Source of the DNA: Eledone cirrhosa
Lineage: Eukaryota
Reading direction: 5' to 3'
Length of the DNA: 64,000 nt
Assembly: GCA_964016885.1 (NCBI GenBank)
Contig: OZ024757.1
Location: forward strand, 6,696,001 to 6,760,000
Positions 1-64,000 of the stretch are shown here, one piece after another (positions within the stretch are counted from its first letter, which is position 1; each line of letters starts with the position of its first letter). The translations under genes were made by a program, and so were the position numbers. The notes below the pieces were generated by a model. It saw only the letters and a program-made list of their open reading frames with translations. It did no database searches and was not told the origin of the DNA.

Positions 1-849
1 GGACGGTGAAATATTACCATTTATATCAGCTCCATTGTTACAACTTAAACCTCATCTAATTTTATCTTTTATGGTGATTATTTCATATTAAGGTGGACGT
101 TAATGTTTGTAAATAACATAAGGTGTCTTATTTACCTTATAGTTGTTGTTTTATCACCTGTATTATTAAATATTGAAGGGGTTGTTCAACATTTTACAGG
201 ATAGGAAAATATTATTTTAATCAGAAATCAGTGAACATTTAGTTTTTACTAACTTTTCTTGACTTTATATTTGGTCTTGACAACTAAAGTACGTATTATT
301 TCCTTTTCCACCACAACACAAACATTGTGAACTTTTCTATCTGAAGTGAAATATCTTGTTTTATTACAACACTTACACACATATTTCTACACACATACAC
401 GTCTATTTCTCTCTCTCATACATACACACTGTATGTCTGTATATATATTAACCTTCTTTTGAAATTATGGATATTAATTCTCTTGTCACCTGAACTGTCC
501 CCAATAACAAGAACCTTAACTATAGAAGTCTTATTCGTCTGTTTTATGAGCTGAGGATTTTATTGTGAAGAGAGCTTCTCTCACTTTAACAAAAATAATA
601 GTGGAATACTCCACAATAATCACACACACACACATAAGCACTTGCCTTTTCTTCATCCAAGATCAGTCTTACGCTGACATATGTCTTATTACTTGTACCA
701 ACTAAATGCTACATTACAACTTTGTAGAAGAAGAAAGTGGACTTCTGCAGTCTTTTATGGACCCTTTGTATATTAGAATACATGGCATCTATTAACCATA
801 CCTACATATCTTAATGTATCAGCAAAAGTGGTCAGAATCCTTTATGTAA

Positions 850-2383
<1,534 letters not shown>

Positions 2384-2475
2384 ACCCCATCACTGTGAAA
2401 TGTGAAACACAAACAGACACACTCTGGAAGGAAGAATATAAAATGTGAAGCTTGAAAAATCCTTATCTTATACTT

Positions 2476-2921
2476 ATCATCATCACCGTTTTACGTCATG
2501 TGACCTCGTCTTGCTCGTACGGGAACTGATTTGGGCTTGATTTCTACAGCTTGATGTCCTTCTTAACACAAAACCTCATTTACTGTGTGTGCTAGGTGCT
2601 TTTTTTACCATGGTGCCTACACAGCCACTTTACTCTGGGGGCTGGGGGCTTTTTTGTTGACCACTTTGCAGTGGGTGGGGATGGGGACATATTTGTCTAT
2701 ATGCTTCAGCTTCGGCTTGTAGCCGTGTGAAGTCAGGTCTTCTGTATTACTGCATGATGCCAGAGGGCACCGTCCTGCGTCATCGCTTTTGAGAGGTGCA
2801 ATTGGGCAAGGTCAGCTTTTTCACCTCATCCCGGGTCTTCCTGGATCTCCCCACTCCGAGGCTTCCAGCGACATTTAGTGCTCTGCACCTTTTAATGCAG
2901 CTGTCATCCTTCATATGCATC
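2476..2921 (-). mobile_element. 5'-truncated RTE-clade LINE 3' fragment
   Basis: Reverse complement matches the end of the 4561-6906 RTE: MKDDSCI-like codons near 2890-2920 and the GACGT.AAACG.TGATGATG tail near 2476-2500. Confidence 0.7.
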
Positions 2922-3319
2922 TATATATATATATACTCTATCAAATGGAAGAAGTATACTGCCATATATTGAAGATTACTACAATATCTAGGGAGCGAAG
3001 GACAAGATATGCCAGACATTCCTACCAATGAATTGATGAGCTGGCTCCTGTGGTGGATACCTAAACATAGTAAGACCCTAGTGAGATGACTGAAAATGAC
3101 CTACATAGATCAGATGTCTAGGGATGTTCAGCTGGGGATTAATGATCTCAAGAATGCCACGAAATAATAATATATATTAATGAACATTTATTATGGTGAA
3201 ATATGTTGGAAATTATTCTCAGGTTTTGTATTGTAATCCACAAATACACCCTGTAGAATGTTCTACTTCATATTTGTCATTAAGGTTTCTTATAGAGACA
3301 CAATCTTATTTTATTGGTG

Positions 3320-3645
3320 ATGGTGGTGGATTGGCAGAATCAGTAGAGTGTCAGACGATATGCTTTGTGTCATATAGTTACATCCCTTTACGTTCTGTAT
3401 TAAAAACCTGCTGAGGTTAACTTTACTCTTCTTCCTCAGGTTCAGTAAAATAAAGTACCAGTAATGCACTGGGGTTGAGTTAAAAGTAGAAACATTTATT
3501 TAAAGTCTATAAAACAATGGATGGAATGCTTTCTGCCATATTTGTTCTGGTTCTCTGCTCTGAGTTTAAATCCTGCTGAGGTCAACTTTGCCTTTCATCC
3601 ATTCAAGGTTGATAACAAAAAGTACCAGTCTACCACTGGGGTCTG
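3320..3645 (+). mobile_element. Two adjacent SINE copies, probably tRNA-derived, with a Meta-domain-like core
   Basis: TTGGCAGAAT head and the core GAGGTCAACTTTGCCTTTCATCC...GATAA.AAAAGTACCAG...CTGGGG, which recurs at about 20745, 24355, 37115 and 42870 (minus). Family assignment is from memory. Confidence 0.6.
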
Positions 3646-4236
3646 TTCTTCCTCTCTATATTTCTTTCTCACTTCCTCTCTCTCATTCTTTCTCCTTCTC
3701 TGGAAGAAATCACCTGTTCTAACCTGGTGAGTGAAGGGCTCCACCAAGCTTCAAATGTCCACAGTGGCACCCCTATGACTCCATCAGTGCAAGAAAAACA
3801 AAACAAGATTGATGTGTTTATATGTGTTATTTTACAAACACTAACTGGTTTATATTTATATTTATGACAAAATATCCACATTTATGTGTAAATAAAAACA
3901 ATTTTATAACTTTAATATTTGTTGATGGTACTTTCATGACAGTTGAAATTATGACTTTTTTTTAGAAATAATTCACATTTGAAAATACTTTACAACTTTA
4001 TTCTCTTGCCAAACAAGGGTTTGGTAGGACCCTTCAGTTGTGTCAAAGACATAACAACCTCTTTAGTACTGGTGCCCCAGTAGAATGTGGGACCATATGT
4101 AAGAGAGATGTGGTCTACCACTGCACCCTGGTTTGTAAAGACCTGTCCCACCCTTGCTAGCAGGGAAAGTAGACATTAAATGATGATCTATGATGTCATT
4201 GGTGCCAAGTTGTTTCAGCTATTCCCTTGGACAACA

Positions 4237-7036
4237 TTATATATAATGTGTATGTCGTATATATATATAGTTTATATATTGTCTATATGTAGCATATACT
4301 CTATATATGCAGTATTTATATATAGTGAATATATTGTGTATATGTAGCCCGTACATATTATTTATATGTTTATGTATAGTGTATATATTGTGTATATGTA
4401 GCACATACTCTATATACATAGTATTTAAATGTAAATATATAGTGTATATATTGTGTATATGTAGCACATACACTATATACATAGTATTTATATGTATATA
4501 TATAATGTATATTTTGTGTATATGTAGCATGTACACTATATACATAGTATTTATATGTATCAATTCAGGCCAAAAAGCAGGCTTGGAAAGTATGGCGGGA
4601 TGGGGGAAGAAGAGAAGACTATCAAATGGCCAGGAGGGAAGCTAGGAGACAAGTGTACTTCGCAAGAAGGGAAGCAGAGGAAAGAAAGTTCAAGCATGTC
4701 CGACAACGCGAGGACCAAAAACGTGAGGTGTTCAGGATTGCGAGGCAATGTGTCAAGGAAAACCGTGATATTGTCGGGGAGAAGTGTGTACTTAATGATG
4801 ACGGCGTACTTGCCATCACCGACGCTGATAAGAAGGTAGCTTGGAAGTGTCACTATGAAAGGCTACTAAATGAGAATAAATGGGAGAAAGACAGTCTCCC
4901 TCACATCGACCCAATAGAGGGACCAGCAGTGTTAGTCGAGGGTAGTATAATAAGTAAAGCAATCAAAGATATGAAGACGGGTAAGGCGGCTGGGCCTTCG
5001 GAAATAGTTGCCGAGATGCTGAAGGCATCTGGTACGGTGGGACACACCATGGTCACCCGGATAGTTAACCAAGTCGTACAGAATGGGGTTGTTCCGAAGG
5101 ACTGGCGTAGCAGCATCATCGTTAACTGTTATAAGGGTAAAGGAGATGCCCTAGATAGGAGTAACTATAGAGGCATTAAATTAATCGACCAGGTCATGAA
5201 GGTCACGGAAAAAGTAATAGCGCAACTAATCAGAGAGAGAATTGATCTAGATGAAATGCAGTTCGGGTTTGTGTCAGGTAAAAGTACCACAGACGCTCTT
5301 TTCATTGTACGACAACTACAGGAGAAGTACCTAGCTAAAAGTAAACCCCTATACTTAGCTTTTGTCGAGTTGGAGAAAGCCTTCGACAGAGTCCCCCGTT
5401 ACATTATCTGGTGGGCTCTTAGAAAACTAGGTGTTGACGAATGGCTTGTGAGAGCTATACCAGCCATGTTAAAAGAAACAGTCAACAAGGTTAGAATTAA
5501 CAACGAATATAGTGAAGTGTTTAGCGTAAAAGTTGGCGTCCATCAGGGCTCTGTTCTCAGCCCCCTACTATTTATTATTGCCCTTCAGGCTATAACAGAG
5601 GAGTTCAAGACCGGTTGCCCATGGGAACTCCTATACGCAGATGACCTAACACTCATAGCTGAATCAATGGCCGAGCTAGAGAAGAAATTCCAAACATGGA
5701 AGCACGGCCTAGAATCAAAAGGCCTTAAAATTAACCTGGCTAAGACTAAAATTCTAGTTTGTAAGAAAGAAAATAAGGCGGCGGTCCCTTCCGGGAAGTG
5801 GCCGTGCTCAGTGTGTAGGAAAGGCGTAGGTAGAAACTCCATTTTGTGTCCCAAATGCAAAGTATGGGTGCATAAGTAGCAGCAAGTGCCCACAAAATAC
5901 TAGCTCTTTCAACTGCGCAGAGGGTTCTATAGAAATAGTGGACAGCTTCCGTTACCTGGGTGACAAAATCAGCAGTGGGGAGGGGGGGGGGTTGCTCTGA
6001 AAGTACAGTAGCTAGAGTCAGAACTGGATGGAAAAAGTTCAGACAGCTTATACCACTATTAGCCGCTAAAGGGTTCTCCCTAAAAATGAAGGGCAGGTTT
6101 ATGATGCCTGCATACGAACAGCAATGTTACATGGCAGTGAGACCTGGGCATTGTGTGCAGAGGATATACGCAGACTAGAGAGAAACGAAGCTTGCATGCT
6201 CCGCTGGATGTGTAATAGTAATATACGTGAACGGCAAAGCATAAACGAACTAAGGAAAAAATTAGAAATAAGAGGGATCAGATGTTGTTTACTCGAGAGA
6301 AGGCTACGTTGGTATGGTCACGTGATGCGCATGAAAGACGATAGCTGTATAACAAAGTGCAGGGCAATAAAGATAGACGGTAGCCACGGAATAGGCAGAC
6401 CCAGAAAGACCTGGGACGAGCTGATAAATTCCGACCTCACACACTTACACCTCACCAAGACAATGTCACTGGACCGAGATCTTTGGCGGTACTCAGTAAT
6501 AGAGAAGACCCGCCTTACCTAAATACAAAGTAAAACCTACTACAGTCAGTAGGCATCTCTAACAAAATACACCCCAGTCCCCCCACCCCCACCCCATCCA
6601 CACCGCCCCTTTCAATGTAAATTTATGTTGGTGCCACAACATCCAGGCCGAAACAAATGAGATCGTGTAGGTATCACGACAAAAAAAACACACAGTCCAC
6701 GCTGTAATGTGGCCGTGTAGGCAACACGGTAAAAACCTCCCAGCCCCACACTGTAAATGTGGTTGGTGTTAGGAAGGGCATCCACCTGTAGAAAACCTGC
6801 CAGGCAGTCCTATGCGAGCAAGATAATCACTCTTGCCTCAAGTGGGAAAACCCCCGTCCAAACCCATGCAAGCGTGGAATATGGACGTTAAACGTTGATG
6901 ATGATGTATATTTTGTGTATATGTAGCACGTACACTATATACATATTATTTATATGTATATATATAGTGTATATTTTTGTGTATATGTAGCACATACTAT
7001 ATACGTATGTATATATATAGTGTATATTTTGTGTAT
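4237..7036. repeat. TA-rich ~65-bp minisatellite split by the RTE insertion (4237-4560 and 6904-7036)
   Basis: Repeated GTATATTGTGTATATGTAGCACATAC(A/T)CTATATACATAGTATTTA on both sides of the LINE. Confidence 0.8.
4561..6906 (+). mobile_element. 5'-truncated RTE-clade non-LTR retrotransposon; RT domain present, 3' part frameshifted and deleted
   Basis: ORF 4626-5879 has RT motifs (NYRGIKL, QFGF, LEKAFDRV, GVHQGSVLSP, YADD). ORF 6124-6522 is the RTE C-terminus (GSETW, RLRWYGHV, GRPRKTW). The 3' UTR has ~50-bp repeats and a (GAT)n tail. Confidence 0.93.
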
Positions 7037-7545
7037 CATCATTACACTACTTTTCCATGCTTGCATGGGTTGGACCGGTCCTTCTTAGCACGACATCTCT
7101 CCACTAGATGCCTTCCAGTCTTCACAATTTGAGTTAAGCTCTCACAACATTTACTCCTGACTTTCTTGGTCATCCTCTCCTGCAGCTTCCTTCCACTAGG
7201 ATTTCCTCAGCTTGTCCAAGCTCTGTATTTCTCTCACATATACGTTGCAGATCTAACAAAACATGGCTGCTTCATTTTTCTCCAGTCTAATCGCATCATC
7301 TGCAGTCACAGCCCATGTTTCTCTAGCATGCAGTATTGTGCACTTCACACAGGCTTTATATACCCTTCCTTTTGTGTGTAGGGAGAAACCTTATGTTATC
7401 AGCAGTAGTAGTTCACTAAACTTCCATCCTATCCTTATTCAAGCCACTCTACTCTTGGCACACCCTCCTCTGCTGCTGATTAGGTCACCTAGATAGCAGA
7501 AGCTATCAACCACATCTACAGATCCTTCCTGTGACTGGAAACGGT
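7036..7545 (-). mobile_element. Degraded RTE 3' fragment
   Basis: Minus strand reads VDVVDSFCYLGDLISSRGGC, similar to the 5930-6000 region of the intact RTE; the 3' UTR motif CCCATGCAAGCATGGAA is also present. Confidence 0.7.
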
Positions 7546-7609
7546 GTATAACAGTAGCACTCTTCCTCTCAATTTCTGCTGTGCTGCCTAACCAACCACT
7601 TCCTCTCTG

Positions 7610-7765
7610 TCCCCACACTGCTGATTTCCTTCTCAAAATTAGAAAGACAAGAGCCCCCTTGAGGAAGGAGTCCCATGAGGTGGGGTGGATGTTGCAGTGG
7701 GTGTCTCTGGCTATTCTTTGTGGTAACACCTTTGTCACTTTATCTGTAGGGTGGGGCTGAATCAC
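7610..7765 (+). mobile_element. Short fragment of a CRE-like RLE retroelement C-terminus
   Basis: Alignable by eye to the reverse complement of 19955-20120 (EVGW.LQWVSLAIL.GN). Confidence 0.55.
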
Positions 7766-8020
7766 AGCTCAGACTGGAATATAGTGTCTGTCCCTCCCCC
7801 TCACCCATTGTTTTCGTTGCTAGATACGTTTTCGTTACTATATAAAATATAATTAGATTAATGAAAGTTATAATTAAGATAGCAGGTCGTTGACAATGTT
7901 TCCCTTTCCGGTTTTTGACCAGTGTCATACGTTAAAAGTCCCTAATATAATTTAAAATATAAATATATTGCCTGTACGTTTATAAACACACTCTCTCGTG
8001 TGTAATCGTTTCTTATATTA

Positions 8021-8029
<9 letters not shown>

Positions 8030-8053
<24 letters not shown>

Positions 8054-10860
8054 GAAATATTGTGTACAGTGCCCAGGTGCACTACAACTCATCAAAAGTG
8101 TATGTATAGTACATAGGGTAATGTACAAACGTCAGGAAAATGAACAGTGCATGAGTCATGCTACACGCATGTGTATGGAAGGGGTACATCAGGTGTAGTT
8201 TTGGCGTATTTCGGCAAGCATGAGTGTCTTAAAGGATGCAGTGTCTCGGCAGCTAACAACTGATGCAGGCAGTTTGTTCCATGGAGGTTTTAAAGGATGT
8301 AGTGTCTCGGCTGCTAACAACTGACGCTGGCAGTTTGTTCCATGCTTCAGCAACTCTGAGCGTGAAAAAATGTTTACGAACGTCATCGGAGCTGTGGTGT
8401 TTTCTGATTTTGTAGGCATGTCCACGTGTGTTAGACACATGGAGTTCAAAATGGTGCTCAGGGTTGTAATTGGCAAGATGGTTATTAACTTTGTGGGTAT
8501 TTACCAAGTCCATTCCCAAACGTCGGAGCTTCAATGAATCCATGGCCAGGGAAGCAAGGCGTCAGAGTATGGTAGGTGTCTGATGCAGAGTATGCGCTTG
8601 GTTGCATGTCTCTAAACAGTTTCCAGGAGGTCAATGTTCTGAGCAAGATAGGGGTTCCAGACTGATGATGCGAATTCCAAGTGTGGTCGTACCATAGCTG
8701 TATACAGTTTTAAATAGATGGCTGGAGAGCGGCTAACAAAGGTCTTGCTGAGTGATGCCAAGACACCCTCGGCCTTCTTGACAATTTTAGAGACATGCTT
8801 TGTCCAACGCAAATCGCTGCTGACAGTAATGCCCAGGTCACGTTCACAAGAAGACTTCTTGATATCAGTGTTGTGGAGGGAGTATGTGGACACTGGATTT
8901 TTCCTCCCAGAATGCATGGTGGTGCACTTGTCAACAGCCAGCTTCAGTTGCCAGTCTGTGATCCATTGCTGCATTGTGTCCAGGTCTGATTGTAGGAAAG
9001 AGTTGTAGATTTCAGGATCAGTCCTTTTGATTTCAAGGTACAGCTTGATGTCATCTACATATTTCAGTACCATGGCATTCTGTAAATTGGAATCTATGTC
9101 ATTAATATATGCCACAAACAAAAGGGGACCAAGAACAGATCCCTGTGGTACACCAGATGACATCTCATATGGTGAAGAATGCTGTCCTAGAACCGTGACT
9201 ACCTCTTTTCGGCTGAGAATGAAGGATTTCAACCAGTTGAAAAGATCATCCCTCACACCCATTGCAAAGAGTTTTGCTATAAGTCTTTTGTGTGGCACAG
9301 AATTAAAAGCCTTAGCAAAGTCAAGGTAAACAACCTCCACCCATGAGCCGCTGACAGTGATCCGGGTGATGTCTTCAAGGAACTTGATAAGCTGATCACA
9401 GCAGCTGGAGTTAGGGATAAATCCAAACTGTGAGGGCCGGATGAGGCTGTGAGAGCTCCAGAAGTTCCAAAGTGTTTCTCTGACACAGGATTCCATCAGC
9501 TTGGCCATACAGCTAGTAAGACTGACTGGACGATAGTTGACAGGTGACATGCGGTTGCCCTTTTTGAACAGGGGAATGACACTGGCAGTTTTCCACTGCT
9601 CCGAAGTAGCACCATTGTTGAGACAGTATTGAAAGAAGAACACCTTACTGTCAGGATTGGTTGCTATACACTGTTCAAATTCAAGCCCTGCCTTCTTTGT
9701 CACTTGCTTGAGATGGTAAGAAGATTTATTCCGCTTTTTTCTGTTGCATCTGATTTATGCAGTTTATATTCCCGTTCAGCGCTCCGACGTTCCTTCCTGG
9801 CAAGTTTCCCAAATTGCACTTTTGGGGTGTTTTTTTTTTTGCTTACGTGGCACCGATGCTGCACACGCTATCCATATTGAGTCCAGGATGCTCTGGAGTA
9901 TAGTGTTCACATCTCCAGAGTTATCCATCTCATGCCAGTTTGGGCGCTGTAGCTCAGTGCAGTACAAGTTCCAATCCGCCCTCTTCCAATCAAAGCAAGC
10001 AGATTGGAGATGGCTCTGGTTTTTGTTGGTGCCCTCAAGTGCCAGATTGGCAATGATCATAGCATGATCAGAGTCGCCTAGAGGTTCCTCAGTAGTACAA
10101 CTGATAACCACTTCAGGAGTAGTGGTGAAGATCAGGTCCAAAGTGTTGTCACCTCTTGTTGGAGAGGTGACTACTTGTGACCAGTTTGAGTCCAGCACTA
10201 GTTCAAGGAAATCGTTTGCACCCTGTGGCCAACGAAAGGTTTCCCAATCGATCTCAGGATGATTGAAGTCACCTGCAATAAACACATAAGTGGCTGTTTT
10301 CTTGGCAGCAACTCTGAGGATATCGCAAAGCTGTGTGTCCTGATGGTAGTTTGGGGGGCGATAAACAACACCAAGCAGAAGTGTTGACATGGTCATACGT
10401 ATGTCACAGAAAAAAACTTCTTCCTGTGATTCGTTCAAATCAACGCAAGGAATTACCGAAAAGTTTGAACGAACGTAGACCATCACACCACCACCACGGC
10501 GGTTAATGCGGTCCTTGCGGAAAAGGTTGTACCCAGTAATGGTGAAAACCCCATCACAGAGTAAGGAATGTGCCCATGTTTCCGTGACTGTGATGAAGTC
10601 AGGGTCGATGCTTCTGACGTAGGATTCGAACAGATGTATCTTGTTGCATAAACTGCGAGCATTTAAGGACAACAATTTGTACCCTGCTCGCAGTCTATGA
10701 TGGTGTGTAGAGGGTGGCAGGTTGTTCTGGTTTAGTTTCCCAGAGTTGTAGCAGTTTTTACATTGCCAGTTATTGTGGGTAGATCACACTCAGACCAGCT
10801 GGTATCTCTCTTCCACGTTTCACCCGCCTTGACAAACCTCCAGATCTGCCCATCATCACG
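8030..10860 (-). mobile_element. CR1-group LINE: APE endonuclease plus RT, with internal deletion and frameshifts
   Basis: ORF 9776-10675 is APE (LNARSL, VTETW, GVVYRPP, GDFN, LDLIF, SDH). ORF 8612-9703 is RT (YRPVSL, LDFAKAF, GVPQGSVLGP, YVDD). C-terminus has WNKLP, locally duplicated at about 8225-8340. (ATT)n tail at 8030-8053. Confidence 0.9.
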
Positions 10861-10885
10861 CAGACTGAAACTTTCATCTTGTGCT

Positions 10886-10949
10886 GTATATATATATATA
10901 TACACACGTGTGTGTGTATTTATGTATATATATATATATACACACACAC

Positions 10950-10989
<40 letters not shown>

Positions 10990-11104
10990 GTGTGTGTGTG
11001 TATATATATTTATATATATATACACACACGTGTGTGTATATATATATATATATATACACGTGTGTGTGTATTTATATATATATATATATACACACACACG
11101 TGTG

Positions 11105-11135
<31 letters not shown>

Positions 11136-11156
11136 GTGTGTGTATATATATATATC
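10886..11156. repeat. Compound (TA)n/(CA)n-CG-(TG)n microsatellite
   Basis: Alternating purine-pyrimidine tract with recurrent self-complementary CACACGTGTG cores. Confidence 0.9.
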
Positions 11157-11194
11157 TGTCTCTCTCCCTGTCTCTCACTCTCCCTCTATCCCCC

Positions 11195-11233
<39 letters not shown>

Positions 11234-11652
11234 CTCTCTAGTAGTAGAGAGAGACAAAGAGAGAGAGATATAAACGTATAACCCTAACCAAACCCTAACC
11301 CAACTCTAACCCAACCCTAACCCTAACCCCAACCCTAACCCTAACCTAACCCTAACCCATCTCTCTCTCTCTCTCTCACCCCCTCTCTCTCTCTCTAGTA
11401 GTAGAGAGAGAGACAAAGAGAGAGAGAGATATAAACGTATAACCCTAACCCAACCCTAACCTCTCTCTCTCTTCTCTCTCTCTCTCTCCCCTCTCTCTCT
11501 CTATTCCCCCCTCTCTATTCCCCCCCTCTCTCTCTCTAGTAGTAGAGAGAGAGACAGAGAGAGAGAGAGAGATATAAACGTATAACCCTAACCCAACCCT
11601 AACCCTAACCCAACCCCAACCCTAACCCATCTCTCTCTCTCTCTCTCTCTCT
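11157..11652. repeat. Three copies of a (CT)n-AGTAGTAG-(GA)n-TATAAACGTAT-(CCCTAA)n module; interstitial telomeric repeats
   Basis: CCCTAA runs at about 11281-11358, 11441-11461 and 11585-11628, each preceded by ATATAAACGTAT. Confidence 0.85.
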
Positions 11653-11654
11653 TT

Positions 11655-13622
11655 GTTTTTAACATTGTTTTGTTTTTCTTTTCTTTTCTTATTCAGATGA
11701 CAAACGGCAGAGGATACAACAGAAGAAAAGAACAAAGATAATTATTATTATTATTACTATTATTATTTGTTTTATTATAATCAAAATATGCTGTTAGTTA
11801 GATCTGCATTGTGTACATTTTATATAATTTATGCCAGTTCCTTTTCTGCATATCGAACATGGCCATTTCCCTGACGGAATAGAGTTTTGTCCTCTTTCGT
11901 GACACAAAGTACAGCCAGCGGCATCATTGCGGACAGACTTAATCCCGAATTGCACTGACACACTGCCTCGCAATACGGAACACCGCACGTCTTTGATCTT
12001 CTTCCCGTCGATCAGCCTCCTTGCCATGCTAAGTACACCTGACGTCTAGCTTCTCTATTAGCGGCGGCTGTATATTCTTCTCTACTCCCACTAATTTTCC
12101 AAGCATTCCATGCTAGCCTTTAGTCTCCAATGGCCCGATCTACCGTGCTGTCCCACCACCATGTCACTCTCTGTCTGGTTGGAACTCTGATCCAGCCACA
12201 AGTTTAATCAGTAGCCTGCAATAAGTTGTCACATAAGAAAATCGAGTTCTCATGTATGTCATACGACTGTGAATCGTCTTCTTTTTCGTCATACACATAT
12301 TGAAGGGCTTTCCTAAATTTCTATTTTAGTGAAATCTCTTTTAGCTTCCAGACCTTTCTTTTTTCCACATCTTCCTGTATGTCTCAATCATACCTGGAGC
12401 TGTCCAACATGACCATTGAAATCCCCTGCTAGCATAACGATGTCTCCGTCCTGTCATTGTGGCTGTTTGTAAAAATTGCTTGTAAATGAAGTCTTTCTTT
12501 TCTTTACCTAGCAGAAGCAATTAACACTAACCCAACCGTAACACTAACCCTAACACTAACTTATGCAGGCCTAGGTAAAGACAAGAAAGATAAAACAAGG
12601 AGTGATGCTTCTTGAATTTTGTGATGCAAGTGTTTTAACCATTTGCAAAACCAACTTCCACAAACCTGCCTCACTGCCGCCTAATAACCTACAAATCAGG
12701 CAAGCACAGAAGCCGGATTTCTCGGTAGTTAGGCAGCGAGACAGACAGATGGGGTGTGAAGTACCAGGGTGTGCCCCGGGGAGGAATGTTTCCCACAGCG
12801 TGGGTTGGTTGTTGGTGATGTCTCGGTTATCTTGAGACGGAGTGAGACGTGCAGGAATACTCTCACGGAATCGCCAAATGAGGTTTATTTTTCAACATAG
12901 TCCCTGGAATGAAACAATGTGGTTATTAAGAAGAATTGAAATTAATGTAAGATTTCACAGATCTATGATCAATCCTTCACAGTCAGCTTACAAAGTTTTC
13001 AGCCAAACCTTGTGTATTTCCAACATTTCAAACCCTATCTAGGACTACATTATCTAATGTACAGTACAGTAGTTAGTATTAGTGGCTATCAGACATAGTG
13101 TATCTAAATGCAACATTTTTAACATTGTTTTTTTTTTCTTTTCTTTTCTTATTCAGATGACAGACGGCAGAGGATACAATAGAAGAAAAGAACAATGATA
13201 ATTATTATTATTATTATTGTTGTTATTCCTTGAATCTCAGTCATTGATGTTGGTTAACTGGAAAGTCCGTTGGAATGAATATCAAGCCACTACCTGCAGC
13301 CTCAGATATTCAGGACGTATCGGAGGGTTCTTGCTGTTCCAAGCAAGCATGCCTTTTGAAGCGTTCCAAAAAGCGTGAAGGGGCCGATTTTCTTTAACCA
13401 TCCCTGGAAACTTTTGGAGATGGACAAAAAACTGGAACACAATAGACCTGACCTGGTGGTTGTGGACAAAGAAAAAAGATTGTGTCTGATTGTGGATGTG
13501 GCCTGCCCGTTCAACACGAGAGTGCAAGAGAAGGAGAGGGAGAAAATTAACCGATACCAGGACCTAAAGTGGGAGGTGAAAAGGATTTGGAACTGCCATG
13601 AAGTCAAAGTGATCCCGATTGA

Positions 13623-13653
<31 letters not shown>

Positions 13654-15535
13654 TATTATTTGTTTTATTATAATCAAAATATGCTGTTAGTTAGATCTGC
13701 ATTGTGTACATTTTATATAATTTATGCCAGTTCCTTTTCTACATATCGAACATGGCCATTTCCCTGACGGAATAGAGTTTTGTCCTCTTTTCTACTCATC
13801 AACACTCATTCGTGACACAAAGTACAGCCAGCGGCATCATTGCGGACAGACTTAATCCTGATTTGCACTGACACACTGCCTCGCAATACGGAACACCGCA
13901 CGTCTTTGATCTTCTTCCCGTCGATCAGCCTCCTTGCCATGCAAAGTACACCTGACGTCTAGCTTCTCTCTTAGCGGCGGCTGTATATTCTTCTCTACTC
14001 CCACTAATTTTCCAAGCATTCCATGCTAGTCTTTAGTCTCCAATGGCCCGATCTACCGTGCTGTCCCACCACCATGTCACTCTCTGTCTGGTTGGAACTC
14101 TGATCCAGCCACAAGTTTAATCAGTAGCCTGCAATAAGTTGTCACATAAGAAAATCGAGTTCTCATGTATGTCATACGACTGTGAATCGTCTTCTTTTTC
14201 GTCATACACATATTGAAGGGCTTTCCTAAATTTCTATTTTAGTGAAATCTCTTTTAGCTTCCAGACCTTTCTTTTTTCCACATCTTCCTGTATGTCTCAA
14301 TCATACCTGGAGCTGTCCAACATGACCATTGAAATCCCCTGCTAGCATAACGATGTCTCCGTCCTGTCATTGTGGCTGTTTGTAAAAATTGCTTGTAAAT
14401 GAAGTCTTTCTTTTCTTTACCTAGCAGAAGCAATTAACACTAACCCAACCGTAACACTAACCCTAACACTAACTTATGCAGGCCTAGGTAAAGACAAGAA
14501 AGATAAAACAAGGAGTGATGCTTCTTGAATTTTGTGATGCAAGTGTTTTAACCATTTGCAAAACCAACTTCCACAAACCTGCCTCACTGCCGCCTAATAA
14601 CCTACAAATCAGGCAAGCACAGAAGCCGGATTTCTCGGTAGTTAGGCAGCGAGACAGACAGATGGGGTGTGAAGTACCAGGGTGTGCCCCGGGGAGGAAT
14701 GTTTCCCACAGCGTGGGTTGGTTGTTGGTGATGTCTCGGTTATCTTGAGACGGAGTGAGACGTGCAGGAATACTCTCACGGAATCGCCAAATGAGGTTTA
14801 TTTTTCAACATAGTCCCTGGAATGAAACAATGTGGTTATTAAGAAGAATTGAAATTAATGTAAGATTTCACAGATCTATGATCAATCCTTCACAGTCAGC
14901 TTACAAAGTTTTCAGCCAAACCTTGTGTATTTCCAACATTTCAAACCCTATCTAGGACTACATTATCTAATGTACAGTACAGTAGTTAGTATTAGTGGCT
15001 ATCAGACATAGTGTATCTAAATGCAACATTTTTAACATTGTTTTTTTTTTCTTTTCTTTTCTTATTCAGATGACAGACGGCAGAGGATACAATAGAAGAA
15101 AAGAACAATGATAATTATTATTATTATTATTGTTGTTATTCCTTGAATCTCAGTCATTGATGTTGGTTAACTGGAAAGTCCGTTGGAATGAATATCAAGC
15201 CACTACCTGCAGCCTCAGATATTCAGGACGTATCGGAGGGTTCTTGCTGTTCCAAGCAAGCATGCCTTTTGAAGCGTTCCAAAAAGCGTGAAGGGGCCGA
15301 TTTTCTTTAACCATCCCTGGAAACTTTTGGAGATGGACAAAAAACTGGAACACAATAGACCTGACCTGGTGGTTGTGGACAAAGAAAAAAGATTGTGTCT
15401 GATTGTGGATGTGGCCTGCCCGTTCAACACGAGAGTGCAAGAGAAGGAGAGGGAGAAAATTAACCGATACCAGGACCTAAAGTGGGAGGTGAAAAGGATT
15501 TGGAACTGCCATGAAGTCAAAGTGATCCCGATTGA

Positions 15536-15566
<31 letters not shown>

Positions 15567-17447
15567 TATTATTTGTTTTATTATAATCAAAATATGCTGT
15601 TAGTTAGATCTGCATTGTGTACATTTTATATAATTTATGCCAGTTCCTTTTCTACATATCGAACATGGCCATTTCCCTGACGGAATAGAGTTTTGTCCTC
15701 TTTTCTACTCATCAACACTCATTCGTGACACAAAGTACAGCCAGCGGCATCATTGCGGACAGACTTAATCCTGATTTGCACTGACACACTGCCTCGCAAT
15801 ACGGAACACCGCACGTCTTTGATCTTCTTCCCGTCGATCAGCCTCCTTGCCATGCAAAGTACACCTGACGTCTAGCTTCTCTCTTAGCGGCGGCTGTATA
15901 TTCTTCTCTACTCCCACTAATTTTCCAAGCATTCCATGCTAGTCTTTAGTCTCCAATGGCCCGATCTACCGTGCTGTCCCACCACCATGTCACTCTCTGT
16001 CTGGTTGGAACTCTGATCCAGCCACAAGTTTAATCAGTAGCCTGCAATAAGTTGTCACATAAGAAAATCGAGTTCTCATGTATGTCATACGACTGTGAAT
16101 CGTCTTCTTTTTCGTCATACACATATTGAAGGGCTTTCCTAAATTTCTATTTTAGTGAAATCTCTTTTAGCTTCCAGACCTTTCTTTTTTCCACATCTTC
16201 CTGTATGTCTCAATCATACCTGGAGCTGTCCAACATGACCATTGAAATCCCCTGCTAGCATAACGATGTCTCCGTCCTGTCATTGTGGCTGTTTGTAAAA
16301 ATTGCTTGTAAATGAAGTCTTTCTTTTCTTTACCTAGCAGAAGCAATTAACACTAACCCAACCGTAACACTAACCCTAACACTAACTTATGCAGGCCTAG
16401 GTAAAGACAAGAAAGATAAAACAAGGAGTGATGCTTCTTGAATTTTATGATGCAAGTGTTTTAACCATTTGCAAAACCAACTTCCACAAACCTGCCTCAC
16501 TGCCGCCTAATAACCTACAAATCAGGCAAGCACAGAAGCCGGATTTCTCGGTAGTTAGGCAGCGAGACAGACAGATGGGGTGTGAAGTACCAGGGTGTGC
16601 CCCGGGGAGGAATGTTTCCCACAGCGTGGGTTGGTTGTTGGTGATGTCTCGGTTATCTTGAGACGGAGTGAGACGTGCAGGAATACTCTCACGGAATCGC
16701 CAAATGAGGTTTATTTTTCAACATAGTCCCTGGAATGAAACAATGTGGTTATTAAGAAGAATTGAAATTAATGTAAGATTTCACAGATCTATGATCAATC
16801 CTTCACAGTCAGCTTACAAAGTTTTCAGCCAAACCTTGTGTATTTCCAACATTTCAAACCCTATCTAGGACTACATTATCTAATGTACAGTACAGTAGTT
16901 AGTATTAGTGGCTATCAGACATAGTGTATCTAAATGCAACATTTTTAACATTGTTTTTTTTTTCTTTTCTTTTCTTATTCAGATGACAGACGGCAGAGGA
17001 TACAATAGAAGAAAAGAACAATGATAATTATTATTATTATTATTGTTGTTATTCCTTGAATCTCAGTCATTGATGTTGGTTAACTGGAAAGTCCGTTGGA
17101 ATGAATATCAAGCCACTACCTGCAGCCTCAGATATTCAGGACGTATCGGAGGGTTCTTGCTGTTCCAAGCAAGCATGCCTTTTGAAGCGTTCCAAAAAGC
17201 GTGAAGGGGCCGATTTTCTTTAACCATCCCTGGAAACTTTTGGAGATGGACAAAAAACTGGAACACAATAGACCTGACCTGGTGGTTGTGGACAAAGAAA
17301 AAAGATCGTGTCTGATTGTGGATGTGGCCTGCCCGTTCAACACGAGAGTGCAAGAGAAGGAGAGGGAGAAAATTAACCGATACCAGGACCTAAAGTGGGA
17401 GGTGAAAAGGATTTGGAACTGCCATGAAGTCAAAGTGATCCCGATTG

Positions 17448-17488
<41 letters not shown>

Positions 17489-17893
17489 TATTATTTGTTT
17501 TATTATAATCAAAATATGCTGTTAGTTAGATCTGCATTGTGTACATTTTATATAATTTATGCCAGTTCCTTTTCTACATATCGAACATGGCCATTTCCCT
17601 GACGGAATAGAGTTTTGTCCTCTTTTCTACTCATCAACACTCATTCGTGACACAAAGTACAGCCAGCGGCATCATTGCGGACAGACTTAATCCTGATTTG
17701 CACTGACACACTGCCTCGCAATACGGAACACCGCACGTCTTTGATCTTCTTCCCGTCGATCAGCCTCCTTGCCATGCAAAGTACACCTGACGTCTAGCTT
17801 CTCTCTTAGCGGCGGCGGCTGTATATTCTTCTCTACTCCCACTAATTTTCCAAGCATTCCATGCTAGTCTTTAGTCTCCAATGGCCCGATCTA
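11655..17893. repeat. Tandem amplification of an RTE-derived block with a 1913-bp period (first copy ~1460 bp, lacking an insert)
   Basis: Near-identical ORFs at 12602/14515/16428 and 13375/15288/17201 (offset 1913). Unit contains RTE fragments on both strands and ACACTAACCC telomere-like repeats. Confidence 0.95.
13226..13620 (-). mobile_element. R4/Dong-like RLE retrotransposon 3' fragment with an inverted 5' part, inserted in (ATT)n; copies at 15139-15533 and 17052-17446
   Basis: Plus strand gives DKKLEHNRPDLVVVDK...DVACP...EKINRYQDL...VIPI (RLE motif). Minus strand gives ISKSFQGWLKKIG...LQKACLLGTARTLR (C-terminus) followed by an (AAT)n tail. Confidence 0.8.
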
Positions 17894-18045
17894 CAGTTTC
17901 TGTCTCAACTCGTCTATGCTTGGTCGTTCCCGCACATTGACATTGCACATCCAACGGAGCATGCTTGCTTCATTTCTCTCCAGCCGTCGCATGTCCTCTG
18001 CAGTTGCTGCCCGTGTCTCACTACCATGCAGCATCGCGCATCTAA
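17893..18045 (-). mobile_element. RTE fragment
   Basis: MLHGSET...RRLERNEASMLRWMC on the minus strand. Confidence 0.8.
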
Positions 18046-18084
18046 ACCTGGCCCTTACCCTAACCCCAACCTCTTTGGTTTTCG

Positions 18085-18922
18085 TTTTCTCGACGGCTAG
18101 CCGCATTTCGTGATCCGCCTTTCGATTGCGCTTCCGTCGCGGCAAAAGAATTGCCTTTCCAGACCGCCGTCGCCCGACCGGACCCATGATAGAAGACGTT
18201 CGTTACCGTTGGAGCAACGCAAATTACTCCTCGGTTGACGCCAAAAACGAACGCCTTCCCGCCTCGCGCCGCCTTCTCCTCGCCAACCCTCGGCCTCGAC
18301 GATTAGCCACTTTCCGTCACAGCAGTAGATACGCGTCCGTCGTAATAGCCGTCATTTTAACGCAGGAGAAACGCCTAATTGCCCTGCACCGCGTTTGACG
18401 GCGATCTACGACGGCGACGATGCGCGCACTCTTCCTTGCTGCGACGAAGGTTTCGGCTTTTCGTCGTGGACCCGGTCAGGTCATGCCGCTGACCTCGCGT
18501 TACGGCGACGCGAGAAGACGTTCGTTACCGCTGGAGCAACGCAAATTACTCCTCGGTTGACGCCAAAAACGAACGCCTCGCGCCGCCGCTTCCTCCTCGG
18601 CCTCGACGATTAGCCGCTTTCCGTCACAGCAGTAGATACGCGTCCATCGTAATAGCCGTCATTTTAACGCAGGAGAAACGCCTTGACGACGATATACGAC
18701 GGGTCGACGACGCGCGCACTCTTTCTGCTGCGACGAAGGTTTTGGCTTTTCGTTGTGGACCCGGTCGGGTCATGCCTCTGACCTCGCGTTGCGTCGCCAC
18801 CGCCGCGGCGGGCTTGGGTTTAGCCGTAGCTACCCTCGTTTTGCCAACGGCGACGCGAGAAGACGTTCGTTACCGCTGGAGCAACGCAAATTACTCCTCG
18901 GATGAGGCCAAAAACGAACGCT
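18085..18922 (+). other. Orphan copy of rDNA spacer/ETS-like sequence
   Basis: Shares GAAGACGTTCGTTACCGCTGGAGCAACGCAAATTACTCCTCGG and CCGTCACAGCAGTAG...TAATAGCCGTCATTTTAA blocks with 25211-26110, the region upstream of the 18S fragment. Confidence 0.7.
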
Positions 18923-19000
18923 GAAGAGATATTGTCCATGGATATCGGGAATTTTACCCGCCCTAGATAGATAGATAGATAGGGATGTATGTATGTATGT

Positions 19001-19040
<40 letters not shown>

Positions 19041-19417
19041 GTATGTATCTTTCTCATTCTCTCTGTATGTATGTATGTATGTATATATATATAATTATAT
19101 ATTTATAGACATCCTGAAAGCTTTTTAAATGTCTGAGAGATTGGCTAAATATGTTTTGCAGGTATGACCAGTAAGAGAGAGGTAAGTTATTTCAAAACAA
19201 TTCTTTGACCATTATTTTAAGGTACTATCTCAGTGTATTTTTAAATTGACCTCTTGATAGGATGAAATGACCTGTATAATTTTTTTCATATTTAGATGGA
19301 ATAGAAGAAAAACAAGAAAAATGAAATGAATTCAAACAGAAAATATACACCAATGCCAATGGAGGTATGATTTCAGTTTAATCTTAACCTAATGACCACT
19401 TTACAGAGTGTACTGGA

Positions 19418-19496
<79 letters not shown>

Positions 19497-19949
19497 AGGA
19501 AGCTCCAACCGTTAAGGTTGTCTTTCCATTTATTAATATATTGTGTATTTACTCCACTAAACTGTTGAGTGCTTTATATCAGTTATAAAAAAATTTCAGC
19601 TTGTTGAATCCCAAAATAGTTGTTGAAACAGCCACAGCTCAGCCGTCGGGGTCCTGAATATTTATCATATATATATACGTATGAGTGTGTGTGTTTTGAG
19701 AATTAATAATTATATAAACAAGTTTGTAATGAACAATTTATTTCTTATCAAAACTGTATAAACATGATATTATTTACAGTAAGAATAACAATAATAATGA
19801 TGGTTTCTAGTAAAGGTGGAAGGCCAGTAATTTGGGGGAGGGGAAAGTTGCTTAAATCGAAGAGAGAAAGAAAGAAGAAACAGAACGGGAAGGAGAGGGG
19901 ATGGCAAGAGGTCCGGTGTCGCAGGAGAGAGGGGAGGGTGGTTGAGCTT

Positions 19950-20440
19950 TGAGTCTAGGGCAAGAGGGCAGAAATGCTGCGCCCCACGGATAAGACGGCA
20001 AAAATATTCTCGCGGACGATGGCCAGAGATACCCAATGCAACAACCACCCAACCTCGCGGTGTTCCCTCCTCAGATGGGCTGCTGACTCTCCGATCTTTT
20101 GGAGGAGCTCGGCAGTACAAGGTCCAAGTACTCCTGGGGTCTCGACGTTGACTGGTGCAGAGAGGAAGTGGCCGGACAATCCTCGGTATTTGTTTATTTT
20201 ACGTTCTTCTGCGAGGTGGGCTGCGATGCCGGGGTTTGTGACCGAAACGACTTGGAAACGAAGTTGTAGGCGGAGATTGTGTCGTAGCTGGTGGTGTCCC
20301 AGATGAGGGACCTACGTCCTTCGAATGGGAAGAGAGTGATTCCGTCGGGGCGCTTGCCATCTCCGGGACCTGTTGGCCCCAGTTGTGATGGGAAGCCAGC
20401 TGCGTCCAGGCTTCTTCTCAATATGTCGTTGACAACGACG
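19950..20440 (-). mobile_element. CRE-like non-LTR retrotransposon 3' fragment (restriction-like endonuclease)
   Basis: Minus-strand peptides GKRPDGITLFPF...LIWDTT and VETPGVLG...IG...RE...VSLAIVREN match the RLE motif pattern of CRE-type elements; frameshifted. Confidence 0.7.
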
Positions 20441-20987
20441 TGTATCTATTCAATAATTATTTGAATATTGAAATTTTAGGTTTAACTACCTTTTAAACCA
20501 AATACATTAAGAAAGGCATGACCAACACCACATCATTTTTATTTCTATTTTGAAAGTAGGTTTATAAGTATTAAATTTCAGTAGATTCTTATATCCTTCA
20601 TGGTGGTCTGGTGGGAGATACGAGAGATGGTGGAGGTTCTGGTCTGGGGTTCAATCCTGCTCAGGAGATACTCTAAGGGGGTTCATACTAAACTTCTTCA
20701 GTGTTTCTTATCTCTAGAGACAAATATATATACATAAGGTAATCTGGTAAAGTTGTTAGAACATCACATAGAATTCTTTGTAGTATTTTTTCCAGTTCTT
20801 CAATCTGAGTTCAACTTTACTTTTCTTCCATTCGGGGTTGATAATAACGTACCAGTCAAATACTAGGGGTTAATTCTTCCTCTATATCTCTTTCTCACTC
20901 TCTGTCTGTTTTATTAAGACCTGGAGAGGTGATGTACTCTACCAGGTTTTATAATGAGTGATGGGGTCATACCTGCCTGCTACACCT

Positions 20988-21522
20988 CTGTGTACTAAGT
21001 GTAGCATATTATATCCTTGTTCAGGGCCTTCCTGACATTACTGTGTACTAAGGGTAGCATTTTATATCCTTGTTCAGGGCCATCTTAACATTGCTGTGTA
21101 CTAAGTGTAGCATATTATATCCTTGTTCGGGGCCTTCCTGACATTAGTGTGTACTGAGTGTAGATTTTAACATCCTTGTTCTGGGCCTTCCTAACATTAC
21201 TGTGTACTGAGTGTAGATTTTAACATCTTTGTTCAGGGCCTTCCTAACATTGCTGTGTACTAGGTGTAGCATATTATATCCTTGTTCAGGGCCCTCCTGA
21301 CATTACTGTGTACTAAGTGTAGATTTTGATATCCTTGTTCAGGGCCATCCTAACATTACTGTGTACTAAGAGTAGCATTATATATCCTTGTTCAGGGCCT
21401 TCCTAACATTACTGTGTACTAAATGTAGATTTGGATATCCTTGTTCAGAGCCTTCCTTACATTACTGTGTACTAAGTGTAGCATTTCATATACTTGTTCT
21501 GGGCCTTCCTAACGTTACTGTG
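20988..21522. repeat. 53-bp minisatellite, ~10 copies
   Basis: CTGTGTACTAAGTGTAG...ATCCTTGTTCAGGGCCTTCCTAACATTA recurs at 20988, 21041, 21094 and onward. Confidence 0.9.
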
Positions 21523-21529
21523 GAAATAG

Positions 21530-22310
21530 TAGTTTATATCCAATATGTAATATAGATATGGATTCTACAGGACTAAAACTCATTAATATGAGGGGTATTA
21601 GTAGATTATATGCCATATTTAATAGAGAAATGGCTTCTACAAGACTAAAACTCATTAATATGAGGGGTATTACAGTTTATATGCCATATTTAATACAGAA
21701 ATGGCTTCTAAAGGACTAGAACTCTTTAAATTGAATAAAATAGTAGTATATATCCTATGTTTAATACAGAAATGCCTTCTAAAGGACTCATTAATATGAG
21801 GGTATTAGTAGATTATATAACATATTTAATACAGAAATGGCTTTTAAATTCAGGGACTCGTTAATTTGATGGAAATAGTAGTGTCTATGCAATATTTAAT
21901 ACAGAAATAGCTTCTACAGGACTAAAACTAATTAATATGAGGGGTATTAGTAGTATATGTGCCATATTTAATACAGAGATGGCTTCTAAATGGAGGTATC
22001 TCATTAATTCGATTGAAATGGTAGTGTATATGCAATATTTAATACAGAAATAGCTTCTACAAGAATAAAACTCATTAATATGAAGGTTATTATTACATTA
22101 TATGCCATATTTAATACAGAAATCGGTTCTAAAGGACTAGAACTCTTTAATTCAAATCAAATAGTAGTATAAAGCAATATTTACTACAGAAATGGCTTCT
22201 ACAAGACTAAAAATCCTTAATATGAGGGGTATTGTTAGATTATATACCATATTTAATACAGAAATGGCTTCTAAATGAAGAAATCTCTTTAATTCGATAG
22301 TAATAGTAAT
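21530..22310. repeat. ~70-bp AT-rich minisatellite, ~11 diverged copies
   Basis: Recurrent ATATTTAATACAGAAATGGCTTCTA...CTCATTAATATGAGGGGTATT. Confidence 0.85.
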
Positions 22311-23309
22311 AATAATAATAGTAATAGTAATAATACAGCCAATTTTCCACGCAATACTTTTAGTTAGCACCCCGAACGCATAATTGGGAATATAATCACT
22401 TATTTCCTAATGTTTGTTGAGTGAGTTGGGAAAAAAAACTTGGGAAATATATTTTCAGGGTCTCAAAATCTTAAAGAGAAAAAAAAGTCCTGTGGAAGGT
22501 AGCAAAACAATTAGGAAGAAAATGGTTTGAAGTTGGTTGGTGAGTATAAGATTACAGTATCTTGTTGATTTCTATAAAGTTTACTTTTAACTGAATTGGT
22601 AAAAATGGATAAATTAGAAGACACAATATAATAACTAATATTGTCTTCTAAAACAGGGAATAAAAATATGTTGGTGTATTGGGGGGGGGGGGGGGGTAAA
22701 CATGTGAGTTAATGGGAATGTTTTTGTTTGTTTTTATTGAAACATATTCAATCTACAGATAGGTTGTTATAGTTATTTAGTCTCGGGTCTGCCATTATCT
22801 GCAGATTTATAATTGAGGGGTGTTCCAGGTGTGACCACCCTACATTATTCCTAGAGATTGTTACTCCTTCATTCTTCAGTCATCTTGGTCTTCTTATGAG
22901 ATGGTGGTGTAGTCTTATTTATTGTTAAGGTTATGGTCTTCCTTTGTCCACACTCTCTATCTATCTATCTATCTATCTATCAAAGGCTTCCTTCTCTGGA
23001 AAAAGATGATTTAATATTCACAACCATCTGTCTAATTGTTTTCTGATGAGAATAAAGTTAATCTTGCTTGTATGTCTACCTGATCAAATGACTGGCTGAT
23101 ATCTTGAAGTCATTTACACCACAGAACTGTAGGAGTCTTGATCCCTCAAGCCATACCTCTAGCCATCATGTACTCCAAAAGAGTCTCACCTTGGTGCTAC
23201 TCAACATGTCCATTAAATTTAGCAGCAAGGATGCCCTCTTCTTAGTGAGAGACAACTACAAGAGAGGTTCTTAGAGAAGAATAAGCCACTATAGTTAACT
23301 TTTGTTGAC

Positions 23310-24010
23310 ATAGAGAACCCCGATCTGTCATCTGGTGGTCCTTAAGGAAACTAGGTGTAGGGGAATGGCTTGTGAGGACAGTGCAAGCTATGTACAAGGG
23401 TGCTGTCAGTAAAGTGAGAGGAGGAATTCCAGAAACAAAGTAGGTGTACATCAGGGTTCGGTCCTCAGTCCGCTCTTGTTCATTATAGTCCTCCCTCCCT
23501 CCCTCCCTCCCTCCCTCCAAGCCATAACAGAGGAGGAGTAGTTTAAGACTGGATGCCCATGGGAACTTCTCTATGCTGACGATCTGGTTCTTATAGCAGA
23601 ATCAGTAGAGGAGCTAGCTAGAGAATAAATTCTGGCTATGGAAACAGCAGTAGTTGGAATCAAGAAGACTGAGAGTGAACCTAGCTAAGACAAAAGTGTT
23701 TATAAGTAGAAGAGAGGACAAAACTCTGATTCTGTCAGGGAAATGGCCATGTTCGATATGTAGGAAAGGAGTTGGCATAAATTCTATGAAATGTAGTACG
23801 CAATGCAGATCTTGGCTACACAAGAGATGTAGTGGGATAGCAGGAAAACTGACTGACAGGTAGGGAGAAATACGTATGCAGTAGATGTACAGGGAAATTT
23901 GACAGAGATTGCAGTGATAGACACATTTTTCAAATGCAGGTGGGATCTATAGAGGGAGTTGATAGCTTCTGATACCTAGGTGATCAGATTAGTAAGGGAG
24001 GAGGGTGATA
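23310..24010 (+). mobile_element. Degraded RTE RT fragment (duplicate at ~36070-36770)
   Basis: HQGSVLSP, GCPWELLYADD and GKWPCSICRKGVG motifs with stops and frameshifts. Confidence 0.85.
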
Positions 24011-25124
24011 TAAAATATATTGTTATCATGACTGTCTTTATTATTTAAATTACCTCTGTCTATTTACAGATTTTACAGAGTGTACTGGGTGCTTTTATGA
24101 TGGGAGCAGCAACTCTATACGATTTTACAGAGTGTACTTGGTGCTTTTATCATGGCACATGGCAGCAGCAGCAGCAGCAACTACGATTTTACAGAGTGTA
24201 CTTGGTGCTTTTTACTCTGACATCAGCACTGAGGAAGTTGTCATATTTTCAGCTAAATTAATGAGTAGAAAAACCAAGTTTCTGCTACAAAAAATTCTCA
24301 GATTCAAGGGAGACATTCAGTTTAAGTATGGTATACTGTCACTAAGGCAGCAAATTGGCAGAGTCGCTAGAATATCAGATAGCATTCTTTACATTATTTG
24401 TTTCAGCTCTCTGTTCTCTCAATTCAAATCCTGCTCAGGTCAACTTTGCCTTTCATCCATACAAAATAGATTAATAAAAGTACCAGTGTATTACTGGGGT
24501 CAATTCTTCTTCTAACTCTTCTGCACTTCCATTCTCTCACTCTCTCTCTCTCTCTCTCTATGCTTCTTTAGAACACATCTGCTGTATTCAGACCTGGAGC
24601 GGAGATGGGCTCCACCAAGTTTTAAAAATTGCCCTTTAAGCGCTGTATGTCAATATGGTGCCCCTATGATTCCCTCCCTCAGGAGTTATGGGACCATAGA
24701 TACTGTCAATTGTAAAGAATAACAGAGATATTCAGTGCTAGTGTGGTGTTCTGTCAGTTGTGGAGATTGATGAATCTAAACAGAAATATCAACAGCACTT
24801 TTCATTTCTGAGTAACACATTTGTTACCAAGTGCTGCATGGCTGGAATGAAAATCAGTGCTGTGAAAACCAAGACATTCATCCTCTCAAGGAAGCTTGTG
24901 CAGTGCACTCTACATGTAAATGGAGTCCCACTGAAGCAGGTAGAAAAGTTCATGTATCTCGAAGCTGTGTTCACGAGTGATGACAGAGACGGCAAAGGCA
25001 CAACACACAACAGAAGAAAAGAACAATGACAATTATTATTATTATTATTATTATTATTATTTGTTTTATTAGTTTTATTATAATAAAAATTGTGCTGTTA
25101 GTTTGCTTGCTATACCATCATGTA

Positions 25125-25211
25125 CCCTAACCCTAAACCTAACCCCAACTCCAACTCTGACCCTAAACCTAACCCCAACCCCAACCCTAACCCTAACCCT
25201 AACCCTAACCC
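25125..25211. repeat. Interstitial telomeric tract (CCCTAA)n with variants; duplicate at ~37915-38001
   Basis: Perfect CCCTAA repeats next to the spacer repeat, degenerate copies further left. Confidence 0.9.
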
Positions 25212-25790
25212 ACGATAGAAGACGTTCGTTACCGCTGGAGCAACGCAAATTACTCCTCGGTTGACGCCAAAAACGAACGCCTTCTCGACGGCTAGCCGCA
25301 TTTCGTGATCCGCCTTTCGATTGCGCTTCCGTCGCGGAAAAAGAATTGCCTTTATAGGCCGCCGCCGCCCGACCGGACCCACGATAGAAGACGTTCGTTA
25401 CCGCTGGAGCAACGCAAATTACTCCTCGGTTGACGCCAAAAACGAACGCCTTCTCGACGGCTAGCCGCATTTCGTGATCCGCCTTTCGATTGCGCTTCCG
25501 TCGCGGAAAAAGAATTGCCTTTATAGGCCGCCGCCGCCCGACCGGACCCACGATAGAAGACGTTCGTTACCGCTGGAGCAACGCAAATTACTCCTCGGTT
25601 GACGCCAAAAACGAACGCCTTCTCGACGGCTAGCCGCATTTCGTGATCCGCCTTTCGATTGCGCTTCCGTCGCGGAAAAAGAATTGCCTTTATAGGCCGC
25701 CGCCGCCGCCCGACCGGACCCACGATAGAAGACGTTCTTTACCGCTGGAGCAACGCAAATTACTCCTCGGTTGACGCCAAAAACGAACGC
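25208..25790 (+). repeat. 169-172-bp tandem repeats, probably rDNA intergenic-spacer subrepeats (3.5 copies; 3 more at ~37998-38487)
   Basis: Period 169/169/172, CpG-rich, lying ~360 bp upstream of the 18S 5' end. The IGS/ETS identity is inferred from position. Confidence 0.7.
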
Positions 25791-26151
25791 CTTCCGGTTC
25801 GGGCGACGTAAAAGTCTGTAGCCTTTTCGCCGATCCTCGACGATTATCCGCCTTCCGAACAACCGCCTTTCCGCCGTCACAGCAGTAGGTACTCGTCCGT
25901 CGTAATAGCCGTCATTTTAATGCAGGAGAAACGCCTAAATGCACTGCGATTGACGACGATCTACGACGCGCTTACTCTTCCTTGCTGCGACGAAGGTTTC
26001 GTTCGGCTTTTCGTCGTGGACCCGGTCAGGTCATGCCGCTGATCTCGCGTTGCGTCGTTACCGCTGGAGCAACGCAAATTACTCCTCGTTTAACGCCAAC
26101 ATCGAACGCGCTTCGGTTCTCGGTCGTCGTTGTTTTGTTTCGTGCGGAAGA

Positions 26152-26340
26152 TACCTGGGTGATCCTGCCAGTAGTCATATGCTTGTCTCAAAGCTTAAGC
26201 CATGCAAGTGGAAGTTCATGCCGTAAACGAAAATGGTGAAACCGCGAATGGCTCAGGAACCGGATCTAATCCTCGGGACCGTATTCCTCACCGCGAGGAG
26301 AGGATAACTGTGGCAATTCTAGAGCTAATACATGCAATTG
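26152..26340 (+). rRNA. 18S: 18S rRNA 5' fragment (~190 nt, pseudogenic)
   Basis: TACCTGGGTGATCCTGCCAGTAGTCATATGCTTGTCTCAAAG.TTAAGCCATGCA...GAAACCGCGAATGGCTCA...GGATAACTGTGGCAATTCTAGAGCTAATACATGC is the conserved eukaryotic SSU 5' end. Confidence 0.93.
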
Positions 26341-29300
26341 AGATCGGAGAGGGAGCGATCCGTCTGCTTGATTCCGATAACGAACGAGACATTCGTATCC
26401 GAAAGAACGTTTGTCTGGAAACTGGTGCAGTCAGTGAGTCGAAAAAAAAATATCTCGGTGGTAGTAGCAAATATTCGAACGAGACATTCGTATGCGAAAG
26501 AACGTTTGTCGGTGGTAGTAGCAAATATTCGAACGAGACATTCGTATGCGAAAGAACGTTTGTCTGGAAGTGGCGATCCATGCCCGGTGGATAGTTGGTT
26601 CCGGGTTTTACTATGATTGTTGCAAAACAGAAACTTAAAGGGATTGACAGAATTTGCGATTCCGGAGAGGGGGCGATCCGTCTGCTTGATTCCGATAACG
26701 AACGAGACATTCGTATCCGAAAGAACGTTTGTCTGGAAACTGGTGAGTCAGTGAGTCGAAAAAAAAATATCTCGGTGGTAGTAGCAAATATTCGTATGCG
26801 AAAGAAAAGATCTCGGTGGTAGTAGCAAATATTCGAACGAGACATTCGTAGGCGAAAGAAAAATATCTCGGTGGTAGTAGCAAATATTCGAACGAGACAT
26901 TCGTATTCGAAAGAACGTTTGTCTGGAAGTTGCGATCCATGCCCGGTGGATAGTTGGTTCCGGGCTTTACTATGATTGTTGCAAAACAGAAACTTAAAGG
27001 GATTGACAGAATTTGCGATTCCGGAGAGGGGGCGATCCGTCTGCTTGATTTCGATAACGAACGAGACATTCGTATCCGAAAGAACGTTTGTCTGGAAACT
27101 GGTGAGTCAGTGAGTCGAAAAAAAAAATATCTCGGTGGTAGTAGCAAATATTCGAACGAGACATTCGTATGCGAAAGAACGTTTGTCGGTGGTAGTAGCA
27201 AATATTCGAACGAGACATTCGTATGCGAAAGAACGTTTGTCGGTGGTAGTAGCAAATATTCGAACGAGACATTCGTATGCGAAAGAACGTTTGTCTGGAA
27301 GTGGCGATCCATGCCCGGTGGATAGTTGGTTCCGGGTTTTACTATGATTGTTGCAAAACAGAAACTTAAAGGGATTGACAGAATTTGCGATTCCAGAGAG
27401 AGGGCGATCCGTCTGCTTGATTCCGATAACGAACGAGACATTCGTATCCGAAAGAACGTTTGTCTGGAAACTGGTGAGTCAGTGAGTCGAAAAAAAAATA
27501 TCTCGGTGGTAGTAGCAAATATTCGAACGAGACATTCGTATGCGAAAGAACGTTTGTCGGTGGTAGTAGCAAATATTCGAACGAGACATTCGTATGCGAA
27601 AGAACGTTTGTCTGGAAGTGGCGATCCATGCTCGGTGGATAGTTGGTTCCGGGTTTTACTATGATTGTTGCAAAACAGAAACTTAAAGGGATTGACAGAA
27701 TTTGCGATTCCGGAGAGGGGGCGATCCGTCTGCTTGATTCCGATAACGAACGAGACATTCGTATCCGAAAGAACGTTTGTCTGGAAACTGGTGAGTGAGT
27801 GAGTCGAAAAAAAAATATCTCGGTGGTAGTAGCAAATATTCGAACGAGACATTCGTATGCGAAAGAAAAATATCTCGGTGGTAGTAGCAAATATTCGAAC
27901 GAGACATTCGTATGCGAAAGAACGTTTGTCTGGAAGTGGCGATCCATGCCCGGTGGATAGTTGGTTCCGGGTTTTACTATGATTGTTGCAAAACAGAAAC
28001 TTAAAGGGATTGACAGAATTTGCGATTCCGGAGAGGGGGCGATCCGTCTGCTTGATTCCGATAACGAACGAGACATTCGTATCCGAAAGAACGTTTGTCT
28101 GGAAACTGGTGAGTCAGTGAGTCGAAAAAAAAATATCTCGGTGGTAGTAGCAAATATTCGAACGAGACATTCGTATGCGAAAGAACGTTTGTCGGTGGTA
28201 GTAGCAAATATTCGAACGAGACATTCGTATGCGAAAGAACGTTTGTCTGGAAGTGGCGATCCATGCCCGGTGGATAGTTGGTTCCGGGTTTTACTATGAT
28301 TGTTGCAAAACAGAAACTTAAAGGGATTGACAGAATTTGCCATTCCGGAGAGGGGGCGATCCGTCTGCTTGATTCCGATAACGAACGAGACATTCGTATC
28401 CGAAAGAACGTTTGTCTGGAAACTGGTGAGTCAGTGAGTCGAAAAAAAAATATCTCGGTGGTAGTAGCAAATATTCGTATGCGAAAGAAAAGATCTCGGT
28501 GGTAGTAGCAAATATTCGAACGAGACATTCGTAGGCGAAAGAAAAATATCTCGGTGGTAGTAGCAAATATTCGAACGAGACATTCGTATGCGAAAGAACG
28601 TTTGTCTGGAAGTGGCGATCCATGCCCGGTGGATAGTTGGTTCCGGGTTTTACTATGATTGTTGCAAAACAGAAACTTAAAGGGATTGACAGAATTTGCG
28701 ATTCCGGAGAGGGGGCGATCCGTCTGCTTGATTCCGATAACGAACGAGACATTCGTATCCGAAAGAACGTTTGTCTGGAAACTGGTGAGTCAGTGAGTCG
28801 AAAAAAAAATATCTCGGTGGTAGTAGCAAATATTCGTATGCGAAAGAAAAGATCTCGGTGGTAGTAGCAAATATTCGAACGAGACATTCGTAGGCGAAAG
28901 AAAAATATCTCGGTGGTAGTAGCAAATATTCGAACGAGACATTCGTATTCGAAAGAACGTTTGTCTGGAAGTTGCGATCCATGCCCGGTGGATAGTTGGT
29001 TCCGGGCTTTACTATGATTGTTGCAAAACAGAAACTTAAAGGGATTGACAGAATTTGCGATTCCGGAGAGGGGGCGATCCGTCTGCTTGATTCCGATAAC
29101 GAACGAGACATTCGTATCCGAAAGAACGTTTGTGTGGAAACTGGTGAGTCAGTGAGTCGAAAAAAAAAATATCTCGGTGGTAGTAGCAAATATTCGAACG
29201 AGACATTCGTATGCGAAAGAACGTTTGTCGGTGGTAGTAGCAAATATTCGAACGAGACATTCGTATGCGAAAGAACGTTTGTCGGTGGTAGTAGCAAATA

Positions 29301-32300
29301 TTCGAACGAGACATTCGTATGCGAAAGAACGTTTGTCTGGAAGTGGCGATCCATGCCCGGTGGATAGTTGGTTCCGGGTTTTACTATGATTGTTGCAAAA
29401 CAGAAACTTAAAGGGATTGACAGAATTTGCGATTCCGGAGAGAGGGCGATCCGTCTGCTTGATTCCGATAACGAACGAGACATTCGTATCCGAAAGAACG
29501 TTTGTCTGGAAACTGGTGAGTCAGTGAGTCGAAAAAAAAATATCTCGGTGGTAGTAGCAAATATTCGAACGAGACATTCGTATGCGAAAGAAAAATATCT
29601 CGGTGGTAGTAGCAAATATTCGAACGAGACATTCGTATGCGAAAGAACGTTTGTCTGGAAGTGGCGATCCATGCCCGGTGGATAGTTGGTTCCGGGTTTT
29701 ACTATGATTGTTGCAAAACAGAAACTTAAAGGGATTGACAGAATTTGCCATTCCGGAGAGGGGGCGATCCGTCTGCTTGATTCCGATAACGAACGAGACA
29801 TTCGTATCCGAAAGAACGTTTGTCTGGAAACTGGTGAGTCAGTGAGTCGAAAAAAAAATATCTCGGTGGTAGTAGCAAATATTCGTATGCGAAAGAAAAG
29901 ATCTCGGTGGTAGTAGCAAATATTCGAACGAGACATTCGTAGGCGAAAGAAAAATATCTCGGTGGTAGTAGCAAATATTCGAACGAGACATTCGTATTCG
30001 AAAGAACGTTTGTCTGGAAGTTGCGATCCATGCCCGGTGGATAGTTGGTTCCGGGCTTTACTATGATTGTTGCAAAACAGAAACTTAAAGGGATTGACAG
30101 AATTTGCGATTCCGGAGAGGGGGCGATCCGTCTGCTTGATTTCGATAACGAACGAGACATTCGTATCCGAAAGAACGTTTGTCTTGAAACTGGTGAGTCA
30201 GTGAGTCGAAAAAAAAAATATCTCGGTGGTAGTAGCAAATATTCGAACGAGACATTCGTATGCGAAAGAACGTTTGTCGGTGGTAGTAGCAAATATTCGA
30301 ACGAGACATTCGTATGCGAAAGAACGTTTGTCGGTGGTAGTAGCAAATATTCGAACGAGACATTCGTATGCGAAAGAACGTTTGTCTGGAAGTGGCGATC
30401 CATGCCCGGTGGATAGTTGGTTCCGGGTTTTACTATGATTGTTGCAAAACAGAAACTTAAAGGGATTGACAGAATTTGCGATTCCAGAGAGAGGGCGATC
30501 CGTCTGCTTGATTCCGATAACGAACGAGACATTCGTATCCGAAAGAACGTTTGTCTGGAAACTGGTGAGTCAGTGAGTCGAAAAAAAAAATATCTCGGTG
30601 GTAGTAGCAAATATTCGAACGAGACATTCGTATGCGAAAGAACGTTTGTCGGTGGTAGTAGCAAATATTCGAACGAGACATTCGTATGCGAAAGAACGTT
30701 TGTCTGGAAGTGGCGATCCATGCTCGGTGGATAGTTGGTTCCGGGTTTTACTATGATTGTTGCAAAACAGAAACTTAAAGGGATTGACAGAATTTGCGAT
30801 TCCGGAGAGGGGGCGATCCGTCTGCTTGATTCCGATAACGAACGAGACATTCGTATCCGAAAGAACGTTTGTCTGGAAACTGGTGAGTCAGTGAGTCGAA
30901 AAAAAAATATCTCGGTGGTAGTAGCAAATATTCGAACGAGACATTCGTATGCGAAAGAAAAATATCTCGGTGGTAGTAGCAAATATTCGAACGAGACATT
31001 CGTATGCGAAAGAACGTTTGTCTGGAAGTGGCGATCCATGCCCGGTGGATAGTTGGTTCCGGGTTTTACTATGATTGTTGCAAAACAGAAACTTAAAGGG
31101 ATTGACAGAATTTGCGATTCCGGAGAGGGGGCGATCCGTCTGCTTGATTCCGATAACGAACGAGACATTCGTATCCGAAAGAACGTTTGTCTGGAAACTG
31201 GTGAGTCAGTGAGTCGAAAAAAAAATATCTCGGTGGTAGTAGCAAATATTCGAACGAGACATTCGTATGCGAAAGAACGTTTGTCGGTGGTAGTAGCAAA
31301 TATTCGAACGAGACATTCGTATGCGAAAGAACGTTTGTCTGGAAGTGGCGATCCATGCCCGGTGGATAGTTGGTTCCGGGTTTTACTATGATTGTTGCAA
31401 AACAGAAACTTAAAGGGATTGACAGAATTTGCCATTCCGGAGAGGGGGCGATCCGTCTGCTTGATTCCGATAACGAACGAGACATTCGTATCCGAAAGAA
31501 CGTTTGTCTGGAAACTGGTGAGTCAGTGAGTCGAAAAAAAAATATCTCGGTGGTAGTAGCAAATATTCGTATGCGAAAGAAAAGATCTCGGTGGTAGTAG
31601 CAAATATTCGAACGAGACATTCGTAGGCGAAAGAAAAATATCTCGGTGGTAGTAGCAAATATTCGAACGAGACATTCGTATTCGAAAGAACGTTTGTCTG
31701 GAAGTTGCGATCCATGCCCGGTGGATAGTTGGTTCCGGGCTTTACTATGATTGTTGCAAAACAGAAACTTAAAGGGATTGACAGAATTTGCGATTCCGGA
31801 GAGGGGGCGATCCGTCTGCTTGATTTCGATAACGAACGAGACATTCGTATCCGAAAGAACGTTTGTCTGGAAACTGGTGAGTCAGTGAGTCGAAAAAAAA
31901 AATATCTCGGTGGTAGTAGCAAATATTCGAACGAGACATTCGTATGCGAAAGAACGTTTGTCGGTGGTAGTAGCAAATATTCGAACGAGACATTCGTATG
32001 CGAAAGAACGTTTGTCGGTGGTAGTAGCAAATATTCGAACGAGACATTCGTATGCGAAAGAACGTTTGTCTGGAAGTGGCGATCCATGCCCGGTGGATAG
32101 TTGGTTCCGGGTTTTACTATGATTGTTGCAAAACAGAAACTTAAAGGGATTGACAGAATTTGCGATTCCAGAGAGAGGGCGATCCGTCTGCTTGATTCCG
32201 ATAACGAACGAGACATTCGTATCCGAAAGAACGTTTGTCTGGAAACTGGTGAGTCAGTGAGTCGAAAAAAAAATATCTCGGTGGTAGTAGCAAATATTCG

Positions 32301-34950
32301 AACGAGACATTCGTATGCGAAAGAACGTTTGTCGGTGGTAGTAGCAAATATTCGAACGAGACATTCGTATGCGAAAGAACGTTTGTCTGGAAGTGGCGAT
32401 CCATGCTCGGTGGATAGTTGGTTCCGGGTTTTACTATGATTGTTGCAAAACAGAAACTTAAAGGGATTGACAGAATTTGCGATTCCGGAGAGGGGGCGAT
32501 CCGTCTGCTTGATTCCGATAACGAACGAGACATTCGTATCCGAAAGAACGTTTGTCTGGAAACTGGTGAGTCAGTGAGTCGAAAAAAAAATATCTCGGTG
32601 GTAGTAGCAAATATTCGAACGAGACATTCGTATGCGAAAGAACGTTTGTCGGTGGTAGTAGCAAATATTCGAACGAGACATTCGTATGCGAAAGAACGTT
32701 TGTCTGGAAGTGGCGATCCATGCCCGGTGGATAGTTGGTTCCGGGTTTTACTATGATTGTTGCAAAACAGAAACTTAAAGGGATTGACAGAATTTGCGAT
32801 TCCGGAGAGGGGGCGATCCGTCTGCTTGATTCCGATAACGAACGAGACATTCGTATCCGAAAGAACGTTTGTCTGGAAACTGGTGAGTCAGTGAGTCGAA
32901 AAAAAAATATCTCGGTGGTAGTAGCAAATATTCGAACGAGACATTCGTATGCGAAAGAACGTTTGTCGGTGGTAGTAGCAAATATTCGAACGAGACATTC
33001 GTATGCGAAAGAACGTTTGTCGGTGGTAGTAGCAAATATTCGAACGAGACATTCGTATGCGAAAGAACGTTTGTCGGTGGTAGTAGCAAATATTCGAACG
33101 AGACATTCGTATGCGAAAGAACGTTTGTCTGGAAACTGGTGAGTCAGTGAGTCGAAAAAAAAATATCTCGGTGGTAGTAGCAAATATTCGAACGAGACAT
33201 TCGTATGCGAAAGAACGTTTGTCGGTGGTAGTAGCAAATATTCGAACGAGACATTCGTATGCGAAAGAACGTTTGTCTGGAAGTGGCGATCCATGCCCGG
33301 TGGATAGTTGGTTCCGGGTTTTACTATGATTGTTGCAAAACAGAAACTTAAAGGGATTGACAGAATTTGCGATTCCGGAGAGGGGGCGATCTGTCTGCTT
33401 GATTCCGATAACGAACGAGACATTCGTATCCGAAAGAACGTTTGTCTGGAAACTGGTGCAGTCAGTGAGTCGAAAAAAAAATATCTCGGTGGTAGTAGCA
33501 AATATTCGAACGAGACATTCGTATGCGAAAGAACGTTTGTCGGTGGTAGTAGCAAATATTCGAACGAGACATTCGTATGCGAAAGAACGTTTGTCTGGAA
33601 GTGGCGATCCATGCCCGGTGGATAGTTGGTTCCGGGTTTTACTATGATTGTTGCAAAACAGAAACTTAAAGGGATTGACAGAATTTGCGATTCCGGAGAG
33701 GGGGCGATCCGTCTGCTTGATTCCGATAACGAACGAGACATTCGTATCCGAAAGAACGTTTGTCTGGAAACTGGTGAGTCAGTGAGTCGAAAAAAAAATA
33801 TCTCGGTGGTAGTAGCAAATATTCGAACGAGACATTCGTATGCGAAAGAACGTTTGTCGGTGGTAGTAGCAAATATTCGAACGAGACATTCGTATGCGAA
33901 AGAACGTTTGTCGGTGGTAGTAGCAAATATTCGAACGAGACATTTGTATGCGAAAGAACGTTTGTCGGTGGTAGTAGCAAATATTCGAACGAGACATTCG
34001 TATGCGAAAGAACGTTTGTCGGTGGTAGTAGCAAATATTCGAACGAGACATTCGTATGCGAAAGAACGTTTGTCGGTGGTAGTAGCAAATATTCGAACGA
34101 GACATTCGTATGCGAAAGAACGTTTGTCGGTGGTAGTAGCAAATATTCGAACGAGACATTCGTATGCGAAAGAACGTTTGTCTGGAAGTGGCGATCCATG
34201 CCCGGTGGATAGTTGGTTCCGGGTTTTACTATGATTGTTGCAAAACAGAAACTTAAAGGGATTGACAGAATTTGCGATTCCGGAGAGAGGGCGATCCGTC
34301 TGCTTGATTCCGATAACGAACGAGACATTCGTATCCGAAAGAACGTTTGTCTGGAAACTGGTGAGTCAGTGAGTCGAAAAAAAAATATCTCGGTGGTAGT
34401 AGCAAATATTCGAACGAGACATTCGTATGCGAAAGAACGTTTGTCGGTGGTAGTAGCAAATATTCGAACGAGACATTCGTATGCGAAAGAACGTTTGTCT
34501 GGAAGTGGCGATCCATGCTCGGTGGATAGTTGGTTCCGGGTTTTACTATGATTGTTGCAAAACAGAAACTTAAAGGGATTGACAGAATTTGCGATTCCGG
34601 AGAGGGGGCGATCCGTCTGCTTGATTCCGATAACGAACGAGACATTCGTATCCGAAAGAACGTTTGTCTGGAAACTGGTGAGTCAGTGAGTCGAAAAAAA
34701 AATATCTCGGTGGTAGTAGCAAATATTCGTATGCGAAAGAAAAGATCTCGGTGGTAGTAGCAAATATTCGAACGAGACATTCGTATGCGAAAGAAAAATA
34801 TCTCGGTGGTAGTAGCAAATATTCGAACGAGACATTCGTATTCGAAAGAACGTTTGTCTGGAATTTGCGATCCATGCCCGGTGGATAGTTGGTTCCGGGC
34901 TTTACTATGATTGTTGCAAAACAGAAACTTAAAGGAATTGACAGAATTTT
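26341..34950 (+). repeat. rRNA-derived satellite: ~24 units of 317-587 bp containing a 54-bp subrepeat
   Basis: Unit starts at 26595, 26954, 27326, 27643, 27961 ... 34530, 34889. Each unit carries GAAACTTAAAGG.ATTGAC, GATTCCGGAGAGGG, TTCCGATAACGAACGAGAC (18S motifs) and GGTGGTAGTAGCAAATATTC (28S motif). Confidence 0.9.
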
Positions 34951-34959
34951 CGAATCGAC

Positions 34960-35230
34960 ATCAACTCGGCTACGGCTATCCCGTCGAGTACGAGAGTATC
35001 ACGGGATCAGAGCAACGGTTTGCTAGGCTGCCTCTGAGCGATAACGGCTGAACGCCTCCTCTTAGCCGGACCCGAGTTGTTTTTCGACAAGCGTCTCGAC
35101 CTTCTTAAGGCCCATGCCTTAGTTTGGCGATTGCCGTCCGTTCGCCGACGGCGGCAGCGTCAGCGGAAATGCCATTCTGTGACGACTACGACGATTCGTC
35201 GTCGTCCATTCGATTTACTGAAAGAGACTA
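34960..35230 (+). rRNA. 28S: Degenerate 28S rRNA 3'-end fragment
   Basis: AGTACGAGAG, CTGAACGCCTC...TTAG, CCATT...GACGACT and CGATTTACTGAAAG occur in the same order as motifs at the 3' end of eukaryotic LSU rRNA. Confidence 0.6.
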
Positions 35231-35245
35231 AAGTGATCAAATTGT

Positions 35246-37295
35246 GAAAAAAAAGTCCTGTGGAAGGTAGCAAAACAATTAGGAAGAAAATGGTTTGAAG
35301 TTGGTTGGTGAGTATAAGATTACAGTATCTTGTTGATTTCTATAAAGTTTACTTTTAACTGAATTGGTAAAAATGGATAAATTAGAAGACACAATATAAT
35401 AACTAATATTGTCTTCTAAAACAGGGAATAAAAATATGTTGGTGTATTGGGGGGGGGGGGGGGTAAACATGTGAGTTAATGGGAATGTTTTTGTTTGTTT
35501 TTATTGAAACATATTCAATCTACAGATAGGTTGTTATAGTTATTTAGTCTCGGGTCTGCCATTATCTGCAGATTTATAATTGAGGGGTGTTCCAGGTGTG
35601 ACCACCCTACATTATTCCTAGAGATTGTTACTCCTTCATTCTTCAGTCATCTTGGTCTTCTTATGAGATGGTGGTGTAGTCTTATTTATTGTTAAGGTTA
35701 TGGTCTTCCTTTGTCCACACTCTCTATCTATCTATCTATCTATCAAAGGCTTCCTTCTCTGGAAAAAGATGATTTAATATTCACAACCATCTGTCTAATT
35801 GTTTTCTGATGAGAATAAAGTTAATCTTGCTTGTATGTCTACCTGATCAAATGACTGGCTGATATCTTGAAGTCATTTACACCACAGAACTGTAGGAGTC
35901 TTGATCCCTCAAGCCATACCTCTAGCCATCATGTACTCCAAAAGAGTCTCACCTTGGTGCTACTCAACATGTCCATTAAATTTAGCAGCAAGGATGCCCT
36001 CTTCTTAGTGAGAGACAACTACAAGAGAGGTTCTTAGAGAAGAATAAGCCACTATAGTTAACTTTTGTTGACATAGAGAACCCCGATCTGTCATCTGGTG
36101 GTCCTTAAGGAAACTAGGTGTAGGGGAATGGCTTGTGAGGACAGTGCAAGCTATGTACAAGGGTGCTGTCAGTAAAGTGAGAGGAGGAATTCCAGAAACA
36201 AAGTAGGTGTACATCAGGGTTCAGTCCTCAGTCCGCTCTTGTTCATTATAGTCCTCCCTCCCTCCCTCCCTCCCTCCAAGCCATAACAGAGGAGGAGTAG
36301 TTTAAGACTGGATGCCCATGGGAACTTCTCTATGCTGACGATCTGGTTCTTATAGCAGAATCAGTAGAGGAGCTAGCTAGAGAATAAATTCTGGCTATGG
36401 AAACAGCAGTAGTTGGAATCAAGAAGACTGAGAGTGAACCTAGCTAAGACAAAAGTGTTTATAAGTAGAAGAGAGGACAAAACTCTGATTCTGTCAGGGA
36501 AATGGCCATGTTCGATATGTAGGAAAGGAGTTGGCATAAATTCTATGAAATGTAGTACGCAATGCAGATCTTGGCTACACAAGAGATGTAGTGGGATAGC
36601 AGGAAAACTGACTGACAGGTAGGGAGAAATACGTATGCAGTAGATGTACAGGGAAATTTGACAGAGATTGCAGTGATAGACACATTTTTCAAATGCAGGT
36701 GGGATCTATAGAGGGAGTTGATAGCTTCTGATACCTAGGTGATCAGATTAGTAAGGGAGGAGGGTGATATAAAATATATTGTTATCATGACTGTCTTTAT
36801 TATTTAAATTACCTCTGTCTATTTACAGATTTTACAGAGTGTACTGGGTGCTTTTATGATGGGAGCAGCAACTCTATACGATTTTACAGAGTGTACTTGG
36901 TGCTTTTATCATGGCACATGGCAGCAGCAGCAGCAGCAACTACGATTTTACAGAGTGTACTTGGTGCTTTTTACTCTGACATCAGCACTGAGGAAGTTGT
37001 CATATTTTCAGCTAAATTAATGAGTAGAAAAACCAAGTTTCTGCTACAAAAAATTCTCAGATTCAAGGGAGACATTCAGTTTAAGTATGGTATACTGTCA
37101 CTAAGGCAGCAAATTGGCAGAGTCGCTAGAATATCAGATAGCATTCTTTACATTATTTGTTTCAGCTCTCTGTTCTCTCAATTCAAATCCTGCTCAGGTC
37201 AACTTTGCCTTTCATCCATACAAAATAGATTAATAAAAGTACCAGTGTATTACTGGGGTCAATTCTTCTTCTAACTCTTCTGCACTTCCATTCTC

Positions 37296-37354
<59 letters not shown>

Positions 37355-38487
37355 GCTTCTTTAGAACACATCTGCTGTATTCAGACATGGAGCGGAGATG
37401 GGCTCCACCAAGTTTTAAAAATTGCCCTTTAAGCGCTGTATGTCAATATGGTGCCCCTATGATTCCCTCCCTCAGGAGTTATGGGACCATAGATACTGTC
37501 AATTGTAAAGAATAACAGAGATATTCAGTGCTAGTGTGGTGTTCTGTCAGTTGTGGAGATTGATGAATCTAAACAGAAATATCAACAGCACTTTTCATTT
37601 CTGAGTAACACATTTGTTACCAAGTGCTGCATGGCTGGAATGAAAATCAGTGCTGTGAAAACCAAGACATTCATCCTCTCAAGGAAGCTTGTGCAGTGCA
37701 CTCTACATGTAAATGGAGTCCCACTGAAGCAGGTAGAAAAGTTCATGTATCTCGAAGCTGTGTTCACGAGTGATGACAGAGACGGCAAAGGCACAACACA
37801 CAACAGAAGAAAAGAACAATGACAATTATTATTATTATTATTATTATTATTTGTTTTATTAGTTTTATTATAATAAAAATTGTGCTGTTAGTTTGCTTGC
37901 TATACCATCATGTACCCTAACCCTAAACCTAACCCCAACTCCAACTCTGACCCTAAACCTAACCCCAACCCCAACCCTAACCCTAACCCTAACCCTAACC
38001 CACGATAGAAGACGTTCGTTACCGCTGGAGCAACGCAAATTACTCCTCGGTTGACGCCAAAAACGAACGCCTTCTCGACGGCTAGCCGCATTTCGTGATC
38101 CGCCTTTCGATTGCGCTTCCGTCGCGGAAAAAGAATTGCCTTTATAGGCCGCCGCCGCCCGACCGGACCCACGATAGAAGACGTTCGTTACCGCTGGAGC
38201 AACGCAAATTACTCCTCGGTTGACGCCAAAAACGAACGCCTTCTCGACGGCTAGCCGCATTTCGTGATCCGCCTTTCGATTGCGCTTCCGTCGCGGAAAA
38301 AGAATTGCCTTTATAGGCCGCCGCCGCCGCCCGACCGGACCCACGATAGAAGACGTTCGTTACCGCTGGAGCAACGCAAATTACTCCTCGGTTGACGCCA
38401 AAAACGAACGCCTTCTCGACGGCTAGCCGCATTTCGTGATCCGCCTTTCGATTGCGCTTCCGTCGCGGAAAAAGAATTGCCTTTATA
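35246..38487 (+). repeat. Segmental duplication copy 2, truncated inside the spacer repeats by the palindromic satellite
   Basis: Offset ~12.77 kb from copy 1; the differences I could see are mostly microsatellite length. Confidence 0.95.
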
Positions 38488-41400
38488 TCTCCGTAACATC
38501 AAGAGTTATGGCTGTGGAGGCACACCTAGTCAAACGTAAACAATGTCTGGAGCGTTTACACTTCGCGATTTTGTTTACGTTTGACTAGGTGTGCCTCCAC
38601 AGCCACAACTCTTGATGTTACGGAGATATCTTGCTGAAATGCATACCGCGCACAGCCAATGAGTGTCCGCACATGTACTTCTAATTACACATCGATCCGT
38701 CAACATCCGGCCGGCCCACGATCGACGCACAGGGCCGGATGGCCCGTTTTCAGTGAATTTTCACCGGAATCGATCTGTAATTACTGGTACATGTGCGGAG
38801 ACACATTTGCTGTGTGTGGTGTGATTTTCAAGAAAAACTGCCCATGCTAAATGAGGAAGCTGAAGTCCGCCGGCGAATGGTGTGCTTCGAAGAAAACTAA
38901 TTCGAAAATGACCGTTTGCAGGCGGAGTAACCTTTTCGATCGTGGGCCAGCCGCCCGTGGTGGGATCCATCTGTAATTACTGGTACATGTGCGGACATAC
39001 ATTTGCTGTGTGTGGTGTGATTTTCAAGAAGAACTGCCCATGCTAAATGAGGAAGCTGAAGTCCGCCGGCGAATGGTGTGCTTCGAAGAAAACTAATTCG
39101 AAAATGACCGTTTGCAGGCGGGGTAACCTTTTCGATCGTGGGCCAGCCGCCCGTGGTGGGATACATCTGTAATTACTGGTACATGTGCGGACACACATTT
39201 GCTGTGTGTGGTGTGATTTTCGAGAAAGACTGCCCATGCTAAATGAGGAAGCTGAAGTCCGCCGGCGAATGGTGTGCTTCGAAGAAAACTAATTCGAAAA
39301 TGACTATTTGCCGGCGGAATCACCTTTTCGGTCCTGGTCCGGCCGGATCTTGCCGGATCGATCGGAAATTTGTGGACCATGTTCGGAAGGCCATTGTGCA
39401 TGTGTGGTGAAAAAAATTTGTGTCGAAATCTTCTCGGAAAATAACGGATCGCCGGCGGAGATTGCCATTTCGATCGTGGGCCGGCCGGATCTTGTCGGAT
39501 CGATTCGGACATATGTGCATCGTGTTCGCAAGGCCCTTGTCTATGTGTGGTGTGATTTTCATAAAGAAATTCCGAAAAACCCAGTTTTAAATCTGATTTC
39601 GCCAAAGAATTTTGGCTATCAGATCGGATTGAAAGGTATGGTTTCAGGTCGATCTGAAAGTCTAAAATGGAATTCACTCGGTTAGCTAACTTTTGATATA
39701 TCGGAGATATCTTTCTGAAAATCACACCACACACTCCCAATGAGTGTCTGCACATGTACCAGTAATTACAGATGGATCCCACCACGGGCGGCCGGCCCAC
39801 GATCGAAAAGGTTACTCCGAAGCACACCATTCGCCGGCGGAATTCATTTAGCATGGGCAGTTTTTCTCGAAAATCACACCACACACAGCCAATGAGTGTC
39901 CGCACATGTACCAGTAATTACAGATGGATCCCACCACGGGCGGCTGGCCCACGATCGAAAAGGTTACTCCGCCTGCAAACGGTCATTTTCGAATTCGTTT
40001 TCTTCGAAGCACACGATTCGCCGGCGGACTTCAGCTGCCTCATTTAGCATGGGCAGTTTTTCTCGAAAATCATACCACACACAGCAAATGTGTGTCCGCA
40101 CATGTACCAGTAATTACAGATCGATTCCGGTGAAAATTCACTGAAAACGGGCCATTCGGCCCTGTGCGTCGATCGTGGGCCGGCCGGATGTTGACGGATC
40201 GATGTGTAATTAGAAGTACATGTGCGGACACTCATTGGCTGTGCGTGGTATGCATTTCATCAAGATATCTCCGTAACATCAAGAGTTATGGCTGTGGAGG
40301 CACACCTAGTCAAACGTAAACAAGCTCTGGAGCGTATACGCTTCGCGATTTTGTTTACGTTTGACTAGGTGTGCCTCCACAGCCACAACTCTTGATGTTA
40401 CGGAGATATCTTGCTGAAATCCATACCACGCACAGCCAATGAGTGTCCGCACATGTACTTCTAATTACACATCGATCCGTCAACATCCGGCCGGCCCACG
40501 ATCGACGCACAGGGCCGGATGGCCCGTTTTCAGTGAATTTTCACCGGAATCGATCTGTAATTACTGGTACATGTGCGGACACACATTTGCTGTGTGTGGT
40601 GTGATTTTCACGAAAAACTGCCCATGCTAAATGAGGAAGCTGAAGTCCGCCGGCGAATGGTGTGCTTCGAAGAAAACTAATTCGAAAATGACCGTTTGCA
40701 GGCGGAGTAACCTTTTCGATCGTGGGCCAGCCGCCCGTGGTGGGATACATCTGTAATTACTGGTACATGTGCGGACACACATTTGCTGTGTGTGGTGTGA
40801 TTTTCGAGAAAGACTGCCCATGCTAAATGAGGAAGCTGAAGTCCGCCGGCGAATGGTGTGCTTCGAAGAAAACTAATTCGAAAATGACTATTTGCCGGCG
40901 GAATCACCTTTTCGGTCCTGGTCCGGCCGGATCTTGCCGGATCGATCGGAAATTTGTGGACCATGTTCGGAAGGCCATTGTGCATGTGTGGTGAAAAAAA
41001 TTTGTGTCGAAATCTTCTCGGAAAATAACGGATCGCCGGCGGAGATTGCCATTTCGATCGTGGGCCGGCCGGATCTTGTCGGATCGATTCGGACATATGT
41101 GCATCGTGTTCGCAAGGCCCTTGTCTATGTGTGGTGTGATTTTCATAAAGGAATTCCGAAAAACCCAGTTTTAAATCTGATTTCGCCAAAGAATTTTGGC
41201 TATCAGATCGGGTTGAAAGGTATGGTTTCAGGTCGATCTGAAAGTCTAAAATGGAATTCACTCGGTTAGCTAACTTTTGATATATCGGAGATATCTTTCT
41301 GAAAATCACACCACACACTCCCAATGAGTGTCTGCACATGTACCAGTAATTACAGATGGATCCCACCACGGGCGGCCGGCCCACGATCGAAAAGGTTACT

Positions 41401-42064
41401 CCGAAGCACACCATTCGCCGGCGGAATTCATTTAGCATGGGCAGTTTTTCTCGAAAATCACACCACACACAGCCAATGAGTGTCCGCACATGTACCAGTA
41501 ATTACAGATGGATCCCACCACGGGCGGCTGGCCCACGATCGAAAAGGTTACTCCGCCTGCAAACGGTCATTTTCGAATTAGTTTTCTTCGAAGCACACCA
41601 TTCGCCGGCGGACTTCAGCTTCCTCATTTAGCATGGGCAGTTTTTCTTGAAAATCACACCACACACAGCAAATATGTGTCCGCACATGTACCAGTAATTA
41701 CAGATCGATTCCGGTGAAAATTCACCGAAAACAGGCCATTCGGCCCTGTGCGTCGATCGTGGGCCGGCCGGATGTTGACGGATCGATGTGTAATTAGAAG
41801 TACATGTGCGGACACTCATTGGCTGTGCGTGGTATGCATTTCAGCAAGATATCTCCGTAACATCAAGAGTTATGGCTGTGGAGGCACACCTAGTCAAACG
41901 TAAACAAGGTCTGGAGCGTTTACGCTTCGCGATTTTGTTTACGTTTGAATAGGTGTGCCTCCACAGCGACAACTCTTGATGTTACGGAGATATCTTGCTG
42001 AAATTCATACCACGCACAGCCAATGAGTGTCCGCACATGTACCTGTAATTACATATCGATCCGA
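38485..42064. repeat. Palindromic (foldback-like) satellite array 1, periods 1780 and 1584 bp
   Basis: Hairpin centres CTAGTCAAACGTAAACAA-loop-TTGTTTACGTTTGACTAG at about 38555, 40335 and 41920; 196-bp subunits occur in both orientations. Confidence 0.93.
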
Positions 42065-42149
42065 CGACGGACAGAGTATTCGGTTTATTTTCTTGACATA
42101 TTTCTTTACATATTGTCCAGGCATGCACTTTTTCCATGATTAGTTCTGT

Positions 42150-42205
42150 TGACGGCCCGCTTTCCAAAATACCTTATCCTGTGCAACGCCGGGTACCACT
42201 GCTAG
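42150..42205 (+). mobile_element. Helitron-type 3' terminus (GC hairpin plus CTAG, followed by T and (TA)n)
   Basis: CCTGTGCAACGCCGGG-TACCACTG-CTAG|T; a reverse-complement copy is at 48830-48885. Confidence 0.7.
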
Positions 42206-42424
42206 TATATATATGTGTATGTATATATATATATATATATTGGTAAACGGAATAGAAAATTGTGACAAATTGTTCACAGTGAAAAATAGTTTAATTAGGA
42301 ATAAGTTATAATTAGTAATAGTATTGGTTAGTATTAAGTTTTGGTTTTAAGTTTTACCGGTTGCGCATTTCTAATGCTTTTCAAAAATAATTTTGAGATA
42401 GAGCGTCCGTGATGTTTGCTCTGA

Positions 42425-42464
<40 letters not shown>

Positions 42465-42611
42465 AACAGTAGAAAGGAAAAAGATTTTTTCAGTAGAAAT
42501 TGCTGAAGAGATTCTTTCAGTGTAATTTCAAAACATTAATTTATTTATAAAGTGGATATTTCCACATTTAATAATGGCACTGGGTTCAGCATTATATACA
42601 TTGTCAATTGT

Positions 42612-43010
42612 GGATTCTACTTTTGGCACAAGGGCTGCAATTATCCAGTACATTACTGGTACTTTATTATTTATACAAATAATAATTGTTTCTACTTTTG
42701 GCACAAGGGCAGCAATTACCCAGTACATTACTGGTACTTTATTATTTATACAAATAATAATTGTTTCTACTTTAGGCACAAGGTCAGCAATTACCCAGTA
42801 CATTACTGGTACTTTATTATTTATACAAATAATAATTGTTTCTACTTTAGGCACAAGGTCAGCAATTACCCCAGTACTTTATTTTATCGACCCCGTAAGG
42901 ATGAAAGAAAAGTTAACCTCAACGGGATTTGAACTCAGTCTGTAAAGGGAGGTAACTGCTGGAAAGCATGGCGTCCGACCCTCTACCGATACTGCCAATC
43001 CACCCATTAC
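42612..43010 (-). mobile_element. SINE copy with its 3' part amplified as ~78-bp tandem repeats
   Basis: Reverse complement of the SINE core at 42870-43010, plus 3-4 repeats of TTCTACTTT.GGCACAAGG...CCCAGTACATTACTGGTACTTTATT. Confidence 0.65.
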
Positions 43011-43323
43011 AAAGGGGAAGAAAAATTAATTTTCACATAAATATTGAGAGAGGAGAATTGAGTTGTCTGTCTTGTCTGTTGTCTCTGTTAATTCTTTGGT
43101 TTTGACTGGTGTTGGGGGAGAGGAGTAGAAGGGCGGGGGTAGAAGGAGGGGTGAATGAGGGGGGGGGGGGGCATAAGGAGGGAGGGATTAGAAGAAGGAG
43201 GAGGGTGATGGAGGGGGGGGGGGGGTAGAATGAGGGGGTAGAAGAAGGAGGAGGCAGGGGATAGGTGTGGTGGCAGACTGTTGTGAAAGTCCCTTTCAAG
43301 AATTGCTACAAGGGCTGGGATTG

Positions 43324-44204
43324 GTTTGAAAGGTTGGATGACCTTAGAGTTCACCAGGGTGGGGGGTTCTAAAAGTATCTATCTTGGTATTTTATCTTAG
43401 AAGTAATCATTACAGAGTGTACTGGGTGTATTTTAGTGGGCAGTAATTCCATAAAGAACACAGTATAATCTGTGGACACAAGCCTTGCAGTGTGATTACA
43501 GGCAGGTTAATGGGAAAGATAGATTATATATGTGACATGATGTACATGAGAAGTGAGGACACAGACCACACATGAAATAGATTCCTACAACTGTCAGGGA
43601 GGCTCCCTAGAATTACAGATGACATATTTCAATATCTCGGTGATCAAGTTAGCAGTGGAGGAAGAATCTCTAAAAGTGTAATACCCAGGATAAGGACAGG
43701 CTGGAAGAAGTTTAGAGTACTGTTCCATCTGTTGACAACAAAGGGCTTCTCTCTCAGAATGGAGGCTAGACTGCTTGATACTTATGTGTGGTCTGCAATC
43801 TACACCCCAGCCATGCCCCTTCCACTACCACTCCTTAGCTATTTCTCTCCATTAATACTCCTCACATTTCAAGCAGTTTTCTCATCTCAATGAAAGAAAA
43901 ATATTGGGCTCAAGAGAAGTCTTCAGTTATGCCATGGTGTGGCAACCTCCCTAGGGTTGGGCAGAGTGTAAATGAGAGTGAAATTAGGTATGAGAGGGAT
44001 CAGATGCAGTATACAAGAGAGTAGATTACATTGGTATGGTCATGTGATGGGTATAAAGGATGACAGCTGTATAAAAATGTGCTGGGCAATCAAAGTTGAT
44101 GGAAGTTATGAAGGCGGAAGACCTAGGATGACCTGGGATGAGGTGATAAAAGATGACTTTGCACAATTGCAACTCTCAAAGACAATGACACAGGATAGAG
44201 ATCT
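43324..44204 (+). repeat. ~880-bp duplicated segment carrying a degraded RTE 3' region; second copy at 49037-49918
   Basis: ORFs at 43972 and 49685 are nearly identical (offset 5713); the copies diverge after GGATAGAGATCTT. Confidence 0.9.
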
Positions 44205-44985
44205 TATTTATGTTTATTTACGTTTAGCGTAATCGATTTGTTTTCGATTTGTTTCCATATCACCACGCGTTTTATTTCATAGTCATAGTTATCAAGTTAG
44301 AAAACAAATGAAGTTCAGGGGGCCGACACTACCGACTTTCTTAAAGAAAAACAATTTAACGCGGGTAACTACAAGATAACCTTGATTTGTAATACTGGCA
44401 GACATTGAAATATTTAAAATTCTCTATAATTTCCTTTTTATCAGGTCCCAAGCAGTAACACTTCGAATATTTCAATAAATATTAACCAGTTACTCCCGTT
44501 TTCGTTCTTTCTTTAATGTGGTAGAGGGTATAAGATTTACCTGCTATTTCTAGCAACTTCAATGACCACATAATTGGTTTGTAATTTTGTTTTAAAGTGT
44601 AAGGGTTTACACAGCCATTTATGAATTTCTAAGAGATACGTTTACGATGAGATACACTTATTAAAAATACTTTCATTGCTTAGTTCCGTTCGTAAAGGCT
44701 TTAATTTACTGTACTACTCGGGAACCTTTTAATAACATACAGGATTAAGAAAATAAATTCAACATCCGTAGTTTAATAATTATAACAGCTTCTCGTATGT
44801 CCAATGGGTACCAAATAACCAGCTACTTTTCCAGAGTTATGGTACAATTAAAACAAAACGATAATATACAATCTTATTTAACATGTGTATTAAAAACTAG
44901 ACTAGCTGTTACAATTGTAATTAACGTGTAAGCAAAAACTTAGTTATTAACTTAGCCAAGGAAATAATAATAAAGCAGATCGATA

Positions 44986-45452
44986 TCACGGCAAAACTTT
45001 CTCCAATCTGCTACAGCCACATTCGCTGCCTTTTCTAATCGACTCCATGTTTCTACATGGCCTTCCACATGACCAGATAATTACATCTGACATATTTGTT
45101 TTCGCTACTTCCATCATACGTTCACCACATGATGGGCAGACCTTTTCAGTATTCAGGAGCCCATGTTTGTTCAACCAATTAATGGTATCTGCTGTAGTAG
45201 GGGTAGCGATGGAAATATGGCGATGATTAATTCCACGCTGGGGTATAATGTAGAATACATATTTTTCAACTTGCAAATACGTGTATTATCCCAAAGTGAA
45301 AAACCAAGTTTTACATCAACGTGGTGATTTCAAAGTTTATTTATTTACACATGGTGGTGGGGGGGGGGGGGGATACGGAAATAAACGAAGGCTGACGAAT
45401 GACGTCACATTCTTCTACTTTCACTTCTGACAGCCAATTCCGGTGTAGTGCC
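44986..45452 (-). mobile_element. Merlin/IS1595-like DNA transposon 5' remnant
   Basis: Peptide WLNKHGLL...CPSC...WSC...C...SIRKGS resembles the N-terminal Zn ribbon of Merlin transposases. A possible terminus GGCACTACACCGG lies near 45452; no second TIR found. Confidence 0.6.
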
Positions 45453-46567
45453 ATATATAAACATGATGGTCACGGCTGGAACAACTTTAATTATAGGTCT
45501 GCTCAATCATACTAACATGGGATTTAAATTGAGCAAAGTTGGAGTTGTCTCCCTTGGTACTTTACTACGCTACGTTTGTTTATATATATCATCATCATCA
45601 TCTTCAACATTATCATTTAACGTTCATTGTTATCACACCTGCATGGGTTAAATAGGTTGTCACGTTATGAGACATGTCAGGTGTGGAGACCAGGTCTCAT
45701 ATGGATGTGTATTTTGGTTTGGTTTCTAAGGCTGGATGCTCTTCTTAACACGAAACACGTTACAATGTGGACTGCACACTTTTGTATGACCACCTTACAG
45801 GATGAACTGGGTGTTTCTAGTGTTGTAGCATCAACGAGGTGTGTGGGATATTTAGCAGGTGAGGGTAGGGTCTTATGAATAGGAAGGGATGAAGAGAAGA
45901 TTGGTGAAGACTAGTGTGTTCTCTACATGTTTGTTTTATTTCATTTTCACCACATGGGAATGGGGGGGGGGAGGGTCTTCTACAGTAAAGCATGACGCCA
46001 GAGGTCTCGATCCTGTGATATTTCCATTGAGAGGTTTAATTGGGCAAGGTGAGCTTTTATTATTTCATCCCAAGCTTTCCTAGGTGTTCCCCTTTCATAG
46101 TTAACATCGACTTTGACAACCCTGCACCTTGTTATACAGCTGTCATCTTCCATATACATCACATGTCCAAACCACCACCATCTCCTCTCCTCTACACTGC
46201 ATCTGACCTCTCTTATACCTAGTTTCTCTCTCAGTTTATTAATGCTTGTTGTTCATGCACACTATTACACATCTATCAGATCCTGTAAACTTCATTTCTT
46301 TCCAGTCTTTATAGGTCCTCTGAATATATTGCCCTGGTCTCACTTCAATGTAACATTGCTGTTTGTACACAGACTTCATACAATCTGCCTTTCACTTTCA
46401 GGGGAAATCATTTTGTAGGCATCAGTAGTAGTAGCTCCCTAAACTGTTTCCATCCCATTCTCACTCAGGCTACTGTACCTTCAGAACACCCACCTCCACT
46501 GTTAATTTGGTTAATTAAGTTAACAGAAATTATGAACCGGTTTCTACAGAGCCTTCTGGACATTTAA

Positions 46568-46788
46568 CCCTTTAGCATTTAAACCAGCCATACCTAGCCA
46601 GAATACTCTCACATCTTTCTGTTCAAACCAGCCATAACTGGCCACTCATACTGACGTTAAGGTATTGTTCTCAATATAAATAATATCAAAATCTCATAGA
46701 TTCGATATTATATGAGATAATTATGTAAGATAAAGCCTTTACCACAAAAATACAATAGTATATATAGAGTAATAAAAATGCTAAAGGG
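46568..46788. mobile_element. piggyBac-like MITE
   Basis: TTAA|CCCTTTAGCATTT ... AAATGCTAAAGGG|TAAA: 13-bp perfect TIR with CCC/GGG ends and a TTAA-like target site. Confidence 0.75.
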
Positions 46789-47917
46789 TAAAAGTAGCTT
46801 ATTATTTTGTGAGCTCTTGCTACTTATTGCTCTTGTGCATCAAGAACATACACAGCTTACATTTTGTTGCTAATCTCACTGAGATCCAACTACATCTCTT
46901 GTTTATCCATAGTTTGGAATTTCTACCTACTCCTTTCCTTTAGAATGATCAAGGCCATTTTCTTGTGGGGATCTAGGCCCTGTTTTCCTTTCTATTTTGC
47001 CAAGTTATCTTACATCACTTTCATTCTAGACCATGCTTCCAGGTTTGGAATTTCTCCTCTAATTTTACCACAGATTAAGTGACAAGGGTTCAATCATGTG
47101 CATACAGGAGTTCCCATGGACAGCCAGTAATATGTAATAGCCTGCAGGATGATAATAAACAGAAGAGGGTTAATTACAGAGCCCTGATAGAGGGTTAATA
47201 ACAGAGCCCTGATAGACTTGTTCACTCAACTCCTCACTATAGCCATCATTACTTTTAACCTTACTGACTGCTCCTCCATACATGGCTTTTACTGCTCTCA
47301 CAAGCCACTCATATACCCCTAGTTTTCTAAGTTATACACCAGATTAGGGAAGGGGGAAGTCTCACAGAAGCTCTCTCTGGGTCAACAAATGCCAAGTAGA
47401 GGGGCTTATTTTAGCTAGGTACTACTCTTGCAGTTGCCACACAAGGAAGAGGACATCAGTGGTACTTTTACCTGGCACAAATCCAAACTTCATCTCATCT
47501 AGGTTAACTTGGTCCCTAATCAGCTGTGTTATAAATCTAACACCTTCATGAAGTGGTCCATCTAATATCTCTATAGTTTTCTAGCTCTAGTACATCTCCT
47601 TTGCCCTTGTAGCAGTTGATGATGATGATACTACACCATTTATTTGGTATGACACCATTTTGTATTACATGCTGTACGATACCAGTGGTTAAGATGTGAC
47701 CCACCACCCCAGATACTTTCAGTATCTCAGCAACTATCACCAATGGACAAGATACTTTCTCTGTCTTCATATCCTTAATTACCTTACTTCATATCCTTAA
47801 TTACCTTACTGCTTACTTGTATGGCTGGACCCTCTGTTGGGCCCACTTTCCGTAGACTATCTTCCTCCCATGCATTCTCCTCATTCAGTAATCTTTCATA
47901 AAGGCATTTCCATGTTA

Positions 47918-48114
47918 CAAAGGTTGGCTGAAAAGTTCATAGACTATCAATGATAGCATGATGCTAGAGCTGTGAAATCTTGCCTGCATTAATTTCAACT
48001 CTTCTTATTAATAACTGCATTGTTTCCTTCCAGGGACTATGTTGAAAAATAAACCTCATTTGGTCATTCCATGAGTGTATCTTGGTCTGCCTATGAACTT
48101 TTCAGCTGACCCTA
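47918..48114. mobile_element. Tc1/mariner-like MITE
   Basis: Imperfect TIRs AGGTTGGCTGAAAAGTTCATAG / CTATGAACTTTTCAGCTGACCCT, with TA at the left end; interrupts the RTE. Confidence 0.7.
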
Positions 48115-48829
48115 TTCAGCATCAGTGAGCCCAAATGCCCCATTATCATCCTGGATACACTTTACCCCAACATCACAATTTGCCCTCACACACTGCCTCA
48201 CAATCCTGAACATCTCATGTATTTCATCCTCACATCATAAAACCAACTGAAATTATATATTCTCTGCTTCCCTCCTTGCAAAGAATACTTCTTGCCTAGC
48301 TTCCTGTAGTGTACCCTCCAGCTGCCTCCATTCTGCCATTATTCCATGCCTGTCTCTTGGCCTTAACTGTCTCATCTACCCTAGTGTTTCACCACCAAGA
48401 TACTCTCCTCTCTGAAGCCCTGCTCCAGCCACAGATCTAGTTTGACACCTTCAGCAAAGGTTCTTTAAGGAACTCCCACTGTTCCCCTATATTGTATGTT
48501 TCTATTTGTTCTTCCTTACTGTTGTAAAGATCAAACAAAATATCTCTAAATTTGGAACTGGCTGAGGGGTCCTTTAACTTCCATATCCTTCTCCTCCAAG
48601 TTGCCCTCAGTCTTCAAGTTCATCTAAGTCTATGAAATCACTAACTACTGGGTTATGTTGGGAGGTGCATTCTTCCCCAGGGGGTGGGGATTGTGTGTTT
48701 ACAAATGTCAATATCTCATCTTCTGGTGAGGATAAAAATCTGACTGGCATGCTCCTCTGACCAATAGGCGTTGAAGTGGTTGTCGGGTAAACGTTAAGAC
48801 CCTCTGATATACATATATATATATATATA

Positions 48830-48885
48830 CTAGCAGTGGTACCCGGCGTTGCACGGGATAACGTATTTCGGAACGCGGGCCGCCA
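48830..48885 (-). mobile_element. Second Helitron-type 3' terminus
   Basis: Reverse complement reads CCCGTGCAACGCCGGG-TACCACTG-CTAG|T(AT)n. Confidence 0.7.
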
Positions 48886-50039
48886 TCTTCCACTTCAGCC
48901 GGTCGCCCTAAAGTGTTGGCTATTCAGTCTACTTGAGGCCAGTTGGTGAGGGGGGTAAAGCTTTCAGTGTGCTACTACCCTCACGGTCAAATAGAAAGGG
49001 AGAGGAAGAAAAGTCAGCGTTAATATCGTGCTACACGTTTGAAAGGTTGGATGACCTTAGAGTTCACCAGGGTGGGGGGTTCTAAAAGTATCTATCTTGG
49101 TATTTTATCTTAGAAGTAATCATTACAGAGTGTACTGGGTGTATTTTAGTGGGCAGTAATTCCATAAAGAACACAGTATAATCTGTGGACACAAGCCTTG
49201 CAGTGTGATTACAGGCAGGTTAATGGGAAAGATAGATTATATATGTGACATGATGTACATGAGAAGTGAGGACACAGACCACACATGAAATAGATTCCTA
49301 CAACTGTCAGGGAGGCTCCCTAGAATTACAGATGACATATTTCAATATCTCGGTGATCAAGTTAGCAGTGGAGGAAGAATCTCTAAAAGTGTAATACCCA
49401 GGATAAGGACAGGCTGGAAGAAGTTTAGAGTACTGTTCCATCTGTTGACAACAAAGGGCTTCTCTCTCAGAATGGAGGCTAGACTGCTTGATACTTATGT
49501 GTGGTCTGCAATCTACACCCCAGCCATGCCCCTTCCACTACCACTCCTTAGCTATTTCTCTCCATTAATACTCCTCATATTTCAAGCAGTTTTCTCATCT
49601 CAATGAAAGAAAAATATTGGGCTCAAGAGAAGTCTTCAGTTATGCCATGGTGTGGCAACCTCCCTAGGGTTGGGCAGAGTGTAAATGAGAGTGAAATTAG
49701 GTATGAGAGGGATCATATGCAGTATACAAGAGAGTAGATTACATTGGTATGGTCATGTGATGGGTATAAAGGATGACAGCTGTATAAAAATGTGCTGGGC
49801 AATCAAAGTTGATGGAAGTTATGAAGGCGGAAGACCCAGGATGACCTGGGATGAGGTGATAAAAGATGACTTTGCACAATTGCAACTCTCAAAGACAATG
49901 ACACAGGATAGAGATCTTGAGATGTATGCAGCAATACAGAAGGCCTGCTTTCCAATGTGCACGGACTCAAACATACATCTAGTAGGCCCCTCCTAACCAC
50001 TATACTCCTTTCCAAACTCCCACACTCCCACTTCTGTAC

Positions 50040-50302
50040 ACACCACCTTTAGACTGTAAAGTGGTTGTGTACAAGTCACAACAAAAGCACCCAGTCCACT
50101 CTGTAAAGTTGATGTGTTGGTGTCATAACAAAAGGCACTCAGTTCACTCTGTAAAGAGGTTTTGTAAGTGTCACAACAAAGACATCTAGTCCACACTGTA
50201 AAGTGGTCATGTAGGTGTCACAACAAAAAGTACCAGTCATTATTGTAAAGTGGTTGTATAGGTGTCATAACAAAAAGCACCGAGTCCACTCTGTTAAGTG
50301 GT
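50040..50302 (+). repeat. ~48-bp tandem repeats of the RTE 3' UTR
   Basis: CTGTAAAGTGG...GTCACAACAAAAGCAC.CAGTCCAC repeated 5-6 times; similar repeats at 6620-6770. Confidence 0.75.
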
Positions 50303-50749
50303 CACCGCGATCGCGAGGGGACTCAGTCCGCTGCTGTTTTAAGGCGCCGTCGTTGTCGGCGATCGCGTCGGCGGCGGTCTCTCGTTTCGACGAGTCGACC
50401 GCCGACCGCCTCGCCGGCGTTACGATTCGCGGGGTGCCGGCATCGGACGCACTTCCCCTTCGATCCGTCGTCGCCGCCGCGACCCGTTCCCGTCAGGCTG
50501 GATGGCGCGCGGTGTCCGCAGGTCGCAGAGCGGCGTCCCGCCTAGAAAACGAACCATTCCCGGTTCGCTTTCGAAGCGGGTTTCCGAAAACAGCGCTTCT
50601 CTCGACCGGGCCCGTCGTCCGCTCGGCGGTGGTTTTCATCGTCCCAGGCACGGCTAACAGGCGGAGACGGGACAAACGCGCGTGTTCCTTTTTTATCAGC
50701 CGCAGCGCCGTTCGTATATATGCTTAAGTTGTTTTTTTTTAAAATATCC

Positions 50750-50992
50750 TAAGTTAAGTTGGGGCTAAGTTAAGTTGGGGCTAAGTTAAGTTGAGGTTAA
50801 GTTGAGTTGGGGGTTAAGTTAAGTGGGGGTTAAGTTAAGCTGGGGTTAAGTTAAGTTGAGGTTAAGTTAAGTTGGGGTTAAGTTAAGTTGGGGTTAAGTC
50901 AAGTTGGGGTTAAGTTAAGTTGGGGTTAAGTTAGGTTGGGGTTAAGTTAGGTTGGGGTTAAGTTGGGGTTAAGTTAGGTTGCGGTTAAGTTA
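50750..50992. repeat. Variant telomere-like tract (TTAAG TTAAG TTGGGG)n, G-rich on the plus strand
   Basis: About 15 copies of a 16-mer built from TTAAG/TTAGG/TTGGGG. Confidence 0.8.
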
Positions 50993-50997
50993 CGTTC

Positions 50998-53900
50998 GCA
51001 CACCATTCGCCGCCGGACTTCAGCTTCCTCATTTAGCATGGGCAGTTTTTCTTGAAAATCACACCACACACAGCAAATGTGTGTCCGCACATGTACCAGT
51101 AATTACAGATCGATTCCGGTGAAAATTCACTGAAAACGGGCCATCCGGCCCTGTGCGTCGATCGTGGGCCGGCCGGATGTTGACGGATCGATGTGTAATT
51201 AGAAGTACATGTGCGGACACTCATTGGCTGTGCGTGGTATGCATTTCAGCAAGATATCTCCGTAACATCAAGAGTTATGGCTGTGGAGGCACACCTAGTC
51301 AAACGTAAACAAGGTCTGGAGCGTTTACGCTTCGCGATTTTGTTTACGTTTGGCTAGGTGTGCCTCCACAGCCACAACTCTTGATGTTACGGAGATATCT
51401 TGCTGAAATGCATACCACGCACAGCCAATGAGTGTCCGCACATGTACTTCTAATTACACATCGATCCGTCAACATCCAGCCGGCCCACGATCGACGCACA
51501 GGGCCGGATAGCCCGTTTTCAGTGAATTTTCACCGGAATCGATCTGTAATTACTGGTACATGTGCGGACACACATTTGCTGTGTGTGGAGTGATTTTCAA
51601 GAAAAACTGCCCATGCTAAATGAGGAAGCTGAAGTCCGCCGGCGAATGGTGTGCTTCGAAGAAAACTAATTCGAAAATGACCGTTTGCAGGCGGAGTAAC
51701 CTTTTCGATCGTGGGCCAGCCGCCCGTGGTGGGATCCATCTGTAATTACTGGTACATGTGCGGACACACATTTTCTGTGTGTGGTGTGATTTTCAAGAAA
51801 AACTGCCCATGCTAAATGAGGAAGCTGAAGTCCGCCGGCGAATGGTGTGCTTCGAAGAAAACTAATTCGAAAATGACCGTTTGCAGGCGGAGTAACCTTT
51901 TCGATCGTGCGCCAGCCGCCCCTGGTGGGATCCATCTGTAATTACTGGTACATGTGCGGACACACATTTGCTGTGTGTGGTGTGATTTTCAAGAAAAACT
52001 GCCCATGCTAAATGAGGAAGCTGAAGTCCGCCGGCGAATGGTGTGCTTCGAAGAAAACGAATTCGAAAATGACTATTTGCCGGCGGAATCACCTTTTCGG
52101 TCCTGGTCCGGCCGGATCTTGCCGGATCGATCGGAAATTTGTGGACCATGTTCGGAAGGCCATTGTGCATGTGTGGTGAAAAAAAGTTGTGTCGAAATCT
52201 TCTCGGAAAATAACGGATCGCCGGCGGAGATTGCCATTTCGATCGTGGGCCGGCCGGATCTTGTCGGATCGATTCGGACATATGTGCATCGTGTTCGCAA
52301 GGCCCTTGTCTATGTGTGGTGTGATTTTCATAAAGAAATTCCGAAAAACCCAGTTTTAAATCTGATTTCGCCAAAGAATTTTGGCTATCAGATCGGGTTG
52401 AAAGGTATGGTTTCAAGTCGATCTGAAAGTCTAAAATGGAATTCACTCGGTTAGCTAACTTTTGATATATCGGAGATATCTTTCTGAAAATCACACCACA
52501 CACTCCCAATGAGTGTCTGCACATGTATCAGTAATTACAGATGGATCCCACCACGGGCGGCCGGCCCACGATCGAAAAGGTTACTCCGAAGCACACCATT
52601 CGCCGGCGGACTTCATTTAGCATGGGCAGTTTTTCTTGAAGATCACACCACACACAGCCAATGAGTGTCCGCACATGTACCAGTAATTACAGATGGATCC
52701 CACTACGGGCGGCTGGCCCACGATCGAAAAGGTTACTCCGCCTGCAAACGGTCATTTTCGAATTCGTTTTCTTCGAAGCACACCATTCGCCGGCGGACTT
52801 CAGCTGCCTCATTTAGCATGGGCAGTTTTTCTCGAAAATCACACCACACACAGCCAATGAGTGTCCGCACATGTACCAGTAATTACAGATGGATCCCACC
52901 ACGGGCGGCTGGCCCACGATCGAAAAGGTTACTCCGCCTGCAAACGGTCATTTTCGAATTCGTTTTCTTCGAAGCACACCATTCGCCGGCGGACTTCAGC
53001 TTCCTCATTTAGCATGGGCAGTTTTTCTTGAAAATCACACCACACACAGCAAATGTGTGTCCGCACATGTACCAGTAATTACAGATCGATTCCGGTGAAA
53101 ATTCACTGAAAACGGGCCATTCGGCCCTGTGCGTCGATCGTGGGCCGGCCGGATGTTGACAGATCGATGTGTACTTAGAAGTACATGTGCGGACCCTCAT
53201 TGGCTGTGCGTGGTATGCATTTCAGCAAGATATCTCCGTAACATCAAGAGTTATGGCTGTGGAGGCACACCTAGTCAAACGTAAACAAGGTCTGGAGCGT
53301 TTACGCTTCGCGATTTTGTTTACGTTTGACTAGGTGTGCCTCCACATCCACAACTCTTGATGTTACGGAGATATCTTGCTGAAATGCATACCACGCACAG
53401 CCAATGAGTGTCCGCACATGTACCAGTAATTACACATCGATCCGTCAACATGCGGCCGGCCTACGATCGACGCATAGGGCCGGATGGCACGTTTTCGGTG
53501 AATTTTCACCGGAATCGATCTGTAATTACTGGTACATGTGCGGACACTCATTGGCTGTGTGTGGTGTGATTTTCGAGAAAAACTGCCCATGCTAAATGAG
53601 GCAGCTGAAGTCCGCCGGCGAATCGTGTGCTTCGAAGAAAACTAATTCGAAAATGACCGCTTGCAGGCGGAGTAACCTTTTCGATCGTGGGCCAGCCGCC
53701 CGTGGTGGGATCCATCTGTAATTACTGGTACATGTGCGGACACTCATTGCCTGTGTGTGGTGTGATTTTCGAGAAAAACTGCCCATGCTAAATGAGGCAG
53801 CTGAAGTCCGCCGGCGAATGGTGTGCTTCGAAGAAAACGAATTCGAAAATGACTATTTGCCGGCGGAATCACCTTTTCGGTCCTGGTCCGGCCGGATCTT

Positions 53901-56900
53901 GCCGGATCGATCGGAAATTTGTGGACCATGTTCGGAAGGCCATTGTGCATGTGTCGTGAAAAAAAGATGTGTCGAAATCTTCTCGGAAAATAACGGATCG
54001 CCGGCGGAGATTGCCATTTCGATCGTGGGCCGGCCGGATCTTGTCGGATCGATTCGCACATATGTGCATCGTGTTCGCAAGGCCCTTGTCTATGTGTGGT
54101 GTGATTTTCATAAAGAAATTCCGAAAAACCCAGTTTTAAATCTGATTTCGCCAAAGAATTTTGGCTATCAGATCGGGTTGAAAGGTATGGTTTCAAGTCG
54201 ATCTGAAAGTCTAAAATGGAATTCACTCGGTTAGCTAACTTTTGATATATCGGAGATATCTTTCTGAAAATCACACCACACACTCCCAATGAGTGTCTGC
54301 ACATGTACCAGTAATTACAGATGGATCCCACCACGGGCGGCCGGCCCACGATCGAAAAGGTTACTCCGAAGCACACCATTCGCCGGCGGACTTCATTTAG
54401 CATGGGCAGTTTTTCTTGAAGATCACACCACACACAGCCAATGAGTGTCCGCACATGTACCAGTAATTACAGATGGATCCCACTACGGGCGGCTGGCCCA
54501 CGATCGAAAAGGTTACTCCGCCTGCAAACGGTCATTTTCGAATTCGTTTTCTTCGAAGCACACCATTCGCCGGCGGACTTCAGCTGCCTCATTTAGCATG
54601 GGCAGCTTTTCTCGAAAATCACACCACACACAGCCAATGAGTGTCCGCACATGTACCAGTAATTACAGATGGATCACACCACGGGCGGCTGGCCCACGAT
54701 CGAAAAGGTTACTCCGCCTGCAAACGGTCATTTTCGAATTCGTTTTCTTCGAAGCACACCATTCGCCGGCGGACTTCAGCTTCCTCATTTAGCATGGGCA
54801 GTTTTTCTCGAAAATCACACCACACACAGCAAATCTGTGTCCGCACATGTACCAGTAATTACAGATCGATTCCGGTGAAAATTCACCGAAAACGGGCCAT
54901 TTGGCCCTGTGCGTCGATCGTGGGCCGGCCGGATGTTGACGGATCGATGTGTAATTAGAAGTACATGTGCGGACACTCATTGGCTGTGCGTGGTATGCAT
55001 TTCAGCAAGATATCTCCGTAACATCAAGAGTTATGGCTGTGGAGGCACACCTAGTCAAACGTAAACAAGGTATGGAGCGTTTACGCTTCGCGATTTTGTT
55101 TACGTTTGACTAGGTGTGCCTCCACAGCCACAACTCTTGATGTTACGGAGATATCTTGCTGAAATTCATACCACCCACAGCCAATGAGTGTCCGCACATG
55201 TACTTCTAATTACACATCGATCCGTCAACATCCGGCCGGCCCACGATCGACGCATAGGGCCGGATGGCCCGTTTTCAGTGAATTTTCACCGGAATCGATC
55301 TGTAATTACTGGTACATGTGCGGACACTCATTGGCTGTGTGTGGTGTGATTTTCAAGAAAAACTGCCCATGCTAAATGAGGCAGCTGAAGTCCGCCGGCG
55401 AATCGTGTGCTTCGAAGAAAACTAATTCGAAAATGACCGCTTGCAGGCGGAGTAACCTTTTCGATCGTGGGCCAGCCGCCCGTGGTGGGATCCATCTGTA
55501 ATTACTGGTACATGTGCGGACACTCATTGCCTGTGTGTGGTGTGATTTTCGAGAAAAACTGCCCATGCTAAATGAGGCAGCTGAAGTCCGCCGGCGAATG
55601 GTGTGCTTCGAAGAAAACGAATTCGAAAATGACTATTTGCCGGCGGAATCACCTTTTCGGTCCTGGTCCGGCCGGATCTTGCCGGATCGATCGGAAATTT
55701 GTGGACCATGTTCGGAAGGCCATTGTGCATGTGTCGTGAAAAAAAGATGTGTCGAAATCTTCTCGGAAAATAACGGATCGCCGGCGGAGATTGCCATTTC
55801 GATCGTGGGCCGGCCGGATCTTGTCGGATCGATTCGCACATATGTGCATCGTGTTCGCAAGGCCCTTGTCTATGTGTGGTGTGATTTTCATAAAGAAATT
55901 CCGAAAAACCCAGTTTTAAATCTGATTTCGCCAAAGAATTTTGGCTATCAGATCGGGTTGAAAGGTATGGTTTCAAGTCGATCTGAAAGTCTAAAATGGA
56001 ATTCACTCGGTTAGCTAACTTTTGATATATCGGAGATATCTTTCTGAAAATCACACCACACACTCCCAATGAGTGTCTGCACATGTACCAGTAATTACAG
56101 ATGGATCCCACCACGGGCGGCCGGCCCACGATCGAAAAGGTTACTCCGAAGCACACCATTCGCCGGCGGACTTCATTTAGCATGGGCAGTTTTTCTTGAA
56201 GATCACACCACACACAGCCAATGAGTGTCCGCACATGTACCAGTAATTACAGATGGATCCCACTACGGGCGGCTGGCCCACGATCGAAAAGGTTACTCCG
56301 CCTGCAAACGGTCATTTTCGAATTCGTTTTCTTCGAAGCACACCATTCGCCGGCGGACTTCAGCTGCCTCATTTAGCATGGGCAGCTTTTCTCGAAAATC
56401 ACACCACACACAGCCAATGAGTGTCCGCACATGTACCAGTAATTACAGATGGATCACACCACGGGCGGCTGGCCCACGATCGAAAAGGTTACTCCGCCTG
56501 CAAACGGTCATTTTCGAATTCGTTTTCTTCGAAGCACACCATTCGCCGGCGGACTTCAGCTTCCTCATTTAGCATGGGCAGTTTTTCTCGAAAATCACAC
56601 CACACACAGCAAATCTGTGTCCGCACATGTACCAGTAATTACAGATCGATTCCGGTGAAAATTCACCGAAAACGGGCCATTTGGCCCTGTGCGTCGATCG
56701 TGGGCCGGCCGGATGTTGACGGATCGATGTGTAATTAGAAGTACATGTGCGGACACTCATTGGCTGTGCGTGGTATGCATTTCAGCAAGATATCTCCGTA
56801 ACATCAAGAGTTATGGCTGTGGAGGCACACCTAGTCAAACGTAAACAAGGTATGGAGCGTTTACGCTTCGCGATTTTGTTTACGTTTGACTAGGTGTGCC

Positions 56901-59900
56901 TCCACAGCCACAACTCTTGATGTTACGGAGATATCTTGCTGAAATTCATACCACCCACAGCCAATGAGTGTCCGCACATGTACTTCTAATTACACATCGA
57001 TCCGTCAACATCCGGCCGGCCCACGATCGACGCATAGGGCCGGATGGCCCGTTTTCAGTGAATTTTCACCGGAATCGATCTGTAATTACTGGTACATGTG
57101 CGGACACTCATTGGCTGTGTGTGGTGTGATTTTCAAGAAAAACTGCCCATGCTAAATGAGGCAGCTGAAGTCCGCCGGCGAATCGTGTGCTTCGAAGAAA
57201 ACTAATTCGAAAATGACCGCTTGCAGGCGGAGTAACCTTTTCGATCGTGGGCCAGCCGCCCGTGGTGGGATCCATCTGTAATTACTGGTACATGTGCGGA
57301 CACTCATTGCCTGTGTGTGGTGTGATTTTCGAGAAAAACTGCCCATGCTAAATGAGGCAGCTGAAGTCCGCCGGCGAATGGTGTGCTTCGAAGAAAACGA
57401 ATTCGAAAATGACTATTTGCCGGCGGAATCACCTTTTCGGTCCTGGTCCGGCCGGATCTTGCCGGATCGATCGGAAATTTGTGGACCATGTTCGGAAGGC
57501 CATTGTGCATGTGTCGTGAAAAAAAGATGTGTCGAAATCTTCTCGGAAAATAACGGATCGCCGGCGGAGATTGCCATTTCGATCGTGGGCCGGCCGGATC
57601 TTGTCGGATCGATTCGCACATATGTGCATCGTGTTCGCAAGGCCCTTGTCTATGTGTGGTGTGATTTTCATAAAGAAATTCCGAAAAACCCAGTTTTAAA
57701 TCTGATTTCGCCAAAGAATTTTGGCTATCAGATCGGGTTGAAAGGTATGGTTTCAAGTCGATCTGAAAGTCTAAAATGGAATTCACTCGGTTAGCTAACT
57801 TTTGATATATCGGAGATATCTTTCTGAAAATCACACCACACACTCCCAATGAGTGTCTGCACATGTACCAGTAATTACAGATGGATCCCACCACGGGCGG
57901 CCGGCCCACGATCGAAAAGGTTACTCCGAAGCACACCATTCGCCGGCGGACTTCATTTAGCATGGGCAGTTTTTCTTGAAGATCACACCACACACAGCCA
58001 ATGAGTGTCCGCACATGTACCAGTAATTACAGATGGATCCCACTACGGGCGGCTGGCCCACGATCGAAAAGGTTACTCCGCCTGCAAACGGTCATTTTCG
58101 AATTCGTTTTCTTCGAAGCACACCATTCGCCGGCGGACTTCAGCTGCCTCATTTAGCATGGGCAGCTTTTCTCGAAAATCACACCACACACAGCCAATGA
58201 GTGTCCGCACATGTACCAGTAATTACAGATGGATCACACCACGGGCGGCTGGCCCACGATCGAAAAGGTTACTCCGCCTGCAAACGGTCATTTTCGAATT
58301 CGTTTTCTTCGAAGCACACCATTCGCCGGCGGACTTCAGCTTCCTCATTTAGCATGGGCAGTTTTTCTCGAAAATCACACCACACACAGCAAATCTGTGT
58401 CCGCACATGTACCAGTAATTACAGATCGATTCCGGTGAAAATTCACCGAAAACGGGCCATTTGGCCCTGTGCGTCGATCGTGGGCCGGCCGGATGTTGAC
58501 GGATCGATGTGTAATTAGAAGTACATGTGCGGACACTCATTGGCTGTGCGTGGTATGCATTTCAGCAAGATATCTCCGTAACATCAAGAGTTATGGCTGT
58601 GGAGGCACACCTAGTCAAACGTAAACAAGGTATGGAGCGTTTACGCTTCGCGATTTTGTTTACGTTTGACTAGGTGTGCCTCCACAGCCACAACTCTTGA
58701 TGTTACGGAGATATCTTGCTGAAATTCATACCACCCACAGCCAATGAGTGTCCGCACATGTACTTCTAATTACACATCGATCCGTCAACATCCGGCCGGC
58801 CCACGATCGACGCATAGGGCCGGATGGCCCGTTTTCAGTGAATTTTCACCGGAATCGATCTGTAATTACTGGTACATGTGCGGACACTCATTGGCTGTGT
58901 GTGGTGTGATTTTCAAGAAAAACTGCCCATGCTAAATGAGGCAGCTGAAGTCCGCCGGCGAATCGTGTGCTTCGAAGAAAACTAATTCGAAAATGACCGC
59001 TTGCAGGCGGAGTAACCTTTTCGATCGTGGGCCAGCCGCCCGTGGTGGGATCCATCTGTAATTACTGGTACATGTGCGGACACTCATTGCCTGTGTGTGG
59101 TGTGATTTTCGAGAAAAACTGCCCATGCTAAATGAGGCAGCTGAAGTCCGCCGGCGAATGGTGTGCTTCGAAGAAAACGAATTCGAAAATGACTATTTGC
59201 CGGCGGAATCACCTTTTCGGTCCTGGTCCGGCCGGATCTTGCCGGATCGATCGGAAATTTGTGGACCATGTTCGGAAGGCCATTGTGCATGTGTCGTGAA
59301 AAAAAGATATGTCGAAATCTTCTCGGAAAATTACGGATCGCCGGCGGAGATTGCCATTTCGATCGTGGGCCGGCCGGATCTTGTCGGATCGATTCGGACA
59401 TATGTGCATCGTGTTCGCAAGGCCCTTGTCTATGTGTGGTGTGATTTTCATAAAGAAATTCCGAAAAACCCAGTTTTAAATCTGATTTCGCCAAAGAATT
59501 TTGGGTATCAGATCGGGTTGAAAGGTATGGTTTCAAGTCGATCTGAAAGTCTAAAATGGAATTCACTCGGTTAGCTAACTTTTGATATATCGGAGATATC
59601 TTTCTGAAAATCACACCACACACTCCCAATGAGTGTCTGCACATGTACCAGTAATTACAGATGGATCCCACCACGGGCGGCCGGCCCACGATCGAAAAGG
59701 TTACTCCGAAGCACACCATTCGCCGGCGGACTTCATTTAGCATGGGCAGTTTTTCTTGAAGATCACACCACACACAGCCAATGAGTGTCCGCACATGTAC
59801 CAGTAATTACAGATGGATCCCACTACGGGCGGCTGGCCCACGATCGAAAAGGTTACTCCGCCTGCAAACGGTCATTTTCGAATTCGTTTTCTTCGAAGCA

Positions 59901-62900
59901 CACCATTCGCCGGCAGACTTCAGCTGCCTCATTTAGCATGGGCAGCTTTTCTCGAAAATGACACCACACACAGCCAATGAGTGTCCGCACATGTACCAGT
60001 AATTACAGATGGATCACACCACGGGCGGCTGGCCCACGATCGAAAAGGTTACTCCGCCTGCAAACGGTCATTTTCGAATTCGTTTTCTTCGAAGCACACC
60101 ATTCGCCGGCGGACTTCAGCTTCCTCATTTAGCATGGGCAGTTTTTCTCGAAAATCACACCACACACAGCAAATCTGTGTCCGCACATGTACCAGTAATT
60201 ACAGATCGATTCCGGTGAAAATTCACCGAAAACGGGCCATTCGGTCCTGTGCGTCGATCGTGGGCCGGCCGGATGTTGACGGATCGATGTGTAATTAGAA
60301 GTACATGTGCGGACACTCATTGGCTGTGCGTGGTATGCATTTCAGCAAGATATCTCCGTAACATCAAGAGTTATGGCTGTGGAGGCACACCTAGTCAAAC
60401 GTAAACAAGGTATGGAGCGTTTACGCTTCGCGATTTTGTTTACGTTTGACTAGGTGTGCCTCCACAGCCACAACTCTTGATGTTACGGAGATATCTTGCT
60501 GAAATTCATACCACCCACAGCCAATGAGTGTCCGCACATGTACTTCTAATTACACATCGATCCGTCAACATTCGGCCGGCCCACGATCGACGCATAGGGC
60601 CGGATGGCCCGTTTTCAGTGAATTTTCACCGGAATCCATCTGTAATTACTGGTACATGTGCGGACACTCATTGGCTGTGTGTGGTGTGATTTTCGAGAAA
60701 AACTGCCCATGCTAAATGAGGAAGCTGAAGTCCGCCGGCGAATCGTGTGCTTCGAAGAAAACTAATTCGAAAATGACCGCTTGCAGGCGGAGTAACCTTT
60801 TCGATCGTGGGCCAGCCGCCCGTGTTGGGATCCATCTGTAATTACTGGTACATGTGCGGACACACATTTGCTGTGTGTGGTGTGATTTTCAAGAAAAACT
60901 GCCCATGCTAAATGAGGAAGCTGAAGTCCGCCGGCGAATGGTGTGCTTCGAAGAAAACGAATTCGAAAATGACTATTTGCCGGCGGAATCACCTTTTCGG
61001 TCCTGGTCCGGCCGGATCTTGCCGGATCGATCGGAAATTTGTGGACCATGTTCGGAAGGCCATTGTGCATGTGTGGTGAAAAAAAGTTGTGTCGAAATCT
61101 TCTCGGAAAATAACGGATCGCCGGCGGAGATTGCCATTTCGATCGTGGGCCGGCCGGATCTTGTCGGATCGATTCGGACATATGTGCATCGTGTTCGCAA
61201 GGCCATTGTCTATGTGTGGTGTGATTTTCATAAAGAAATTCCGAAAAACCCAGTTTTAAATCTGATTTCGCCAAAGAATTTTGGCTATCAGATCGGGTTG
61301 AAAGGTATGGTTTCAAGTCGATCTGAAAGTCTAAAATGGAATTCACTCGGTTAGCTAACTTTTGATATATCGGAGATATCTTTCTGAAAATCACACCACA
61401 CACTCCCAATGAGTGTCTGCACATGTACCAGTAATTACAGATGGATCCCACTACGGGCGGCTGGCCCACGATCGAAAAGGTTACTCCGCCTGCAAACGGT
61501 CATTTTCGAATTCGTTTTCTTCGAAGCACACCATTCGCCGGCGGACTTCAGCTGCCTCATTTAGCATGGGCAGTTTTTCTCGAAAATCACACCACACACA
61601 GCCAATTAGTGTCCGCACATGTACCAGTAATTACAGTTGGATCCCACCACGGGCGGCTGGCCCACGATCGAAAAGGTTACTCCGCCTGCAAACGGTCATT
61701 TTCGAATTCGTTTTCTTCGAAGCACACCATTCGCCGGCGGACTTCAGCTTCCTCATTTAGCATGGGCAGTTTTTCTCGAAAATCACACCACACACAGCAA
61801 ATCTGTGTCCGCACATGTACCAGTAATTACAGATCGATTCCGGTGAAAATTCACCGAAAACGGGCCATTCGGCCCTGTGCGTCGATCGTGGGCCGGCCGG
61901 ATGTTGACGGATCGATGTGTAATTAGAAGTACATGTGCGGACACTCATTGGCTGTGCGTGGTATGCATTTCAGCAAGATATCTCCGTAACATCAAGAGGT
62001 ATGGCTGTGGAGGCACTCCTAGTCAAACGTAAACAAGGTATGGAGCGTTTACGCTTCGCGATTTTGTTTACGTTTGACTAGGTGTGCCTCCACAGCCACA
62101 ACTCTTGATGTTACGGAGATATCTTGCTGAAATTCATACCACCCACAGCCAATGAGTGTCCGCACATGTACTTCTAATTACACATCGATCCGTCAACATC
62201 CGGCCGGCCCACGATCGACGCATAGGGCCGGATGGCCCGTTTTCAGTGAATTTTCACCGGAATCGATCTGTAATTACTGGTACATGTGCGGACACTCATT
62301 GGCTGTGTGTGGTGTGATTTTCGAGAAAAACTGCCCATGCTAAATGAGGCAGCTGAAGTCCGCCGGCGAATGGTGTGCTTCGAAGAAAACGAATTCGAAA
62401 ATGACTATTTGCCGGCGGAATCACCTTTTCGGTCCTGGTCCGGCCGGATCTTGCCGGATCGATCGGAAATTTGTGGACCATGTTCGGAAGGCCATTGTGC
62501 ATGTGTCGTGAAAAAAAGATGTGTCGAAATCTTCTCGGAAAATTACGGATCGCCGGCGGAGATTGCCATTTCGATCGTGGGCCGGCCGGATCTTGTCGGA
62601 TCGATTCGGACATATGTGCATCGTGTTCGCAAGGCCCTTGTCTATGTGTGGTGTGATTTTCATAAAGAAATTCCGAAAAACCCAGTTTTAAATCTGATTT
62701 CGCCAAAGAATTTTGGGTAGCAGATCGGGTTGAAAGGTATCGTTTCAAGTCGATCTGAAAGTCTAAAATGGAATTCACTCGGTTAGCTAACTTTTGATAT
62801 ATCGGAGATATCTTTCTGAAAATCACACCACACACTCCCAATGAGTGTCTGCACATGTACCAGTAATTACAGATGGATCCCACCACGGGCGGCTGGCCCA

Positions 62901-64000
62901 CGATCGAAAAGGTTACTCCGCCTGCAAACGGTCATTTTCGAATTCGTTTTCTTCGAAGCACACCATTCGCCGGCGGACTTCAGCTGCCTCATTTAGCATG
63001 GGCAGCTTTTCTCGAAAATCACACCACACACAGCCAATGAGTGTCCGCACATGTACCAGTAATTACAGATGGATCACACCACGGGCGGCTGGCCCACGAT
63101 CGAAAAGGTTACTCCGCCTGCAAACGGTCATTTTCGAATTCGTTTTCTTCGAAGCACAACATTCACCGGCGGACTTCAGCTTCCTCATTTAGCATGGGCA
63201 GTTTTTCTCGAAAATCACACCACACACAGCAAATCTGTGTCCGCACATGTACCAGTAATTACAGATCGATTCCGGTGAAAATTCACCGAAAACGGGCCAT
63301 TCGGTCCTGTGCGTCGATCGTGGGCCGGCCGGATGTTGACGGATCGATGTGTAATTAGAAGTATATGTGCGGACACTCATTGGCTGTGCGTGGTATGCAT
63401 TTCAGCAAGATATCTCCGTAACATCAAGAGTTATGGCTGTGGAGGCACACCTAGTCAAACGTAAACAAGGTATGGAGCGTTTACGCTTCGCGATTTTGTT
63501 TACGTTTGACTAGGTGTGCCTCCACAGTCACAACTCTTGATGTTACGGAGATATCTTGCTGAAATTCATACCACCCACAGCCAATGAGTGTCCGCACATG
63601 TACCTCTAATTACACATCGATCCGTCAACATCCGGCCGGCCCACGATCGACGCATAGGGCCGGATGGCCCGTTTTCAGTGAATTTTCACCGGAATCGATC
63701 TGTAATTACTGGTACATGTGCGGACACTCATTGGCTGTGTGTGGTGTGATTTTCGAGAAAAACTGCCCATGCTAAATGAGGCAGCTGAAGTCCGCCGGCG
63801 AATCGTGTGCTTCGAAGAAAACTAATTCGAAAATGACCGCTTGCAGGCGGAGTAACCTTTTCGATCGTGGGCCAGCCGCCCGTGGTGGGATCCATCTGTA
63901 ATTACTGGTACATGTACGGACACTCATTGCCTGTGTGTGGTGTGATTTTCGAGAAAAACTGCCCATGCTAAATGAGGCAGCTGAAGTCCGCCGGCGAATG
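50998..64000. repeat. Palindromic satellite array 2, at least 7 units, running off the window
   Basis: The same marker ORF recurs at 51033, 53009, 54789, 56569, 58349, 60129, 61757 and 63189, giving periods 1976, 1780 x4, 1628 and 1432. Confidence 0.95.

What the first reader, a model, noticed from the sequence alone, without database searches (positions are those of the whole stretch)
25208..35230. rDNA shell: spacer, ETS, 18S start and 28S end retained, with the satellite replacing the interior
Seen in order and on one strand: 169-bp repeats, ~360 bp ETS-like DNA, the first ~190 nt of 18S, the satellite, then 28S 3'-end motifs. Inference: this is a whole 45S unit with its interior replaced. 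If the upstream Pol I signals persist, it could yield a ~9-kb repetitive pseudo-pre-rRNA with many copies of conserved rRNA sites. Such an RNA might act as a decoy for snoRNAs or ribosomal proteins, a small-RNA source, or a nucleolar tether. Any function is speculative.
Basis: partly seen in the sequence, partly recalled or inferred. Interest (0 to 1): 0.75.

Follow-up and report, generated by a model that had tools for sequence, protein, structure and literature searches.

The report
Promoterless scrambled ribosomal-DNA satellite copy
This is a gutted copy of the animal's own ribosomal RNA gene unit whose middle is a repeat stitched from short out-of-order rRNA scraps; it is an outlying member of a family of about 60 assembled copies that lack the gene's probable start signal, so it is likely silent repeat DNA rather than a decoy RNA gene.

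Summary
The anatomy is real and host-derived. In order: 5'ETS pieces, 18S nt 1-190 (96% to the genome's own 18S), an 8.6-kb satellite, and a 28S 3' piece. The interior is not foreign: 260 of 318 bases of a monomer are sense pieces (18-62 nt) of host 18S, ITS1 and 28S, out of order. Several joins lie at 4-10-nt shared words. The 169-bp repeats come from downstream of the last putative Pol I start motif, and CCCTAA-type repeats stand where the promoter would be (61 exact junctions genome-wide). The window also lacks the last ~118 nt of 28S. The assembly holds 59 exact 18S-to-satellite junctions: 43 in a ~38-kb macro-repeat array on C28, 15 unplaced, and this lone C18 outlier. Array length runs from 0.7 to 19 kb, and the rRNA pieces are not measurably preserved. 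Best reading: an rDNA pseudogene, scrambled by microhomology-guided template switching and amplified as nested satellite, probably silent. One oddity remains: the pieces favour conserved rRNA core (p 0.01-0.04). Expression is untested. The scan found this family before on other DNA of this genome (four notes). New variant of a known kind.

The parts
25124..25211 (+). Degenerate CCCTAA (telomere-type) repeats fused directly to the ETS remnant, in place of the IGS and putative Pol I promoter
   Evidence: TRF period 6; the same junction is exact at 61 places; host promoter region has no match here
25208..25794 (+). 3.5 copies of a 169-172-bp repeat, a shortened and amplified host 5'ETS-side sub-repeat
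   Evidence: 88-97% to L029:5084-5470 and 5759-5829, downstream of the last start-like motif at L029:4904
25795..26151 (+). 5'ETS remnant; ~835 nt of host ETS (L029:6194-7030) missing
   Evidence: 88% to L029:5952-6194, 89% to 7030-7073
26152..26342 (+). 18S rRNA nt 1-~190, with a T>G change at nt 8 and two 2-nt indels
   Evidence: 95.9% to L029:7074-7264; alignment; Rfam RF01960 E 2.6e-8
26345..34945 (+). Mosaic satellite, monomer 317-372 bp with an inner 54-55-bp sub-repeat. Sense pieces in monomer order: 18S 575-592, 18S 2042-2080, ITS1 289-307, unassigned ~40 nt, [28S 2083-2121 + ITS1 copy] x2-7, 28S 1392-1413, 18S 1843-1900 (host numbering)
   Evidence: 260 of 318 nt assigned to host rDNA; long near-identical internal blocks, e.g. 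29228-31339 = 30912-33021 at 99.1%
34958..35227 (+). 28S 3' region (host nt ~4640-4985) with hairpin-sized deletions; lacks the last ~118 nt that C28 copies keep
35246..38487 (+). 99% duplicate of 22478-25694 (flank, CCCTAA repeats, 169-bp repeats). It cuts off the 28S tail and then runs into a 196-bp satellite
18087..18921 (+). Second, separately rearranged 5'ETS remnant in the same macro-repeat unit
   Evidence: 99.9% in C28 units
50302..50750 (+). 28S expansion-segment fragment (host nt ~460-895) followed by a G-rich 16-bp repeat; C28 units keep only its last ~205 nt
   Evidence: 90.9% over 460 nt
8034..64000 (+). Window part of a ~149-kb outlying (orphon) copy of macro-repeat DNA on C18, contig ~6.704-6.853 Mb; the left edge falls in LINE-like DNA
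   Evidence: 98-99% to C28 units, 89-95% at the left edge; right end at 6,853,339, no N in the stretches fetched

Best explanation
This is a promoterless rDNA pseudogene whose interior is a satellite built from short out-of-order pieces of the host's own 18S, ITS1 and 28S, likely made by microhomology-guided template switching on DNA and likely silent. Steps. (1, shown) One host unit lost the DNA upstream of the 5'ETS, which is now CCCTAA-type repeat, and took many deletions. (2, inferred) During repair or replication the copying strand hopped between short shared words in the same unit, leaving a ~320-bp mosaic between the 18S start and the 28S end. (3, shown as outcome; unequal exchange or slippage inferred) The mosaic, its 54-bp sub-repeat and the 169-bp ETS repeat each expanded in tandem, to 0.7-19 kb per copy. 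(4, shown) The whole shell with ~30 kb of LINE debris and other satellites became a ~38-kb macro-repeat of at least 59 copies. (5, inferred) One stretch was copied to C18, probably by ectopic exchange in a LINE, where a 3.2-kb duplication cut off the 28S end. It cannot make rRNA; any RNA would be read-through.
For: Host origin: the pieces carry this genome's own rRNA variants, and intact units exist on C12, C25, C4 and C6. ITS1, ETS and, in C28 copies, IGS pieces up to ~2.3 kb past the 28S end are included, which fits a DNA template better than mature rRNA. Shared words at joins: GGAGC (18S 581 piece to 18S 2042 piece), a 10-mer common to 18S 2071 and 28S 2107, TTCG (28S to ITS1 piece), and a TTGAC-containing word common to 18S ~1893 and ~1976. 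Promoter-like motif: 7 times in L029 and 11 times in L031, none in the window or in 120 kb of C28 units; the IGS bit in C28 tails stops ~90 nt short of a spacer copy of it. Same CCCTAA|ETS junction at 61 places, 18S|satellite at 59, satellite|28S at 61, monomer joint at 735. Array length 725-19,011, median 5,833 for 58 of 59 paired. Decay: 17 of 199 columns differ from host in the pieces; 2.3% substitutions in the 18S start and 8.7% in the 28S tail, plus 26-, 33- and 15-nt deletions. Variable sites in host-derived vs other monomer positions: 31 of 253 vs 12 of 53, p 0.08. 18 of 24 window monomer variants recur on C28.
Against: The promoter is placed by motif and position only; no start site was mapped. 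The pieces favour universally conserved rRNA core (mean core share 0.49 vs 0.17, p 0.012; without the piece used to fetch the references p 0.02; GC-matched p 0.04; six pieces only), which neutral DNA template switching does not predict. All pieces are sense, which also fits an RNA template. Some joins have 1-5 extra or ~20-40 unassigned bases and no shared word. No CpG-decay excess, so no sequence sign of methylation silencing (8 of 271 vs 10 of 361, p 1.0). Host-derived monomer sites vary somewhat less than the rest (p 0.08, partly alignment noise at the A-run). In run X1 shell-specific contigs have depth 4,062-4,107, against 4,145 and 4,350 for host-type rDNA contigs. This hints at a copy number near that of real rDNA, high for junk, though contig depth is not a copy number. 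The window keeps a longer 28S fragment at 50302 than C28 units do, so the direction C28-to-C18 is not certain.
Confidence: 0.7

Rival explanations
1. The mosaic was written from RNA: a non-LTR reverse transcriptase (R2 or another LINE) jumped between pre-rRNA fragments, the cDNA was integrated, and it was then amplified as above. Still non-functional, but a different birth.
For: All six assigned pieces are sense. Five of six are 18-39 nt, the size of RNA fragments. Pieces lean to conserved core. Hairpin-sized deletions in the tail. Some joins lack shared words. R2 RT jumps between RNA templates without sequence similarity (PMC12203849, passages). An insertion sits at the R2 target site of a host 28S copy (site recalled).
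Against: IGS pieces well past the 28S end and the joins at 5-10-nt shared words favour DNA. No poly(A) tail or target duplication was seen at the shell ends (by eye). An autonomous R2 was not searched for.
Confidence: 0.2
2. One reading: the shell is transcribed (by Pol I from a cryptic or ETS-internal signal, or by read-through) into a long repetitive RNA that acts as a decoy for snoRNPs or ribosomal proteins, a small-RNA source, or a nucleolar tether.
For: Uniform sense orientation; both rRNA ends kept in C28 copies; conserved-core bias; near-identity of the ends across copies (100% over 621 nt in 37 of 40 scored full-length places); contig depth like real rDNA in X1.
Against: Putative promoter absent. 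Array length varies 26-fold. Fixed changes lie inside core pieces (18S 1843-1900 piece 51 of 62 identical). Near-identity extends equally to LINE debris and flanks (98-99%), so it shows recent amplification, not selection.
Confidence: 0.1
3. Assembly or laboratory artefact, such as a concatemer of universal rRNA primer sites or a chimera.
For: Several pieces fall on sites used for universal primers (recalled, not tested). The C28 array is bounded by 200-N gaps on both sides.
Against: Pieces carry host-specific bases and an ITS1 piece. The joints are present in contigs of an independent read set, X1. The C18 copy is embedded gap-free in other DNA. Shared point variants occur across arrays.
Confidence: 0.02

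Closest known systems
rDNA-derived satellite of tomato (PMC2679016; abstract and outline read)
   Same: A satellite born from a decaying 45S unit by duplication and amplification of a sub-repeat
   Different: The tomato repeat is an IGS sub-repeat and rRNA coding sequence was eliminated; here the monomer is a shuffled patchwork of coding pieces plus ITS1, still framed by the 18S start and 28S end and nested in a ~38-kb macro-repeat
Amplified 45S rDNA pseudogenes (Cycas revoluta ~50% of copies; human 5%; PMC10462631, passages; PMC5381670, search listing only)
   Same: Non-functional rDNA units kept in many copies
   Different: As far as the passages say, those are mutated or degraded units; here the interior is reduced to a ~320-bp non-collinear mosaic and the copies are nearly identical
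rDNA pieces in mobile elements: SINE28, Pokey IGS repeats (PMC10946416, passages)
   Same: rRNA-gene or spacer fragments reused in a repeat family
   Different: This family is tandem, not dispersed (58 of 59 copies lie on C28 or unplaced contigs); no tail, target duplication or transposase was seen
Microhomology-mediated template switching (FoSTeS/MMBIR; recalled, search listing only)
   Same: Several short non-collinear segments joined at few-base shared words
   Different: Here all within one rDNA unit, all in the same orientation, and then amplified as a satellite; the mechanism is inferred from joints only

Membership tests
Functional 45S rDNA unit | Full 18S, 5.8S and 28S in order | tested here: not met
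   No Rfam match at gathering score in the window; only 18S 1-190 and a 28S 3' piece; no significant 5.8S piece
Functional 45S rDNA unit | Pol I promoter and IGS upstream of the ETS | tested here: not met
   Putative start motif and its IGS repeat absent upstream; the motif's role is inferred from PMC2590618
rDNA pseudogene | Descends from the host's own rDNA and is disabled | tested here: met
rDNA-derived satellite DNA | Head-to-tail monomer array homologous to rDNA, outside the functional array | tested here: met
rDNA-derived satellite DNA | Monomer from IGS sub-repeats, as in the tomato case | tested here: not met
   Monomer is 18S/ITS1/28S mosaic
rDNA-derived satellite DNA | Heterochromatic chromosomal block shown by FISH | not testable with these tools
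   The C28 array lies between scaffold gaps
rRNA-derived SINE (SINE28 type) | Dispersed copies with 3' tail and target-site duplications | tested here: not met
   Copies are tandem in macro-repeats; no tail at the shell end (by eye)
rRNA-mimic lncRNA or decoy | Transcribed across the joints | not testable with these tools

The most novel reading that the evidence does not exclude
A lineage-specific family about as numerous as the real rRNA genes is transcribed by read-through into RNA carrying hundreds of copies of conserved rRNA core sites, first stitched together by a template-jumping R2/LINE reverse transcriptase, and acts as a sponge or small-RNA source that tunes rRNA processing or rDNA silencing.
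Probability: 0.08. Interest if true: 0.8.

Novelty: new variant of a known kind. Interest (0 to 1): 0.4.

Why it matters
It is a well-preserved record of a satellite being born: the parent unit, the joints, three nested levels of amplification and an outlying copy can all be read in one genome. A monomer stitched from shuffled rRNA coding pieces did not turn up in my searches (four searches of an open-access library, so not proof of absence). In practice, hundreds of genomic copies of conserved 18S/28S words can distort rDNA FISH, rDNA copy-number estimates and rRNA read filtering in this animal. If it proves to be transcribed, the conserved-core bias would make an rRNA-decoy hypothesis directly testable.

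Tried and rejected
Expression: the run search listed 6 holders, none on record as RNA: no RNA holder listed, which is no evidence either way. Cross-species conservation: runs X4-X6 (organisms B-D) hold satellite pieces with 1 difference in 222-260 nt at low depth (8-470), while their deep 18S contigs run on into other sequence. I read this as trace DNA and do not count it as presence in other species. Single-copy depth calibration failed, because window 7040-10800 is multi-copy LINE-like DNA, so there is no absolute copy number. CpG-decay test: no excess. A 5.8S origin for the unassigned ~40 nt, guessed by eye, scored no better than reversed or antisense controls. Rfam E-value scan of the tail gave only three chance-level hits. 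The 39 ORFs of 80 aa or more over the array are repeat by-products and were not pursued. Telomerase healing as the source of the CCCTAA junction was considered, but such repeats occur at several other places in the window, so it is unsupported. The first conservation test (7 loci, p 0.006) was redone with per-position coverage over 39 loci and without the search motif; the weaker values are the ones reported. An Rfam scan of 13 loci failed with a tool error; the intact unit was annotated from 2 loci.
Full report
Observation. The window shows, on the + strand: CCCTAA-type repeats (25124-25211), 3.5 copies of a 169-bp repeat (25208-25794), ~360 bp of other GC-rich DNA, the start of 18S (26152-26342), a satellite (26345-34945) and a short 28S-like tail. 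Rfam finds nothing at gathering level in the window and a sub-threshold SSU match from 26155 (E 2.6e-8).

The parent. The window is G000:C18:6696001-6760000 in a 3.0-Gb genome. The long rRNAs and repeat types look octopod-like; this is recalled and echoed by earlier notes, not tested by a call. A 5.8S search found 29 matches (40 candidates scored). One unit on C12 was annotated: 18S L029:7074-9949, 5.8S L030:484-642, 28S L030:1271-7612. Against 13 fetched stretches from four chromosomes, the 169-bp repeats match DNA ~1.6-2 kb upstream of 18S at 88-97%. The ETS-like part matches at 88-91% with ~835 nt missing, the 18S start at 95.9%, and the tail matches the 28S 3' region up to ~118 nt before its end. 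So the shell is the host's own rDNA.

The promoter question. In intact units the motif TATTATATAGGG recurs every ~710 bp (7 times in L029, 11 in L031) and last occurs at L029:4904; the shell begins at the equivalent of L029:5125. The layout of spacer repeats each holding a TATATAGGG-like motif, a final start site, then an ETS with direct repeats is the one described for stick insects in PMC2590618 (passages); there too the start was not mapped. I therefore read the 169-bp repeats as 5'ETS-derived. The motif is absent from the window and from 120 kb of C28 units, and the only IGS piece in those units stops ~90 nt short of a spacer copy. The CCCTAA|ETS junction is exact at 61 places.

The satellite. 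One monomer has 6 exact matches of 14 nt or more to the host unit on the sense strand, 0 on the antisense strand and 0.02 on average in 60 shuffles. 260 of 318 bases are assigned. In monomer order: 18S 575-592, 18S 2042-2080, ITS1 289-307, ~40 unassigned nt, 28S 2083-2121 plus an ITS1 copy (the 54-55-bp sub-repeat, 2-7 times), 28S 1392-1413, 18S 1843-1900. The order is not collinear with the parent. Shared words lie at several joints: GGAGC; a 10-mer present at both 18S 2071 and 28S 2107; TTCG; and a TTGAC-containing word. Other joints have a few extra bases. The window array has 23-24 monomers, with long near-identical blocks such as 29228-31339 = 30912-33021 at 99.1%.

The family. The exact 18S|satellite joint occurs 59 times: 1 on C18 (this one), 43 on C28 and 15 on five unplaced contigs. 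The satellite|28S joint occurs 61 times and the monomer joint 735 times (first 100 places listed). A marker of intact 18S occurs 22 times (true rDNA arrays are probably under-assembled). On C28 the shell is part of a macro-repeat with median spacing 37.8 kb, and the satellite runs 725-19,011 bp, median 5,833, in 58 of 59 paired copies. The rest of the unit is LINE-like debris, other satellites and two more rDNA scraps. C28 copies keep the true 28S end and short IGS pieces. The C28 array is bounded by 200-N gaps at both ends, so its size and place are scaffold-dependent. In run X1, shell-specific contigs have depth 4,062-4,107 and host-type rDNA contigs 4,145 and 4,350. This hints at similar copy numbers, but depth is not a copy count and X1 may be the assembly's own sample.

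What is particular to this window. It is the only copy on another placed chromosome. Macro-repeat DNA starts near window 8034-9637, where identity to C28 rises from 89-95% to 98% inside LINE-like DNA. It ends at C18:6,853,339 after a ~106-kb block of 196-bp satellite, with no N in the stretches fetched. A 99% duplication (22478-25694 = 35246-38487) truncates the 28S tail. 18 of 24 monomer variants seen here recur in four C28 arrays. I infer an outlier made by ectopic exchange. One fact cuts the other way: the 28S fragment at 50302-50750 is longer than in the C28 units examined, so C18 may keep an older state there.

Signs of selection. The pieces differ from host rRNA at 17 of 199 columns, and the 18S 1843-1900 piece at 11 of 62. 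The 18S start has 4 substitutions in 177 columns and two indels; the C28 tail has 31 in 357 and deletions of 26, 33 and 15 nt. Variable sites among monomers: 31 of 253 host-derived vs 12 of 53 other, p 0.08. CpG transitions are not in excess. Against plain neutrality, the pieces fall in conserved rRNA core more than chance. Using 39 metagenomic eukaryote rDNA loci (those of 2.5 kb or more with a match, among the loci), the mean core share is 0.49 vs 0.17 (p 0.012). It is p 0.02 without the piece used to fetch them and p 0.04 when GC-matched. This rests on six pieces and on what can be recognised.

Mechanism. Best: DNA-level template switching at short shared words in a broken rDNA unit (inferred), then tandem expansion at three scales and macro-repeat amplification (outcome shown), with no promoter and probably no function (0.7). 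Rival: cDNA made by a template-jumping RT. R2 RT does this without sequence similarity (PMC12203849, passages), and a host 28S carries an insertion at the R2 site. IGS content and shared-word joints argue against it (0.2). Rival: functional decoy RNA (0.1). Artefact (0.02).

Known kin. The tomato rDNA-derived satellite comes from IGS and loses coding sequence (PMC2679016, abstract). Amplified rDNA pseudogenes are known (PMC10462631, passages), as are rRNA pieces in SINE28 and Pokey (PMC10946416, passages). Searches gave no shuffled coding-piece satellite and none in cephalopods; only titles and abstract starts were seen there, and no supplements were read. Four earlier notes of this scan describe the same family on other pieces of this genome. 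I had reached the same reading before seeing them, and they are not independent support.

Verdict. Real, host-derived, unusual in build, most likely inert. New variant of rDNA-derived satellite or pseudogene; interest 0.4.

Noticed in passing
L030:4970-6208 (G000:C12 28S): A ~1.24-kb insertion in an otherwise intact 28S at what I recall as the R2 target site; looks like a non-autonomous R2 (also noted earlier as e1-8667571).
   Followed up: no
window 38485-42063 and 51000-64000, on to C18:6,853,339: 196-bp satellite arranged in alternating inverted blocks, ~106 kb long on C18 and 5-7 kb in each C28 unit.
   Followed up: partly
L029:600-4920, L031, L033: Host IGS is an array of ~710-bp repeats, each with a TATTATATAGGG motif: candidate spacer promoters.
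   Followed up: partly
window 939-2336: 84-bp tandem array that looks like a C2H2 zinc-finger coding exon (identity recalled), just outside the macro-repeat DNA.
   Followed up: no
window 18087, 25124 and 50750: Each of the three rDNA scraps abuts a telomere-like or G-rich short repeat at one end; similar repeats also occur elsewhere in the window.
   Followed up: no
G000 C1, C2, C3, C4, C6, C10, C12, C25: Intact-type 18S markers (22) and 5.8S matches (29) are scattered singly or in twos and threes over many chromosomes rather than in one array.
   Followed up: no
window 11738-17904: Three tandem copies of a ~1.9-kb segment at 98-99% identity inside the macro-repeat unit.
   Followed up: no

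What the first reader, a model, noticed from the sequence alone, without database searches (positions are those of the whole stretch)
38485..64000. Hierarchically palindromic satellite with 196-bp modular arms
Seen: each unit consists of a ~30-bp loop, an arm, a ~420-bp core and the inverted arm. The arms hold 196-bp tandem subunits. A ~65-bp motif (CACCACACACAGCCAATGAGTGTCCGCACATGTACCAGTAATTACA) recurs in both orientations within each arm, giving nested hairpins. Unit lengths differ by whole subunits (1976, 1780, 1584; 1628, 1432). The loop and core always keep the same orientation, with no flip-flop. That fits head-to-tail amplification (rolling circle or unequal exchange) of a foldback-like element better than rolling-hairpin or breakage-fusion-bridge. 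Inference: arms of several hundred bp around a short loop could extrude cruciforms and, if transcribed, give long dsRNA (ADAR or Dicer substrate). The 196-bp period is near nucleosome repeat length, so a centromeric or subtelomeric role is possible.
Basis: partly seen in the sequence, partly recalled or inferred. Interest (0 to 1): 0.7.

Follow-up and report, generated by a model that had tools for sequence, protein, structure and literature searches.

The report
Hairpin satellite with surviving ancestral template
In a large animal genome (likely an octopus), a 1.4-2.0-kb repeat made of mirror-image halves runs about 60 times in a row over 106 kb; it is built from the same pieces as the genome's abundant 196/227-base satellite, an older one-off patchwork of the same hairpins on another chromosome suggests the mirror layout likely came first, and it is an unusually clean case of a satellite type known from flour beetles, with no function shown.

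Summary
The structure is real and the unit lengths are exact. But 42068-50996 is not satellite, and the long array runs 93 kb past the window: 106 kb, 62 loops, the last one flipped. It is not a stand-alone foldback element. About 88% of a unit aligns to head-to-tail 196/227-bp satellite arrays on the four giant chromosomes (24,677 motif hits against 409 loops), and two stem searches found no dispersed copy. New here: a 2.8-kb multi-hairpin mosaic, found once (C2:209.87 Mb), shares the unit's loop, head, joint and module order. Head-to-tail sister arrays on C1, C3 and C4 still carry a remnant of one of its hairpins, so the inverted layout is likely ancestral. Growth likely came by local unequal exchange, since divergence rises with distance. 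Arm-to-arm copying is shown once (370 bp, including a private mutation). A centromere role and transcription are untested; the unit sits on only two chromosome-scale contigs. Closest known: Tribolium madens TmSat2 and the T. brevicornis satellite. This scan already reported the same repeat on other pieces of this genome.

The parts
38485..42067 (.). Short array: two whole units (1780, 1584) plus partial ends; loops at 38544, 40324, 41908; same sequence type as the islands on C28
   Evidence: 1.3 differences per 400 bp from C28 cores against 4.8 for the long array
50997..64000 (.). Start of the long pure array, which continues to C18:6,853,339 (106 kb, 62 loops, 61 cores, last loop reversed)
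53289..53315 (+). 27-bp loop of a representative unit; holds its own small hairpin, so the palindrome centre is a mismatched bubble rather than an unrelated spacer
   Evidence: aligns with a loop of the C2 mosaic
53316..53470 (+). Stem plus head module; homolog of the part that is special to the 227-bp satellite monomer
   Evidence: 84% to the 227-bp array; the same module of the next unit is 95% identical over 150 bp to the C2 mosaic
53471..53513 (+). Tail-to-tail joint where the strand switches
   Evidence: the same joint of the next unit is 94% identical over 49 bp to the C2 mosaic
53514..53931 (-). Left arm: 196-bp satellite monomers, reversed (1-3 copies per unit)
   Evidence: best 92-94% to C4:211.9-212.2 Mb monomers (left-arm monomers of the short array)
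53932..54260 (.). Core: two decayed reversed modules, about 110 bp without a match, and a decayed stem; likely an older, eroded second axis
54261..54870 (+). Right arm: one 152-bp and then 196-bp monomers (2-5 motif copies per unit)
54871..55068 (-). Mirror copy of joint, head and stem, leading into the next loop
50750..50996 (+). 16-bp telomere-like repeat stub at the start of the long array; a related junction starts 61 islands elsewhere
50302..50750 (+). 28S rRNA gene fragment, about 91% identical to the intact rDNA units
37998..38487 (+). 172-bp tandem repeat related to DNA 0.8-1.6 kb upstream of the 18S gene, joined directly to the short array

Best explanation
This is a non-coding satellite whose unit is a two-axis palindrome built from modules of the genome's 196/227-bp satellite family; the palindrome likely arose long ago by fold-back copying errors at short self-complementary words, likely grew into arrays by unequal exchange between neighbouring units, and is likely inert heterochromatin. 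Shown: the module make-up; constant polarity; arm length changing mostly by whole monomers; one arm-to-arm copying event; one reversed end piece; one loop with a one-sided deletion; a low-copy mosaic with the same hairpins; hairpin remnants in head-to-tail sister arrays. Inferred: that the inverted layout is older than the head-to-tail arrays, that template switching made the junctions, that unequal exchange drove growth, and that the mismatched 27-bp centre plus 2-4% arm mismatch lowers cruciform formation enough for the array to persist.
For: Family: a 25-mer with up to 2 mismatches has 24,677 hits (control 0) against 409 loops. Plain arrays were fetched at C1:279.7-279.9, C2:243.7-245.0, C4:211.9-212.2, 233.6-234.3 and 247.5 Mb. 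One mixed array covers 1561 of 1780 unit bases. Mosaic: L156 (C2:209.874-209.877 Mb) covers 1664 of 1780 bases at 68-74%, is collinear from loop through head, joint and decayed modules over about 950 bp, and has several hairpins with the same stem. Its stems were found only there (3 of 3 hits; 5 of 9 hits, the other 4 in C28 islands). Its unique part has contig depth 4.5 and 3.0 in 2 of 4 runs laid. A loop remnant with both inner stem ends occurs 24 times in 6 fetched loci of head-to-tail arrays on C1, C3 and C4, 93% identical over 136 bp to a mosaic hairpin. In a 33-row tree the 8 mosaic modules are scattered, while the 5 modules of this unit form one tight group beside one of them. Six-base palindromic words are enriched (93 against 43 in shuffles for the mosaic, 7 against 2.3 for the head). 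Growth: core differences rise from about 3 per 400 bp between neighbours to 5 at 40 units apart, and length variants come in local runs and dimers. Arm exchange: at C18:6,794,077 both arms are identical over 370 bp, including a base absent from all 60 other left and 60 other right arms; derived allele 80G is in right arms of islands (14 of 29) and left arms of the long array (26 of 126).
Against: The mosaic lacks about 47 bp of the 196-bp monomer, and the arm monomers are closer to the C4 arrays (91-93% median) than the backbone is to the mosaic, so the mosaic is a relative of the parent, not the direct parent. The tree is unrooted, 154 columns long, with only 5 of 27 inner branches well supported. 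The loop remnant was not seen in the pure 196-bp arrays of C2 or the pure 227-bp arrays. Near the loop, alleles shared by both arms are no more common than chance (3 observed, 1.6 expected; 91 of 102 loops), so arm copying is rare. An old transposon origin of the module cannot be excluded by exact or 2-mismatch patterns. 'Inert' rests on absence of data: CpG is not depleted (observed/expected 1.16 against 0.29 in the flank).
Confidence: 0.62

Rival explanations
1. The head-to-tail 196/227-bp satellite came first; inversions inside it produced the palindromic unit, and the C2 mosaic is a later scrap heap of recombined pieces.
For: Arm monomers are full 196-bp units, best 92-95% identical to C4 arrays, and the mosaic lacks part of the monomer. 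Strand switches occur inside plain arrays too (L173). This is the order usually assumed for Tribolium TmSat2 (PMC13081366, section 7).
Against: Head-to-tail arrays on three chromosomes carry both inner stem ends and a loop, which needs a hairpin-bearing precursor. Mosaic modules are 10-25% apart and span the tree instead of nesting in one young array. The mosaic and the unit share module order over about 950 bp at only about 72-74% identity.
Confidence: 0.22
2. The unit is a non-autonomous foldback transposon (long modular terminal inverted repeats around a middle domain, like Tetris) that was amplified whole into tandem arrays and later seeded the 196/227 satellite.
For: The form fits: inverted arms with a variable number of ~200-bp subrepeats round a fixed middle. 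Tetris has ~220-bp repeats in its arms and seeded a satellite (PMC4079207, passages).
Against: No dispersed stem: 12 of 12 hits of two stem patterns lie in the mosaic or in islands. The array ends inspected fall inside modules, not at a stem tip, so no target-site duplication can be defined. The loops between stems are related hairpin sequences, not unrelated host DNA. No Pfam match in 5 of 5 ORFs tested.
Confidence: 0.1
3. A hairpin-capped excised piece replicated into an inverted dimeric circle (ODIRA type) and was amplified in one rolling-circle burst.
For: An inverted dimer has exactly two axes, and rolling-circle copying would keep polarity constant (PMC4689423, abstract and section 9). 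The C28 islands are nearly identical (0.6 differences per 400 bp).
Against: The long array has 13 length classes in local runs, and divergence rises with distance. The junctions are old and shared with the mosaic. A circle may have seeded the array but does not explain its present state.
Confidence: 0.08
4. The unit is kept by selection as a centromere or pericentromere organiser through hairpin or cruciform structures.
For: Such a role is proposed, untested, for Tribolium dyads (PMC13081366, passages). The sister arrays lie mid-chromosome beside long TTAGGG tracts. Contig depth of the core in one sample (about 15,000 against 4.5 for the mosaic) hints at far more copies than the 409 assembled.
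Against: The unit is listed on only two chromosome-scale contigs, away from the plain arrays. Arm identity is lower in the long array (95.6%, 53 loops) than in the islands (98.2%, 31 loops), the opposite of what selection for pairing would predict.
Confidence: 0.08
5. The inverted arms are a sequencing or assembly artefact.
For: Long palindromes can mislead assemblers (general knowledge, no call). No laid contig spans a whole unit.
Against: Contigs from other public runs cross the head-joint-arm switch (232 bp, X3 and X6) and the core into the right arm (492 bp, X3). Arms differ at fixed sites (36T/C in 89 of 91 loops). Variants are ordered locally along the array.
Confidence: 0.02

Closest known systems
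Tribolium madens TmSat2 (704 bp; PMC13081366, passages and section 7 part 1 of 2 read)
   Same: A minor satellite whose monomer consists of subunits related to the major satellite, arranged in opposite orientation to give one long dyad; mostly short arrays.
   Different: Here the arms are longer (up to about 580 bp against about 300) and 95-98% identical. There are four strand switches and a variable monomer number per arm. The longest array is 106 kb against 60 kb. The unit is not intermingled with the major arrays but sits among rDNA fragments on two other chromosomes. No sequence relationship was tested or is expected.
Tribolium brevicornis major satellite (1061 bp, ~470-bp inverted segments; Mravinac et al. 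2005, seen only as described in PMC13081366)
   Same: [quoted passage not shown]
   Different: It is the major satellite of its genome. This unit is a minor derivative with nested palindromes and elastic arms, and its arms are as long or longer.
Tetris foldback transposon of Drosophila virilis (PMC4079207, passages)
   Same: Inverted arms holding a variable number of ~200-bp tandem repeats that are also found as a satellite.
   Different: Tetris has separate insertions with 8-10-bp target-site duplications. None was found here, and the whole palindrome, not only the subrepeat, is tandemly amplified.
ODIRA inverted dimers and their secondary junction deletions (PMC4689423, abstract and section 9)
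   Same: Two inversion axes per unit; one arm of a palindrome can be lost by recombination between short repeats, as inferred here for the hairpin remnant in head-to-tail arrays.
   Different: Shown in yeast for origin-containing amplicons of many kilobases. No origin or circular intermediate is shown here.

Membership tests
Satellite with intra-monomer dyad (TmSat2 / T. brevicornis kind) | Head-to-tail tandem array of a complex monomer | tested here: met
   61 units over 106 kb, constant polarity
Satellite with intra-monomer dyad (TmSat2 / T. brevicornis kind) | Monomer made of oppositely oriented subunits that form a long inverted repeat | tested here: met
   arms of 383-579 bp at 94.5-97%
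Satellite with intra-monomer dyad (TmSat2 / T. brevicornis kind) | Subunits related to the genome's major satellite | tested here: met
   1561 of 1780 bases covered by a head-to-tail array; best monomer identity 92-95%
Satellite with intra-monomer dyad (TmSat2 / T. brevicornis kind) | Intermingled with the major satellite in pericentromeric megabase blocks | tested here: not met
   loops listed on C18, C28 and small contigs; plain arrays on C1-C4; only part of the 409 loop places was listed
Foldback / TIR transposon (Tetris, FB) | Long inverted arms with internal tandem subrepeats round a middle domain | tested here: met
Foldback / TIR transposon (Tetris, FB) | Ends at the inverted-repeat tips with a target-site duplication | tested here: not met
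   the array ends read all fall inside modules
Foldback / TIR transposon (Tetris, FB) | Dispersed insertions at unrelated loci | tested here: not met
   12 of 12 stem hits in the mosaic or islands; copies more than about 10% diverged would be missed
Foldback / TIR transposon (Tetris, FB) | Autonomous partner with a transposase | not tested
   only 5 internal ORFs scanned, 0 Pfam matches; no genome-wide partner search
Centromeric satellite | One block on every chromosome | tested here: not met
   unit listed on C18 and C28; rare-variant samples of the family hit only C1-C4 and small contigs (17 and 39 hits); sampling, not a census
Centromeric satellite | CENP-A chromatin, primary constriction | not testable with these tools
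   no chromatin or cytology data
rDNA intergenic-spacer subrepeat | Present in intact rDNA units | tested here: not met
   0 of 20 stretches across three rDNA clusters match the unit
Single rolling-circle product of an inverted dimer (ODIRA kind) | Two axes per unit and constant polarity | tested here: met
Single rolling-circle product of an inverted dimer (ODIRA kind) | Uniform units, divergence independent of distance | tested here: not met
   13 length classes; about 3 rising to 5 differences per 400 bp with distance

The most novel reading that the evidence does not exclude
A whole satellite family of several megabases was born from a small fold-back mosaic whose relic survives once in the genome: the palindromic array keeps the ancestral inverted layout, and the plain 196/227-bp arrays of the giant chromosomes are its deletion products, still carrying hairpin scars. 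The genome would then hold precursor, palindromic branch and head-to-tail branch side by side, plus hundreds to thousands of kilobase palindromes kept alike by occasional arm-to-arm copying.
Probability: 0.5. Interest if true: 0.62.

Novelty: new variant of a known kind. Interest (0 to 1): 0.44.

Why it matters
The origin of a satellite monomer is rarely visible. Here a candidate precursor, a palindromic descendant and head-to-tail descendants can be aligned in one genome, so the order of events can be tested with one related species. The array also gives about 60 replicate kilobase palindromes in a row, a natural test of how long inverted repeats, usually fragile (PMC7999016, passages), are tolerated, eroded and repaired. 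It extends a layout reported mainly from insects to what is likely a cephalopod. It is not shown to do anything.

Tried and rejected
rDNA spacer idea: prompted by the 30-45-kb period on C28 and the rRNA fragments; rejected, no match in 20 stretches of intact rDNA. Helitron-internal repeat idea: a Helitron-like 3' end (label recalled, no library test) follows the short array, but other islands end elsewhere and the same piece follows a different repeat at C18:6.33 Mb; not pursued. RNA families: none of 65 Rfam matches lies in the satellite. Coding: 0 Pfam matches in 5 of 5 ORFs tested. Expression: no RNA holder listed among 24 runs; this says nothing either way, so editing and small RNAs are untested. 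Conservation across species: 20 runs under many organism labels hold words of the unit, but the three laid (X3, X6, X10) show the same variants at core depth 2-33, and X3 had nothing laid on the mosaic; read as trace carry-over, not conservation. Copy number from contig depth: core 15,073 against mosaic 4.5 in X1 hints at under-assembly, but the library type is unknown and the tool says depth is no copy number. Genome map by a rare variant: one search was swamped by one local cluster; one search gave only 17 hits. General excess of mirrored mutations near the loop: not found. Literature: two searches (octopus + centromere + satellite + tandem repeat; cephalopod + satellite DNA + centromer) listed no paper on such a repeat; subscription papers and repeat libraries were not searched, and no supplements were read (those of PMC13081366 hold the TmSat2 alignments and could sharpen the comparison).
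Full report
Setting. The window is G000:C18:6,696,001-6,760,000 of a 3.0-Gb animal assembly. It is likely an octopod; that label comes from earlier AI notes and from recalled traits (tandem zinc-finger genes, TTAGGG repeats) and was not tested here.

Observation. The repeat is real. Loops recur at 1780, 1584 and then 1976, 1780 x4, 1628, 1432 bp. Every unit reads loop, stem, head monomer (>), joint, 1-3 reversed monomers, core, 2-5 forward monomers, joint, head (<), stem. The loop is 27 bp with a small hairpin of its own. Arms align over 383-579 bp at 94.5-97% in the three loops measured in full. Bases 42068-50996 are other DNA. The second array runs on to C18:6,853,339: 106 kb, 62 loops, 61 cores. 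On C18, 64 of 65 loops share one polarity and the last is reversed. That end piece matches the short array in reverse at 98.5% over 1067 bp, so it looks like one exchange with an island-type copy, not ongoing flipping. Of 61 units, 7 carry deletions that are not whole monomers.

Where else it is. An exact loop 23-mer has 409 hits. A junction that starts islands has 61 hits: 45 on C28 (124.69-126.46 Mb) and 16 on six small contigs. On C28, islands of a few units sit in a 30-45-kb macro-repeat with scrambled rRNA-gene fragments, a histone stem-loop and a 16-bp telomere-like stub. Intact rDNA units supply those fragments but do not contain the palindromic unit (0 of 20 stretches). The short array in the window is island-type (1.3 differences per 400 bp from C28; the long array 4.8), which points to recent exchange between C18 and C28 (inference).

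What it is made of. A 25-mer from the subunit has 24,677 hits at up to 2 mismatches, control 0, far more than 409 units can hold. An altered pattern exposed the rest. There are plain head-to-tail arrays of 196 bp, a 227-bp variant and mixtures at C1:279.7-279.9, C2:243.7-245.0, C3:184.7, C4:211.9-212.2, 233.6-234.3 and 247.5 Mb, and a 520-bp composite with the 16-bp repeat at C2:209.3-209.9 Mb; some lie next to long TTAGGG tracts. A mixed C4 array covers 1561 of 1780 bases of a unit, a pure 196-bp array 1321. Arm monomers are closest to C4:211.9-212.2 Mb (best 92-95%, median 91-93%). The stem beside the loop is the piece that distinguishes the 227-bp monomer. The unit is therefore a member of a satellite family, not a separate element.

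The precursor-like mosaic. At the edge of the 520-bp array (L156, C2:209.874-209.877 Mb) lies a 2.8-kb patchwork of the same modules in alternating orientation, with several hairpins that share the stem but differ in loop. It covers 1664 of 1780 unit bases at 68-74% and is collinear from loop through head, joint and decayed modules over about 950 bp. Single parts are closer: head 95% over 150 bp, joint 94% over 49 bp. Two stem patterns found it only there (3 of 3 hits; 5 of 9 hits, the other 4 in C28 islands). Its unique part was laid at depth 4.5 and 3.0 in 2 of 4 runs. Head-to-tail arrays on C1, C3 and C4 carry 24 copies, in 6 of the fetched loci, of a piece with both inner stem ends and a loop; one is 93% identical over 136 bp to a mosaic hairpin. 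A direct array can hold both sides of a hairpin only if it descends from one (inference). In a 33-row tree the 8 mosaic modules scatter and each amplified repeat clusters near different ones. Against a simple parent-child story: the tree is unrooted and weak (5 of 27 branches supported), the mosaic lacks about 47 bp of the 196-bp monomer, and the remnant was not seen in the pure 196 or pure 227 arrays. I read the mosaic as a surviving relative of the parent.

How it likely works. (1) Inferred: junctions arose by fold-back copying at short self-complementary words, which are enriched (93 six-base palindromes against 43 in shuffles); short inverted repeats with short spacers drive such duplications in yeast (PMC7999016, passages; PMC4689423, abstract). 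(2) Inferred: a two-axis segment was amplified by unequal exchange. Neighbouring cores differ at about 3 of 400 bases and cores 40 units apart at 5 (61 of 63 cores used), and length variants come in local runs and dimers. A circle may have seeded the array but cannot be the whole story. (3) Shown: opposite arms sometimes copy each other. At C18:6,794,077 the arms are identical over 370 bp (median longest match 74 bp, 61 loops), including a base found in none of 60 other left or 60 other right arms (lead from e1-9909783). Allele 80G, absent from 113 outgroup monomers, is on right arms in islands (14 of 29) and left arms in the long array (26 of 126; 320 of 507 monomers usable). It is rare: near the loop, shared alleles number 3 against 1.6 expected, and one arm difference persists in 89 of 91 loops. 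(4) Inferred: the mismatched centre and arm mismatches make the palindromes tolerable; longer spacers and lower identity reduce instability. Arm identity over the first 290 bp is 95.6% in the long array (53 loops) and 98.2% in islands (31 loops; 18 of 102 loops dropped for indels, ends or reversal), and one island loop has a one-sided 24-bp deletion.

Function. None is shown. No Rfam match lies in the satellite and no Pfam match in 5 ORFs. The unit is listed on two chromosome-scale contigs, away from the plain arrays, so it is a poor general centromere candidate; the plain arrays are better ones but form several blocks per giant chromosome and were sampled only on C1-C4. CpG is undepleted (1.16 against 0.29 in the flank), which is unexplained.

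Artefact check. Contigs of other public runs cross the head-joint-arm switch (232 bp) and the core into the right arm (492 bp). Those runs probably hold trace DNA of the same animal species, so they support the junctions, not conservation.

Comparison and verdict. The closest known case is TmSat2 of Tribolium madens, a minor satellite whose monomer is a ~600-bp dyad built from subunits of the major satellite, with arrays up to 60 kb; the same paper names the T. brevicornis 1061-bp satellite (~470-bp inverted segments) as the most prominent dyad reported. This unit works like those and exceeds them in arm identity, nesting and array length, but is not intermingled with the major arrays. It resembles the foldback transposon Tetris in form but fails two defining tests. 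Two literature searches listed nothing on such a repeat in cephalopods. The scan has reported this repeat before on other pieces of this genome; the mosaic and the hairpin remnants were not in the notes shown to me. Verdict: new variant of a known kind, interest 0.44.

Noticed in passing
window 25208-34850: A 9.6-kb satellite stitched from 18S and 28S rRNA fragments (54-, 317- and 359-bp periods), preceded by a 169-bp repeat related to DNA upstream of 18S; it recurs in the C28 macro-repeat.
   Followed up: partly
window 42068-42205: Hairpin followed by CTAG, resembling a Helitron 3' end (label recalled); it closes many islands, and at C18:6,332,136 the same piece follows a different repeat.
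   Followed up: partly
C28:124.69-126.46 Mb (L013-L022, L112, L113): A 30-45-kb macro-repeat, about 45 copies, mixing rRNA fragments, a histone 3' stem-loop and palindrome islands; 97-100% identical to blocks of this C18 window, suggesting recent exchange between two chromosomes.
   Followed up: partly
L179 (C2:243.60 Mb), L185 and L169 (C3:184.60-184.75 Mb), L186, L109-L111: Interstitial TTAGGG tracts of 10 kb or more and long arrays of a 16-bp telomere-like repeat beside the 196/227 family in the middle of 379-443-Mb contigs; possible scars of chromosome fusions.
   Followed up: no
L173:8380-8470 (C4:247.486 Mb); C4:233.6-234.3 Mb: Strand switches inside otherwise head-to-tail arrays, giving large dyads like those in Tribolium.
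   Followed up: no
L037-L056 (C4:352.06, C12:25.06, C25:23.0 Mb): Three rDNA clusters with periods of about 40, 22 and 20 kb; the 28S gene spans 6.2 kb.
   Followed up: no
window 939-2344: An 84-bp repeat encoding about 16 C2H2 zinc fingers (label from the recalled linker motif); related copies lie in reverse just beyond the end of the long array.
   Followed up: no
L156:6340-10000: The mosaic is followed by an AT-rich repeat, a degenerate telomere-like stretch and a 20-bp repeat that also borders the arrays at C1:279.6 and C2:244.34 Mb.
   Followed up: no
runs X1-X20: Words of this repeat appear in runs filed under 18 organism labels, at trace depth in the three laid; a high-copy marker of likely cross-library carry-over.
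   Followed up: partly
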